Program-made: the position numbers and the translations under genes
The notes under the pieces: generated by a model
The model's input: the letters and a program-made list of their open reading frames with translations, nothing else
Told to the model about the DNA's origin: nothing
Databases searched by the model: none
In this document: positions 1 to 64,000 of the stretch, in pieces
Numbering within the stretch: the stretch's first letter is position 1
Layout: each line of letters opens with the position of its first letter
NCBI GenBank assembly: GCA_024137785.1
Contig: JAHRHZ010000025.1
Span: forward strand, 23,420,219 to 23,484,218
Length of the DNA: 64,000 nucleotides
Direction of reading: 5' to 3'
Source of the DNA: Ginglymostoma cirratum
Taxonomy: Eukaryota

Positions 1-35
1 AGGTGAGATTCCCAACATCTTAACGTCATGGTAGT

Positions 36-128
36 GGGTGGCATGGTGGCAGAGTGAGTAGCACTGCTGCCTCACAGCACCAGGGATCTGGGTTTGATTC
101 CAGCCTTAGGTGACTGTTTGTGTGGAGC
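36..128 (+). mobile_element. 5' fragment of HE1/V-SINE (tRNA-derived SINE)
   Basis: tRNA-like head gtggcagagtgagtagcactgctgcctcacagcaccagggatctgggtttgattcc followed by ggtgactgtttgtgtggag; same family as 13778 and 24795. Confidence 0.8.
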
Positions 129-887
129 AGCCAAAGACTCGGGCACAAACAGTGTCATGTAAAGGAAGTAGTTACCATATTTTTAAAGAATCCAGAACCT
201 TGCAGACTTAATCTCCAATTTTAACTGAGTCAGGTAATCTGAACTGGGCCTGCCTTCAAGGTATTTGTTCTCCTTGGTATTCACTGAGCTACATCAAAAA
301 CAGACATTCACCAATCATTACTAGACTTTCAGATATATGGTACTATTCGTTGAGTAATTCAACTCAGGTCGTATGTAAATCATGAGCACTGAAGTGAGGT
401 GTTAAGTAATTGTGGTACCACTTAGAGAGGCAAATTATCGAGGTGTATATACTCAGTAATCATGGAACACTTCTCATTCCAAATCTGAATAATTAACAGG
501 TAATGCTAATGCTCATAAATTGCCAAGAACTGTCTTGTCAGCAAGATAAATTTTCAGTAAATAGACATTTGAGTATTTCACATATGAAACTTATTTTAAT
601 TTGTTAAACACAACTTGTTTCTTTTTAACATAATATATTAAAATTGAATTTGAGTGGGATTATCATGTAACACTTCACTCATATGAGAAATTATATCATG
701 GTAGCAATAACAATCGTTATAAAATGCTCTTGGATTTCTCTATGCCGACACAACATTTGACACACCCTTAGCAAACATTCAAGAAGATGACTTCCATTTG
801 CACAGCATTGATGACGAACATTTAATAATGCCATCTGCATGGAGCAGCTCTGCAAGCAAACTGACTAAATCCAGTTTGACGTAAGCT

Positions 888-1171
888 TGAGAACAAAATG
901 AAGTCAAGGTTGTCAGAAGAAAGAAAAGAATCCATGGCCTCAGAAATGGAAAGAAACCTCCAGGCCATCAAAACTGGAAAAGATTCATTTGAGTAAGAAG
1001 TCTGTAAATTAAGATACGAGTGATACTTCATTAGGATTGAATGCCTGTAAATGATATTGCTGGGAAAAAGTTGAATATTTTTCTTGTTTGTGTTAAGATC
1101 TTTATAACTCATCAAATGTATAGAATTTTATTTTACTTTTGTTTAACAAACTTCCGTTTTTTTCCTAGAAG
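888..1171 (+). repeat. Inverted duplication, copy 1 (284 bp)
   Basis: Reverse complement of 1945-2228; ORFs 1041+ and 1878- encode near-identical peptides. Confidence 0.95.
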
Positions 1172-1657
1172 GTATATCAAAGATGGAAAGTGCACATGGA
1201 ATTTGCTAATCACAGCTGCTATTTCAAAGGGGAAAAATATCAAGTATCATTGGATTTAAATTTACAGCTAACATCCAATGAAGATTGAGCAGTGTGAGCC
1301 TTGTCCAGTAACACAGGATACTAACATCATTCTCCTGGCTTAGTTGTGCCTCAGAGTGCAAATGCAAAGATCACTGACATTTCAAGAAGTTCATCCACAT
1401 TTACTGCCAAAGCATGGAAAGTGTGACTATAATGCAAATGTACACCTGCTTTGATTTCAGGGAAATAGAATAAGGAGCAAGGAAATCATTTTTTTGACCA
1501 GTTCTATCAAGACCACACGCGTGTTTAATACACCTCCGCTTTGATGCACTGGAAAATTTAGTGTAGAACATTAAGGGTCAGGGTAAATCTTTGTTCTATA
1601 ACACAATTAAACACAGTCAGCACAGGTTCATCATGGGGAAGCATGTCTGAGGCTGTT

Positions 1658-1800
1658 ATAGAACATAGAACAGTACACCACAGTACAGGCCCTTCGGCCC
1701 ACGATGTTGTGCTGACCAATAGCCTACTAAGATCAAACTGCCCTGCATACCCTACATTATACTATCATCCATGTGCCTATCCAAGAATCACTTAAATGTA
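1658..1800 (-). mobile_element. CR1 LINE 3' end
   Basis: atagaacatagaacagtaca...caggcccttcggcccacgatgttgtg is the reverse complement of the CR1 3' tail with its terminal short repeat. Confidence 0.75.
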
Positions 1801-1944
1801 TCTGTTATGATCCCAGCTGATGGTAAAACTAGACAAGACAGAATCTAGAGTGAAATCTGGCTTGGTAGATCCTAATTTTATTTTTGTGCATTTGGTACTA
1901 TGCTAGTCAGCCACTGATTATGTTTGCACAAGGCTGCTAATATT

Positions 1945-2228
1945 CTTCTAGGAAAAGAACAGAAGTTTGTTAAACAAAAGTAAAATAAAATTCTATACAT
2001 TTGATGAGTTATAAAGATCTTAACATAAACAAGAAAAATATTCAACTTTTTCCCAGCAATATCATTTATAGGCATTCAATCTTAATGAAGTATCACTCAT
2101 ATCTTAATTTGAAGACTTCTTACTCAACTGAATCTTTTCCAGTTTTGATGGCCTAGAGGTTTCTTTCCATTTCTGAGGCCATGGATTCTTTTCTTTCTTC
2201 TGACAGCCTTGGCTTCACTTTATTCTCA
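1945..2228 (-). repeat. Inverted duplication, copy 2 (284 bp)
   Basis: Aligns by eye to 888-1171 with scattered substitutions. Confidence 0.95.
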
Positions 2229-2816
2229 CAACCTTGATTTCTACCAACTAAAACTCACAGTTTGGAGAATTCAACAGAATAACCTAAACTTCGGCTGGTA
2301 TGAAAGTGTCCTTTTCAACACATCTTACGCTGGCCTCTGGCCATTTGTTTGCATCTAGCTAACATATTTCAGCATTGTAGACATTCATCAATTAACTCCT
2401 GAAGTATCCAAACAAATCACTTAACTTAAATTGCACGCTTTCTTGGAAATCATGTACTGAATTTTACCAAAAAAATTGGCCATGTGCCCATCTTGGCAAG
2501 TTTCAAAGATAGTTTCTGTCTGTGAGCTTTAGTGAGTGATCTCAGCAATTCTGTTGCTCATGTCTGCTGGGGCCTTTTGGGATTTCTGCCACTGGTGCCA
2601 TATTTAAAATCCAGCTCTGCATTGCATCAACTGCTACCAGCTGTGAAAAGTCCTTCACAATACATATAGTGGGAGTGAAAAGAAGAAGAAATGCTTCTGA
2701 GGGCACAAGGTCTGTACAGCTAATATTTCACTGGAAATAGAATCTCACATCTGTAAATGTATTGCTACTTTACATCACCTGTCTGATCAAACATTATTGT
2801 ATATAAGCTACGGGAA

Positions 2817-2914
2817 TGAAACCACACAGCCTCCCTGTCCCGATTGTCCTGAAACCACACAGCCTCCCTGTCCCGATTGTCCTGAAACCACACAGCCTCC
2901 CTGTCCCGATTGTC
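2817..2914. repeat. Perfect tandem repeat, 3 x 33 bp
   Basis: Unit tgaaaccacacagcctccctgtcccgattgtcc at 2817, 2850 and 2883 (last copy 1 nt short). Confidence 0.97.
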
Positions 2915-3439
2915 ATATTATTTGAAGAAATCCCTTTCCCTAAGGTCCAGCTTGGCATGATATCTTGTCATTGCTCAATGGGGGAAGCATTATATGTTTC
3001 AAACTGTTAAAAGTTCATCCAACAACAGAAAACAAAACAACAATAAAGCTGCGTTTGCTTCTGGGAGCTAATAGAGACAGCATTCAGTAAAAAGAAATCA
3101 ATGAATGATCACTGCACCTAACACACATCTATTGAAAGTGAGTGTCAATTGAGTCCTATCTGGCTTGTTGTGCCTAGTGTAGCATTGCTCTATTAGGGTG
3201 AAAGTGATTGACCTCCCACTCAGTGCCCTCATCTTCCTCCTCAGAAGATGCTGCCACTCTCCCAGTCCCTCAGCATCCATGACATTCCCTCTTTGCCTAC
3301 TCCAGTTGTGCAGGGCACAAGTGTGTTAGGATTATGCTGCACACTCTTACTAGCGTGTACTGCAATGAAGTCCCAGATTAATCCCAGCATCAGGATATCA
3401 TCTTCAGAAAGCCTATCATACGATGACCCTGGTAGGAGA

Positions 3440-4150
3440 AAGGGCTGCTTTGTGTCTACGCTCTGCCTCAATCAGGGGGTTGTCGTCAGGCATTGTTGTA
3501 GAGTGTAGACCTTGTCTCCCAATGCCATTCTTGTGAAGGCATTAAACCTTTGAAATGAAGCAGAAACATGGGAATTATGGTAGCATGGTAGTTTCCAGGG
3601 TACCTGACACAGAATTCTAAGATGTAGTACCAATGATCACAGATTGATTTGTACATTGGTGAAATGGACCTCTCTTCTAATGATGAAGTCCACTGCATTA
3701 CAATGCGGAGCCCTCAATGTGATGTGTGTACAGTCTATAAGACCCTGCACCTGGGGATGCCAGCAATGTTGGCAAAGCCTACTGCCCGGGCATTGAGAGG
3801 AAAACAAGATGAAGTGGTGTGATCTGTCAGAAATTGGAATAAACTTGAATACGTCTGTGTGTCGAGGGTTGTGAATTCCACAGGTCTTCATTGAATCGTT
3901 GGAAACAGCCATGGAATCATTGCAAACAAATTTAACATGGCTGTCACCTTGATAGCCACCAGGATAGGTTGGCCACCCGGCCTTTCAGTTTGCAGGTCTC
4001 ACTCCAGCAGATGGCATAGTTCAGTGACAATGTCCTGGAATATCTTCAGACTGAGAGCGACACTGCGGCTCACTCATCTGGCGGAAATGTTGTTGAGGAT
4101 GATAGCATCTGAGCCTCCTCCTTCTCTTTTTTTTTCATACCCAGGGGACT
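3440..4150 (-). mobile_element. Decayed PIF/Harbinger DDE transposase (HARBI1-like)
   Basis: Frameshifted peptides IVTELCHLLE*DLQ..VAIKVTAMLNLFA, QVQGLIDCTHITLRAP, ICDHWYYILEFCVRYPGNYH and ALGDKVYTLQQCLTT match Harbinger motifs GAIDGTH, WPGSxHD and LGDxGY. Confidence 0.85.
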
Positions 4151-4899
4151 TTCACCTGCAACGTATTCATGTGGAGGCTCCAGCCCCTGGAGGATGTTGC
4201 TGGTCCTGGGCTTGCTGTGACAATGACCCCTGTCGTGTCTCCAGTGCATGAGATGGGTGTCTATCCTGTGAGCAAAGTGGCCTGGCATCAGCATTACAAT
4301 GCTGGTGTATCCAAGGTGTAGTATTGAAGTGGGGAATGTACTCCAAATCAGTCAGAGATGTGTCTTAATGATGTGGTGAGGCTAGTGCATATCCAATGCC
4401 AAACTTTATGGACAGGGAGTGCAGGTGCTCACTGCCCATGGAGTGAACCTTGCCATGCCTGGGGTGAAGCCACAGAAAACCAAGTGGCGAGCTGGAGTCA
4501 CCAAGGATCTGCCCAGGGTCTCGTGTTGGGGAATACTGCTGTCTAGTTTCTCACCATCATGTGGGAGAATAGCAAGCTGCATTGAAATGAGGTGAGAACA
4601 CGTAATGGTAGATGTTAATTGTGTAAATGCGTCCCTCATCACTTTTGTCTTGTGGTTGAAACCTTGGGTGGAAAATCGAATTTCTATTTTTTTAAACACC
4701 GAGAATCTCATTTTCCCGACTTCACCATGTTTTCCAAAATACCTTGCTGTTGCCCACGTTGTTCAGACAATGGAATCATTCAGTACCGTGGGTGGAAGTA
4801 CTCGTCACTCATCAGACTCCTGGGCTTCCCAGCACTGGCTCTATTTGTAGAACATGGTCGTACACCAGGTTAAGGGTTGTCAGTCCAGACATGGTTCTG

Positions 4900-5110
4900 C
4901 ATAGCTCCAGTGACTTAGCCTGGAATCACGATCGCTCCACAATTTACTATATCAGTCCTGGTGGATGGAATGGAGTAGAGGAAGCCCGTTCTCTTCCTTC
5001 AGGACCAGCAGAGGAGACTGTAACACCAGATCATGCCAGTCTGGTCCAAAGTTGCCAAGAGATTTGAAGACTGCTTGTGCTCAAGATCAATGCATGAAGT
5101 TCACAGACAG
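4900..5110 (+). mobile_element. Decayed Harbinger second gene (Myb/SANT-like DNA-binding protein)
   Basis: VLVDGME..PVLFLQDQQRRL*HQIMPVWSKVA resembles NAIF1/MSANTD-type trihelix; divergent from the adjacent transposase; homolog at 45790. Confidence 0.65.
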
Positions 5111-5373
5111 CATTTTGTGATACAGGTGTCTTTCCTCTGTTCTGTGAGGGTATCTGTTGCTATTTGAAAAACCTCACATTGCACACAGGTGAATCGCTCT
5201 TCCTCAATGAATGAAACACTTACTCAGCACACTCCAGATGTGGTGGTAGCCATTTTCATTTCCATTGCCCACCTGCTACTTGGATGACGAGGAAAGGACA
5301 CAGCGGTGACTTTTCACTGAGTCACAGCCTCAGTGTCCTAGTATAGGTGACCCCCAAATCTTCATATTGTCTG

Positions 5374-5610
5374 ACAAAAATAGAAATTGCTGGAAAAGCT
5401 CAGCAGGTCTAGCAGCAACTGTGAAAAGAAATCAGAGTTAAAGTTTCGGGTCAAGCTTCCCTTCCTTAGAACTTCTCCAGTTCTAAGGAAGTGTCACTCA
5501 ATCCAAAACATTAACTCTGATTTCTCTCCACAGATGCTGCCAGACCTGAGCATTTCCAGCAATTTCTATTTTTGTCTCTAATTTACAGCATCTGCAGTTC
5601 TTTCGATTTT
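5374..5610. mobile_element. Fold-back PLE-derived mini-element with degenerate hammerhead cores
   Basis: Arms about 5374-5473 and 5479-5577 are inverted repeats; only the right arm has the cagcatctgcagttc tail; ttcatatt at 5361 and 5615 is a possible TSD. Confidence 0.8.
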
Positions 5611-6663
5611 TATTTTCATATTCCGTTCTTAATTGCTCTCCATGTCATTGCAACAGCTTTGATCTTCCTCATATTCTCACCCAAACCATTTATTTAACAG
5701 ATCATTTCCCTATTATACACCTGAGCCCCAGTCATACCATGTTGTCAACCAAACATAATAACATATTGTCCTCCCATTGAAGTCAGGATGGTGCTGACTT
5801 TAGATGAACCACCCTCCTGTATTATCCCTTTCGCTCCCACTGCTATGTCATCTCTTCCCATAACATACTGAGTTTCCACCCTTCACAATTTTAATCCCCC
5901 TGCATCGTCTGCATGTTGGCACCAATCCCCACAATTGAGATCCCCACCTTCCCATCTCTAGCGTGGTCCTGATAACCCCTTTGACCTTCAGTGGACAGCC
6001 CCCAGCTGATGAATGAACAGATCACTGACTGATCCCTGTTCATTTCCCAGCTGACTTACTGTCAATCCCTGGACTGGTATCACTTGACCTTGGCCAACAA
6101 ACTGTGTTCAAGCCCCTGGACTGATATCAGATGATGCCCTTGACTTACTGTGTCAGGATGCCTCTTCTGAAGACTGTCTCCCCTGACTTAACTGAGAACC
6201 AGTCCTTTTAGAGTTTCAGACATGGCCGTTTAGTTGAAGCCCATGCAGTGTTTTTGCTATGTATGTTGCTGGCACGTGGTGCACATGTGATGTTGGCGCA
6301 ACATAGAGTTGTACAGCAGCATGTGCACCCCTTTAATGGCCTGCTGCTGACAACGGGAAAAAAAGTTGCTATGTATCTGTGCCAAAAGGAAAGGCAAGAT
6401 GAAGTGCTGTGAGCCTTTAAGCTGTAGCTAATAAAAAATGTGCAAAAAGGCATGGCAATGCAAGGCACAGATGTTGTCAGCGTCCAAACGGGCATAAAGT
6501 CAGTCAGTCCTAAGAGACAAAGCAAGGAGCCAAGATAAAGCTGAGTTAAATTCATGCAGTGGGTAATTGTCCATGTGTCCTGGCAGCAAGATTACAATGA
6601 AAAGTGTTGCTGCTCTCCAAATTGCAGTATTAAAGTACAGAACTGTGATGTAAGTTGGTCAAA

Positions 6664-7115
6664 GATGTATCAAAACAGAACAGTGACATTGGTATATGTA
6701 TGATGCCAATATCCATGATCACTGACAAGTGTCTTGCATCTTTGTTGCTCAATGCTGTAACATACTCAGGCAATTTTGCAAGACTCCAGTCTGAGCATCA
6801 GGAACAGTGACAAACATAAGACGACAGTACTATAGTTCCGATTCTCCATTCTGCCCTAGCTCACTGCTGGAGATTTTCAGCACAATGAGTGGAAACTGGA
6901 ATAACAACCATTGCTGCCTTGCCCTTAGTATACATCATCAACAAAAACAACTATTTCTAGATGGCCTAGTAATTATATCTTGTCAGTAATATTTGATGAG
7001 AAGCACCAGAGATGAATGTAGCTATGCAGTTACAACATTTCCTGATCACGCAATCAGATGTGATGTATCAAAACAGAACAGTGACGTTGGTACGTGTATG
7101 ATGCCAATATCCATG
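6664..7115 (+). repeat. 341 bp duplicated block (6717-7057) flanked by 54 bp direct repeats (6664-6717, 7062-7115)
   Basis: Block matches 8575-8916 (ORFs 6807 and 8666 differ by one residue); flanks gatgtatcaaaacagaacagtgac...atgccaatatccatg. Confidence 0.95.
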
Positions 7116-8574
7116 GATGAGCTGCAGAAGTGGTCACTGCCTTTGAGCATGCCCTGATTGCTGTCGAAAATGAAGGCCCAGAGCAAAAGCAAGTGGTGAG
7201 CTGGCATTGCCAGGTATCCATTCTGACTATCATATTGACAATTGCCAGCATCCAATTTCTATCCAGAATATGGCAGAGTAGGAAAATGCTTCTTATTGAG
7301 GTGGGATGAGGTGCCAATGACATGCTAATGCATGCTGTAAATAAACCACTTTCTGCTCACTCGGAAGATTCTTGTCTTGCTGTTCAATATTTGGATGAGA
7401 AATGACACTTCTTTCTCTCTGCATTGAAACCCTCATTTTGCTGACCTTGCTATGCTTTCCCAACTGACTCATAAAAGCCTACATTATTTAGGAGCCTGGA
7501 CGATTCTGCCTATGCTGTCAATTCATTGTTTCAACTGACTTTCCGACCTCTTCAGAAAGACAAGTAAATTGCCTTTACAAAACTGAAACAAAAATCGACT
7601 TTACCTTTAATTTAAAGTCTAAAATTCCAAATGGTAAGAGTATGTTTTAAATCTCCATCACAAAATGAGAAAGAAACTCAAGAAGTTGAAATACTGAGCC
7701 AGCATCTCATCTAAAACTCAATTATTTGTGGTATCCTGATTTGCAGCAGAACGTTATATACGCATCGGAACCCTACCAGACGATAACATGGCTGCCAACA
7801 AGAAGTCAGCCTGTCAAACAGACTGGCCGTCAGAACAGAAACTACAGAAAACAATTAAATGGCCAGCCTGGAGCAGGTATGTGCAGGACCTCTGACAAAC
7901 AGATCATTCTGGATTTGCTGTCCAGCTGTCTACCCACTCTGACAGCAATCAGGTCCATTTAATTAGGTCTTGAACACACTGACCAAAAAAAAGCTAATAC
8001 CTACGCAATATTACAGGTGTGAAAAAGTCAAAAATGTGCTGAATGCCAAATACAAAATGGGCTTAAATCCCTAATGGAAACCGTAGCGGTGACATACACC
8101 TTGTTTAAAGGATTAAACTAAAGCAAGCCAATGGAGAAGTCACGTGCCGATTATATGTGACTGAGATGTAGACTGAGGGTGGAGCTCAAAATTTATCAAG
8201 GGATGTACTTAATGTAATCATTTGATTTCAATGAAGTGTAGCCTCTTGTGGCCTAGCTAATTCCCAGGTCACCAAATTAGGCAAGGTGCCAAGTGGGCAC
8301 ACGATGTCACATGCCCGATTCCATGCCCCAATGCAGTAAGGCTTCCCATCATCAACTGATCCTCATAAAAGCCCTGGTTATCATATTCTTTCAGACTTGA
8401 GGGGATCAATTTATGATTTTGTGTCTATAACGAACTGCAAGATTTGTGAAAATTGAGAGGTTCCCATGCCACCTGTTGTCGTGTATGTTGCAAGACCGTC
8501 AGTGCTTTTCCAATTATTATGGCTGATTTCAATTCATTTCTCAAATCCAAACACTGCAAATGTTTGAATGTAAA

Positions 8575-8916
8575 GATCACTGACACAGTGTTTTGCATCT
8601 TTGTTGCTCAATGATGTAACATACTCAGGCAATTTTGCAAGACTCCAGTCTGAGCAGCAGGAACAGTGACAAACATAAGACGACAGTACTATAGTTCCGA
8701 TTCTCCATTCTGCCCTAGCTCACTGCTGGAGATTTTCAGCACAATGAGTGGAAACTGGAATAACAACCATTGCTGCCTTGCCCTTAGTATACATCATCAA
8801 CAAAAACAACCATTTCTAGATGGCCTAGTAATTATATCTTGTCAGTAATATTTGATGAGAAGGGCCAGAGATGAATGTAGCTATGCAGTTCCAACATTTC
8901 CTGATCATGCAATCAG
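8575..8916 (+). repeat. Second (probable donor) copy of the 341 bp block
   Basis: Near-identical to 6717-7057, without the 54 bp flanks. Confidence 0.95.
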
Positions 8917-9760
8917 TGTAACAAGATAGTAACTCTTCATCTTATTTTAACAGAAAACGTCATTTTGAAGTTGGGTGATAACATACCATGCATAATATTA
9001 TCTCCATCACAGGTTACACACTTATGATTAAAGGGAATTCCTGTGGCCAAGCTATAATAATACATTTGACTGTATACGCCCAAAGCCAGAATTACCATAG
9101 TGATCCTTTCAAGTCTAGTTTATAATATTTTAGGATGAATTTTACAACACAACTTAAAATATGGTAAGATCAAGCCAGCAGTCGAAGTCTAGTAATGTGT
9201 AGCCAAGAGCCTCTTAATAAAGTTGGTGTTCTTAATGTATTTGAAATATTTATTTTTTTTAAAAACAGTAGCTTCTATGAACATCTTTTGCAATGGATGA
9301 ATTGGGTTTTAGTGAAGCAATGAACGTTTGAGGCTTAATTTTGATTGCTAATGATTTGTGTATGGTGCCTAAGTCGAAAAATCAAGTCATGGCTGGCTTT
9401 TTGTACCTCAGGTTATCTCAGGAAGAATCAAGCAGCAGCCAAGCCACATTTTATTTCTGTAGCCAAATTCAGCAAGCCAAAATGAGAAGGAATTAAGTTA
9501 ACAAACAATTAAAAAGAAATCAAACGAGCAACTGTATGATTCTATAGCCCAAAAATAATTTATTAAGTATTGGCCTCCAAGGTTTGTATCAACTCCTCTG
9601 GTTATAAAACTGTGGACGATCCTCAAAAAACCTGTTAATTAAACTTATATAGTTGGGAGGCATTGGCCCAGATATTGGGCTCAGGCCCATTGTGTAGTCC
9701 AGGCTCAGATTGACGCCCAGTTACAGGAAGGATATTATTAAGCAGGAGAGGGTTCAGAAC

Positions 9761-10425
9761 TGGAGTCACAGGTAGACAGGATAGCAAAGGCAGCGTTTGG
9801 CATGCTTGCCTTTATTGGTCAGTGCATTGAGTACAGGCGTTGGGAGGGTATTTGTGGCGGTACAGCACACTGGTTAGGCCACTTTTGAAATACTGCATGG
9901 AATTCTGGTCTCCCTGCTATAGGAAGTGTATTGTGAAACTTGAAAGGGTTCTGAAAAGATTTACAAGGATGTTGCCAGGGTTGGAGGGTTTGAGCTATGG
10001 GGAGAGACTGAATAGGCTGGGCTATTTTTCCCTGGAGTGACGAGGCTGAGGGATGACCTTATAGAGGTTTATTAAATCATGAGGGGCATGGATTGGGTGA
10101 ACAGACAAGGTCATTCCCCAGAGTATGGGAGTCCAAAACCAGAGGGCATAGGTTTAAGATGAGAGGGGAATGATTTAAAAAACCTAAGGGCCACTTTTTC
10201 ATGCAGAAGGTGATGCATGTATGGAATTAGCTGCCAGAGGAAGTCGTGGAGGCTGGTACAATGACAACATTTAAAAGGCATCATGATGGGTACATGCGCA
10301 GGAAGTCTTTAGAAGGATATGGGTCGCATGCCGGCAAATGGAACTAGATTAATTTAGGATATCTGATCAACATGGATGAGTTGGACCAACGAGTCTGTTT
10401 CTGTGCTGTACAGCTCTATGATTCT
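9761..10425 (+). mobile_element. CR1 LINE 3' fragment
   Basis: YSTLVRPLLKYCMEFWSPCYRK..LERVLKRFTRMLPGLEGLSYGERLNRLG and CR1 3' tail. Confidence 0.9.
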
Positions 10426-10427
10426 AA

Positions 10428-10895
10428 GAGATTTACCAGGCTGTTGCTGGGCATGGAAGTTTTGAAGTTATAAAGAAAGGCTGGATAGGCTGGGACTTCT
10501 TTCCCTGGAGTGTAGGAGGTTGAGATGCGAACTTATAGAAGTTTATAAAATAATAAGGAGTATAGATAGAATTAATGGTAGTTTTCTTTTCCCTAAAATG
10601 GGGGATTTCAAGACTAGGGGGCATATTTTTAAGGTGAGAGGAAAAAGATGTAAAAAAGATACAAGGGGTAAATTTTTTACACAGAGGGTTGTTAGCATAT
10701 GGAATGAATTTCTTGGGGAAGTGGTGAATATGATACAATTACAATTTTTAGAAGACATTCAGATAAGTGCATGAGTAAGAAAGTTTTGGAGGGATATGGG
10801 CCAGGAACAGGTAGTTGGGACTAATTTGGTGTGGGTTAATGGTCAACATGGACTGGTTGATCAAAGGGTCTCTTTCCGCGCTGGATGACTCTGTA
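10428..10895 (+). mobile_element. CR1 LINE 3' fragment (abutting second copy)
   Basis: LIEVYKIIRSIDR..TRGHIFKVRG..FFTQRVVSIWN. Confidence 0.9.
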
Positions 10896-10974
10896 ACAGC
10901 TATGCACACCAGAACTAAGAATTGACAGAAATTAGCCGATGAGCCTCATTTGGCTCATTGTGGGAGGGGGGTTC

Positions 10975-11345
10975 ATAGGGTTAGTGTTATTAGATGGGTC
11001 ATCCAGGACCCCAAGCTAATGCTTTGGGGATGTGGGTTTGAAAGCTACCATGGCAGATGATGAAACATTAATTCAATAAATCTGACTTTTTTTATTTAAA
11101 AAAGCTGTAATAATGGTGACCTTGTAATTATTTTCAATTGTCTTAAAGGCCCATTTGTTTCGCTAATGCCCACTGGGGAAGGAAACCATCATCCTTATAC
11201 GGTTCAGTCTACATGTGAATCCACACCCGCAGGTACGTGGTTGGCCCTTAACTGCCCTCTCAAATTATCTAAGGAGCCAATTAGTTCAAGGGCAACTAGG
11301 GTTGGGCAACAAATGCTGGCCTTGCCAGTGACACCCATTTCCCTT
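10975..11345 (+). mobile_element. tRNA-derived SINE, probably MetaSINE-type
   Basis: Core ggggaaggaaacc..ccttatacggttcagtctacatgtgaatcca..gtggttggcccttaactgccctc; 3' tail shared with the LINE ending at 55197; second copy at 51210. Confidence 0.7.
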
Positions 11346-11699
11346 ACAAAAATTTTAAAAACTCACCTCAATTTCAACACTTCAACAGACAGCTTCAATA
11401 AAGAGTGGACAACAATTTTAGGCTGCTCCGTCATTGTCAGAGGCCCTTAGGTAAGTACTGGAAGGATGTTTTGGAGTGGGCTACAACAGAGGTTGTGGTG
11501 ACACAGCACCTATGGAATTGGAAGGACCCTTTCACCTCCACGTGGGTCCAGTTCAACACTTTCAATTTGTGAATTGGAGTAGCCATTGAGAGAAACACAT
11601 CTGTGGCTACAACTATTATCAGCAGCAGGTGATAGGCCTCAAAATACCTTTCAAACTCTCACCTGCTGCTGATGCCCAAAGAAAATGTTCCACAAATCT

Positions 11700-12228
11700 A
11701 TTAAAGGACTACAATATAAAAGTAGGGATCTACTTCTGAGGCTTTGTAAGGCTCTGGTCAGACCACACTTAGAATACCGTGAGCAATTTGGGCCCCGTAT
11801 CTCAGGAAGGAAGTACTGGCCCTCCAGCAGGTTCATGAGAATGATCCCAGGATTAAAGGTTTAATATATGAGCAATGTTTGAGGACTCTGGGTCTATACC
11901 TGATGCACTTTAGAAGGATGAGGAGGGATCTAATTGAAACTTACAGAATACTGAACTGCCTGGATAGAGTGGACTTTGGGAAGATGTTTCCATTAGCAGG
12001 ACAGACTGCAATCCAAGGGCACAGCCTTAGAGTAAAGGGAGGACCCTTTAGAACAGAGATGAGGAGAAAGTTCTACAGCCAGAGAGTGGTGAATCTATGA
12101 AATTCATTACCACAGAAGGCTGTGGAGGCCAGCTCATTGAGTATATTTAAGACAGAGATAGGTAGGTTCTTGATTGTTAAGGGGGTCAAAGGTTAGGGGA
12201 AAAAGTCAGGAGAATGGGGTTGAGAAAA
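11700..12228 (+). mobile_element. CR1 LINE 3' fragment
   Basis: ALVRPHLEY; RRMRRDLIETYRILNCLDRVD..GHSLRVKG..FYSQRVVNL. Confidence 0.9.
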
Positions 12229-12404
12229 CTACCAGGGTGCCTTCCATTCTGACAGGTTCCTTAGAGCAGAGAACAGTCAAGTAAAGGCAAATTATGTCCC
12301 CATTTTCAAGGCAGGTAATTGCTATATTCTGAAAGTTAATGGTCTAGAATCACAGACAGCTACATTGACAGCTGCTGTCAAAAAGGTAACTAAGTAGTTA
12401 AGTG

Positions 12405-13020
12405 TAAGGTTAGGGAGCCGAAAGGGTAGAGTGTCAAGTGGGTATGGTGCAGGGATCCAGGTAGATATGGGGTCAGAAGCAGGCTGGAAAGGGGGTACTG
12501 GAGTGTTTAGTAAAGGTGTGGGTGTGTGGGAGATAGGGTCCAGTAGTGGGTAAGGAGAGGGAGTGTCAGGGTTCAGAGAAGGGGTAACAGGGAAGCTGGT
12601 TCCAGTGATGGGGCTGCAGTGTTGGGTGCAGAGCTGTAAATATCTGGTCTGGCAGCAGGGGAAGGGAGGTTGGGCCTGTAGCAAGGGAAATTGGATGTTG
12701 GCTCTGGAGTAGGGGAGATCAGATTCATCAGTAGGACCAGATCAGAGGGTGTCAAACTCGGAGCAAGGAAATGGAGAAGTTAGGTCCAGAACAGGAGAAG
12801 AGGTTGGTTTCATGGGTAAGTGGAGGGGGGCATGGCTTTCCAGGGACCAGGAGTGGACTAGGGAAGTTTGGGTCTAGAACAGGACAAAGGGTCAAATCCC
12901 AGAATTGAGGGGGTAATCTGCCCCAACGGTGGGAGTGTGTTGGGTCCATGAGGAGGTGCTGGAGTTTAAGGGATCAGGAGAGGTGTGGGAGAGGGAATTT
13001 GAGGCAATTTGGAGGTCTGT
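12405..13020 (+). repeat. G/purine-rich low-complexity tract
   Basis: Strong G over C skew with recurring gggtc/ggggt words; gives spurious proline-rich ORFs on the minus strand. Confidence 0.6.
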
Positions 13021-13777
13021 TTAATAAATAGTCAGGAGCTAGACTAGATCTTTTGATAGTCTAACATTTTTGGAGTAACTTTTTACTTGAAGGGGGAAAC
13101 CAAATTCTCCAATTTAAATTAATACTTCTGGTGGGTTTCAAACAAGCTGGAATTGCCCACTGAAATCTTCATTTCCCAGACAATCCTTTCAGACTCTGCT
13201 CCGATGGGGATGCTGCAGGGTTCCCATATTCAAATCCCATTAAAGCTTCAGAAATGGTTATCTGGTCAATGGAAAATCCAGGCCACTGTTCCCTCTAAAT
13301 TTACAAAGAAAACCATTTCCCTTTGTTCTTCAAACTGGGTGCAAGTTGAATTTGTTGTCTCTCACCAAAACTTACTTTTAACATGCGTCTCTTTTATCCC
13401 TATTTTCAGAAGGAATATATGCATTTTCCCCATCTTCATTTGTTCACTCACAGTCAACCATTTCCACACTTTCAATCTATGTACTTAGTACTGATTGAGA
13501 ACAAGATTCGTATTATATCCATACTTTTATTTGTTTAGAAATCCTAGTGCTGTTTCAGAACCACCTTACAATGAATAAAATTCAATGCAGGGACTAAGCT
13601 GAATAACACCTGGCTTTTATCTGTCAGTCTCAGTGCTTGTTTCCTCAAGGTCAACTAAATGTATATATCTTAATAATTCAATTGCTTATTCTTTGCCCAG
13701 CTTAACTATCACCTCTTTCATTTTTTTTCTGTCATTGTGTTTTCTCTTTCACTGCCAATTTAATAATTACAGACATT

Positions 13778-14088
13778 ACAGTGGCTCAGTGGTTAGTACT
13801 GCTGCCTCACAGTGCTAGGGACTTGGGTTTGATTCCACACTTGGGTGACTGTGTGTGGAGTTTGCACATTCTCCTCCTGTCTGCATGGATTTCCCCTGGG
13901 TGCTCCAGTTCCTCCCACAGTCCAAAGATGTGCAGGTTAGGTGGATTGGCCATGCTAAATTGCCTGTAGTGTTCAGGGAGGTGTAGATTAGGTGGGTTAT
14001 AGGGGGATGGGTCTGGGTGGGATGCTCTGAGGGTCAGTGTGGACTTGTTGGGCTGAAGGGCCTGTTTCTCACACTATAGGGATTCTAC
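13778..14088 (+). mobile_element. Near full-length HE1/V-SINE
   Basis: tRNA head gtggctcagtggttag, V domain gtgtggagtttgcacattctcc..cctcccacagtccaaagatgtgcaggttagg, CR1-like tail. Confidence 0.9.
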
Positions 14089-14489
14089 AATTAGAATTAA
14101 GACAAGCAACTTTCACTGAATCTATAGTTACATTAAGGTGTGTCCAAATTGGCCTCATATAAAAATACATGCAGAGATAAAGACAGAGACGTATGGAGAT
14201 AACTGCCCATACATACAATGGCAGATGTTATATATGGCCCTCTGCCTACACAAACAGCTCATAAATATAGCTTTTACGGTTCTGTATCTTTTTAGTCATT
14301 TTAATAACAAAATCCAAGGTGAAGGTTGTTAGAATCCAAGCAAAGTAATCCTTGGCAACGCATGGTGTTATATGGGATGCCTCTATTGACAATATGTACT
14401 AGCTGTTACTTGTGGTTATAAATTGAATATACAAGCCTCTGCTGATGAATCACACTGGTTAATGCACTAACTCAATGTCTTACCAGCAC

Positions 14490-14650
14490 AGGACTGTTCT
14501 GGTCAGATCCCTGGTCTGTACTGAGCTAACTGTCCTAAGTGGAACACAGAATGCCTTCAGAATCTGTTCAAATCCCCATTCAGTGACCCCTGCTGGAAAG
14601 TGCACATGTGCAGCCATCACAAGGAGCAGGATCATGTGGTACAGCTGAAC
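14490..14650 (+). mobile_element. Old SINE-like repeat, unclassified
   Basis: gtctgtactgagctaa..cagtgacccctgctggaaa also seen at 53005-53280. Confidence 0.5.
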
Positions 14651-16853
14651 AGCTCTGCTTCTTCTACCACACTGACAGCGTATATCCCATTTAGCACAGT
14701 CTACTGAAGCAAAAGTGGATTTTGAGTGATGAGATCAAGTACCGAACCTGGTTGTCAGTGGCATGGGGGTGTACCTCCATGGCTTGATAGAACTGTTGCT
14801 CATCACTATTAGCACGTTCCACATGAAGTAGATAAAACAAAAATATACTTTTATTTGCATAACATATTTTCATTCCAATAAAAAAATGCTTATGCTGCAC
14901 TACACTGCGCCTGGGATTTTTTTTATAACATTGAAGCCTCGGAAGCAGAACGATTGAGAACTGTTTTACCTGAAGAATGCAGAAACTGTGTCAATAACAG
15001 AAGCTATGGAGAAATCAAACTTAGAATGTGTCAGTCAGTTACTAAGCTTCAAAAAAGGGCATCATTGACATTGGGAAGGGGGGGAAGGTTGTGAAAGGCC
15101 CTTCATAAATGTAAATTACTACCTTTACTGTAAAAATGACTAGTCATAACCTACCAAATAGAGGAAGAAATATAACCCGATATTTCATCTGGATTACAAT
15201 GTAGCCTAACAATGTTAAATTACATTTATCCATACACCACATTCTGGGCACTTCGACTGAAACTGACACACAGATTTTGTCTGGATGATCATTTGCTCTA
15301 CCAGGATGCTAAGCGCTATGTTGATCAAAGAAGAGGGACCTCCAGCTAAAAGTAACGAAAGAAAATGAAGAGAAAGCAAATACTATTTTGGTTTGAACTA
15401 TGAAACACTCTCCTTTCACCAGCTGGCCCAAGTGCATCACTGCTGGAGGCCATGGAGATCTTAGCATTCGCCCACCCATCGGCTCTCCCAGGGTCTAGTG
15501 TGCACAGTCTCAGATAATACAAAGGGGAAATAATGGAGAGAAAATACACTGAAAAAGCATTGCCCCAAAAAACCTACCCCAACACTCAGCTGTTACTGCT
15601 GCTAATAACGGTAAGAATCACCTAATAAATTTGAAAGGCTGTTTTCTCCCTGTTGTGTTTCGTTAAATCTCTTCACATAAAGAAGGGGATTACTTGTTCT
15701 TTTAGGGGAAAAAGGGAAAGCAGTCTTCAACAAAATAAAACTCAGACCATTCAATAAAAAGCAATAAAACAAATGTGGCCTAAATGCCCCCCTCCCATCC
15801 CCCAGCCTGGTCAAGCAGTAGAATAGAGCAGAGTTTCAGAAATATCACTGGAACTAAAACATTTTTAAGAGAATGCATTCATAAGCCACGACTCAAATGT
15901 CATGCATGTTTCCCTAATCCCAATGGCCATGAAAGTGTTGTCTCAATAAGGCAGCTGTATTAGCCGCAATCGAAAAGTTTTAGGCTTGACACATACTGGC
16001 TTTACTAAGAGGGAATCATGAGCCAAACAGCTGCACTGTGAATAGCCTGAGAGGGATTCATGGCTTGATCTACTCTGGAGTATAAACTGTTTTTCTCGCC
16101 ACCATTCCATTCAAATGTTTAATGCAGAAAAGAGCAGCAAAATGGGTACAAGTTTAAAGAGCATGCAAGCAAATTGGTGACAATAGATGGAACAAAGGAG
16201 TTCAAACGATTGAAGTTAATCTCTAAGAGTTTGGTAATAAATTCAGTAAAGCTGTGTGAAAATTTGGATTAACCTCTCCCTCTTGGGAGATTTAATGTCC
16301 AGGTTTAGCATTGGGAAGATCCAAATGAAATGGACGTATCACCAGTTCCGATACTCTGGAAGAAATTTATAAATAGGAATACCTTTATGAAATGAAGATC
16401 AGCTTCAGCATTCAACGGGTGAAATTGTTTTGTTTCCAATGTCATTAAGCCAGACTTCACCTCTTGTGTTTGGAACAATGGTGCCAGTGAGGTTTACCAC
16501 TTGTAAATTTACTAATGCCTATTATTGTTGTTTTCCTTGTCACTGTTCAACAGGTTTATATCAAAACATTATCTTAGGAGTCTGGGGACTGGGAATGCCC
16601 TCCTGATATAGAACTCTCTATTCTTTTTAAAACGGTTGTTTTCTGAAGAAGTGGGAAGATCATTCTTGTACTTTTACTGAACTCCTTTCTCAAAGTTGTC
16701 AGGAAAGCACACGATCCATCTTTATAATTTTTTTTAAGACTGCAATCACCAAACACTTGAATCAGCTTGCTTCTTTCCCACTCATATGTTCCTCTCCTAG
16801 ATCAATACAGAACAATGTGGACCATGTGCTTCTCCAAGCCCATTTTGTTAATA

Positions 16854-17074
16854 AACAAAAACAGAAATTGCTGGAGAAACTCAGCAGGTCTGGCAGGATC
16901 CCTGGAGTGGAAACAAAGTTAACATTTTGAGTCCAGTGACCCTTCTTCCGAACTGGTCCCTGGAATCAATGTTAACTCTGTTCTCTCTCCCGAGATGTTG
17001 CCAGACCTGTTGAGCTCCTTTCACAATTTCTGTTCTTGTTTGTTTCAGATCTCCAGCAGCTGCAGTTCTTTGTT
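16854..17074. mobile_element. Fold-back PLE-derived mini-element with 14 bp TSD
   Basis: Inverted arms of the 5374 family; ccattttgttaata (16840) versus ccatattgtgaata (17075). Confidence 0.8.
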
Positions 17075-17884
17075 CCATATTGTGAATAGTCCACATCATG
17101 AAGAATGATTTTTATGGTACAATACATTTCCTCACTAGAGTATAGACCGTCTAAAAAAAATTTGCTGGCACCAATGCTCTGCTAATGACTGTCAACTATG
17201 TATGCTCATTGCCGATTATTTTTAAATGTGCATGCGCACACACGCAGATTTGTAAAAACTAAAGTAAATGTTCTGCTTTATCTAACACTTTATTTCTCTT
17301 ACCTAGTATACGTTTTCATTAAAGTTATTATTTTTATTACATACTTGTCACCATTTGTTAAAATATATTTGTGGGAGATCCTGCTGGTGTGTATGTTCCC
17401 TGGTGTTAGCAGGCACAGCCACTAAAAAAAAGGGTCCAGTACCAAGGATTTTAGATTTCTGGAGCTTTGGAACTGGCTCTGGGGCAGGTGGGACCTGTAT
17501 AAGAAGGATGGTTTACACCTTTGTAGGACTAGGACGAATGAGCTCATGTGGAAATTCGTCAGTATTTTTGGGGAGGGTTTAAACTAGCTTGTCAGTGGAA
17601 TTGGAGCCGTGAGGGAATTCAGATAGGATCACAAGTAAACTGGGAAGTAGCAAAGCTGTAAATTAAAATGGAAAGCAGCAGGGAAAAAAAAAGTCAAGCA
17701 ATTAAGCAAGCAGAATCAACCAGGCCAAATTATTGAAGAATGTTAAAAAGGCAGAATTAAAAGCATTCCATCTTAATGCATTTAGCATTCAACAGTACTG
17801 GGGGAATTGATGGTGCTAGTCAAAATAAGAATATGGTTTAATTGACCTGGTGGGTGTGGCTGAGAAACAGCAAGGAGCAGCAAA

Positions 17885-19118
17885 CAGAATCATTGAGATG
17901 CACAGCACGGAAACAGACCCTTCAGTCCAACTCGTCCATGTCAACCAGATATCCTAAATTAATCTAGTCCCATTTGCCAGCATTTGGCCCATATCCCTCT
18001 AAACCCTTCCCATTCATGTACCCATCCAGATGCCTTTTAAATATTGTAACTGTACCAGCCTTCACAGCTTCTTCTAGCCGTTCATTCCATACATGCGCCA
18101 CACTCTGCATGCAAAAGTTGCCCCTTTGGTCCCTTTTAAACCTTTCCCTTCTCACTTTTAACCAATGCCCTCTAGTTTTGGACTCCCCTACCCTGGGGAA
18201 AAGACCTTGGCTATTCACTCTATCAATGCCCCTCGTGTTTTTATAAACCTCTATAACTTCACCCCTCAGCCTCCAATGCTCCAAGGAAAATAGCCCTGGC
18301 CTATTCAGCCTCTCCCTATAGCATGGACTATTTTCTGAACAGTGAGAAAATTCATAAAGCCGAAGTACAAAGGGATCTGGGAGTGCTAGTACAGGATTCT
18401 CTAAAGGTTAACTTGCAGGTTGAGTCTGTGATTAAGAAAGCGAATGGAATGTTGTCATTTATCTCAAGAGGGTTGGAATATAAAAGCAGCGATGTGCTTC
18501 TGAGACTTTATAAAGCTCTAGTTAGGCCCCATTTAGAATACTGTGTCCAATTTTAGGCCCCACACCTCAGGAAGGACATACTGGCACTGGAGCGTGTCCA
18601 GCGGAGATTCACACGGATGATCCCTGGAATGGTAGGCCTAACATATGATGAACGGCTGAGGATCCTGGAATTGTATTCATTAGAGTTTAGAAGGTTGAGG
18701 GGAGATCTAATAGATACTTACAAGATAATGCATGGCTTAGAAAGGGTAGACGCTGGGAAGCTGTTTCCGTTAGGTGGGGATACTAGGACCCGTGGGCACA
18801 GCCTTAGAATTAGAGGAGACATTTCTTCAGCCAGAGTGTGGTGGGCCTGTGGAATTCATTGCCACGGAGCACAGTGGAGGCCGGGACGTTGAATGTCTTC
18901 AAGGCAGAGATTGATAAATTCTTGATCTCGCAAGGAATCAAGGGCTACGGGGAGAGTGCGGGTAAGTGGAGTTGAAATGCCCATCAGCCATGATTAAATG
19001 GCGGAGTGGACTCGATGGGCCGAATGGCCTCACTTCCACTCCTATGTCTTATGGCTCAAACCCTCCAAACCCAGCAACATCCTTATAAACCTTTTCTGCA
19101 CACTTTCAGGTTTAACAT
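17885..19118 (-). mobile_element. CR1 3' fragment, split by the 18323-19052 insertion
   Basis: ORF 17964-18284 LRGEVIEVYK..TRGHWLKVRR; sequence breaks at ctatagc (18322) and resumes at tcaaaccctcc (about 19056). Confidence 0.88.
18323..19052 (+). mobile_element. Young CR1 3' fragment nested in another CR1
   Basis: QRDLGVLVQDSLK..LYKALVRPHLEYCVQF; CpG sites largely retained. Confidence 0.92.
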
Positions 19119-19695
19119 GTTGGTAAGAGTGGCTTAAAGGCCATCAAAAAGTAACAGTAATTAGGGCACAGTATGACAAGAAATTAGAGGTGGATGTCGC
19201 AAGGAGAATACAATAATCATAGGTAACTTCAACCTACATAAAGACTGGGTAAATCTGAAGAACATCATAGCTGTGGAGGAAGAATTCTGGAATGTGTTTG
19301 GTATAGTTTTCTGGAGCAATATGTTGAGAAATCAACTAGGGCACAGGTTATATTAGATCTAGCGTTATGCAATGAGAAAGGGCTAATTAATAATTTTGCT
19401 GTAAAAGAACACGTGGGGAATAGTGACCATAGTATAGTAGAATTTTCCATTAAGTTTTAAAAAGGCATTGTTCAATATGAAGCAAGGTTCTTAAGTCTAT
19501 AAAAAGACACTTACAAAGGCATGAGAAGGATGTTGGCTGGTTTGAAAAAATACATTAAAAGGCTAAATGGTAAACAGTCAAATAGTGAATATTTAAAGGA
19601 TTAATGCTTGGTTTTCAAAAAAACATACATTCCTTTAAGGTCAAACAGCCATAAAAGGAAAAGCAAGGCAGCCATGGTTAACAAGGGAAGTTAAA

Positions 19696-20678
19696 CATAG
19701 AAACATAGGAACGTAGACGACAGGAGCAGGAGGAGGCCATTCAGCCCTTCAAGCCTGCTTCACCATTCTTCACGATCATGGCTGATTGTCCAACTCAATA
19801 GCCTAATCCTGTTTTCTCCCCATAACCTTTGATCCCATTTGCTCCAAGTCCTATATCTTGTTGCCTCTTGAATACATTCAATGTTTTGGCATCAACTACT
19901 TTCTGTGGTAAAGAATTCCACAGGCTCACCACTTTCTGGGTGAAGAAATGTCTTCTCACCTCCGTCCTAAATCATCTACCCTGAATCCTCATACTGTGAC
20001 CCTTGGTTCTGGACACACGCACCATCGGGAATATCCTCCCTGCATCTACCCTGTCCAGTCCTGTTAGAATTTTACAAGTGTCTATGAGATCCCACCTCAT
20101 TCCTCTGAACTTATAGCATAAACAGTTAATCTCTCCTCATATGTCAGACCCGCGATCTCCAGAATCAGCCTGGTAAACCTTCACTGCACTCCCTCAAGAG
20201 CAAGACCATCCTTCCTCAGTAAAGGATACCAAAATTACACACAATATTGTAGGTGTGGTCTCACCAAGGCTCTGTATAACTGCAACAACATATCCCTGCT
20301 CCTGTATTCGAAACCTCTTACAATGAAGGCTAACATACCATTTGCCTTCTTTACTGCCTGTTGCACCTGCATGCTTACCTTCAGTAACTGGTGCGCAAGG
20401 ACGTCCAGGTCTGCTGCACACTCCCCTCTCCCAATTTACAGCGATTCCTCTTGTTTTTGCTTCCAAAGTGAATAACTTCATATTTATCCAAATTATACTG
20501 CATCTGCCATTGATTTGCCCATTTATCCGACCTGTCGGATGCTGACGGGTCTCTGCATCCTCATCACAGTTTACCCTCCCACCCAACTTGGTATCATCTG
20601 CAAACTTGGAGATGTTACACTTTGTCCCCTAATCTAAATCATTAATGTATATTGTGAATAGCTGGAGTATCAGCACCT
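19696..20678 (-). mobile_element. CR1 3' fragment
   Basis: Reverse-complement tail acatagaaacatagga; reverse transcriptase motif SKFADDTKLGG near 20580-20610. Confidence 0.9.
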
Positions 20679-22257
20679 AAAGATAGTATTAGATTAAAAG
20701 AAAGTGGCTTATAAAATTGCTTTAAAAATGTTATAAACTGCCGAACTGGGGCCCCTTAGACTCTGAGATACGACCGTTTGGTTGAAGCATATGCAGAATG
20801 TATGCTGCATAAACTGCAGGCACATGCTGTACATGTGATGTTGTTGTAGCACAGTGACATACACCAACATATCCACTCCCTTGACTGATCATTGCTGGTA
20901 AACATGACAAGCTGCCCATCTTTCACTAAAAGACAAGACATGACACAGATATGATGAGTCTGTAAGTATTGAATGAATTGCTAATATGCAAAAAGACAAA
21001 GCAAGATAGAGATTCCAGTTAACAGAATGTAAGTGCATGCTAAGAAAGCAAGCTAAGAACCCTGAAATTCACCCTATTTCGATGCATGTTAGATAGGTGC
21101 ATGTTCCTGCACAGAAAGTAGCCTTGCAGTAGTATTGCAAGGAAAGGTGTCAGTTTGCTCCAGAGTGCAGTACTGAGCTGCTATCATAAGTGAGTGGAAG
21201 GTGAGCCATGATAGTGTGGTGAGGTTGGTGTTTGCCCAAGGCCTACTCTCATGGAACTGGGGTGCAGGCAGTTGCTGCCTATAGACAAAGCCCTGAGATG
21301 TTGGGGAATGCTAACCAAAATTGTTGCCTAGAGAGGACACGAATGAGCTGCAGCTGCCGAGTATCCATTAAGACTTCCATTTCAGAAAATTACAGCTCCA
21401 GCACCCCAAGGCTCCATATCTGTATATTATAATCAACATTCCCACTTCAGTGACCTACAGGGAAACTGTGCAAATCTGTTCATGTTCTTGATATCACCTT
21501 AAAAACAGTCAACTGAATCTAGTTAGTATTTTTTTAGCTATGACTTAATACTGCACTGGCCAACACACTGCTATAAGGAAAATTGTTACAAGATCATTAA
21601 GAACATGCCTTCTTTTAAAAAATCAAAAGACCAAGCAGCATTCCAGAAAATACTCACATCTCTTCACTTCATTTGCCCTTGATTGTCTGACTCCACAACT
21701 AACCCTATCACGTTTTATTTGATAACACTTAGAATCTCCTCAAAATTAGTTACAAAGACGGAAAATGCAAATTGCTGCAGAATGCAAATGTTTCACAAAT
21801 GAACTTTGTTATCTTTGTTATTAAGTTGCCATGAGATTGCTACAAAAGCTCTTCCGAAGCAATATTTGAAACTTGACTAAATATCAAAATTAATTTTGCC
21901 AAATGTTTTCAATGAATTGCAATGGTGTGTTCAAAGAATGTCACTTGAATGTGAAGTTTTATTGATTGCACAGTGTTTGACATTGCATTTCAAACTGAAA
22001 CATAGAGCTGTATTTATTTAAACCAATATCTAGATTTATGCTGAGGAAGGTTTTCTGTTTATTTATCATTCCAAAAATAAAATCACCCTAAGGCACTGAG
22101 GCTTCTGTGTCCCACTGTTATTAGATGTGTAACAAGACAGGCTGCACTCCTGTGATAAAAGCCCAACTACAGCATAAGCTCTGTACAACCTCACAAAGGA
22201 CGTGTTTAGCGCTGGCCAGCAAAGTAGCAGATTTGGGAATCTGGTTACCTTACAGCC

Positions 22258-23330
22258 CATAGAAAACTTAGCACAGAGGAAGCAGCCAACTGGCCCATCA
22301 TATCTGTGTTGGCTTGGAAAGCATTAAGCCTAATCAGACCTGCAAGCTATTGGTTCTGTGAGTGATGGTACTCCTAATACATATCCAAGCATTTAATAAA
22401 TGTGATAAGGGTTTTTGTTTCTACCAGCCTTTCAGGCAAGAAATTCCAGACAACCCCACCATCTGGATGAAAGAAATTTTCATCAACACTCCTCTCATCC
22501 TTCTACTAATATTATAAATTATTGACCTCTTCACAAAGGGAAACAGATCTTCTTATCCACTTTGTCTCAGTCCCAAGTAAATTGATAATCTGATTCAGTC
22601 TCCCCTCAGCCTTCCTCTTCCAAAGCAACACCCCCTGCCTATCCAACCTTTCCTCAGAATTAAAATTCTCCATTGCTGATAGCATTTTCCTGAATTTGCT
22701 TTGTACCTTTGCCAGTGCAATCCCATCCTTATTGTTATAGTTAAGTAGTGATGCTTTTAATAGTTCAAATATAAGCTCCCCACTGTAATATTTTATACTA
22801 TATAACGAAGACAGGAAGAATCCCACATGCCTTTTAATGACTTTCCTTTCCATCCTGTAATCTCCAATTTCCCACCAGAAACAATCTTCCTGGCATAAAA
22901 ATCATCTGTCAACTATTACACTTTTCTTCATCCCTCTGAATCAATTGAGAATATCCCACTTGCCCTTGGCTCCCATAGGTTTTTACATCCCTTCCACATG
23001 GAACACTGTCAAAAGCCTTGCTGTGTGTTTCACATGAGTTTCCCTCAACCACCATCCATGTCACTACCTCCAAAACCTCAATAGTTAATCGTACAGTAAC
23101 TTTGTTCAACAAATTCATGTTGACTGCACTTGATTAATTTGTGCCTTCTAAATAACAACAGTTTTTCAAACTTTTTAAAAATGATTTTACCAAAGTTGGG
23201 CTGACTGGCCAGGAACCCTTCCTACTTCTGTAAATAACGGTATAACATTACAAATTCTGGCTGGCACTATACCTGTAGCCAAAGAAGATTGGAAAATGAT
23301 TGGCAGGGTCTGCTATTTCCTCCCTGCACT
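22258..23330 (-). mobile_element. Decayed CR1 fragments
   Basis: KAFDSVP at about 23000; EERLDRQG; CR1 tail at the left end. Confidence 0.7.
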
Positions 23331-24259
23331 ATATTCATTAAGATCCATGGTCATGTATTGTGCCTCCACAATCTTAATGAGACACTGGAAATCTTGTCTG
23401 CCATGCAAACAGCCAGCAAGAAACTCAAGCTGCTTCTTTTTGGGATAGTCAACCGATCAGGGAGTGGCAGACCTTTCTCTGGAATCAATCCCCAGGATCG
23501 AGGTCCCAACTACTGTGAGTTGCCAGACAATCAGAAGGCAACTTTTTTGCTCAATGGGCCAATGGGAAGGCAGAGGCTGCTGCCAGAACAACAGGCACCA
23601 GAGTCCAAGGAATAAGGAGAGACCCAGGTCACAGGTAGTTATGTTACGAAGATTTATGCAAGTTGCAGGGGTAGGGGAATAGGAATATAGGTATTTGGTA
23701 GCAAGTCAATGGGAGGGGTGTAGCATTGGGTGTGGCTCTCAGCAGGCTTCCAGATGTCATGTTCTGAGATAAACCACAGAGCGCCTTGATCAAGGAACCA
23801 CCACTAACCTTTTGAGATAATGAGATGGCAACACAATTTTACCTGTTGGGTACTTTGCATGGCAACTGGCCCAGCTACATTAGGTATAATACCAGCAGTG
23901 GCCAGATAAAGCTCTTTAGTGGTCTTTCATTTGCCACTTTAAGATGTTAATTGGAATCAGGATGAGAAAGTCGACCATAGGCCATGAACCCTGATTTAAT
24001 TATGGCCGAGGTGAAAAGGGTTCTGTATGCCACTATCCAACATGCCCTGCCCTTACCAATTACAAGCTCTTCCACCCTCAAGGTTCACCATGAGACAGGG
24101 AAAAAGATCCTATTCAGTGTTACTATCAGCTCTTTACTGAATGGATGTCTGTGTGCTCACTCTCCTCTCCACTTTAGCAAGTCATAACTATCTGATCCAA
24201 ATCTAAATGTTCTGTCTAGCAAAAGCATATGAAAGAAAACATTTTCCATTATCTTTGAG

Positions 24260-24385
24260 TTCTGAGGTAGTCAGACTGGAGCCAAAACATTATCTTTGTT
24301 TCCCTCTCCACAGATGCTGCCAGATCTGCTGAGTTTCTCCAGCATTCTCTGTCTTTCAGATCTCCAGCATCTGCAGCATTTTGCA
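24260..24385 (+). mobile_element. PLE terminal fragment with decayed hammerhead core
   Basis: agttctgagg..aaaacatta..cacagatgctgccagatctgctgagtttctccagca..ccagcatctgcag. Confidence 0.75.
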
Positions 24386-24794
24386 TTCATCTAAATATTC
24401 GCATCCCTCCTTCCTCCCCCCATGCTCACTCGTCCATTTGTGAAACACTATAAGGAGATTTTTTTCAAATGAGGTATTATATATGGTGATTTTTTTTTGC
24501 GGTTGTTTCTAGAAGCATTTAGCAGTGGTTCAGGAAATAGAAAGCATTTGGCACAAACAACCTTCCTCAGGCTTGGCCAAGTCAGGCAGATTCTGAATCA
24601 TTCAATGTGCCTGGAAACTCTACTCTGACAAATACAGTTTTCACTGCACAGTTGAGGCATCTTTGCACAATGGCTTTTTGCAGTGAAAATGTACTGTTTA
24701 TTTTATTGCCTGATCTCCGCTGTTTTCAAATTTTTCTGTGCCTTCCAGCATCTTCTGCCTAAGGGCTGGAGTGGAACCAATAACAAGTTCCCTA

Positions 24795-25115
24795 GCACTG
24801 CTGCCTCGCAGCATCAGGAATCCGGGTTCAATTCCAGCCTTGGGTGACTGTCTGTTTGGAGTTTGCACATTCTCCCAGTGTCTGCGTGGGTTTCCTTCGG
24901 GTGCTCCGGTTCTCACTCACAATCCAAAGATGTGCAGATTAGGTGGATTGGCCATGCTAAATTGCCCATAGTGCGCAGGAATGTGCTGGCTAGGTTAATT
25001 AACCATGCGAAAGGCAGGGTTACAGGGATAGGGTAGGTGGGTGTGATGCTCTTCAGAGGGTGGCTGTGGACTCAATGGACTGAATGGCCTGCTTCCATGC
25101 TGTAGGGCCTCTATG
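24795..25115 (+). mobile_element. HE1/V-SINE
   Basis: B-box gggttcaattcc, V domain and CR1-like tail. Confidence 0.9.
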
Positions 25116-25204
25116 ATTTAAGCCTCTGGGTTTAGCTGGCTGCTAGGCAGGACATAGGAAATTACCAGCACAAGACTCTTAATCTCAGGTTCATAGATTT
25201 GAGC

Positions 25205-25320
25205 CAGTGTCTCTTGGCAATGCAGTTGTAGTGTCCCTACCTGTACGCCAGAAGGTCCAGGTTTAAGACACATCTTTCCTGGAGATACATCATCACATAC
25301 CTGAACAGGCCAATGAAAAC
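25205..25320 (+). mobile_element. Short tRNA-like SINE unit (monomer of the 34486 cluster family)
   Basis: gtagtgtccctacc..ccagaaggtccaggtttaag..ctgaacagg matches units at 34486-34900. Confidence 0.6.
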
Positions 25321-25439
25321 AGCCAGAGGAAATGACTGAGCTCACCTATCTGTCCCATGTCACTATCGTTTGTGTTCATCCTGGGTGCATCTTGTTATCG
25401 CCACCTGAAACTTGTGTGAGATGCAAACTCATACACTTA

Positions 25440-25645
25440 AACGTTTTCACGCAGAGGGTAGTGGGAATCTGGAATATATCACCTGGGAGAGTAGTTGAGA
25501 CAGGAAACTTCATAACGTTTATGGATGAGCACTTGAAATGTCAGTAACATTCAAGGCTAGGGGCCAAGTGCTGTAAAGTGGGATTAATGTAGGTTGGTGC
25601 AGAGTCGATGGGCTGAAGGACCTCTTCTGTGCTGTATGACTCTTT
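25440..25645 (+). mobile_element. CR1 3' end
   Basis: NVFTQRVVGIWN and CR1 tail. Confidence 0.8.
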
Positions 25646-26016
25646 GCTATGCTGTTTGATAGTTTGTGTTTCAGTTTAAAATCTAATCCTCCTTTCTCCA
25701 CATCCATTCAAACTTTTGTAATTCCACAAGTTGTGCCTGTACCCAGCCTTTGATTCTGTTAAGTAGCTGTGCTCCTGGCACAAAGCAGTGAGACTAGTAT
25801 GAGCTCACATTAGCCTGCATTATAAGTATGTGCTAGAAATCACTACAAAAGAGAAGTGGACCTTGGAAAGACACAAGAGTGACACAGATTGTAGAGAGAG
25901 ACTTCAAAAATTATTCAATAGTTCCCTGCAGGAAGCCATTGGTCAAGTAAGTGGAAAGGTTGAAAGAGGTATTCTATCAACAAGAGGTCATAAATTCTCC
26001 AGACAACATCTTAGAA

Positions 26017-26558
26017 CAGTGGTTTCCAACCTTTTCAGTGTCAAGGCTTACTTCAAATGAGACAAACAAACCCATGGCAGAGCAACTTTTTTCCAGCTAA
26101 ATTGATGGTTCATAACCATCACTTCTATTTGCATTTATTATAGCTACAGCCTTATTAGAGATGCATGCAAAAACTTATCCATTTCTTCTTAGAGTCTGTT
26201 TTAAGACTTAGAACAGTAACTAAAAGAAATTACAAAAATATTAAAATATTTAAAATCCGTGCTGACATAGAAATGTGTCCAACCAGGTTCAATGGTCATT
26301 CAATAATGGTGTACCTCTTTACAGCGCACACCCAATTCCTTCTCATCCTGGAGATATGATCCTCAATTATTACGATACTCACACTGAATGTTGGGCCTGC
26401 GCATGTACAAGCAGACTGCATAATGAGCGGATTTCCCAGCTTCTGCGCAAGTGTGACGCCCAATCACCACACGTGTGCAGTATCAGAAGTCTTGGCGATT
26501 CCAAGAATTTCACAGCACACTTCTCACCTTGCCATGGCACACTGGTTGAAAACTTCCA
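26017..26558. mobile_element. hAT (Charlie-like) non-autonomous element
   Basis: Left terminal inverted repeat cagtggtttccaacc after tcttagaa; decayed right end ggcacactggttgaaaac. Confidence 0.55.
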
Positions 26559-26814
26559 TACCTCCCACTTTCCAACGCCATGGCTTCAAGTGCACCACAA
26601 AGCCCACATAGCGCTCATGCACCGTCCAACAACCTCCACTAATCACAGTGTGTATTATCCCTTCATTTCAGTTTTAGGCATTTAGCATCCCTGCAAACTG
26701 CACTTCTACACCTCACAAAGTGCACACAATGTCAGCTTTTCAACCAGGACAGACATCATCCAACTGGCTCACTGAAACAAATCCCTCTCTTTTGCAGGGT
26801 AACCTGCCATATAA

Positions 26815-27420
26815 CTGGAAATACATACATTAAATAATTTTTCAAGGCTAACAGATTCCTGGCCTTTCTATCTGAAGGCCTTGAACACAAGTGGATAGAA
26901 GTCAAGCTTCAGCTATACATAACCCTGTTTTCTCTACACTTTGAATATTGTGAGCAGTACCACACACTGCACCTTAGAAAAGATATATTAGCCTCCAAGG
27001 GAATGCAGCATGGATTTACCTGAAATTCAAGATCAAATTACAAGGGGGGATTAAATAAACTGTTTGTATTCCCTGGATTTTAAAGGTTAAATGGTGATTT
27101 GATTAACGTTTTCAAGAAGAAGGAGCAGATAGGTTAATTGAGAAAAACAATTTTTACTGTTTGAAGGAAGAAGGGGCATTGACTAAAGATTAAAGCCAGG
27201 CCTTTCAGTGTGAAATTAGGAACCAAAGAAGTTTAAAACTATCATAAATGGACATTGATAATTAATTGTTAATTTTAAATCTGAGCTCAATAGATTGTTA
27301 ACAAAGGGTATTAGCAATGAGAACAAAGACCTAGGGTGTTAGGCTGAAGATCAGCCATGACTAAATGGATAGCAGAACACACCTGACAGGCTGAATGGTC
27401 CTTTCCTGTTGTTAGGATCC
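26815..27420 (+). mobile_element. Decayed CR1 3' fragment
   Basis: cactttgaatattgtgagcag (HLEYC-like) and tail tcagccatga..ggctgaatggtc. Confidence 0.7.
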
Positions 27421-27519
27421 TGAGAATCCCATAACATTAAAAAAACTCCAATAACCTATTCCCAACAAAGTTAATATTTAAGATGTTGACTGTGACAAAG
27501 ATGTAGGATCAACATAGAT

Positions 27520-27707
27520 CAGTGCTTTCCAAACTTTTTTCCCAATGCCATCCCATTTTAATGACTCAAATATATTATAAGTGCAGAGTGAAAATTGGAT
27601 GGGGTAGAATGAGAGAGCCTTTGAGATTTGGTGATGATGGTGTGGAGGTGGGGTGGACTAAGTTGTGGAACAAAAGGAGCTGGTTACCTACAGTTTGAGA
27701 ACCCTTG
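27520..27707. mobile_element. hAT (Charlie-like) MITE, 188 bp
   Basis: Terminal inverted repeats cagtgctttccaaact / agtttgagaacccttg; 8 bp flanks acatagat and ccttagac resemble the NTCTAGAN target. Confidence 0.65.
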
Positions 27708-28157
27708 CCTTAGACTAATTGTTACGAAGCAGGTAACTAATACGCTAGACTATAGAAAAGCTCTCTCCTCTCAACACAACTGAAAAAAAAATCCATTTAT
27801 ATGTTACACAACACTCTCAGAGTAAATGCTGTCCAGTTTTTAAACTCCTAAATTCCTGACTTTTCAACAGGCTCTCTCTTTTCCATAGTACACTGCACCA
27901 AGGCTTCCAGTGTCATTTTAAAATGCCCTTAACTATATCCTCCTCAGCTTATTTGATTTCCAGCAATGCCTGGCAAATTCTTGGTGCGGTCTCTTCAGAC
28001 AAGGAATCCATTCCCAGTAATATCTTGCTCCCACAGCAATAGCTTCTTCTTCACTCAGCTGCACTCTTGTCCCTTCAGGCTCTTTGGATGGGATTTTACT
28101 CTGGCACAGCTAGCTGGTTTGAAGGGGTTGGAGGATGGAGTTCTTGTAAAATCCAGC

Positions 28158-28231
28158 AGGTAGGTAGGTAGCCAGCTGTCCGTCCGTCCATCCGTCCATC
28201 CGTCCGTCCGTCCGTCTGTCTGTCTGTCTGT
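28158..28231. repeat. Compound tetranucleotide microsatellite (GGTA)n-(CCGT/CCAT)n-(CTGT)n
   Basis: Directly visible. Confidence 0.95.
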
Positions 28232-29549
28232 AACATTACCCAGGGCATGGGGGCAGGTATTTAGCAGCCTTTCCACCCTGGGATTAACTGATCTGCAGCC
28301 AATTAATAGTCACCTGAGGGGCTGAATAGCCTCCTCATGTTCCTAATGTTCCTGTGATGAATTCATGAGGACCTCCTAGCCAGTTGCTACAGTGCTCCTC
28401 TAGGATTATCCAGACAGCAAAAGCATTGGCCACAATTTAATGTGTAATGAGGGTTTCACTCACCAGTTACAGAACAACTGGAAGCCTTCTGATGTTTCTC
28501 TCTGGGTAGCCTGGGATAACAACCAGTTAATCAGGAACTTTCCTGGACAGCATTAGGCTTTCCACATGATTAAGCTCCTAATATGTTGTAAAACCCACCC
28601 CAAGAGCTGCTGGCCAACCAGAGGTGCCAGCAGGGGTATATGGTCATTGATAGTACCAGACAGGCTGCAAAAGTAATCACGAAGTGAATGAGGTGAGTGC
28701 AGGCAGGGAGTGGGTTGCCAGTGGAAGAACAGGGTTACAGAAGAATTAGAAGCAAGGGGAGGGGGTAGCTTTGAGTTGTCTTCCCCCTCCTTCACAATAC
28801 CGATCACTAATAGGGCACTAAATATCTGGGAATGAGAAATCCCTCCCACTGTCCCCCTGGATCATTGGCAAAACTGAAAGGTGGGTCCCTAGCCTACCAC
28901 TTGTTGAATACCAATGACAGCTCTCAATTAGTCTCCAGGCAAGAAGGCTGTCATGTATCCTACCTGCCCAGAGCTTCACTTGGAGGCGGGGGTGTGGTGA
29001 GAAGGCAGAGGGATCCTCACCACACACCTGCTCGTCCAAGCAAACAGTTCCTCACTTCCAAACTTACCTCAGGACACTGAGGAGACATTACATTCTTGTC
29101 AATAGTTGGGCCTTACACTTCTCCTGTGAAGTTGTGACTTGTATTTCATGCATCGTGCCCACTTGTGAGAGAGGTGCACACCCAGAGTCATCAGCTCTGT
29201 CATCCACAGATAGACCACATTACACAGTCACCACCCTTTGCTTTGCAATGATGGGTCAATTGTAGCTGACACAGTGGACACCCACAGAATGAAGGCATCA
29301 AAGCAGCTGTGCATTGTCAGAAAACAGGTGGACAGTTCTGGATTAAAACAGGGTTGGCATGAATACCTGGATGTTTGAGCTGTCAATGGCCAGTGTACAA
29401 TGGAGAAAGCTGCAATCCTAATGAAGAAGGAATGAGCATGCAGGCTTGTCACTGTACAACTGCATGAAATCTGGTTAACCTAGATTGGATAGAAGGCATC
29501 AGTGAACTTCCTTATGCAACAGATGTGAGATAACAGTTTTAACAGAGGA

Positions 29550-29640
29550 GCAGATGCAGAAGCTGGAATCTGTACTGAAAACAAAAAATGCTGGAAATCA
29601 CAGCGCATCAGACGATTCTAGATGACTTTTCATCAGAGCT
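29550..29640 (-). mobile_element. Old PLE terminal fragment
   Basis: Minus strand ctctgatgaaaagtca.. and tail ccagcttctgca. Confidence 0.55.
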
Positions 29641-30559
29641 CCAGCCAAACATATTAAAGGTCATCACCACGCTCACTGACTCTGATGTTCCAGTTGCAGT
29701 TATAGCAGATGGCAGATATTTCTTCTGGTGCTTAGAAATCTAACATGTTTTGACATTTTGCTGTGTGAAACATACAGCCACTTTCTGTACTTTGTTATGC
29801 TGGTGGATGTCCTCAAAGAAAATGATGGATGATTAACTCCTACATAATCCAATTTGCTGAGAGATGTTGCTGGGAGTTAGTTCACTGGCTGGTTCAGGAA
29901 GAAGTATATCGTTGTTCATTTGAAAACAGGTACAATATAGTAGTCAAGGTAAAAGCAGCTCTAGCATTAGCTACCCAATCAAACACTAGCAGCTCAGCCT
30001 ACAAAATTTCAGTTGCCAGAACAATGATAAACACTTATTTAACTCTAGTCTGGGCTGTTAGGTAAGTGGTCACACTTTTTATCCAAGGGTTGTTTTAAAT
30101 GAGGATGGCTGGGAAGGGCTTGCCAACAATTGACATTATCCATACCACCCCTCTGACTAACCAAGCTATTTCCATAAATCACTTATACAGTATATATTTG
30201 CATTGTCAGTCATCTGGTTTTGAAATAAACAAACTGGCTTATTTTTGAGTGGTTTTCAGTTATTCTGAACTGGACATTATTATCTTTAAATATATTTATG
30301 TTATTTTTTGTTTGGGGATACAAAAGAGCTCTGCTTGTATTTGAAAAGCTGCTAAATTAAAATCGATGCATTACTGCAACAGAATATGGAAATGTCAATA
30401 TATTCAAAGTCCTTGCATGGCAGAAAACAGGTTACCATTCTGACAACTACGAGAGAAATTCAATACTCAGTGCACTTAGTGTTTTGAATACAAATATCTA
30501 CGAGAGTTGTAAGTTGCAAAGTGAACCTGGCTGACCCAGATCAGTTTAAATTTGATTGA

Positions 30560-30920
30560 AGGTGACTGTTTGCTGTTTTAAATGCTTTCTGCTGATAAGG
30601 TCCCGCCCAGGTACGGTGGCCCTGGGCTAGGGAGTGGGACAAACTCACGGATAATCAACTTTTGTCTTTCAGATCACTTAGCTCAGTTTGTCACCCTTTC
30701 AACCATGCATGAAAATAAAAACTTTAATCTGATTAAAACAGAGCGAAAACACATCAAAGTTTACTAACAAAGGACAGGGACTGGCAGAAATCCTGCCGCT
30801 CTAGCCCTCTGCTACTCTGTTTAGACATGTTAAACATAAGGGAATAAAGTAAGGTGCCTGATATGAATGAGCCCAGCGAATGGCAATTAAACACTGTTTA
30901 AAACCCCTCAAGGTAAGGCA
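30560..30920. promoter_or_regulatory. Candidate enhancer (unique, motif-dense)
   Basis: TAATCTGATTA (30725), ACATCAAAG (30751), GTTTAC (30759) and AACAAAG (30766) within 50 bp. Confidence 0.35.
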
Positions 30921-31057
30921 GCAAGCTTTACTTCACTGTCTTAAGGAGACAGTCCAACCTATGGAAATGTTGCAGTTTGTAGACTGCAGGTGATGTTCAC
31001 TGCATGTTTTGCACCAAAAAACAATTTGAACAGGAATCCACACACAATATAACAATG

Positions 31058-31155
31058 AGAGATAACAAGTTGTGGGGCTGGATGAACACAGCAGGCCAAG
31101 CAGCATCATAGGAGCAGGAAAGCTTCGCGTTTCGGGCCTAGACCCTTCATCAGAA
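31058..31155 (-). mobile_element. 98 bp PLE-derived mini-insertion with 14 bp TSD, starting at the hammerhead core
   Basis: TSD acaatataacaatg at 31044 and 31156; minus strand starts ttctgatgaagggtctaggcccgaaacgcg. Confidence 0.92.
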
Positions 31156-31667
31156 ACAATATAACAATGTTGGATCAAGATTCTATGATAGTTTCTAGGA
31201 TTAATTTTATATGTCTGTCTTAAGCGCAGCCAAGCACTTGGCATGTTTCAGTGTCTAATGGAAAAAGGTTGGCTGTATCCAGGAATCTTTCTGATGCCAC
31301 CCTCAACATTAATCACAAGCCAAGTTTGCACCTGTAGAGAGAAACATGCTGTCAGCGCTGACACTGCTATTTGCTCTCGGTTTCGCAATTCTATTAGGAG
31401 ACATCGTCTAAATATTCATCAGTGAAATTAGGAAATTTGACATAAGGAATGGTGCAACCTGGGAACTCTCCTCCTCCAGCAGCAGTACACCCGAGATCAA
31501 TTTCCAATTTTAAAACTTAGATTGGTAAACTGTTGGTAGGTAAACATTATTTGGGGCAAAGACCAGATCACCCATGATTTCATTGAGTGGCAGGTCAGGC
31601 TCAAAGGACAAATGGCTTCCCCCTGTCACTATATTCGTAAAATAGGATATATAATTTTACCCAGAGG

Positions 31668-32940
31668 TAGCAAGAATTGCAGATGCTGGAATCAGAGACA
31701 ACACAGTGTGGAACTGAAGGAACACAGCAGGCCAGGCAGCATCAGAGGAGCAGGAAAGTCAATATTTGGGGTCAGGACCCTTCATCAGAAACGGGGAGGG
31801 GGAAGGGAGCTGGGAAATAAATGGAGAGAGGAAGGGTAGGGCTGGGGAAGGTAGGTGGGATGGTGATAGGTTGGATGCAGGTAGACGGTGGTGGGGATTG
31901 GTCAGTGGGAATGGTGGGATGGATAGGTGGGAGAGAATGTGGGCAGGTCGTGTCAGGTCAAGGGAACCAGGATGAGAGGGAGGGTTGGATATGGAATGGG
32001 GCTGGGGGTGGGGAGATTTTAAAACTGGTGAATCTTATGTTCAGGCCATTGGGCTGTAGGGTCCTGAGGCAGAATATGAGGTGCTGCTCCTCCATGTGTT
32101 GCATGTGGTGTCATTGTGACACTGGAGGCAGTCCAGGATTGTCATGTCATCAAGGGAGTGGGAGTTAAAATGGTTAGTGACCAGAAAGTGTTGTCGTTTG
32201 TCGGGTACAGAGTACAGATGCTCCACAAAACGGTTCCCGCATCTGCGTTTGGTCTCACTGATGTAGAGGGGGCCACATTGGAAGCAACGGATACAGTAGA
32301 CCAAGTTAGAAGATGTACAGGAGAACCCCTGTTGAATATAGGAGGTTAACTTTGGGCCTTGAATGGGGGTGATGGGGGGGAGGTGTAGGGGCAGATGTAG
32401 CCCTTCCTGTGGTTGCAGGGAAAGGTGCCACGTGTGGGTGGGATTAGTGGAGACTGTGGAGCAGACAAGGGAGTCGCGGAGAGAGCGGTCCCTGTGGGTG
32501 GGAGGGAAATATCTCTTTGGCCGTAGGGTCAGATCGTAGGTGGCAGAAGTGGTGGAGAATGATACACTGGATGCGGAGGTTGGTGGCGTAATATGCGAGG
32601 ACCGGGGGACTCTGACTTTATTTTTGCTGGGGAGAGGGGTTTTGAGGGAAGAAGTGCAGGAAATGCAAGAGATGCAGTTGAGGGCATTTTTGATCACAAG
32701 AGGAGGGGACGTTGTGGTCCTTGAAATAGGAGGATAGCTGGGATGTCTCGGAGTGGAACACCCCATCTTGGGAGCAGACACAGCAGATGTGGAGGATTGA
32801 ATTCTTGCAGGAGGGTGAGTGAGATGAGGTGTAGTCCAGGTAGCTATGGGAGTTGGTGGGCTTGAATTAGATGTCAGTGTTGAGGCAGTTACCAGAGATG
32901 GAGACAGCGAGGTCCAGGAAGGAGAATGAGGTATCACACA
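31668..32940 (-). mobile_element. Penelope-like element 3' half (reverse transcriptase C-terminus, GIY-YIG endonuclease, 3' terminal repeat)
   Basis: SFLDLAVSISG..TDI*FKPTNSHSYLDYTSSHP; FSCTSSNLVYCIRCFQCGPLYISETKRR..RFVEH..VTNHFNSH. Confidence 0.93.
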
Positions 32941-33187
32941 GCAAGAGAGTGGCAAGGTGCAAATCAGTAAAACAGAAGACGAGATAAATCAAGGAGTAAA
33001 GACTTGAGTTTGTGAATTTTGCGTTATTGAAGATTGTAGGGAAGAAGTGTCACAAAGCAACTTTGAAAAGTTCATGACAAGTAAAGTTTATTAGCAAAAT
33101 AACAGCAGATTCCTTTTATTCAGAGAGAAAATTATGTCTTCAGCATCCCACGCACTCAGTTTCACCTCAAGATCGACCAAGAGTGTA

Positions 33188-33305
33188 AAGGTGCCAGTGT
33201 TGGACTGGGATGGACAAAGTCAAAAATCACACGACACAAGGTTATAGTCCAACAGGTTTATGTGAAATCACAAGCTTTCACAGCACTGCCCCTTCATCAG
33301 GTGAA
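33188..33305 (-). mobile_element. Terminal repeat of a second PLE-type family with hammerhead core
   Basis: Minus strand tcac-CTGATGA-a-ggggc agt gctgt-GAAA-gctt-gtga. Confidence 0.7.
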
Positions 33306-33554
33306 GGCAGGTGAATGTAAAAAAAAACAGAAAAATTATAGCATTAGGTCAATCAACAGTGATAAGTCCAAGTTTTCATGGAATTTTCTTTTTGAATGAG
33401 TAAAGAATTGTGATCGCTGCCAGCTCATCAGGGTATTGAGCTATCTGCAATTTTTTTATACCTTTACTTACCAAAATGATAAACATTTTAATGGTCACCA
33501 GGGCACTTACCAGATGGAGATTCCTATTCATTGCAAATAGTCAAACCAATTAAC

Positions 33555-33685
33555 AATCCTGAAGAAGGGTAATACTCAAAATGCTGACTTCTCCTCTCCT
33601 CTATATGCTGCCTGGCCTGCTGTATTCTTCCAGTCTCCGGTTTGTCTACCTTGGATTCTAGCATCTGCAGTTTTTTTGTCTCTGA
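33555..33685 (+). mobile_element. PLE terminal fragment, further family
   Basis: aatc-CTGAAGA-a-gggt aat actc-aaaa-tgct-gact..tgctgcctggcctgctgt..agcatctgcag. Confidence 0.75.
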
Positions 33686-34364
33686 TTGTATCTTCCTCAG
33701 CTGAAAGAGGTCAAGCTTTGAATATTCACCTGTAACATTTATTTCACGTTGACATAAGTGGGAATTTAAAGTACACTGGGATTTTTCATCTGATTTTTAA
33801 AAATAATTACCTTCGTTTTGAAAAAATGAAATAATTTTCAGTCATTGTTTAGACAAATTTAGTATGACAACAGCAGCTGCTTCAAGTCACTGGATCCAAT
33901 GCCCAAGGTTCCTTGTGGAGTATTTAGTTTTTATTGCTGTTTCTCTAGATAGGCTGAGAAGTAGTTATTTTTTAATGTGACCAGTGTTAAGCTGTAATTA
34001 CTCTATTAATTAGAAATGAGCCGAAATTAAAAGCTGGGGCTAGTTTCTGAAACAGATTGAGATTTTCTTTTACTCATAACTATTAATTTCAGTGATTAAA
34101 CATTACTGATTTGACTTTGACTTTATATGGAAACTGTCTTTAATTTCTTGGCCTTAACTTTCATAACAAAACCAATCACTGCCAAAGTCAGTGTAATTTG
34201 TATCATGCTGTAACTATATCAAGCGTTCATTGTCTGTTTACTGCTGGTGTTTCAATGTTAATGTTAGGGATGTTCTTCCCTTTACTGTCCTCCTTTACGA
34301 TGGAAAGTGCTCGTTGATGCTGGGTATAGGGCACCAGTTGTCCTGCATCATTGCTCCTCTGGGA

Positions 34365-34916
34365 GGGGCAATGGCATAGTCGTATTGGCACTACATTCAG
34401 GTAATGCCCTGGTGATCTTGAGTTTGAATCCCACTACAACAGATGGAGGAATTTGAATTCAATAACATCTGCAAACCTTGAGAAAGGGTTCTCGTGGCAC
34501 AATGGTAGTGTCCCTGCCTCTGAGCCAGAGCTCTGGGTTTAAGTCTCACCTGCTCCAAGCGTGTGTAATGACATCTCTGAGCAGGCCATCCAGAAAATCT
34601 CTGTAAACCTTGAGACACTGAACAGGATGATTAGAAAATACCTAAAGCTTGAGAGAGGGGGTCATGTGGGAAAGTGATAGTGTCCCTACCCCTCAGGCAG
34701 AAGACACAGGTCCAGCTCCCACCTGTTCCAGAGGTGTATCATAATACATTTGAACAGGTTGATTAAAAAATATTTTTGCAAACCTTGAGAGGGGGATCTT
34801 ATGGGGCTGTAGTATCTAAGCCAGGCAGCCTGCGTTCAAGTCCTACCTGCTCCAGTGGTATGTAACAATACCTCTGGATAGATTGACTAGTGTTTTTTTT
34901 TTGGTAAACTTCAGGA
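34365..34916 (+). repeat. Tandem cluster: one SINE head plus three diverged ~130 bp tRNA-like units
   Basis: Units at about 34486, 34655 and 34790, separated by the recurring spacer tg(c/t)aaaccttgaga. Confidence 0.75.
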
Positions 34917-35809
34917 TGGAGCATTGTTGGATTATTCAACTGAGAGTGTGGATGGTGGCATTACAACCAAGGCATTCCAGTCTGTATCCAATGTCGCATA
35001 GATATAATTTCCAACAGCAGTCAACAATTACTGACCATAAGCCAGAACGCTGCCTGATGATGTCTTTTCCAAGCCCAGAGGCTCTTTACATCCAGATCAT
35101 AGGTTAGCCAGCTGAACACAGAGCTGGAATTAATACAGTTCAATATCCTGGCAGACATCTGGATCATGAATGCAGTCCCTTAGTTGGCTGTATAATTCTG
35201 GTGGAAAGACAAATTTCAACCTCGCTTTAACACAATATGGAAAGTCCCTTATGATTATTAAAATAAATGTAGATCACGCAGGAGGAATGTAACAGCGCAA
35301 TTTAGTAAAAGAAGTGGAATATTGTATTGTTTAAATAAAATATACATGACATAAATGCATTAGTGATTGAATCCAACACTTTGATGTTGATATGAAGATT
35401 GTGCTTTTAAAGTTGTCTGAAAGCTATTGCAAAACAAAGTATTCCACCTTCCAGGTTATGAAGTGATCAACCATTTGACACTTTGCCAATTTCTTGAACA
35501 TTCAGTGACGTCCCACTGCACCCCACACTCACCACAAAAACAAACAATTTCTTTAACAGAACACAAACACCATCTGATGGTTACAAAGCTGCTGGAGCCC
35601 TGTTTCAAGTCTGATTGTCTGAACAGTTAATTCTCCAACTAATTCCAACAGTTCCAAATTCTAAAATTTCCATCAAAGAAACTACAGTACATTCCCCTCA
35701 AGCGATCGAAGTGCCCTACCTCAAAGGAATAGAGGGAAATAGAAAAAGCATGTGAAATAATCATGTTTTGTGATTTTAAAAGTCAGCGAATACAAACTTG
35801 AGCAAAGAC

Positions 35810-36985
35810 CGCCCTCAGAGTTTTTGGACACCTTACCTATAGGAGCATGTAATTACCTCACAGTAGATGCAACAAAGGTTCGCTGGTTGTTTCTTGAGGT
35901 GACAGCATCGTCTATAAGGAGAGTTGAGTAGAAAAGACTTATTTTCTCTGGAGTTCAAAAGAATGTGTGGTGATCTTGTTAAAATGCATGGAATTCTTTG
36001 ATGGCTTGATAAGGTAGCTGTTGAGAAGCTATTTACCCAGTTGAATAATTTGGTACTAGGAGTTAATTATTTCACAAAATCACAGAATTGTTAAGGTGCT
36101 GAAGGAGGCCATTTGGCCCATTAGATCTGTATCTGTTCTCTGATGAGCTTCAGGGCTTAGTGCAATTCTGCTGTGTTTCCCTGTAACCCTGCACATTATG
36201 TCTATTCAATCAGCCATTTAATGCCCTCTTAAATGCCTCAGTTCAGCCTGCCTCCAGCAAATTTTCAGACAGCACTTTCTAGATCCTAACGACTTACTGT
36301 GTGATTTTTTTTCTCACATTCTCCAATCTTCTCATCCATGGAATCATTCTCGTAAGAATTCTCCCAGAACTGTACACAACACTCCAGCTGAGGCTTAACT
36401 AATGTCTTATATAAGTTCAGCATAACTTCCTTGTTTTTGAACTCAATGCCCCTATTAATGAAGCCAAGGACACTGTGAAGATTACTTTGCTAACTGCTTT
36501 TCCTCCACATGTCCTTCAATTAATGACTTAACTCATGCACACCCAGGAGGCTCTGCTCCTGCACAGCAGTGCTACCTTTTACAATACCACTCTTTATTTT
36601 ATACTACCTCCATGTTCTTTCTGCCAAAGTGTATTACCTCACACTTATCCACATTGAACTTTGTCTGCCACCTATCTGCCAACTTTACCAACTTGTCTAT
36701 ACCTTTGTGAAATTCTACGTTGTCCTCATCAATTTACAGCTAAAGAGAAATTTCTCAAACTGTTATAAATCCTTAGAATTTTCTACCCCGGAAGGTATTC
36801 AGTCATTGAGTAAATTCAAGACTGTCATTTGTGGACAATTGAAAAGCAGATGGTATGGAAATTGAGCCAGAAGGTGATGGTGAGATACAAAATAATTTAA
36901 TTGAAGTTGTATTGACTGATGAAACAGTGCCAGAGAAACCTACGTCCTACTCCTATTCCTAGTTCTTCAGTTCCTATGTTCTTAA
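35810..36985 (+). mobile_element. Decayed CR1 with an antisense CR1 nested at about 36075-36735
   Basis: CR1 3' motifs on + at both ends; reverse-complement tail cacagaattg..aggaggccatttggccc at 36080. Confidence 0.7.
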
Positions 36986-37249
36986 CTAATGGAAATATTG
37001 AAGTTAGGGCATTGCTGACATTGCCACAATTGGCCAGAAATCAACTGTAGGAACGTGTGCCATTTTGATTGGATTTGTGTAAGCATACACAATTGTATTA
37101 CCCCTACTGTTTTTAACAATTCCGACTTTCTTCACTCTTAAGTCAAAAGTATTAATCTCTATTTCAATGAAGGGATCATTCTCAATTTAATCAGTTGTAA
37201 CTGGTTTATGTACAAAGAAATGGGTAGATATGGTAGTAATAATAGTGTT

Positions 37250-37870
37250 TCTTTAATTCATTCATGGGAATGGACATGGTTGGCTGGTCCAGCATTGATT
37301 GCACATCCTGGTTTCCCTTGAGAAGGAGGAAATGAGCTGCCCTGTTTGAACTGCTGCAATCCAAGTGCTGTAGATAGACCCACAATGTCGTGAGGGAGGG
37401 AGTTCCAGGATTTTGACCCAACAACAGCAAGGAACAGCTATATTGTTCCAAGGCAGAATGGTGAGTAGTTTTCAAGGAGAACTTACAGGTTGTGGTGATC
37501 CCATCTATCTGTTGCCCTTGTTGTTCTAGATGGAAGTGGTCATGGGTTTGGAAGGTGCTATCTAAGGAGCCTTGGTGAATTTCTACAGTGTACCTGACTG
37601 TCAGTGGTGGAGGGAATGGATGTGGTGCCAATCAAGCAGGCTGCTTTGTCCTAGATAATGTCAAGCTTCTTGAGTGTTGTTGGAGCTGCACCCTATCCAG
37701 GCAAATGGAGAGTATTCATCACACTCTTGACTTATGCTTTGTAGATGGTGGACAGGTTTTGGGGAATAACTCACTGCAGGATTCCTAGGGTCCTCTCTGC
37801 TCTTGTAACTACTGCATTTATATGGCTAGTCTAGTTCCATTTCTGGATGGGGGGATTCAGTGATAAGAGG
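37250..37870 (-). mobile_element. CR1-group (L2/Crack-like) LINE 3' end
   Basis: Reverse complement of the 54600-55197 family end. Confidence 0.8.
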
Positions 37871-38064
37871 AGAAAAGGAGAAGAACTAGTAGCAATGCTT
37901 CAAGATCCCTCTCATGGATTTTTATTATTAATCTTCACATTTACAGATGGGATGAATTTCTTCTCTGTCTGCTGGAATTGCTTTGCTGGGCACAATCTTA
38001 ACCTCACCTTCACTCTGAATGTCAACTTACTGAATCAGGAAATCAAATTGAGTCATATGTCGTG

Positions 38065-38690
38065 CAATATCGAAGAGGCTCTTCGGCGCATCAAGTCTGC
38101 ACTGACATAATCAAAACTGTCTCCTATGCACACTAATCCCACTTTCCAGCACTCAACCCATAACCTTGAATGTTATGACATTTCTAATGTTCACCCACTT
38201 ACTTTTTAAAAGTGGTGAGGTTTCCTGCTTCTACTACCCTCCCAGGTAGTGCATTTCAGCTTCCCACTACCCTCTGCTGAAAAAGTATTTTCTCAAATCC
38301 CTCTAAACCTTCAACCATTCAAAATATTAAAATGATGGCATCTTGTTATTGACCCTTCGAGACTGAAGAACAGCTGCTTCCTATCAACCTTATCCATGCC
38401 CCTCATAATCTTATACTTCTCAATCAGGTCCTCCTTCAGTCTTCTCTGCTCTAAAGTAAATAACACAAGCTGATCCAGCCTCTCTTCATAGATAGAGTGC
38501 TCCATCCCAGGCAATATCCTGGAGAATCTCCTCTGCACCCTATCTAGTTCAATCACATCCTTCTTACAGTACGGTAACCAGAACTACATGCAGCACACAT
38601 TTGTGGTCCAACCAAAGTTTTGTACAGTTTTCAACATAACTTTCCTGCTTTTATGATCCATGCCATGACTGATCAAGGCAAATGCTGTCA
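38065..38690 (-). mobile_element. CR1 3' fragment
   Basis: LDRVQRRFSRILPGMEH..YEERLDQLVLFTLEQRRLKEDLIE. Confidence 0.88.
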
Positions 38691-39739
38691 GGATAGCAAT
38701 GAATCCATAAGATCATAAGGTATCAGCACTGTGCAGACCTCCCAAGCCTGTTGTCAGTTAGTGAGTAATGTGAGAGGGTAAGCAGAGTGACATCACCTAC
38801 CCACTGGCATCATTCCCTAAAGTGGCAGGATTTAAATCTACCCTGGTTTTGACAGACTATGAATCCATGACAGAAGTCTTCACTATTCGATGTAAAATAG
38901 TGCTTAATTTGTAACATCAACCACAAGCAAGATTGACATGGGAAGTGTAGATATCAACAAGCCTGCACCAGTATAGAAGTTACAATCTCAGTGGAGACCA
39001 GTAAAATTAAAAAGGAGGGATCCAAAATCTTAGTTATTTACTGAAAGAATGAAGCAACAACATTCCATGGTTTAAAACAGAGGAATTTGTACTAACAAGA
39101 GTCAAATAAAGCAAACACAAAATACTATTTTAGATCACCTCCAATACTTCAACAGCCAGAATCAATTTAAGTCAAACATGAATTTCAAGGGAAATTGCAG
39201 TCAAATGTAAACTGTGAATTACACATTAACTGGCAGACAAAACTAAGATAGATTGTAACAATTGGCTCAGCAGTCCATGTAGCATACATTCTCAGTCATA
39301 AAGTCCTTCAAAAATCTTACTTCCACATAAAGAGTTCAGCCCCTCTCCATCTAGGATGAAGGGTGACCCCAGTTGAAATCAGCATACAATCAACCCAAGT
39401 TTCATGGGTACTATCTTCGCCATAAATAGTACATCTACTGAAACTACTCAGCATGGTCTGGATGACTTGGACCCACCAATGTCATCTTCAAGTAACGGTA
39501 ACAACTACAGCAAGTTATTCTCAGTTTCAGGATCGGGACTCGATTTTTTTCAGCTTCCTGATACTGCAGTCATCAACTGATACCAACCATATTGGATTGA
39601 TTTGTCTCCTTTTATAACTTGCAACCAGGTTTAGTCATGTTTTGGATTCCAAATCTTAATTTGTTCATTCCATTAGAAACAGGGAGGGTAAGTTTTCTCT
39701 CTCCATTTTCTTTTTCTGTTTCATCTGAATCTGTTACAT

Positions 39740-40255
39740 CTAGTTTTGGGTACCTCACTTGAGAAGGTATGTGAAGGAATTGGAGAGGGAGCAGAAAATA
39801 ATCATGAAAATGGTTCCTGATGCGGTCTTCAGAAAGGAAGACAAAATAGAGAAGTCAGGTCTGTTTCCCTTGCAGAAGGAAGGTTGAGAAGAGTTTGAAA
39901 GGGGTGTTCACAATCATGAGAGGTTGGGTGGATAGGGAGAAATTGTTTCCACTTGTGACAGGATTAATGAGCGAGCAAAGATCTTAAGTAATTGGCAAAA
40001 GAAGCAAAAGTGATGGGGCAAAATATTCTTCATGAAGTGAATAGTTATGGCTGGAATACACTGTCTGATAGTGTGGTTTAGGTAGGTTGAATCAAAACAT
40101 TGAAAGGGAAATTAGACTGCTTTCTAAAAAACATGCAGAGTTATGGGCAAAAGGCAGGACAATGGCATCAAAGGAATTACTCATCAGAGAGCTGATGCAA
40201 ATGTGATAGACTTAATGGACTCATATTGTGCTCTAACAATTCTGTGAATCTATGT
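39740..40255 (+). mobile_element. Decayed CR1 3' fragment
   Basis: CR1-like 3' ORF2 remnants and tail aattctgtgaatctatg. Confidence 0.65.
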
Positions 40256-40371
40256 CTCTATTTGGTTTCCTTGTTCTGTTTGTGTTTTCAGTTTGGGTCT
40301 GCCTAAAGAAATACAAACTTTAAAAGCACAGATTTCTTCAAAACCAATACATCCGTTTGCATTGCAAAGAA

Positions 40372-40470
40372 CAGTCACTGGGCTCGAAATGTTAACTCTG
40401 CATTCTTTGCACTGATGTTTGCAGACCTGCTGAGCTTCTCCAGCAATTTCTGTTTTTGTTTCAGACTTCC
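40372..40470 (+). mobile_element. PLE terminal fragment (5374 family)
   Basis: gtcactgggctcgaaatgttaactctg..gacctgctgagcttctccagcaatttctg. Confidence 0.75.
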
Positions 40471-40562
40471 GCTGTTATTTCTTTTACACTTAGTTTGATT
40501 TAATTTCTCTTTGTACAGTCTTTTGTTTCCTTTTAAATAATTAAATAAAAACCTTGGGTAGT

Positions 40563-40880
40563 GATAGGAGTGTGGAAGCAGGCAATTCAGCCCATTGAGT
40601 TTACACCAATCCTCTGAAGAGCATCCCACTCAGACCCATCCCCATAACTCTGCTCTTTTTATGGCTAATCCACCTAGCCTGCACATCCCTGGACACTACG
40701 AGCAATCCATATAATCTGCACATTGGATTATGGGAGGAAACTGGAGCACCAGGAGGAAACCCATGCAGACACAGGGAAAATGTGCAAACTTCACAAAGAC
40801 AGTCGCCGAGGATGGAATCAAACCCAGGTGCCTGGTGCTGTGAGACAGCAGTGCTAACCACTGAGCTACTGTGTCACCAT
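40563..40880 (-). mobile_element. HE1/V-SINE
   Basis: Reverse complement of head (gtgctaaccactgagc) and V domain. Confidence 0.9.
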
Positions 40881-41289
40881 GATCTAGGAAGTAGAGAGGA
40901 AAGTATCTAGATCGCACAGGTAAAGTCTAACAACTTGTTTTTCGTTTATGTTCAAGGACTGTTGCAGAACACAATAGGTCATTATGGGCAACAAGCATCA
41001 CCAGACTATTTTTCAACTATTTTTTGCTGATAATGAAGGAGTTCAGATGAGCATAAAGCAGAAAAAATGTTTGTGTTGTCAAAGTTTGGCATTATAAAAG
41101 GCATTAGGCACATGTAGTGTGAAGTTATTAAAATTAAATCTGTACCTTTCAACATATGAGCAAATGCAGATTTCAGCCATGTCCTTTTTCAGGAAATATA
41201 GGATACAAAAATAAACTTAAGCATTATACAATACAGTAAGAATCATCAAATCATACAATATGTTATCATTAAATACTTCAACGCAGTAC

Positions 41290-41592
41290 AAAGGGAATGT
41301 TGCACTAGTGTAGGTGGTATCTTTCAGATGAGAGGTTAAGAGACTATTCGAAGAAAAACAGGGGAGTCTCCTGATGTCTTAGCCAATATTTACCTCTCAG
41401 TCAACATCATTATCCAAAATGAACAAATTATCTGGTTATTATCCCATTGCTGTTTGTAGGGCCTTGCTGTTCACAAATTGACTGCCACATTTCCCGACTT
41501 AACATAGCTTCAAAAGTTCTTAATCAGCTGTAAAACATTTTGAGATATCTTGAGGTCATGAAAAGACTGATATGAGTGCAAATCCTTTCTTT
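41290..41592 (+). mobile_element. DeuSINE (SacSINE1/AmnSINE1-like)
   Basis: Deu-domain words ctttcagatgaga, gaagaaaaacaggggagt, gccaatatttacctctca, attatctggttattatcccattgctgtttgt. Confidence 0.75.
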
Positions 41593-44479
41593 AAACCAGA
41601 ATATTTGCATTGACCATATAAATTTATTCTTGCAGTTTTTGTTTGCCCAGAGGTCTTTGTATAGATGTGATTAGCATGCCAGTTGTCGTAAACATACTGC
41701 AGCACTGATGGAACGAGGACGTCAGATAATAATTTGATAACTAAACAAATTCGTTTAAATACAATGGAAATACAATTACTATAATGTTTTATATACGTTC
41801 ATTGTTCACAGATATGAACAGTAGCACAATGAGCATTGCAAGTGATGGACTGATTTCATTAGAAAAACAACTGAAAAGAGGCAGAGGATACTGTAGACTG
41901 TGCAAAGGAGGAGGGTTAGGCTTTTGTGAAGCTTCTATTGTGTTGAAACTTTACCAGAGGGGATAATGAATGACAACGATAGCATTGACTGCCAGTCAGC
42001 CTCTCTCCTATCTCTGGGACAGGGTCAAGCACAGCAGGAAAATCTGTACTTAATCTGAATTTTGGCTCCCATTTTCCCCCAGTCTTGAGACGTGAATTGA
42101 AGATTTCATTTCAGCTAGTTTTCTATTAATTTATCAATGTCCTAACATACATGTTTAGGATTTTTGTTTCAGTTGTTGCACCTATATTCAAGTGCCCCTA
42201 AGCTGCCTTGTTGCTAACATCAGAGTGTATCATCTGAATGTGCATGTGGAGACTTTGAAAATGTAAATGAATCCAAAATTCCTCAGTTTGGACCCGTTTA
42301 GATTTGAATATTATAACCCAGAGCTCTGTTTCTGAGATCTTCTGATCTCTGTTTCATTTCGGAGCTCCGAATCTGTTGCATGTTGTTTAGTTGGCCCAAT
42401 ATTGATTTATGTTGTCTTTGAAGTCTGCAGCATAATGAAAGAAAAATAGCAACAAAATTGAGCATCAGGTACCATTTCAAATTATCAAGTTTTTCATAAC
42501 TATTTGAAAACCTGTTTCATAACCATTGGAACTTATTATCAGCACCAACCAATGTCTTCAAAAGCAACTGGGAGAATATTTGAATGCAAATGGAGCTCCC
42601 ACCACCTTTGCAATTTTCTCTTCTATCTGGAAACTGTGAGTGTACGTCTTTGTGGAAATCTGCAAATGTGCAAAAATGTAGCATTCTATTAAATATTTGA
42701 ACGATATCTTTACTTGTATCCTTACGCATAGAACTGACCTGTTTATAATGGTCGGTGGGATGACCCAGGATTACCCTGTACTATTTAAGCTTGATATATC
42801 CTGTTACATTAGTATGTGTGTAAGCACAACCTAACTGTTGGCTCTGTTAGAGACTGAGCTGTCTTGTTGATATCACAGTCTCACAGTGGGGTACTGTGTT
42901 CACTGTTAATAGACTGCACCGATCCATTGCACTTTAGACTGAGCCACTCAGCATGGGTGGTTCAGCATCACACGCTCTCAAATGCTCGTATCTCACTCAC
43001 AATAATCGAAGGGTTAATTAAAGTTACTTTAGCACAAGAGACTACCAAATGTTGAGCGTGTTAATTTCTGAACAGCATCGAAATAACCTTCTGTTACTGT
43101 TGCAGCCCTGTGCTGCTCCAGAACAGAGTCGAGTCTTAATTTGCCCAGAATAATTGCAGAGAGTCTGATTAAAACCCAGGTGTTGAGAGAAACTCAATCT
43201 TATTTCCCAGGGTGATTCTATCGGTTTAAAAAAAATGTTTTTCTGCAAATGAAAAAAATGCAAAAAGATAACAGAATTCATTGCTCTTAAAATTTTAAAT
43301 TTAAAAAGTTAATAAAGCTCAGGCTGGAAGATGATAGAAATTTGCATTTCGCAGATTAACATGCACAAAAAAAGCAAAAATCCTTTTGCCTCAGGTAATA
43401 ATTTGAGAAACCTTTGCATATTTTATTTAAAACCAGGCCGAGTTTAGCAGGGTAATAACACAGACAGATGATGATTAGAAGGTTAGGCCTGGAGGGCTCA
43501 CAGCTTGGGCCCTGCAACTCCTCACACACAAAGGACTGCTGAAGAGCAGATTACTCTAATTGCCTGTCACGCGTTTGTCAAATGTTCTGTGCAAATATTA
43601 TGCACAACTCTGCCAACCTTTTGAATATCTCTCTAACAACTTTTTTTTTAAGCAGACAAGTTTCAGCATATTGTGTGTTACGAAACTGTGAATTTGATCA
43701 GTGCGACGTGCTGCTTGTTGTGCCGGGGACCCCCTGAACAATAATTGAAAAAAACTGCACCCAACAGAGGGATTTATCGGGGACGGGCCCATTAGCCCAG
43801 TTGATTTTTGTGAAGTGAATAACTGGTTTGCTGGAAAATTGTACTATCAGGAGGGACTACTTAACCCTTTTGAGTACTTGGGCCTTCAAATACTTAGAAG
43901 TGCTTCTATACTTTCATATATTACTTGCAAAATGAACAACATCTCCTGGAATTATTCTACTTCTGAACATCAAAGAGAAGTGAGAGGAATGTGTAGAAAC
44001 TGTTTCTTCGCTGAGAGTTTTCCTGAACGTGACAGAAAATGTTTTGCACTCATTTCATTTTTCTAGTCCTTTGGCGATTGACATCAATCCATGAGGAAGA
44101 TTCTGATGTCAGGTTTCCCATTAACTTACAGTTTTAAGTGCCGTATTTAAATGTGATAACCATACTTAACTTTTGCAGTAGCCTTTAGGTATTGAGTGCA
44201 TCATTTGTGGAACATATTAAAATGCAGCTAAAAGAAGCTAACCTTGGAAACCAAGGAAGGAAATGAAAGCAAAAACACTTGGATTCAAGATAGATGTCTA
44301 ACTCAATAGTATGTCTGAAGGGGTGCAAACAAATGGAAGAGGTTCCCCCATATCAGTTTTCAATTCGATTTCAGTACATGGGGAAAAAGCTATTTGTTAA
44401 ATCATTGTCAGTCTTGGGAATTTGTTTTTTTTTGTGAACAATGGGCTATAGAACCTTATGGTATTGGTCCATAAAAAGG

Positions 44480-44645
44480 GTAACGTCACCATGGTACTAC
44501 CAGATCATAGAGAGAGATGAATGGTGGTGGCGTAACCTGAAGGTCACCACAGCCCAGGCAAGGGGAGACTTTGAGAAGAAGGGTCCTTCATAGTAACCTC
44601 AGCTGGTACTAGAATTGAATCCACACTGTTGGCAACACAAACCAT
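44480..44645 (-). mobile_element. Short tRNA-derived SINE, unclassified
   Basis: Reverse-complement B-box gaattgaatcc near 44612 with SINE-like body. Confidence 0.45.
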
Positions 44646-44649
44646 CCCC

Positions 44650-45500
44650 AAGTTGCTTGCTGATAATTGTGCAATGTTCAGCTGCATTTATGAAGCAGTC
44701 CCAGTCCACACTCAGCAACATCTGAACAGCATTCAGGCTTTGAATGATAAGTTAAGAGGTAACATTTGTACTACATAAATGCCAGATGATGACCATTTCC
44801 AACAAGAGTGAATCAAACTATCTTCCTTGATATTCAATGGCCTCGCTGTGTTGAATTCCCCTTTATTAACGTCCTGAGGTTATCACTGACCCTGGAACAG
44901 CCACATAGGTAATCTGCCTACAAGAGGAGGTCAAAGTCTAAGAATTTTGTAGCAGCTAACTCACATCATGACTCCTTGAAACTGCCCACCATCTAAAACA
45001 CACAAGTTGGGAATGTGACAGAATACATTCCACTTCCCTGGATGTGTGAAGCTCCAACAAGACTCAAACACTACACCATCCAGGAAAAAAGTGATCTGCT
45101 CGATCAGAAACCCGTTCACCACCTCAAACTTTCACTCCATGTATCACAGTCCCTCTGTGTCTACAGGGTTTACCTTGTACAAAATGCACTGCAGTAAGCC
45201 TCAAACGCTCCTTCGGCAACACCTTCCAAATGGCCTTTACCACCTTGCAGGAACAAGTGGGATGCCAGCTGTAAGGTCCCCTCCAGATGACACAACATCC
45301 TGACTGAGAACTATATTAGTGTTCCTTTGCAGTTGCTGGGTCAGAGAACGGAAACACACTCTATGACAGTGGTGTTAATGTACTTACACCAGATGGACTC
45401 TGCATTTGCAGAAAGCACCTCACCACCTTCTTGAGGATAATTAGGATGAGCAACAAATACTGTTTTTTCCAGTAATACTTACATGATATAATTAAAAGCA
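44650..45500 (+). mobile_element. CR1-group (L2/Crack-like) LINE 3' part, decayed
   Basis: Colinear with 54335-55197. Confidence 0.8.
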
Positions 45501-45749
45501 AGGTCAAGCCAGTGGAAACAGTTCAAGAATTTCAAGTGGGAATGATGCCTTTGAAAATAGAGCACAATCTTTTGCACAAGCTAAAACAAAAATTGGAAGC
45601 AGGCCCTACCACACAAAATGGGCCAGTTAATCACTGGTGGATAACCCCCAGTTGCTCCAGTCTGCAGGAAAGCATCTTTAAAAGCCAGTTGTACACCCAG
45701 GCAGTGCGTGAATTCACAGCTGCTTGGCATTGCTCCTGATATTTGTTGC

Positions 45750-46450
45750 AGACATGACAGACAGGGGGATGTTAGAGCCTGGAAGGTTACCTGGAGGTCC
45801 TGTTGGATAGGGTGGTGAGGATGTGGGACTTCTACTTCCTCCAAGACCAGCAGTGGAGGCAATAACACCAGACCACACCAGCCTGGTCCATGTAGTCTCA
45901 GCCACCAGGAGAAACACTCAGCAATGTGTGAAAAAGGCCAATGTCGTTCTCCACTCCACCAGCCACAATCTTCACTCCAATACCTCACTCTGTCTCTGCT
46001 GCTGTACCTGTCTCCAACCGAGGCTCATACGCTCCCCTCTCACTAGTACCAGCAACATCTTCACTCACTTGCTGTTACCCATCCTAACCCTTGGCACCAC
46101 TAATCCCGTATGCTCTCTGTGCTGCCTACTCACTTACACCAGACACCTGTACAAAAAGTAACAGCAGTGCCACTCACTTTCCATCTGCCTTAATACCTGC
46201 GCCTCTCTTATTCCAGGAGGGTGACAGCCCACAATAGGGCAGAAAGAGTCAAGCAGGCGGTGGACCACCCAACATTAGGCTCCTCACCCCTTCTGAGAAG
46301 AGATTCCTGACTCTGACTGCCCTGAACAGCTGACTGACTGTGTACAAACCCCTGGACAGGAATCAGAGGCTGCCCTTGACTTGCTGTGACGGACCCCTTG
46401 AGTAAAGGCTATCTCCTCGACTTGACTGAGGATTGCTGACAACCATGACA
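45750..46450 (+). mobile_element. Harbinger Myb/SANT-like gene relic, second copy
   Basis: LEVLLDRVVRMWDFYFLQDQQWRQ*HQTTPAW..VSATRRNTQQCVKKANVVLHS; downstream 46341-46390 matches 6105-6155. Confidence 0.65.
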
Positions 46451-46519
46451 AATGTTCCTGGCTTTGTGTCTGTGCTAAACAGCAAGGAAAGGTTCAAAAA
46501 AAAAGACAGATGGTTAGAA

Positions 46520-46790
46520 AAAATCTAGCCATTGTCCCTTGTCATTCAATGGCATCACCATCATAAAATGCCACATCCTGGGGGTCACCAGAAGCTGAAT
46601 GGGACTAAACCATGGCTGCAAGAGCAGGTCAGAGACTAGTAACATGCACTTAAGTAAATAATTCACTTCCTGACTCCCAAAAGCCTGTCCACCATCCACA
46701 AGGCACAAGTCTAGATTGTGATGGACTACGTCCCGCTTGCCTGGCTGAGTGTAGCCCCAGGGCAAAGCCCCAGGACACATTGGCACTGCA
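46520..46790 (+). mobile_element. CR1-group (L2/Crack-like) LINE fragment
   Basis: catcctgggggtcacc..atggctgcaagagcaggtcagag..ctcccaaaagcctgtccacc matches 54540-54720. Confidence 0.75.
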
Positions 46791-47849
46791 TCCCCAGCCA
46801 TCCACTCCTTGTGATGTCAGGATTCAGGGGGCAGAGATGACTGTTCGACAGAAAGTTCAAATGGCGGGTCTCCATATTGGGGGGACGGGTGAAAATGGGC
46901 CGTCAGGGAAGTGCGAAGTGAAAAAGGGACATGGAGGCTCGGGGCCAGGCTGGGGGGAGGTACCTGGTGACCCTGCAGGGCTCATGCTGAGGGTGTCCAC
47001 CACCAGCTGTTTTCCCTGCCACCACTTGCCATTCTCTAGCTGCACATTCAACCAGAAAATGGTTCAGACGACATCCAGTGTGGGCCCGGTCAGTGTCCCT
47101 TTGATGGATGAAAGTGTCAGATCCTTCTCTGCTGGATGCTCGGACATTGAAGGGACAGATACATGAAGCATGAGTTAGCAAACTCCAGCTACAGTTAATT
47201 TGCAAGCATTTCTTCGCATTTTTACAATGCATGCAAAATGAATGTGCTGAAGCAACAATTGTTGGTCAAAGGTGGATTGCGCCTGAACATTAGTGTTTGC
47301 ATATCAAACAGTATCATCTTGAAGATGCAGAAGTTTGCAGCTATGACTTAAACATAGGTGACCAGTCCTGTTTGTACATTAAGGATGGCTGGTACCCACT
47401 TCTTGTCAGTGGTGTAGTTCCTCACCAACACTTCCTGATCTTTTTGGAAAACACAGCATTTGACCTTGTTGTCTCAAAGGAAAACTGATTCTGTTGTTTC
47501 CTGTCAACAATGTCATTTTTCCAGGGGTAGTTTCAAAAATCAAATGCAGTGTGCAACTAACGCTTTACCATAAGCAACACTGGAGAACTTTGTGTCATCA
47601 AGTGGGTTGTGTTCTGGTATGTTAACGAAAAAAAGGAATGTTTTATTATCTGAGCAAACCTTCCTGCCAAACCATTTGTGGCTGTGTGATATGGAGCTGA
47701 TCGGATTTGTTGAATTCCCGTCGGATTTAGTTAGCCCACGAACTCTTGTGATATAAACTGTGGACAACCGTCACTAAAAATTTGTTACAGATAACCAAAT
47801 CTTACAAAGATCTCCTCAATCTTTCAATGGTTTTCTCTGAAGGTGTTGG

Positions 47850-48770
47850 CTTCATGAGGGCAAAGGAGAGGGTGGATCCTGTCATGCTGTTCCTTGAGCA
47901 GACTGTCAAAGTCATTTGGCAGAATGCGCATCACTAGAACTTTCCAACAAGCACCAAGACATTGCATGGCTGGTGGTAAGAAGGGCATTACCTGTGAGAT
48001 TCTTTATGAACACCCGGACTTGCTGCACCACTGCACAATGCCCTCAAAGTGGCTGCAGGGGGATACAGACTGTCACACGCCTCCTTCTGGAATGTGCCTT
48101 TGCAACCGAACTCTGGAGAGAGATATAATGGTTTTTGTGAAGATTCACCCCAGTAGCTCTCTGACGCAGGACTCTGTGCTGTACGGTCTGCTCCCTAGGA
48201 TGCACTCCAAGACAAAAATCAACTGCGCCTGGAGGACCATCAACTGGATGAAAGATGCTCTTTGGTCTGCCTGAAACTTGTTGGCCTTCCAAAGCAAGGA
48301 GTTGACCTCAACTAAGTGTTGCAGACTGGCACATTCCAAGGTCCAGGACTACATGCTGAGGAATGCAACCTGTCCATCTTCTCACCGACCTATCTGCCCT
48401 CCCACCTCACTAACCAATCCCCACCACTCCCTACCTGCACTCACCTAGCACCATCTACCTTCCCCAGCTCCACCCCTCCTCCCTATTTATTTCTGAGGTC
48501 CCTTCAACCTCCCCATTTCCGAAGAAGGGTCCTGACCCGAAACATCAGCTTTCCTGCTCCTCTGATGCTGCTTGGCCTGCTGTGTTCATCCAGCTCCACA
48601 CGTATTATGTAAATATAGTCTTGTACAAGTTAGAAAAGCTAGATAGAGTCAAATTCCAATGTTTGTTTGTTTCTTCATATGCTACTTAACGGAACCAAAC
48701 TGCTTTAGTGACTATTTATGTAGATAAAAATATATTTATAAATAAAGTATGCTTTTGAAATAAAAATAAA
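47850..48770 (+). mobile_element. Tx1-type L1 LINE 3' end inserted in the Gypsy integrase
   Basis: ELSNKHQDIAWLVVRRALPVR..CPQSGC..TVTRLLLECAFATELW (zf-RVT-like); A-rich end at 48740-48770. Confidence 0.8.
48367..48610 (+). mobile_element. PLE 3' terminal repeat nested in the Tx1 fragment
   Basis: C-rich UTR then ccgaaga-a-gggtc ct gaccc-gaaa-catcagctttcctgctcc. Confidence 0.85.
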
Positions 48771-51209
48771 CTTCAGGTCATCAAGTATATGTGTCAACCA
48801 CAACGAAAAACACTCACCTTTCAAAAGTTCTGGCATAGTCAATATGGATCTTTGCCATGGCCTTTCTGGCCATTCCCATGTAAGTTGGATTGCTGATACT
48901 TAATTATATAAGTGCGAGCTGATAGCAATAACATCCACCTCCGCATATGGCTCACAGCTAAAGAATGTATCTCTGTATGAGGCCTAAATACTGTGGTCAA
49001 AGGGTTGTGGTGTTAATAAGAGAAACTTCTAACCACATAGGTATTTGTGGAATCATCTAGTGCCAAAAATGATTCCTAGAATCTATTTCTCTATCTATGC
49101 ATATTTCATTTCTGTTTTGTTTAAAGATCTTGATGAGAAAACATTGGCTTTTCTTCACCATTGAGTAATATGAGAGAAACAACTGCTCCCACTCCCACAC
49201 AGGAATGTGTCACATACTAGTTACACAATAACGTTGGGTCAAATTGGATCTGATTTTAATAAAACCTGTTTGGCTTGTGTAAAGGCTCTTTCACATTGCT
49301 GTTCCCATTTCCAATTCTTATTTTGCATAATAAATTGTGCGATGGCTTGAGGATGGTTGCAAGATTTGGGATAAACCTGCCACAGTAATTTGGCAAACCC
49401 AAAAAATGATCGCAGCTGGTTTTGGTGCTGGTGCCTCAGTTAAGGCTTTTAGTTTTGAAGGTGATGTGTATAATCCCTGATCAATGACATGGCCTAAATA
49501 TTCAATGGAAGATATGAAAAATTCACAATTATCTTTCCTCATTTTTAGGCTTTAATCTTCAAATCTCTGCAGAGTAGCATCTAAATTGTGGAGATGCTTT
49601 TTCTCATTTCTCCCCAGGATTAAAATGTCACATAGGTAACAGTGGACTGCTTCCAATCCGCTTAAAATCTGACCTGTAACACCTTGGAATAACACAGGAG
49701 CAGATGTGATTCCAAATGGAAGTCTCTTGTATTTGAATAGTCCTTTATGTTTTGTCAAGTATTCCTGTGACTCAGAGCTACACTCCTCTGGAGATAGACT
49801 TGACTAAGATTAATTTTACTAAAAAGCTGACCTCCAGCTGGTCCAGCAAACAGGTCATCGATTAAAGGCAAAGGATACTGCTCAGCACACAAAACCAAGT
49901 TAATAGTGTCCTTAAAATTACCACAGATGTGTACTGATTCAACTTTCTTCATCATTGATATGATAGGCCTGGATCAGTCATTCACATTTACAGGTTCAAG
50001 GACTCCCATCTTGAATCACCTCCTTAATTCAGACTCAACCTTTGGTCTCATTGCATAAAGCACTGATCAATATTTTGTTTGACTTTCATTCCTGATTTTC
50101 AATTTGACAGAGATCTTTTCCAAGCTTCCTAAATCTCCATTGAAAACAATAGCAAGTTCCTTTCAAATTTGTGATAGATCAGTCTCAGAATCTGACCAAT
50201 TATTTACTTCAGCCCAGTTAAATTTGATTTTCTCCAGTTTCGTTCTTCCCAATAAAGCTTCTTCTTTGACAATGTATAAGGACAAATCTTCTGACTGACC
50301 TTTCAGCTTGACACAACTGCTTAAAGGCACCGCTTTGCCTGTATACATTCTTAGTACAATTTTTGAGGGTCACAGCGCAGTGTGACTCAGCTGCCCCTGA
50401 TACACTTTGTCAGGTATCAATAAAACCATCACTCTGATGTCCATCTCCATTCTTACTGGTTTGCCATTCAGCAAACCAGTCACCCAATTCCAGTTGGTCT
50501 TGCCGTCAACAGCCACAATGTTTTATAGCAGTTCCTCTTTGGACTGTAAGTCTGGGTTTTTCTCATGCCCTCATGTGTATTAAGTAGATTTTCTTCCTAA
50601 TCTCCAGTTTCTGTACTTTTGTTGTACGATTCTTCCTCAAACACGCTCGTTCAAGGTGCCCTTTACCCCCACAGTTTCTGTATACAACCTTTTTATATCA
50701 CCAGTTACTGCTGTGTGACCTGTTTTTCCACACTGATGGCAGTTTTGAATCTGTGGTGCGACTTGTCTCACAGCTACCGTTTTGGGAACTGTCGTACTCG
50801 AGCTTAGCTGTTGAGCTTCCTCAGCTACTAGTTCTATTGAGATTACTATTTCCAGTGCTTTCTTTAAGTCTGTGTTCCTTTCCGTCAGTAATCGATTCTG
50901 TATTGCTTCACATCTTGAACTGCACACCAGTCTGTCTCTGGCAGCATCATTTCAGCTGTCTCTGAATTAACAGAATTCTGCTAACTTCTTTGAAATTGCT
51001 ATGAACTGGGAGATAGATTCATAAGCATTGTGTTTGTGGGATCTGAACTTTTCAGCAATCACCAATGGATTATGAGAAAATTGTTTCTGTAGGTTTCCTC
51101 AGGAATGAAGAGATGAGTATATCTGCTTCAATTTTGTCAGTTTAAGCTAAATAATAGAATTTTTCTGTGTAGAATTTCTAGCTCTCTGTATCGTGTCATC
51201 ATACAGTTT

Positions 51210-51600
51210 CATAGTTAACATGACGTACCATGAAATTTTAGCACAACCTTTTCTTTTCCTCTTCATTCATGGGCTGAGGGCATCACTGACCAGCCAGAAT
51301 TTATTGCCCATCGGGCAGTTAAGAGTCAACCATATTGCTGTGAGTCTGGAGTCACATATAGGCCAGACCAGGTACAGATGCCAGTTTCCTTCTGTAAAGG
51401 ATATTAGTGAACCAGATGGATATTTCCCCCCAACAATCAGCAATGAATTCATGGTCATCATTTGACTCTTTAATTCCAGATATTTACTAAATTCAATTTC
51501 CACCATCTGCTGCAGGATTTGAACCCAGGTCCCCAGAATAGTGTCTGTGTCTCTGGATTAACAGTCCAGCAATAATACCACTCGGCCATCACCTTCCCCA
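51210..51600 (-). mobile_element. tRNA-derived SINE, probably MetaSINE-type
   Basis: Reverse complement of the 10975 family: gggcagttaagagtcaaccatattgctgtgagtctggagtcacatataggccagaccagg. Confidence 0.8.
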
Positions 51601-51804
51601 CTTCCCATCTCGAACAAAGGATTCCTGAGTTTGTCTGTTTCTTTCTGACTACGCCACTGGCTTTGTGCAGGGCACTCGATACTCACAGTGTTCGTTCAGG
51701 GTGGAGCATGTGGTGAGCTTTTTCTGCACTGTTCACATCTTCCCTGGTGTACTTTTTTTTAACAGATCAGTGGATTGACCTGGTGGATCTCAAAGCAGTT
51801 TTTA

Positions 51805-51995
51805 TCCTCGATGGCAGTTTTCTTCTGATGTTAAGTACCAAGAAGGACCAGGAGGCCAAAGCATTAAACAGCAGAAACTTTATTTTGGAGGTGTCCACTC
51901 CACAAAGCAAACCCAAAACATCTAATGATGTCATCATTATGCCAAGTAATTGAACTCTGAACATGACTGTCTACCATACACAAATACACAACGAT
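51805..51995 (-). mobile_element. Possible primer-binding site and 5' LTR of the Gypsy element
   Basis: tcctcgatggca resembles the reverse complement of PBS tggcgacgagga; minus-strand AATAAA at about 51880; position fits upstream of gag. Confidence 0.35.
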
Positions 51996-52409
51996 GATGT
52001 TGCTATAATGGAGTTTCATCCTGTGCCACCTCAATGCTGTCAATAGGTTGTCTTCTTCTTTTCTCTCCCACTATCCCTCAGTATAGTCCCAGGCTTTATA
52101 GCTGGCAGGAAGGAAGCCTGCCCTATAGTGGAGCCTGTTAACTTCGGAGTTTTGCATTGGTGACCAGAAGGATGTTTGTAGCTGGAGGCCCACTCATGCT
52201 GTGTATCCAGCCAATGGGCAGCTTTACCTTCCTCAACTTGAACTTTCCCAGGGCCGAGGGTGGCAGGTAGGATGGAGGTGGAAGTCCTGGCCATCTCTGG
52301 AGAGTCGTGAGAGGAGACTTCCACGGAGGGTGCCCCATGTCCTTGTGAGTAAGGGATGCCTGGAATGAGGTTAAGATCCCTCATTCCCTCAATGCCAGCA
52401 TTCAATATT

Positions 52410-52540
52410 TTACCAATGTCATCATGGGATCTGTAATGTTCACCTGAATTTAGGGCAGCACCTTGGTTTAACATCTTATCCAAAGTACATTGTCTGTAAT
52501 AATGCACCCTTTTTCAGCCCTCAGTATTGTGCTGAGCTAC
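52410..52540 (-). mobile_element. DeuSINE fragment
   Basis: catgggatct..ttcacctga..cttggtttaacatcttatccaaa is the reverse complement of the Deu domain. Confidence 0.6.
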
Positions 52541-53004
52541 ATAAATCAGTGTGAAGCAGATCCTGATGAAGTTGCCTGAAGTTATAGCATTAAAAAAACC
52601 CATCAATACTCAACCTCAGTCTTTGACAATTTTACTATAATGTTTTCAAGATGTAACAGGAAGCATACAACATTACCAAATGGAAACAAAATTAACCGAA
52701 ACAAGCTATTGGACATGAACCAGGCAACTATAAAATAAGTGACATATATTTGTTAATTAACCGTCAAAGTATCTCTGCAAGCAAACAAATCTGTGTAGAA
52801 TTACAATGTCACAAGCTATAAAAAATTGTGTTAATTTGAGCTGGAGAGGCTACTGTCACAAATCTTTTGCAAATTAAGAGTCTGAAGAGTCTAGAAGTTG
52901 TGGTATAGTGGTGAAATTTTAGTTCAAAGGCATTTTTACATTCTGATCAGGTAATTTTGTGCTGGTGAGTTCAGTCAACTGCATGTCAAATCTAAGCATT
53001 GGGA

Positions 53005-53280
53005 TTCTCAGTCTGGGCTGAGTTAGGAGCAACAATCCAGGTGCTACCACGAGACTTTGTGCCCCAGGCTAAAGGAAGAAAAAGCAGCTCCTTGTCCAGA
53101 ATGCTGTCCAATGACCCCTGCTAGAAAAGAAATGATTGTGTGTTCAAATGAAGGCAATTCCTCGTGCTCAAACAGCTAGGTAATGTTCACTGTCTTGGTT
53201 CACGAAGGAGGAATAGACATTGAACAAGGTGCTGGAGAGTGCAGGAGGGCATGCCAGGAGCAGCACCAGGCATACCTTTG
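53005..53280 (+). mobile_element. Old SINE-like repeat (same family as 14490)
   Basis: gtctgggctgagttag..ccaatgacccctgctagaaa. Confidence 0.45.
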
Positions 53281-53289
53281 GATGAAGTG

Positions 53290-55197
53290 TCAACCAGGTA
53301 GAGGACCTACCACCAGGGCTATCTGCATAGCAAACAGCATAAGCAAGTGATAGGCAGAGCTAAGTAACCCCATAAACAACAGATCAGATCTAAGCTCTGT
53401 AGTCCTGACTCACCCACTCATGAATGTTGGTGGATGATTAAACAACACACTGAAGGAGGAGGCTCCACAAAGATCCTCATCCTCAATGATGCAAAAGCCC
53501 GGCATATCAGTACAAGAGATAAGTACAAAAGGCTGTAGCATTTTTCAGCAATCTTCAGAAGTACAAGTGAATGATCCATCTTGGCCTCCTCCCGTTGTCT
53601 CAGCATTACAGATACCAGTCTTCAGCTAATTCGATTCACTCCATGTAATATCAAGAAACAGTTGGAAAGACCAGATACTGCAAAGGCTATGAGCCCTGAA
53701 AACATTCCGGCAATAGCTTTGAAGACTTGTGCTCCAGAACTTGCCGTTCCCCTAGCCAGGCTGTTGCAGTACAGTTACAACACTGGTACCTACCCAACAA
53801 TGTGGAAAATTGCCCAAGTGTGTCCTGCACACAAAAAGCAGGACAAATCCAATCCGGCCAATTACTGCCCCATCAGTCTACTCTCAATCATCAGTAAAGT
53901 GATGGAAGGTGTCATCATCAGTGCTATCAAGCAGCACCTGCTCAGCAATAACCTGCTCAGTGATGCCCAGTTTGGGTTCCGCCCAGGCCATTCAGCTCCT
54001 GACCTCATTACAGCCTTGGTTCAAACATGGGCAAAAGCGCTGAATTCCAGAGGTGAAGTGAGAGTGACAGCCCTTGATATCAAGGCTGCATTTGTTGAAG
54101 TGTGCCATCAAGGAGCCCCAGCAAAACTGGAATCAATGAATATTGAGGCAAAACTCTCCAGTGGTTAGAGTCATACCTGCCACATAACAAGATGGCCATG
54201 CTTGTTGGAGGTAAGTCATCTCAGCTCTAAGACATCTCTGCCGGAGTTCCTCAAGGCACTGTTCTAGGTCTCAACCATTTTCAGCTGCTTCATCAATGAC
54301 TTTCCCTCCATCATAAGGTCAGAAGTGGGGATGTTCACCGATGATTGCACAATGTTCAGCACCATTCGTGACTCCTCAGATACTGAAGCAATCCATGTTC
54401 AAATGCAACAATATCCAGACTTGGGCTGACAAGTGGCAAGTAATATCCACACTACACAAATGCCAGGCTATGACTATCGCCGATAAAAGACAATCTAACC
54501 ACCACACCTTTACAATCAATAGTATTACAATCACTATCAACATCCTGGGGGTTACCATTGACCAGAAACTCAACTGGACTCACCACATAAACACAATGGC
54601 TGCAAGAGTAGGTTAGAGGCCAGAAATACTGCGGCAAGTTAGTCACCTCCTGACTCCTCAAAGCCTGCCCACCACAAGTCAGGAGTGTGATGGAATACTC
54701 CCCACTTGCCTCGATGGGTGCAGTTCTAACAACTCTCAAGAAACTTGACACCATCAAGACAATGTAGCCCCCTTGATTTACATGACATCAACAAGCGTCC
54801 ACTCCCTCCAGCACAGACGCTCAGTAGCAGCAGTGTGTACTATCTACAAGACACACTGCAGAAATTCACCCAACATTCTCAGACAGCTCCTTCCAAACTC
54901 ACGACCACTTCCATCTAGAAGAACAAGGGCAGCAGATACATGGGAACACCACCATGTGCAAGTTGCCCTCCAAGCCACTAATCATCCTGACTCAGAAATG
55001 TATCAATGTCCCTTCACTGTCGCCGTGTCGAAATCATGGAATTTCCTCCCTAATGGTATTGTGGGTCAACCTACAGCAGGTGGACTGCAGTGGTTCAAGA
55101 AGGCAGCTCACCACCACCTTCTCAAGGGCAACCAGGGTTGGGCAATAAATGATGGCCATGCAGCAAAACACACATCCCATAAATGAATAAAAAAAAG
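53290..55197 (+). mobile_element. CR1-group (L2/Crack-like) LINE, RT domain to 3' end, with stops and frameshifts
   Basis: WKIAQVCPAHKK..NYCPISLLSIISKVME..QFGFRPGHS..LDIKAAF; GVPQGTVLG; MFTDD; A-rich terminus. Confidence 0.92.
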
Positions 55198-55829
55198 GAA
55201 TATGGGGTGGAAGTAGACTCATGTAGATTATAATCAACAGCATTGACCTGTTAGAGCAAATACTATTATGCTGAAACGTCTATGTAATTTACAAAATGGG
55301 TTAGTACACATTTCCTTATTTAGTATGTTTTATACAATAGGCCAAACATTAGTGCACTTATAAAGGGTGGTTTCGCACTCCCGGGGAAACAGCACTCACA
55401 AGTTTTCTTTACTTCAAATTGAATGGGTGATAACTCAGAGATCACACAGATACAATTCCCCGTGATGTTGTGATGCTCTCCCTTTGATGGTTGATCCCCA
55501 TTGTGATTGCAGACCTTGCAAGTAGATCTCCGGAAAAGATGGTGATTATTTGCCAACTCATCTGGCTGAGTCAGTTCTTTGCCTGTTGCCTCTCTCATTC
55601 TTAGTAGATGTGTGCTTTTGCTGGAAGGATACTGAAGTGAGATCATTGGATGACGGTAGCAGCACAACATTCTGAAATATAGTTGGCATCAAAAAATTTA
55701 AACTTTCTGATGTCAAGGGCAGTTTAGGCAATAAACTATGTAAAAAATGTATCTCCAGTGCACTTAATTTGCAAATGAACATTACCACACAATCTGAAAG
55801 AACAATAAGCAGACAAAGAGCATAATTCT

Positions 55830-56048
55830 AGATAACAAGCATGGGGCTGGATGAACACAGCAGGTCAAGCAGCATCATAGGAGCAGGAAAACTTGACGTT
55901 GTGGGATTTTTTTTTTTCTGATGAAGGGTCTAGGCCCGAAACGTCAAGTTTTCCTGCTCCTATGATGCTGCTTGACCTGCTGTGTTCATCCAGCCCCATG
56001 CTTGTTATCTCGGATTCTCCAGCATCTGCAGTACCTTTTATCTCTGAT
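55830..56048 (+). mobile_element. Young fold-back PLE mini-element (219 bp) with 17 bp TSD
   Basis: TSD acaaagagcataattct at 55813 and 56049; arm 55830-55900 is the reverse complement of about 55940-56009; ~37 nt tail only on the right arm. Confidence 0.95.
55915..55948 (+). ncRNA. Minimal type I hammerhead ribozyme motif, core intact
   Basis: ttt-CTGATGA-a-GGGT ctag GCCC-GAAA-CGTC-aag; predicted cleavage after C55945; activity untested. Confidence 0.7.
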
Positions 56049-56991
56049 ACAAAGAGCATAATTCTTCTTGGTTTCCCTCCATCGTTATTGGCAACTGCTC
56101 AAAATTCGCAAGTTTCTATTCTATACACTTGAGCAGAAACTATGAATGTGAATACTCTTGTTCACCTGAGGGGTTATTGAAGCTGCCCTTACCTGAGGCA
56201 CATTCTCATTCATGAACACAGCTTCCAGTAGGTGTCACTAGAAGGCAACCAGGAGCCAGAAACCTGTCTGACTATGATTCAAAGGTGCTGAGATCATTTA
56301 TGGCACCAATTCCATGTGTGATTAAGAATACAACTGATAGCAATACGTTTTGCCATGTATAGTCTCCAGTGGAAACTGAAATACAAAGATTTGTGGCCAG
56401 GCTGAAGATTCAACATTAGACTGTGTAAGATCCTGCCAATTATTTACTGTTACAATGCGCACTGACATCATTTTGACTTGGAATATCTTTAAACAACTGT
56501 TTTTTTGAACTGATCTAGGAAAATGCTTATTACCACAGCATACCTGAGTACAGGTCAAACATTATCACATCCGAATTTTATAAAACATTCTCAAACTTTT
56601 TTTTAAACTTTTGCATTTTACTACTTGGCTTCAAGTACATCTCTTGTGTTCGGTGCCTTAAATTCCCTTAGTAAATGTGTTGACTGATGGGGTTCAGGAA
56701 TCATAAACTTTACATTAACTGCTCTCAGTTGGATTTTGAGAATCTGGATTATCTGTTAACTATATATAGCCATAACCTGATCTGAAAATCTGCATCTGCT
56801 CAATGGAATTCAGATTTAATGGTATAAATGTTGCTAACTAGCTCTTGGAAGCATTGGATCCAAATTAAAAGAAGAACATGATAATGGAGACTAAAATCAA
56901 ATTTCATTCTTCTTATTTCTTTTCTCCAAACTTTAGTGGAATTTTGAGAGCTAAATTCTACAATCTTGATAATTTTTGATGAAAATCAAAT

Positions 56992-57480
56992 AAAATCATA
57001 GAATTCTACAATGCGGGAGGGGGCCATTTGACTCATCGTGTCTGTATTGGCTCCTGAAAGAAATGCCCGACTAATCCCATTCTCCATCTGAGGAAGGGTC
57101 ACCGGACCCGAAATGTTAATTCTGTTTTCTCCTTCACAGATGCTGCCAGACCTGCTGAGCTTTTCCAGCAACTTTGTTTTTGTTCCCATTCTCCAGCCCT
57201 ATCTCTGTAGTCCCCTGAATTTGTCACTTTTATCAAATAAAGACCCAGCTCTGTTTTGGAACCTCCGATGGAATCTGCCTCCATCACTCGCCCAGGCATC
57301 ACATTCCAAATCCTAACAACTGTCACCTCACTCCTAGTTTTCTTGACCCCTAGTTACTCTCATACCAACTAGCAGAAACAGAATATCCTTCTTTACCCTG
57401 TCAAAATTGTTCAGAACTTTGAACACCTCAATAAAGTCACCTCTTAATCTTCTTTGCTCCCAGGAGAAAAAGCCCAAGTG
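56992..57480 (-). mobile_element. CR1 3' fragment
   Basis: LGFFSWEQRRLRGDFIEVFKVLNNFDRV; VVRIWNVMPGRVMEA. Confidence 0.85.
57087..57183 (+). mobile_element. 97 bp PLE-derived mini-insertion with 12 bp TSD, starting at the hammerhead core
   Basis: TSD tcccattctcca at 57075 and 57184; begins t-CTGAGGA-a-GGGTC accg GACCC-GAAA-tgtta. Confidence 0.92.
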
Positions 57481-57509
57481 CTTAAAATTTGAAGACATTT
57501 CTAGCTTTA

Positions 57510-57890
57510 AGAAAAGAGCGAGTCTATGTCTTATTGAAATATATAGGATTTCCAAGGGACTTGACAGGTTAAATACTGAGAATATGTTTGCCCTTATAGG
57601 GAAATTTAGAAGTAGGGACAGAGTTTTGAAATAAGGTGCAGATGAGGAGGAATTTCTTCTCTCAGAATATGGTTAAGTTTTGAAATCCCATACTCTGGAA
57701 AGCAGTGGAAACTGAGTTATTGAGTATATTCATAGCTACGTTTTGGCAGATTTTTGATCTACAAGGATTCAGGGGACAGGCAGAAATGTAGAGGTAGGGC
57801 CAATCAGCCATGATTTTCATGAACAGCAGAGCAAGCTCAAAAGGCTAAATGTTCTCCTCCTGTTCCTTCTTTTTTATGTTTTTATGTAAC
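57510..57890 (+). mobile_element. Decayed CR1 3' fragment
   Basis: LIEIYRISKGLDR; tail tcagccatga..ctcctgttcct. Confidence 0.7.
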
Positions 57891-58843
57891 ACTGAGAAAC
57901 GGTTGGCCTTCATTTTGTCCTTGTAACCCAATTTGCTTTGGGAACACTACTTTCATTTCAAGGCTGGTTGAGTTGTTCTCACCCTAGGGCACACTGCAAA
58001 GCTTTAACTTCTTTAGCAGTGCTTGAATTTATTTAATTACCTTTCTTGTGCCTTCTTTTCATTTTTTTTCCCAGTTCATCCACCCAGGCTGAAAGTATTT
58101 TTCAGGCAACTTCGAGGAGGTCTGTTCCTAGACTTCAGCACGTAGATTTTTATAGCCAGTTACTAAAAGGAGTGAGCTGTATGTCCGTCTCCATCTCTTG
58201 ACATTGTAATGAGATTAGGGATTATCATGCAGGAAGAATTCTGAAAGACAATGACAGGAGAACCAATACATTATGCTATGTAATATCTGCTGTGATATTG
58301 ATCTCATGTGAAATGGGCTCATCATGAATCAGCAGTCAATTTAATCACCATACCCAACTTCCTTTCTACTAAGGTTCAACACTTGATTGTTCAAATCCCT
58401 TTTTAGAGACTCATTTTCTAATCTGTTTGCTACTTTTACAAAGTTAAAAATCAAGAACAATATTTTTCAAGTCAGTGGAAATTTAAAAACTGGTGCAAAG
58501 AAAAATCTAGTCAGTTTGCTTTTTGCTATGTTTTATGGCGCTGGCACTTCCATCTCCACAAAATAATTATTGGATCTCATGAAGGGAGCTGAAACCCAGA
58601 CCTGCCTTTACTAAAATGAGGTTGTGGGTCTCAATTGGGGTCGCATACATCGGCACAGGCAGTTTTTACTATCAGTTTAAGTGCGAACTGAAGGAGCTAT
58701 ACTGTCTGCTGTATTTCTCAATGAGTAATTTTCACAATTAACACTAAACTAACAGTTGACAGAGACAAGTCCTCACTCAGGTGCTATTTGTGTATAGTTA
58801 AAGGAAAGGTATTTTCATCCACTCCCACCTATAAACTGTGTGG

Positions 58844-58938
58844 GGTAACAAGGTGTAGAGCTGGATGAACACAGCAGGCCAAGCCGCATCAGAGGAGCAG
58901 GAAAGCTGACATTTCGGGCCTAGACCCTACTATCTCCT
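58844..58938 (-). mobile_element. 95 bp PLE mini-insertion with 15 bp TSD at the terminus of another PLE
   Basis: TSD ctataaactgtgtgg at 58829 and 58939; inverted arm followed by the tail remnant tactatctc. Confidence 0.85.
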
Positions 58939-58944
58939 CTATAA

Positions 58945-60392
58945 ACTGTGTGGAGCTGGAGGAATGCAGCAGGCCAGGCAGCATCAGAGGAGCAGGAAAG
59001 CTGATGTTTCGGGTCGGGACCCTTCCTCAGAAATGGGGGAGGGGAAGGGGACTCTTAAATAAGTAGAGGGGGGTGGGAGTAGCGGATAGGGTGGGAGAGA
59101 AGACGGACAGGTCAATGAGATGGGGATGAGAGGGGGCTCTGGTCTTGGGATGAGGTCAGGGGTGGGGAGATTTTGAAGCTAGTAAAGTCCACATTGAGAC
59201 CATTGGGTTGTAGGCTTCCAAGACGGAATATGAGGTGCTGTTCCTCCAGTTTCCGGGTTTGTCCCAGATGTCCTTGGATTTCAAGGACCACAACATCCCC
59301 ACCTCAGAGGTCGAAAACGCCCTTGACCATATCTCTTGTGCTTCCCGTACCTCAGCCCTCACACCCCCTCCCCGCAATAAAAACAAAGACAGAATTCCCC
59401 ATGTCCTCTCGTATCACCCCATTAACCTCCGGATTCAACGCATCATTCTGCGCCACTTCCTCCACCTGCAATCTGACCCCAGTACAAAGGATATATTTCC
59501 CTCCCCACCCTTATCTGCCTTCCGGAGGGACCATTCTCTCTGCGACTCCCTCATCCGCTCCACACTCCCCACGAGCCCCACCACCCCCGGCACTTTTCCC
59601 TGCAACCACAGGCAGTGCTACACCTGCCCCTACACCTCCCCTCTCACCTCCACCCCAGGCCCCAAAAAAGACCTTCCACATCAAACAGATGTTCACCTGC
59701 ACATCCTCTAATGTGGTCTATTATATCCGCTGTTCCTGATGTGGCCTCCTCTACATCGGGGAGTCAAAGTGGAAGCTCAGAGACCGCTTTGTGGAGCACC
59801 TGCGCTCAATTCACGACAAACGACAACACCTCCCGGTCGCGAACCACTTCAACTCCCCCTCCCACTCCCTGGACGACATGTCCATCCTGGGCCTCCTCCA
59901 GTGTCAAAACGATGCCACCTGAAAACTGGAGGGGCAGCACCTCACATTCCACCTTGAAAGCCTACAATCCAATGGTCTCAATGTGGACTTTACTAGCTTC
60001 AAAATCTCCCCACCCCCAACCACGTCCCAAGACCAGCCCCCCTCTCTGATCCCCGCCTCATTGACCTGACTGTCTTCCCTCCCACCTAACCTATCCTCCC
60101 ACCTCACTGATCAATCCCCACCCCTACATACCTACACTCACCTTTACTAGCTTCATCCCGGCCTCGTTGACCTGTCTGTCTTCCCTCCCACCCTATCCGC
60201 TCCACTATCTACTTGCTATCACAGCCTGTCCCTCTCTCTATTTATTTAAGAGCCCCTTCCCCTCCTCCATTTCAGAAGAATGGTCCAAACCCGAAATGTC
60301 AGCTTTCCTGCTCCTCTGATGCTGCCTGGCCTGCTGTGTTCCTCCAGCTCCACACTGTGTTATTTCAGACTCCAGTATCGGCAGTTCTTAGT
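58945..60392 (+). mobile_element. Penelope-like element with 5' inverted arm (58945-59255, minus) and sense GIY-YIG plus 3' repeat (59260-60392)
   Basis: MFTCTSSNVVYYIRCS*CGLLYIGESK..RFVEH..VANHFNS; acctataaa at 58827 and 60393 as possible TSD. Confidence 0.92.
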
Positions 60393-60904
60393 ACCTATAA
60401 ATTGCATTGTCCTCCTTCTCCTGCTTAAAGGCAATGACAGTTGGACTGCATTTCAGTCCAAACCCTTCAGTAAGGAACCTAGAGACCATTATTCCCAAGT
60501 GAGCCAAGGAACTGAATGCCGGCAGCTGCCAATAAATTGAAGCTGCTTCAGTTAGATCCAATTCTATCTTCATCTGGCATCTTCACACTTCTACACAAGG
60601 AGAGCATTTTCAAAGATTAAAAATAATCTTCTCAAAGTGTCCATGTCACTCTTTTTTAAACTAAAATGAATGACATCAAAGGAATATCAAGCACAAATTG
60701 GCTTATTCTGTCGAAAGGGACATTAATGCATCTATCTCTTAGGCAAAATTACTAGGGGGCTACAAAAGTGAGCAACCAATGAGAAACCAACCAGTTACAA
60801 ATATATCAGAGATAAAAGGTACTGCAGATGCTGGAGAATCCGAGATAACAAGCATGGGGCTGGATGAACACAGCAGGTCAAGCAGCATCATAGGAGCAGG
60901 AAAA

Positions 60905-60938
60905 CTTGACGTTTCGGGTCTAAACCCTTCATCAGAAA
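60905..60938 (-). ncRNA. Minimal hammerhead ribozyme motif, core intact
   Basis: Minus strand ttt-CTGATGA-a-GGGT ttag ACCC-GAAA-CGTC-aag. Confidence 0.7.
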
Positions 60939-61689
60939 TGGGGGAGGGGAAGAGGGTTCTGAAATAAATAGGGAGAGAGGGGGAGGCGGATAGAGGAGAA
61001 GATAGGTGGAGAGGAGGCAGACAAGTTGAAGAGGCGGCGATGGAGCCAGTAAAGATGAGTGTAGGTAGGGGGGTAGGGAGGAGATAGGTCAGTCCAGGGA
61101 GGACAGACAGGTCAAGAGGGCGGGATGAGGTTAGTAGATAGGAGATGGGGGTGTGGCTTGAGGTGAGAGGAAAAACAGGTTAGGGAGGTGGAGATGAGCT
61201 GGGCTGGTTTTGGGATGCGGTTGGGGGAGGGGAGACTGTGGCATTGCAGGAGGCCCAGGATGGACATGTCATCTGAGGAATGTGGATTTCACAAGAACCC
61301 TGCAGCCCAATGGCATCAATGTGGATTTCACAACAATCCTGCAGCCCAATGGCATCAATGTGGATTTCACAAGCTTCAAAATCTCCCCTCCCCCAACCGC
61401 ATCCCAAAACCAGCCCAGCTCATCTCCACCTCCCTAACCTGTTTTTCCTCTCACCTCAAGCCACACCCCCATCTCCTATCTACTAACATCATCCCGCCCC
61501 CGTGACCTGTCCGTCCTCCCTGGACTGACCTATCTCCTCCCTACCCCCCTACCTACACTCACCTTTACTGGCTCCATCCCCGCCTCTTCGACTTGTCTGC
61601 CTCCTCTCCACCTATCCTCTCCTCTATCCATCCTCTATCCGCCTCCCCCTCTCTCCCTATTTATTTCAGAACCCTCTTCCCCTCCCCCA

Positions 61690-61723
61690 TTTCTGATGAA
61701 GGGTTTAGGCCCGAAACGTCAAG
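61690..61723 (+). ncRNA. Minimal hammerhead ribozyme motif, core intact
   Basis: ttt-CTGATGA-a-GGGT ttag GCCC-GAAA-CGTC-aag. Confidence 0.7.
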
Positions 61724-61939
61724 TTTTCCTGCTCCTCTGCTGCTGTTTGACCTGCTGTGTTCATCCAGCCCCATGCTTGTTATCTCAGTTACAAATATAC
61801 CCGTGACTGCAACAACACCCAATACATAATCCAATACAGGACTTTTAGATTGCCTCAGATTGGTATCAGGTCACCCATAAGTACCTTTGCCAACTCTAAC
61901 TAGGTGCATTCTGGACGTTTCAACAGATGGCCACTCAAT

Positions 61940-62048
61940 ATGGGCGAGATGCAGGCACATGGGATTAGTACAGTTTAGGAAACTTGATCAGCATGGATGA
62001 GTTGGACGAAAGGCCTGTTTCCATGCTGTACAACTCTATGACTCTATG
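61940..62048 (+). mobile_element. CR1 3' tail
   Basis: tcagcatggatgagttggacgaaaggcctgtttccatgctgtacaactctatgactctatga. Confidence 0.8.
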
Positions 62049-62877
62049 AGTCCATCTTCCCTTACCCCACACTCCCACCATCAGTCATCTATCCCCCAGG
62101 CTTTCCCTACAACCAACAGGAAAGTGAATAGTTTCTCTGTAATCCAACTGGATGATTTTAATGCTAGCTATCAGTTAAAAAGTCACCTCACAACTATTAC
62201 ATTTTGGTCACTGATAAATGCGAGTGCAATTTTGTTGACTACTGCTGTGATATTTCTACAGTGTGTTGCTCACAGCAGAGTCCTGGCCATGGACCTTCAA
62301 TTCTGGAGCCTCCAAGTCATCCTGGAGGCTTGAAAAATCAACGCCAAGGGTTTTCCCATATATTTGTGGAGACACTATTTTACCCGGGAACTAGATTTGT
62401 ATCACGTTGTAGTCCCTCTGGTGCTTGTCATTAGAATGCTGTTATCATTTCACTTTCTTGGCTGAAACTAAGGACCTATTTGGTTTACAGTAGTAGAGGA
62501 TAAACCACTATTGAGTCTTAACAATAAGAGGCCCTTACCTTAAAAAAGGTCAGTTATGGAATCATAGCAATCAGATATAAGTTATATGAAGGGGATAAAT
62601 ATTGTTACAGAGACTGCAAGGAGACCTGAAGAAATAATCTTCACTTGGTGAGATCTTAAGCTGTCCCACTTTATCCCCACCCAAACCTTCATATTGGTTT
62701 GAGCTTCATGCAGATTCTGACATTAAGCTTTTCAGAACCATTACCTTTTGCCAGAGTCCCTTTTGTCAATGCTCCCTCTGATACTGAAATGCAAAATGAG
62801 TAAGTACGAAATACAAAAGATGTGAGGTAAAAATGACTGTCCTACCTGTCAGGTTGCATTTGATTGTGTGCGGCAGG

Positions 62878-64000
62878 CAAAGAACAAAGAACAATACAGT
62901 GCAGGAACAGGCCCTTCAGCCGTCCAATCCTGCGCTGACACACTTTGCCCTTCTATATTAAAACTGTCTTCACTTACAGGTTCAATATCCCACCCTTTGT
63001 GTGAAAAATGTGCCTCACATATCCCTTTTAAACTTCCGCCACCCAGCACCTTGAACCTGTGTCCCCTAGTAATTGACTCACCAATCTTGGGAAAAAGCCT
63101 CATACTTTCCACTCTATCCATGCCATTCACAATCTTATAAACGTCTATCAGGTGGCTCATCAACCTCCTACATTGCAGTAAAAACAAACCCAGTATACTC
63201 AACCATTCTTCATAGCTAAAATCTCCCATACCAGACAACCAGGTAAACCTTTTCTATGCCCTCTCCAAAGCATCCACATCCTTCTGGTAGTGTGGTGACC
63301 AGAACTGTATGCAATATTCCAAGTGTGGCCTAACTAAAGTTCTGTAAAGCTGCAACATAACTTGCCTATTATCATACTCAATTCTCCTTCCAAAGAAGGC
63401 AAGTATGCAATAGGCCTTTTTTCTTACCTCATCCACCTGCACTGCCACCTTCAGTGATCTGTGGACCTGTACACCCAGGTCCCTCTGTGTATCAATATTC
63501 CTAAGGGTTCTGCCATTCACTGTATAATTTACATCTCTACTTGACCTTCCAACATGTACCATTTCATATTTGTCCAGATTAAACTCCATCTGCTATTTTT
63601 CTGCCCATGCCTCCAACTGAACTACATTCTGCTGTATCCTCTGCGGACCTCCTCACTATCTGCAACTCCACAAACTTTGTATTGTCCGTAAACTTACTAA
63701 TTAGACTAGCCATGTTTTCCTCCAAATCACTTATATCAATCACGAACAGCAGACGTCCCAGCACTAATCCCTGTGGAACACTACTAGTCACAGCCGGCCA
63801 TCCCTTCCACCATTACCCTCTGTCTCCTATGACTAAGCCAGTTCTGTATCCTTTTGCCAGCTCATCCTTGATACCTTGTGACTTCACTGTTTGTACCAGT
63901 CTGTCAAGAGGCACCCTGTCAAAGGCTTTACTGACGTCTATGTAGACAACATCAACTGCCTTTCTCTCATCAATCATCTTTGTCACTTCTTCAAAAAACT
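62878..64000 (-). mobile_element. CR1 LINE RT and 3' end (continues past the window)
   Basis: VPQGLVLGRLLFVIDISDL..SKFTDNTK; QRDLGVQVHRSLK..LYRTLVRPHLEYCIQFWSP. Confidence 0.93.

Follow-up and report, generated by a model that had tools for sequence, protein, structure and literature searches.

Six insertions in the stretch of Ginglymostoma cirratum DNA analysed here (64,000 nucleotides; hereafter the window) are real and flanked by target-site duplications (TSDs), and they are dead-on-arrival insertions of Penelope-like elements (PLEs), probably so for D, which is of a second family; in themselves they are ordinary. We cautiously favour the reading that these are 5'-truncated insertions of GIY-YIG PLEs, the two-armed copies of which probably arose by coordinated twin priming. 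This reading draws on what is seen in the window, namely the TSDs, halves that lie head to head so that each TSD adjoins an element 3' end, a single tail in every two-armed copy, one site found empty and a pile-up of 5' ends at helix I of a predicted hammerhead, and on in vitro work with a Poseidon element, in which both target strands were nicked and extended and two internal start sites bracket the tail (PMC11167929).

Insertions, target sites and families

The copies in the window are as follows, the first six being the insertions at issue.

A, 31044..31169, minus strand: tail-less solo of family 1; insert 31058-31155 (98 bp), with its 5' end at helix I of the predicted hammerhead and its 3' end tail-less; perfect 14-bp TSDs (31044-31057/31156-31169)
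C, 55813..56065, two-armed: perfect 17-bp TSD (55813-55829/56049-56065); tail-less arm 55830-~55905 (minus); T-run 55907-55917; tailed half 55915-56048 (plus), with the tail at 56012-56048
D, 57075..57195, plus strand: tail-less solo of family 2; insert 57087-57183 (97 bp); perfect 12-bp TSDs (57075-57086/57184-57195)
E, 58829..58953, minus strand: tail-less arm 58844-58928; piece of 10-11 nt at 58928-58938, a possible tail end; perfect 15-bp TSDs (58829-58843/58939-58953)
F, 58827..60404, two-armed: TSD 58827-58838/60393-60404; tail-less arm ~58949-59259 (minus); tailed half 59260-60392 (plus), holding RT thumb, CX4CX2C linker, broken GIY-YIG endonuclease, 3' UTR, predicted hammerhead and tail
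G, 60792..61799, two-armed: perfect 14-bp TSDs (60792-60805/61786-61799); tailed half 60806-61280 (minus); tail-less half 61281-61785 (plus)
H, 31662..32950, minus strand: family-1 copy that retains a tail, the RT C-terminus and the endonuclease; neither arm nor TSD found
I, 33558..33685, plus strand: tailed short copy starting at the predicted hammerhead; no TSD found
J, 48368..48610, plus strand: tail-less family-1 copy, 243 bp; no arm or TSD found
N, 40363..40480, plus strand: decayed family-2 short copy with a partial tail; no TSD found
K, 5358..5622, two-armed: family-2 fold-back; tail-less arm (minus) and tailed half (plus), both from helix I; 11-bp TSD with 1 mismatch
L, 16840..17088, two-armed: family-2 fold-back; full tail-less arm (minus), slightly shorter tailed half (plus); 14-bp TSD with 2 mismatches
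M, 24258..24385, plus strand: short family-2 copy, tailed, with its 5' end at helix I; no TSD found

The first-pass annotation had given TSDs of 12-17 bp, and of 9 bp in the longest insertion; these lengths are borne out by perfect repeats of 14, 17, 12, 15 and 14 bp (A, C, D, E and G) and by a repeat in F of 9 bp exact, or 12 bp with one mismatch, once E is set aside, the top score among 1494 random boundary pairs being 8. Its lengths for the insertion parts are also about right. AT content is 72% in the TSDs and 58% in the window. Four more copies inside 31044..61799 (H, I, J and N) have neither an arm nor a TSD above chance, and M, outside that span, has no detectable TSD. The sample within the window comprises five two-armed copies and two TSD-flanked solos (A and D), with 18 halves in all.

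As the first-pass annotation had proposed to check, an empty site with a single TSD copy is seen for C in a related species, organism B, in both of two runs: one 921-nt contig corresponds to 55300-55813 followed by 56050-56284 with nothing between, skipping 236 bp and retaining one copy of the TSD. C was inserted after the split from organism B. The ends of C, D, E and F are present in organism A; no empty site is seen for D, E or F, ahead of which organism-B contigs stop or diverge. Of the six insertions, the stretch compared covered C, D, E and F, and 220,044-364,595 contigs were placed per run. Loose ends just before 57087 (1201-1826 contigs per run, agreement 0.37, last 4-5 letters common) count towards twin priming; such ends are expected anyway at the boundary of D, and only their low agreement is informative. 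Joints with a change of strand were set aside as evidence because many breakpoints track D's own mismatches. Pattern scans for more copies gave 0 and 0 in two scans of viral contigs, 0 in one scan of metagenomes and 7 loci in another; the seven lay in GC-rich DNA, matched nothing beyond the pattern of 21-25 letters and were dropped as chance.

The insertions had been described as one graded series with a shrinking sense part. The supposed series consists of unrelated events, from two families and of several ages, that had been placed in order, and armless copies without TSDs lie among them. Family 2 comprises D, K, L, M and N, the nearest copies to D being K, L and N (19-25 differences per ~95 columns); E is nested in the end of the F arm, and its TSD takes in 5 bases of that arm. 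The tailed half of G (475 bp, with an internal deletion of ~95 bp) is shorter than its tail-less half (505 bp), which carries a 39-bp tandem repeated 2.4 times at 61279-61373, the sole tandem in a scan of 55300-62200. In favour of twin priming, the halves of one insertion share one subfamily: those of C are identical at 71/71 positions, those of G at 382/394, and the K arm and K main are each other's nearest copy. Three observations do not pair in this way, and could be explained by an event involving two RNAs or by decay: the F arm is closer to J (10/90 differences) than to F main (13/90), the nearest copy of the L arm is M, and the tail-less half of G has one site in common with older copies. 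G diverges more than C in its arm, at a level short of significance (Fisher p 0.23). H and I as a single two-tailed fold-back were ruled out, being of different subfamilies (31/92 differences) with no common TSD.

The PLE identity given in the first-pass annotation is supported. From its coding remnants, family 1 is assigned to truncated ends of GIY-YIG (endonuclease-positive) PLEs with a Neptune-type linker, a type that, as read from the linker motif, may be Neptune or Nematis. With its two stops read as X, F matches PF01541 at E 2e-4 and 22.0 bits (cut-off 22.6). A relative, P0002, clears that cut-off and covers F at 73-76% in tblastn; it has RVT_1 at 1-121 (E 9e-5, below cut-off) and GIY-YIG at 355-432, placing RT upstream of endonuclease in one ORF, and H aligns to its residues 131-466. 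The family-1 copies of the window are truncated and broken. Within GIY-YIG, H has a CCHH motif with two cysteines, reading YCIRCFQCGPLYI...EHL...NHF, and F has the same motif with a stop between the two cysteines. A CX2-5CxxC linker between RT and endonuclease is present in frame 2 of F (CNHRQCYTC, before the endonuclease), and its pattern is matched by 9 of 29 relatives, the others being partial or decayed; identity to relatives in whale shark and zebra shark is 55-75%, and the best of them carries RT and GIY-YIG. Family 2 has no coding part attached within the window, and is tentatively assigned to PLEs by its alignment to family-1 ends, predicted hammerhead, tail and layout. Short in-frame pieces had no match in Pfam, nor did the translated end module in a protein search.

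Tails, arms and 5' ends

An inverted pseudo-LTR, a one-ended tail of 30-40 bp and a TSD occur together in all five clearly two-armed copies (C, F, G, K and L), each of which has one tailed and one tail-less end, head to head; a tail on both arms, which would have spoken against the earlier reading, is seen in none. That the arms end without a tail at one internal point is correct for 7 of 9 tail-less 3' ends, which fall at one alignment column within ~2 nt, and fails for the F arm (~5-9 nt short) and the K arm (~5 nt long). Tails of ~35-37 nt had been reported; those of F (~28-32 nt) and H (34 nt) are shorter. The motif tactatctc in E, taken earlier as a sense part of about 10 bp, is weak: 7 of its 9 letters (58928-58936) match tail ends, and 1086 of 20000 random 9-mers do equally well (p ~0.05), which makes it a weak candidate for a 9-bp tail remnant. 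A motif look-up for the true tail of the E subfamily across 29 relatives was empty. In both L and E the tail-less half extends further 5' than the tailed part.

Half of the 5' starts (9/18 halves) lie within ~5 nt upstream of the CUGA core, that is, at helix I, the 5' edge of the predicted hammerhead; for family 1 alone the count is 3/11 (binomial P 0.007 to 1e-5, depending on the range assumed). A 5' end at helix I accounts for the fixed 97-98 bp size of the solos, and the earlier description of these as a limiting product explains the missing second half but not their length. Ribozyme cleavage as the origin of the 5' ends was ruled out, with 0/18 halves starting at the predicted cut site, as was a cap-derived G, the extra G not being consistent. 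The predicted minimal hammerhead in the pseudo-LTR has 8 core positions invariant in 14/14 aligned copies, and helices I and II are 86.6% paired, with four pairs showing two-sided changes, compared to 12-56% in slid controls, the structure having been derived from the same sequences. Rfam gave no hammerhead match up to E 1 and only weak miRNA-type matches, every one on fold-backs, and RNA folds of the end module did not outscore those of shuffled sequences (z -1.0 to +1.2).

Proposed paired priming and the competing explanations

Under coordinated twin priming, the enzyme of the element would make one nick in each target strand, with 9-17 bp between them, the staggered nicks probably leaving 3' overhangs. 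One cDNA would start at the far (tail) site of the RNA, and the near (tail-less) site ~35 nt upstream would serve for the other; the two start sites would be obligatorily paired, most simply by a dimer on one RNA, and the two cDNA ends joined in the middle by end-joining. Failure of one primer would give a one-ended product, and if reverse transcription ran off an RNA 5' end at helix I, or met a strong stop there, solos would measure 97-98 bp without the tail and ~133 bp with it. Priming from both target ends, as first proposed, is supported by the head-to-head geometry, the element 3' ends at both TSDs, the tail-less solos and the in vitro data (PMC11167929). The strict asymmetry of tailed and tail-less ends argues that this priming was coordinated rather than independent, as had been supposed. 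Independent choice, by which each target end would pick a tailed or tail-less RNA 3' end freely, does account for both kinds of solo and the both-end geometry, and in vitro start sites are alike on both strands (PMC11167929); we consider it very improbable, given that mixed pairs at 5/5 have a probability of at most 0.5^5 = 0.03, or 0.016 if E is counted. Nor are two RNA ends indicated: by analogy with the sole PLE studied, the two end points are likely to be internal start sites, which in that system lie inside the RNA, added 3' sequence leaving the main product unchanged (PMC11167929).

Single-primer fold-back, proposed in PMC3846280 and, as regards the tail, in PMC8557442, would have a cDNA or antisense template self-prime at a palindrome and copy back, an endonuclease then resolving the hairpin such that one end keeps the tail. 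It explains the strict asymmetry and near-identical halves (C), and in none of C, F, K and G, once the piece of G past its deletion is included, does the arm extend further 5' than the tailed half. We nevertheless think it unlikely: it requires the arm to lie within the tailed half, which L and E violate; A and D have perfect TSDs yet no tailed half from which an arm might be copied, which counts for twin priming; F and G show no evident palindromic junction; and extension of both target strands in vitro uses sense RNA as template (PMC11167929). The short members might instead be remnants of full fold-backs that lost their hairpin centres by deletion, their sizes reflecting decay. Palindromes are unstable, and the G and F halves do have internal deletions. 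Microhomology-mediated deletions are described for Penelope copies in PMC3846280. Decay as the general explanation is improbable, more so than fold-back: for A as for D it calls for a deletion with one boundary exactly at a TSD and the other at helix I, and C postdates the split from organism B with its halves still identical. Against coordinated twin priming stand the small sample (five two-armed copies and two TSD-flanked solos), the in vitro system being a Poseidon element with start sites alike on both strands, the halves of F, L and G that do not pair as nearest copies, the tail-less ends of F and K (5-9 nt off), the copies without detectable TSDs (H, I, J, N and M), the weak remnant in E, and the fact that deletion at the hairpin centre after insertion can shorten halves.

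A stronger version, to which we lean less than to coordinated twin priming itself and which we regard as possible but doubtful, is that PLE integration is obligatorily coupled twin priming, a dimer engaging two fixed sites ~35 nt apart on one RNA, one site per target strand, and that the major template RNA begins at helix I, so the 97-bp and 133-bp units would be run-off products. If true, every two-armed insertion should contain exactly one tail, and the inverted pseudo-LTR, one-sided tail and TSD would be made in a single step, without hairpin self-priming or endonuclease trimming. What makes the insertions valuable is their use as a test bed and as markers scored by presence or absence, such as C, which distinguishes organism A from organism B.

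Comparison with known systems

In LINE-1 twin priming both target 3' ends prime on the element RNA, giving a 5' inversion inside a TSD in which the two pieces are adjacent and non-overlapping and the second site is variable; in the shark PLEs, by contrast, the pieces overlap over nearly all their length and neither start site varies. The endonuclease-positive PLE unit described in PMC8557442 and PMC3846280 (Pen2a_Av) has 5' truncation, an adjacent inverted truncated copy, a one-ended tail of 30-40 bp and a hammerhead in the pseudo-LTR, with TSDs of 8-10 bp in rotifers. The shark copies correspond in truncation, inverted copy, one-ended tail and predicted hammerhead, and differ from the units described there in being mostly tiny, in TSDs of up to 17 bp, in TSD-flanked tail-less solos (rotifer solos being described there as without TSDs or flanking captured DNA) and in having half of their 5' ends at helix I. 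The linker of F and the 55-75% identical relatives in sharks resemble the Neptune/Nematis type, defined in PMC8557442 by a CX2-5CxxC linker ahead of a C-terminal GIY-YIG.

Animal non-LTR retrozymes are short hammerhead units related to PLE pseudo-LTRs in head-to-tail tandem arrays (bioRxiv 10.64898/2026.07.22.740005), whereas the shark units are dispersed, TSD-flanked, single or head-to-head, with none starting at the ribozyme cut site; retrozyme identity was rejected, there being no head-to-tail hammerhead units among the 18 halves.

A further parallel is PAc (Poseidon, Anolis carolinensis; PMC11167929), which belongs to the Poseidon clade rather than the Neptune type. Its hammerhead lies just upstream, uncleaved RNA is used, a dimer is predicted, and targets are AT-rich, as are the shark TSDs. 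That both strands are nicked and extended in vitro, from two start sites with the tail between them, is already published for it (Frangieh 2024); coupling of the two starts within one event was outside its tests, it leaves the steps after initiation open, and paired priming is not used in its main text to account for the inverted copy, the TSD or the one-sided tail. The origin of PLE inverted repeats and the one-sided tail is called unresolved in PMC8557442. These structures being already published, linking them genomically to paired start sites is a modest addition; short copies are abundant in shark genomes, as the contig counts above indicate, which permits genome-wide counts of tail pairing and of 5' ends at helix I, and both can be put to the test in the in vitro system already available.

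Insertions and their target sites

All six Penelope-like element (PLE) insertions named in the first-pass annotation were recovered at about the coordinates it gave, and their target-site duplications (TSDs) are readable, being perfect over 12-17 bp at A, C, D, E and G and exact over 9 bp at F.

PLE insertions named in the first-pass annotation, with their TSDs
A, 31058-31155: perfect 14-bp TSD
C, 55830-56048: perfect 17-bp TSD
D, 57087-57183: perfect 12-bp TSD
E, 58844-58938: perfect 15-bp TSD
F, ~58949-60392: 9-bp exact TSD, or 12 bp with one mismatch, E set aside
G, 60806-61785: perfect 14-bp TSD

Identical scoring of 1494 random boundary pairs gave a top score of 8. A profile built from the copies matched the end module, that is, the hammerhead-bearing 3' end of the element, 18 times strongly (E < 1e-17) and once weakly; the strong matches represent 13 loci, adding H, I, J and N within 31044-61799 and, beyond those bounds, K, L and M. 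The TSD search gave nothing above chance at the one-sided copies, namely H, I, J, M and N. A decayed copy at 29554-29604 (minus strand) weakly matches the tail region of the module (E 3e-4).

Contigs from four public sequencing runs were placed on 55300-60600, the stretch holding C, D, E and F. Each organism B run has one 921-nt contig that spans 55300-55813 and passes without a break into 56050-56284; the 236 bases skipped equal the 219-bp insert of C plus one copy of its 17-bp TSD, so that a single TSD copy remains between the flanks. An empty site with a single TSD copy in a relative, the check proposed at the outset, was therefore obtained for one of the six insertions; across this stretch neither organism B run gave a bridging contig for D, E or F. 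Organism A contigs reach into the ends of all four. The insertions are real.

Several copies sit in older repeats, E in F and D in another high-copy repeat (56990-57700, depth far above the flanks). Other repeats in the window are an AT-rich inverted duplication without a long ORF (888-1171 and 1945-2228; 284 bp, 95% identity), a 342-bp direct repeat at 97% with a 54-bp direct repeat (6664-7115 and 8575-8916), which looks like a local duplication, and a LINE-type element with broken RT-like reading frames (53575-55186; related copy at 37248-37846).

Element identity and families

The end of an ORF is present in F and H. With X at its stops, F gave a Pfam GIY-YIG match at E 2e-4, slightly below the cut-off, and 29 of the 43 candidates from a protein search were relatives, the identified sources being whale shark and zebra shark. 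One relative, P0002, has RT and GIY-YIG domains and aligns with F at 73-76%. A CX4CX2C linker precedes the endonuclease in F; such linkers mark the Neptune and Nematis types in PMC8557442. Every unit contains a predicted minimal hammerhead, which an Rfam search of these units did not pick up. Its core positions do not vary in 14/14 aligned copies, and pairing in helices I and II reaches 86.6%, four of eight pairs showing changes on both sides, although controls on this pairing are lenient because the structure was drawn from these very sequences. A third short hammerhead-bearing element, unrelated in sequence to the two families below, lies at 33190-33312 (minus strand) and starts near helix I; its possible 9-bp TSD (33181/33313, one mismatch, score 6) is not clearly above chance.

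The copies form two families, family 1 (A, C, E, F, G, H, I, J) and family 2 (D, K, L, M, N), so that one of the two solos (single tail-less halves) in the first-pass annotation comes from the other family. Divergence between arm and partner ranges from 0/71 in C through 3% in G and 9% in F to 14-18% in K and L, which indicates separate events of different ages. Furthermore, the TSD of E covers F's left TSD and five bases of F's arm, which shows that E landed in the end of that arm. Hence the insertions do not constitute the single graded series originally described. The 9-bp piece in E, read there as a tail remnant, fits two tail ends at 7/9 letters; as 1086 of 20000 random 9-mers do equally well, that reading is only plausible. 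In G the tail-less half exceeds the tailed half in length; the tailed half has lost P0002 residues 421-451 by deletion, and the tail-less half has at its 5' start a 39-bp tandem (39-bp unit x 2.4, 61279-61373), which may reflect reiterative copying or later duplication.

Rules at the ends of the copies

In every clearly two-armed copy (C, F, G, K and L) the halves meet head to head, and an element 3' end abuts each TSD; in all five, one of these ends carries the tail and the other lacks it. Since free choice at each end would give mixed pairs at most half the time, the probability of five in five is <= 0.03, or 0.016 counting E. This strict asymmetry argues that the two primings are coupled, and against the independent priming of the two ends proposed initially. 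A common end point for tail-less ends holds within ~2 nt of one column for 7/9, the exceptions being F (5-9 nt short, at letters common to target and element) and K (~5 nt long). C, G and I have tails of 36-37 nt (~35-37 nt in the first-pass annotation), H one of 34 nt and F one of ~28-32.

A feature absent from the first-pass annotation is a pile-up of 5' starts at the base of helix I, within ~5 nt upstream of the CUGA core, in 9/18 halves; none of the 18 starts at the predicted ribozyme cut site. In family 1, where upstream sequence exists, 3/11 start at helix I (binomial P 0.007 to 1e-5 by assumed range). The pile-up fixes solo length, and the helix I edge may be where the RNA begins or where RT stops. 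A further lead is that PMC4209133 places the end of the Drosophila Penelope intron at the 5' edge of helix I. Long loose contig ends before 57087 (1201-1826 contigs per run in four runs) have an agreement of 0.37 and share only their last 4-5 letters; loose ends being expected there in any case, only the low agreement is informative, and it suggests that family-2 copies mostly begin at this position. A run of 11 T (55907-55917; 3 T in other copies) lies right where C's tailed half begins on its 5' side and may record RT slippage at the stop point. In G, a polypyrimidine tract that ends in TTTCAG (61640-61666), ~26 nt upstream of the hammerhead core, resembles a 3' splice site, and CAG precedes family-2 starts in two copies.

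Proposed coupled priming and its relation to known elements

As PMC11167929 reports, a Poseidon PLE protein, a predicted dimer, nicks and extends both target strands, uses mainly uncleaved RNA as template, and begins at two internal RNA sites, whose use was not found to differ between the strands, with the tail as the stretch between them; steps after initiation are left open there. Combined with the anatomy in the window, these data suggest that the target strands would be nicked in staggered fashion, 9-17 bp apart, that two cDNAs of the same polarity, one per start site, would extend into the gap, and that they would meet and join mid-insertion. Failure of one primer would leave a one-sided copy, and the simplest coupling of the two starts would be a dimer holding one RNA. 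Against this reading stand the small sample, the use of an in vitro element of another clade, and nearest-neighbour tests that did not pair the halves of F, or those of L, with each other.

The published alternative is a self-primed fold-back (PMC3846280) with resolution by the endonuclease (PMC8557442), which needs the arm to be contained in the tailed half. This holds for C, F, G and K, but L and E break the rule, and a tailed half is missing from A and D, whose TSDs are perfect. Subsequent deletion could reconcile L and E with fold-back, A and D less readily.

No statement of paired priming for PLEs was found in the literature searched, a search outside which key older papers fell. Twin priming in L1 is a prior concept. 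Coupled priming would be a modest, testable mechanistic addition to a known PLE layout. PMC8557442 and PMC3846280 describe the inverted copy, one-sided 30-40 bp tail and TSD, PMC2377424 describes a 34-37 bp repeat, and PMC8969392 summarises the layout. The window hammerheads match the minimal hammerheads of PMC4209133. Retrozymes related to pseudo-LTRs (bioRxiv 10.64898/2026.07.22.740005) are tandem and unlike the window copies.

What the first reader, a model, noticed from the sequence alone, without database searches (positions are those of the whole stretch)
55915..55948. Minimal hammerhead ribozyme cores with stem covariation across at least four PLE-derived families
Seen: the pattern CUGANGA-A-stemII-GAAA-NN-UH is intact at 55918(+), 60935(-) and 61693(+), and lightly mutated at 5483, 31153(-), 33300(-), 33559, 48519, 57088 and 59030(-). 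The core stays constant while the helices change together. Stem I is UUU/AAG (55915), AGUU/AACU (5479) or UCAC/GUGA (33304-). Stem II is GGGU/GCCC, GGGUC/GACCC or GGGGC/GCUGU. Stem III is reduced to a loopless palindrome, ACGU or AGCU. Known: PLE terminal repeats carry minimal type I hammerheads that are thought to cleave as dimers. Inference: these families encode obligate-dimer hammerheads at very high genomic density. I do not know whether these shark families have been characterised.
Basis: partly seen in the sequence, partly recalled or inferred. Interest (0 to 1): 0.75.

Follow-up and report, generated by a model that had tools for sequence, protein, structure and literature searches.

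The report
Penelope retroelement minimal hammerheads in shark
The repeated motif is a real minimal hammerhead-ribozyme sequence carried at the 3' end of Penelope-like jumping genes in what is likely a shark genome, a kind described in 2014, and the copies here are likely inert leftovers, many of which begin just before the ribozyme rather than at its predicted cut site.

Summary
The motif is real: 4 strict structural hits against none in 300 control sequences, and 15 near-complete copies in 64 kb, only 3 fully intact. It lies about 250-300 nt behind broken GIY-YIG reading frames whose named relatives are whale-shark and zebra-shark proteins, so it is the known minimal type I hammerhead of Penelope-like elements (PLEs; Cervera 2014). 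Stem I covaries across 34 clusters of related motifs from other hosts (82% paired against 41% shuffled); within the window covariation is weak and mixed with decay. PLE origin is shown for one family, inferred for two, and unshown for the fourth. Dimer cleavage is inferred from published relatives. No copy here has an intact same-strand partner, the named copy's cut site is predicted to be buried in a 71-bp hairpin, and RNA reads show no end pile-up. One extra: 8 of 18 arms start within 8 nt upstream of the catalytic core and none at the cut site, which suggests uncleaved templates with a fixed 5' end. This scan noted the same motif, and the same 5' clustering, before on other DNA. Ordinary; low interest.

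The parts
55915..55948 (+). Intact minimal type I hammerhead motif, family A; predicted cut after C55945
   Evidence: sequence; strict descriptor hit
55946..56048 (+). Downstream module with the long 'tail' end (about +130 from C3)
   Evidence: 98.5% identical to 60804-60938
55830..55900 (-). Inverted arm without the tail; covers A14 to +98, including cut site and 3' strand of stem I
   Evidence: predicted fold of the locus -158 kcal/mol
55813..55829 (+). Left target-site duplication, 17 bp
   Evidence: exact match to 56049-56065
56049..56065 (+). Right target-site duplication, 17 bp
60804..61786 (.). Head-to-head PLE insertion with two intact motifs (60935-, 61693+), 3' UTR, end of the GIY-YIG frame, 14-bp duplication
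   Evidence: 87% inverted self-match
59262..60396 (+). 5'-truncated PLE: CX4CX2C linker, GIY-YIG domain with a frameshift and two stops, 3' UTR, decayed motif at 60273, long tail
   Evidence: 73-76% to P0003; Pfam GIY-YIG E 1.8e-4
58941..59279 (-). Inverted arm of the same insertion, motif at 59030 (stem III ACAU)
58846..58940 (-). Short insertion that starts inside the motif, 15-bp duplication
31662..32950 (-). Second broken PLE frame with decayed motif at 31789
   Evidence: 47-60% to P0003; 71% to 59262-60396
31059..31156 (-). Solo family A insertion that starts 2-3 nt before C3; motif damaged at 16.1/17; 14-bp duplication
48368..48611 (+). Family A fragment with damaged motif at 48519
33559..33686 (+). 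Diverged copy (about 75% to family A), decayed motif
5373..5610 (.). Family B head-to-head insertion, damaged motifs at 5469- and 5483+, both arms start at the 5' strand of stem I
16855..17074 (.). Family B head-to-head insertion, motif at 16950-, second arm starts in stem II
24258..24376 (+). Family B solo copy, damaged motif at 24262
40367..40466 (+). Family B fragment that starts inside the core
57087..57183 (+). Family B solo insertion that starts 1 nt before C3; 12-bp duplication
33269..33304 (-). Family C motif: stem I UCAC/GUGA, palindrome AGCU, decayed stem II; single copy, no PLE frame beside it

Best explanation
The motif is the minimal type I hammerhead that sits in the terminal repeat of endonuclease-bearing Penelope-like retroelements, likely of the Neptune type and likely in a shark, and it is predicted to cut only when two copies pair, so the scattered solo and head-to-head copies here are likely inert insertion leftovers. 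Shown: motif, position behind a GIY-YIG frame, target-site duplications, head-to-head arms with the tail on one arm only, stem I covariation in relatives. Inferred: in a tandem element a read-through RNA holds two motifs; their ACGU (or AGCU) palindromes pair to make stem III, and the RNA is cut after C17. A single copy cannot close a 2-bp stem III without a loop. Also inferred: the RNA that was copied into DNA was uncleaved, reverse transcription began at two internal sites about 95 and 130 nt past C3, and many copies ran to a fixed template end just before stem I, giving 100-135-bp insertions.
For: Position behind PLE frames at 59262-60054 and 31973-32950; GIY-YIG match; relatives from Rhincodon typus (74%) and Stegostoma tigrinum (69%), the first with RT and GIY-YIG domains, the second with a C-terminus that seems to read through the same motif. 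Clear duplications of 12-17 bp at 5 of 14 loci against 0 of 200 controls. Tail on one arm only in 5 of 5 head-to-head loci, as described in PMC8557442 and PMC3846280. Stem I, which the search pattern left free, pairs in 82% of cells over 34 clusters against 41% shuffled, 0 of 10000 as high; 24 of those 120 loci carry a PLE-like frame. Same architecture, dimer-only weak cleavage and mostly single copies in PMC4209133. Uncleaved template and two RT start sites shown in vitro for an anole PLE in PMC11167929.
Against: No cleavage was measured for these sequences. RNA runs show no place where many molecules begin or end, though fragmented poly(A) libraries are a weak test. Stem I of the commoner sub-family is only 2 bp, so activity even as a dimer is doubtful. 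No full-length or tandem element lies in the window, and no whole genome was available. Families B and C have no frame beside them. Neptune versus Nematis rests on the linker motif alone; no RT tree was built. The host is inferred from protein relatives.
Confidence: 0.85

Rival explanations
1. The motif is kept for a job other than cleavage, such as a binding or promoter signal for the PLE protein or the host polymerase, and rarely or never cuts in vivo.
For: 0 of 18 arms start at the cut site; no RNA end pile-up; in the anole element cleavage was not needed for insertion in vitro and no reads ended at the site (PMC11167929); PMC8557442 calls the function unclear; 8 of 9 Xenopus dimers did not cleave (bioRxiv 10.64898/2026.07.22.740005).
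Against: All catalytic positions and the H17 register are kept across unrelated hosts, with stem I covarying; dimers of relatives cleave weakly in vitro.
Confidence: 0.3
2. Families B and C are independent short non-autonomous elements (SINE-like or retrozyme monomers) that are transcribed and copied as 100-135-nt units by PLE proteins, rather than truncation products of full-length elements.
For: All 7 family B arms are short and none extends upstream; 5' ends cluster; retrozymes of PLE origin are reported in one chondrichthyan (bioRxiv 10.64898/2026.07.22.740005).
Against: Family A shows the same short forms beside long, frame-linked forms; 3' ends, duplications and inversions are those of PLE insertion units; no tandem array of the unit was seen in the window.
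Confidence: 0.2
3. The genomic copies, or this copy, act as working ribozymes that cut host transcripts in trans as dimers.
For: The family makes up 58,031 of 12,895,792 records read in one RNA run, so partners are abundant; 3 copies are intact.
Against: The intact copies lie in head-to-head loci; the named locus is predicted to fold into a long hairpin over the cut site; a 4-bp palindrome gives little stability, and the predicted best two-strand fold is not the active one; reads lie equally on both strands, as for passive transcription.
Confidence: 0.05
4. The motif is a chance look-alike spread by a repeat.
For: Rfam finds nothing; copies in the window are related, so they are not independent.
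Against: 0 hits in 300 controls; covariation of a free helix in other hosts; published class.
Confidence: 0.02

Closest known systems
Minimal hammerheads (min-HHR) in the pLTRs of metazoan Penelope-like elements (Cervera and De la Pena 2014, PMC4209133)
   Same: Type I core, unpaired base between A9 and G10.1, G10.1-C11.1, short stem I, loopless palindromic stem III, many families per genome, mostly single copies; reported in fish Neptune and Poseidon elements, coelacanth (about 4,000) and Xenopus (about 9,000).
   Different: Sharks are not named in the parts read or in the 2 searchable supplement files (file 1 could not be searched; figures not seen). Stem II here is 4-5 bp. Density looks far higher: 15 motifs in 64 kb.
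Insertion units of endonuclease-positive PLEs: pLTR, inverted 5'-truncated copy, one-sided tail (PMC8557442, PMC3846280)
   Same: Head-to-head arms, a 30-40-nt tail on one arm, target-site duplications, strong 5' truncation.
   Different: A pile-up of 5' ends at the upstream edge of the ribozyme was not found in the passages read.
PAc, Poseidon element of Anolis carolinensis (Frangieh 2024, PMC11167929)
   Same: Hammerhead at the pLTR junction; two internal RT start sites that define the tail; uncleaved RNA as template.
   Different: Different clade by the linker motif; in PAc the start codon lies in the ribozyme, whereas the ATG in the family A core meets a stop after 15 codons.
Non-LTR retrozymes (bioRxiv 10.64898/2026.07.22.740005)
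   Same: Non-coding, type I hammerhead, PLE-derived, found in one chondrichthyan.
   Different: Defined by tandem repeats with a complete ribozyme in two or more consecutive units; none here.

Membership tests
PLE minimal hammerhead | Core CUGANGA, GAAA, UH in type I order | tested here: met
   intact in 55918, 60935, 61693
PLE minimal hammerhead | Unpaired base between 9 and 10.1, and G10.1-C11.1 | tested here: met
   G-C in 13 of 15 copies; extra A in the alignment
PLE minimal hammerhead | Palindromic 15.1-16.1 segment without loop 3 | tested here: met
   ACGU in the 3 intact copies, AGCU at 33300; decayed in the rest
PLE minimal hammerhead | Helix covariation between families | tested here: met
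   strong for stem I in 34 clusters from other hosts; weak within the window
PLE minimal hammerhead | Located in the terminal repeat of a PLE (family A) | tested here: met
   about 250-300 nt behind GIY-YIG frames
PLE minimal hammerhead | Located in the terminal repeat of a PLE (families B, C and the 33559 copy) | tested here: inconclusive
   B and 33559 share 70-79% tail similarity with A; C has no partner or frame in the window
PLE minimal hammerhead | Cleaves as a dimer and not as a monomer | not testable with these tools
   no assay; RNA reads show no end pile-up
Neptune/Nematis PLE | Zn-finger-like CX2-5CxxC linker before a C-terminal GIY-YIG domain | tested here: met
   CX4CX2C near 59600 and in P0003; definition in PMC8557442
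Neptune/Nematis PLE | Placement by RT phylogeny | not tested
   RT core absent from the window copies; no reference set at hand
EN+ PLE insertion unit | Inverted 5' copy, one-sided tail, target-site duplication | tested here: met
   5 of 5 head-to-head loci asymmetric; clear duplications at 5 of 14 loci
Non-LTR retrozyme | Two or more consecutive tandem units with complete ribozymes | tested here: not met
   only same-strand neighbour pair is 59030-/58928-, and the second lacks the core
Rfam hammerhead families | Gathering score | tested here: not met
   0 matches in the window

The most novel reading that the evidence does not exclude
The PLE transcript starts a few bases before the hammerhead (an initiator-like CCA+1 four bases before C3 in families A and B), so the ribozyme is the first 35 nt of the RNA. 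The uncleaved single-ribozyme RNA is the main template, and copying from the internal RT start sites to this 5' end mass-produces 100-135-bp ribozyme-headed insertions. The ribozyme then acts as a switch that spares single-copy RNAs and cuts only read-through dimers, and insertion ends in genomes map PLE start sites directly.
Probability: 0.35. Interest if true: 0.5.

Novelty: new member of a known kind. Interest (0 to 1): 0.2.

Why it matters
As a ribozyme find it adds a host lineage to a class known since 2014. If it matters, it is as a very large natural record of PLE insertion ends: they suggest that the copied RNA was uncleaved and had a fixed 5' end at the ribozyme, which bears on the open question of what PLE hammerheads do. 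The head-to-head copies would also be a large source of double-stranded RNA in shark transcripts.

Tried and rejected
Rfam scan: 0 matches. Whole genome: none held, so no genome-wide count or R-scape-type test. Pfam on the window's raw frames missed the PLE; it was seen only after reading through two stops with X. One search used a structure string shifted by three columns for stem I; it is discarded and redone. Run X24 gave only 40 reads and says nothing about RNA ends; contig runs X16 and X1 cannot show ends or strand. The partner-arm search in other hosts was mostly uninformative because alignments ran through the inversion centre: of 43 rows none began at the cut site, the nearest at +6. 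A splice-acceptor reading of the 5' clustering was considered and set aside: family A has no AG at the edge and family B copies keep the AG. Papers: searches for shark or elasmobranch hammerheads gave 1 irrelevant hit and 0 hits; searches for start site or truncation at the ribozyme gave no paper that states the clustering in its listing. The library lacks most subscription papers; Lunse et al. (RNA Biol) was not held and is known here only through a review. Supplements of the 2026 preprint were not seen and may list the shark families.

Full report
Observation. At the named site the order is UUU, CUGAUGA, an extra A, GGGU-CUAG-GCCC, GAAA, CGU, C55945, AAG. A strict descriptor that asks for the core and for pairing in stems I and II finds 4 sites, against 0 in each of 300 Markov controls. 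A looser scan adds five near-complete copies, giving 15 aligned copies. Three are fully intact (55918, 60935, 61693). Rfam gives no match.

What carries it. Family A motifs lie about 250-300 nt behind broken frames at 59262-60054 and 31973-32950. Read through with X at two stops, the first matches Pfam GIY-YIG (E 1.8e-4, just under the curated cut-off). Of 28 protein relatives, the two with organism names come from Rhincodon typus (74%) and Stegostoma tigrinum (69%). The first has RT and GIY-YIG domains; the C-terminus of the second looks like a read-through of the same motif. A CX4CX2C linker precedes the nuclease, which PMC8557442 gives as the mark of Neptune and Nematis elements. So the host is likely a shark and the element likely Neptune-type; no tree was built. 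Family B and the 33559 copy share 70-79% similarity with family A in the tail. Family C is a single copy with no frame beside it, so its PLE origin is not shown here.

Insertion anatomy. The named site is the right arm of a head-to-head insertion, 55830-56048, between exact 17-bp duplications. Clear duplications of 12-17 bp were found at 5 of 14 loci tested, against 0 of 200 control pairs; two more were weak, three were weaker and four had none. In 5 of 5 head-to-head loci one arm ends about 80-98 nt past C3 and the other about 112-131 nt past it. This is the inverted copy with a one-sided tail described in PMC8557442 and PMC3846280, and it fits the two internal RT start sites shown for the anole element in PMC11167929.

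Covariation. Within the window, 80.7% of cells pair against 76.4% in shuffles (1 of 500 as high), with 5 pairs showing a two-sided change (13 of 500). The copies are related and decayed, so this is weak. They hold 126 matches; 10 with G at position 17 and 2 without upstream sequence were dropped, and 114 fell into 34 clusters. The first three stem I positions pair in 82% of cells against 41% shuffled (0 of 10000 as high; slid controls 27% and 47%), with A-U, U-A, G-C and C-G all used. The clusters are not fully independent, and their hosts were not determined. 24 of the 120 loci carry a frame like the shark PLE protein. The motif is therefore a conserved structure of PLEs in many hosts.

How it likely works. 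A 2-bp stem III without a loop cannot close in one molecule, so the active form needs two motifs whose palindromes pair. PMC4209133 found no cleavage of a single Schistosoma motif and low cleavage of dimers and trimers; a review cites Lunse et al. for dimer cleavage. A tandem PLE would supply two motifs on one RNA. The copies here do not: the only same-strand neighbours are 59030 and a core-less copy at 58928. At the named locus the 71-bp inverted arm is predicted to pair with the cut site and the 3' strand of stem I (-158 kcal/mol). The other two intact motifs face each other in one 87%-identical inverted pair. In one raw RNA run the family made up 58,031 of 12,895,792 records read, equally on both strands, with no place where many molecules begin or end. 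That looks like passive transcription, and it is a weak test of cleavage. The copies are thus likely inert.

The one extra. Of 18 family A, B and 33559 arms, 8 start within 8 nt upstream of C3, 4 start inside the motif before the cut, 6 extend far upstream, and 0 start at or after the cut. Six of the eight are fixed by a duplication or an inversion centre; 24262 and 33559 rest on loss of similarity only. A crude uniform model gives P of about 3e-5 after allowing for the choice of window; it is post hoc. In RNA reads, depth falls about threefold across that edge, and 4 of the 15 joints shown (255 not shown) are strand switches with one side at -7 to +1. Against: the depth fall can also come from families with other upstream sequence, and three joints have a side 4-5 nt past the cut, where the aligner clips the commoner sub-family, so ends at the cut are not excluded. 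In other hosts, one family has 7 of 22 arms ending 10-19 nt before C3, plus 3 contig ends there, and another has 7 of 14 ending 12-19 nt before it; two further families (8 and 10 arms) show no such peak. That search could only find copies with an intact motif. The simplest reading is an uncleaved template with a fixed 5' end, perhaps a start site: CCATTT and CCAGTT fit an initiator pattern (recalled consensus, short, weak evidence), and Drosophila Penelope has an internal initiator-type promoter (PMC2377424). Rivals are a cut by the element's own nuclease at ATT, which the anole protein prefers, and microhomology joining at the T-rich edge.

Comparison and novelty. The motif matches the minimal hammerhead of PMC4209133 in every feature that could be tested. 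PLE expansion in whale-shark introns is reported (bioRxiv 10.1101/443036), and hammerhead-bearing PLE-derived repeats in one chondrichthyan (bioRxiv 10.64898/2026.07.22.740005). I found no paper on these shark families, in a library that lacks most subscription papers and without Repbase or Dfam. After my reading was written down, a word search showed that this scan had reported the same motif several times on other DNA, once with the same 5' clustering. These are unchecked notes and not independent support.

What was read. PMC4209133: parts 1-2 of 4 (results and discussion) and a term search of 2 supplement files. PMC11167929: parts 1-2 of 4 (main text). bioRxiv 10.64898/2026.07.22.740005: parts 1-3 of 5, no supplements. 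PMC8557442, PMC3846280, PMC2377424, PMC6765202, PMC6155905, PMC8455134 and 10.1101/443036: passages around search terms. Lunse et al.: nothing, cited through the review. Figures were not seen.

Verdict. A correct catch of a known kind: new members of the PLE minimal hammerhead class, mostly broken, likely inert where they lie. Interest 0.2.

Noticed in passing
window 60790-61300, run X23: In raw RNA reads T>C was listed at 62 of 88 T positions and A>G at 41 of 156 A positions, against C>T at 11 of 63 and G>A at 22 of 204. This may be A-to-I editing of hairpins made by head-to-head copies; no DNA of the same animal was available.
   Followed up: no
window 58846-58940: A short copy has inserted at the 3' end of an older copy (59030 arm); its 15-bp duplication includes the end of the older arm and the older target site.
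   Followed up: partly
window 61235-61360: The centre of the 60804-61786 inversion holds a duplicated piece of the GIY-YIG C-terminal coding region, a sign of template jumping at the junction.
   Followed up: no
window 61650-61670 and equivalents: A pyrimidine tract ending in TTTCAG lies about 25 nt upstream of the family A motif and looks like a splice acceptor; PLE pLTRs are known to hold introns. Not tested.
   Followed up: no
L011, L013, L019, L027, L033, L047, L057, L072, L096: Ten matches have G at position 17 and read GAAAC-GT-GT-A/T, a variant with a 2-nt longer palindromic stem III; left out of the stem I count.
   Followed up: no
L018, L022, L038, L061, L007: Head-to-head pairs with junctions close to the 5' edge of the motif also occur in other hosts.
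   Followed up: partly
window 53575-55196: LINE-type reverse transcriptase fragment (Pfam RVT_1, E 4e-12) with related pieces at 37248-37846 and 46609-46759; several other LINE-like repeats fill the window.
   Followed up: no
window 888-1171 and 1945-2228: A 284-bp inverted repeat pair about 770 bp apart, unrelated to the hammerhead families.
   Followed up: no
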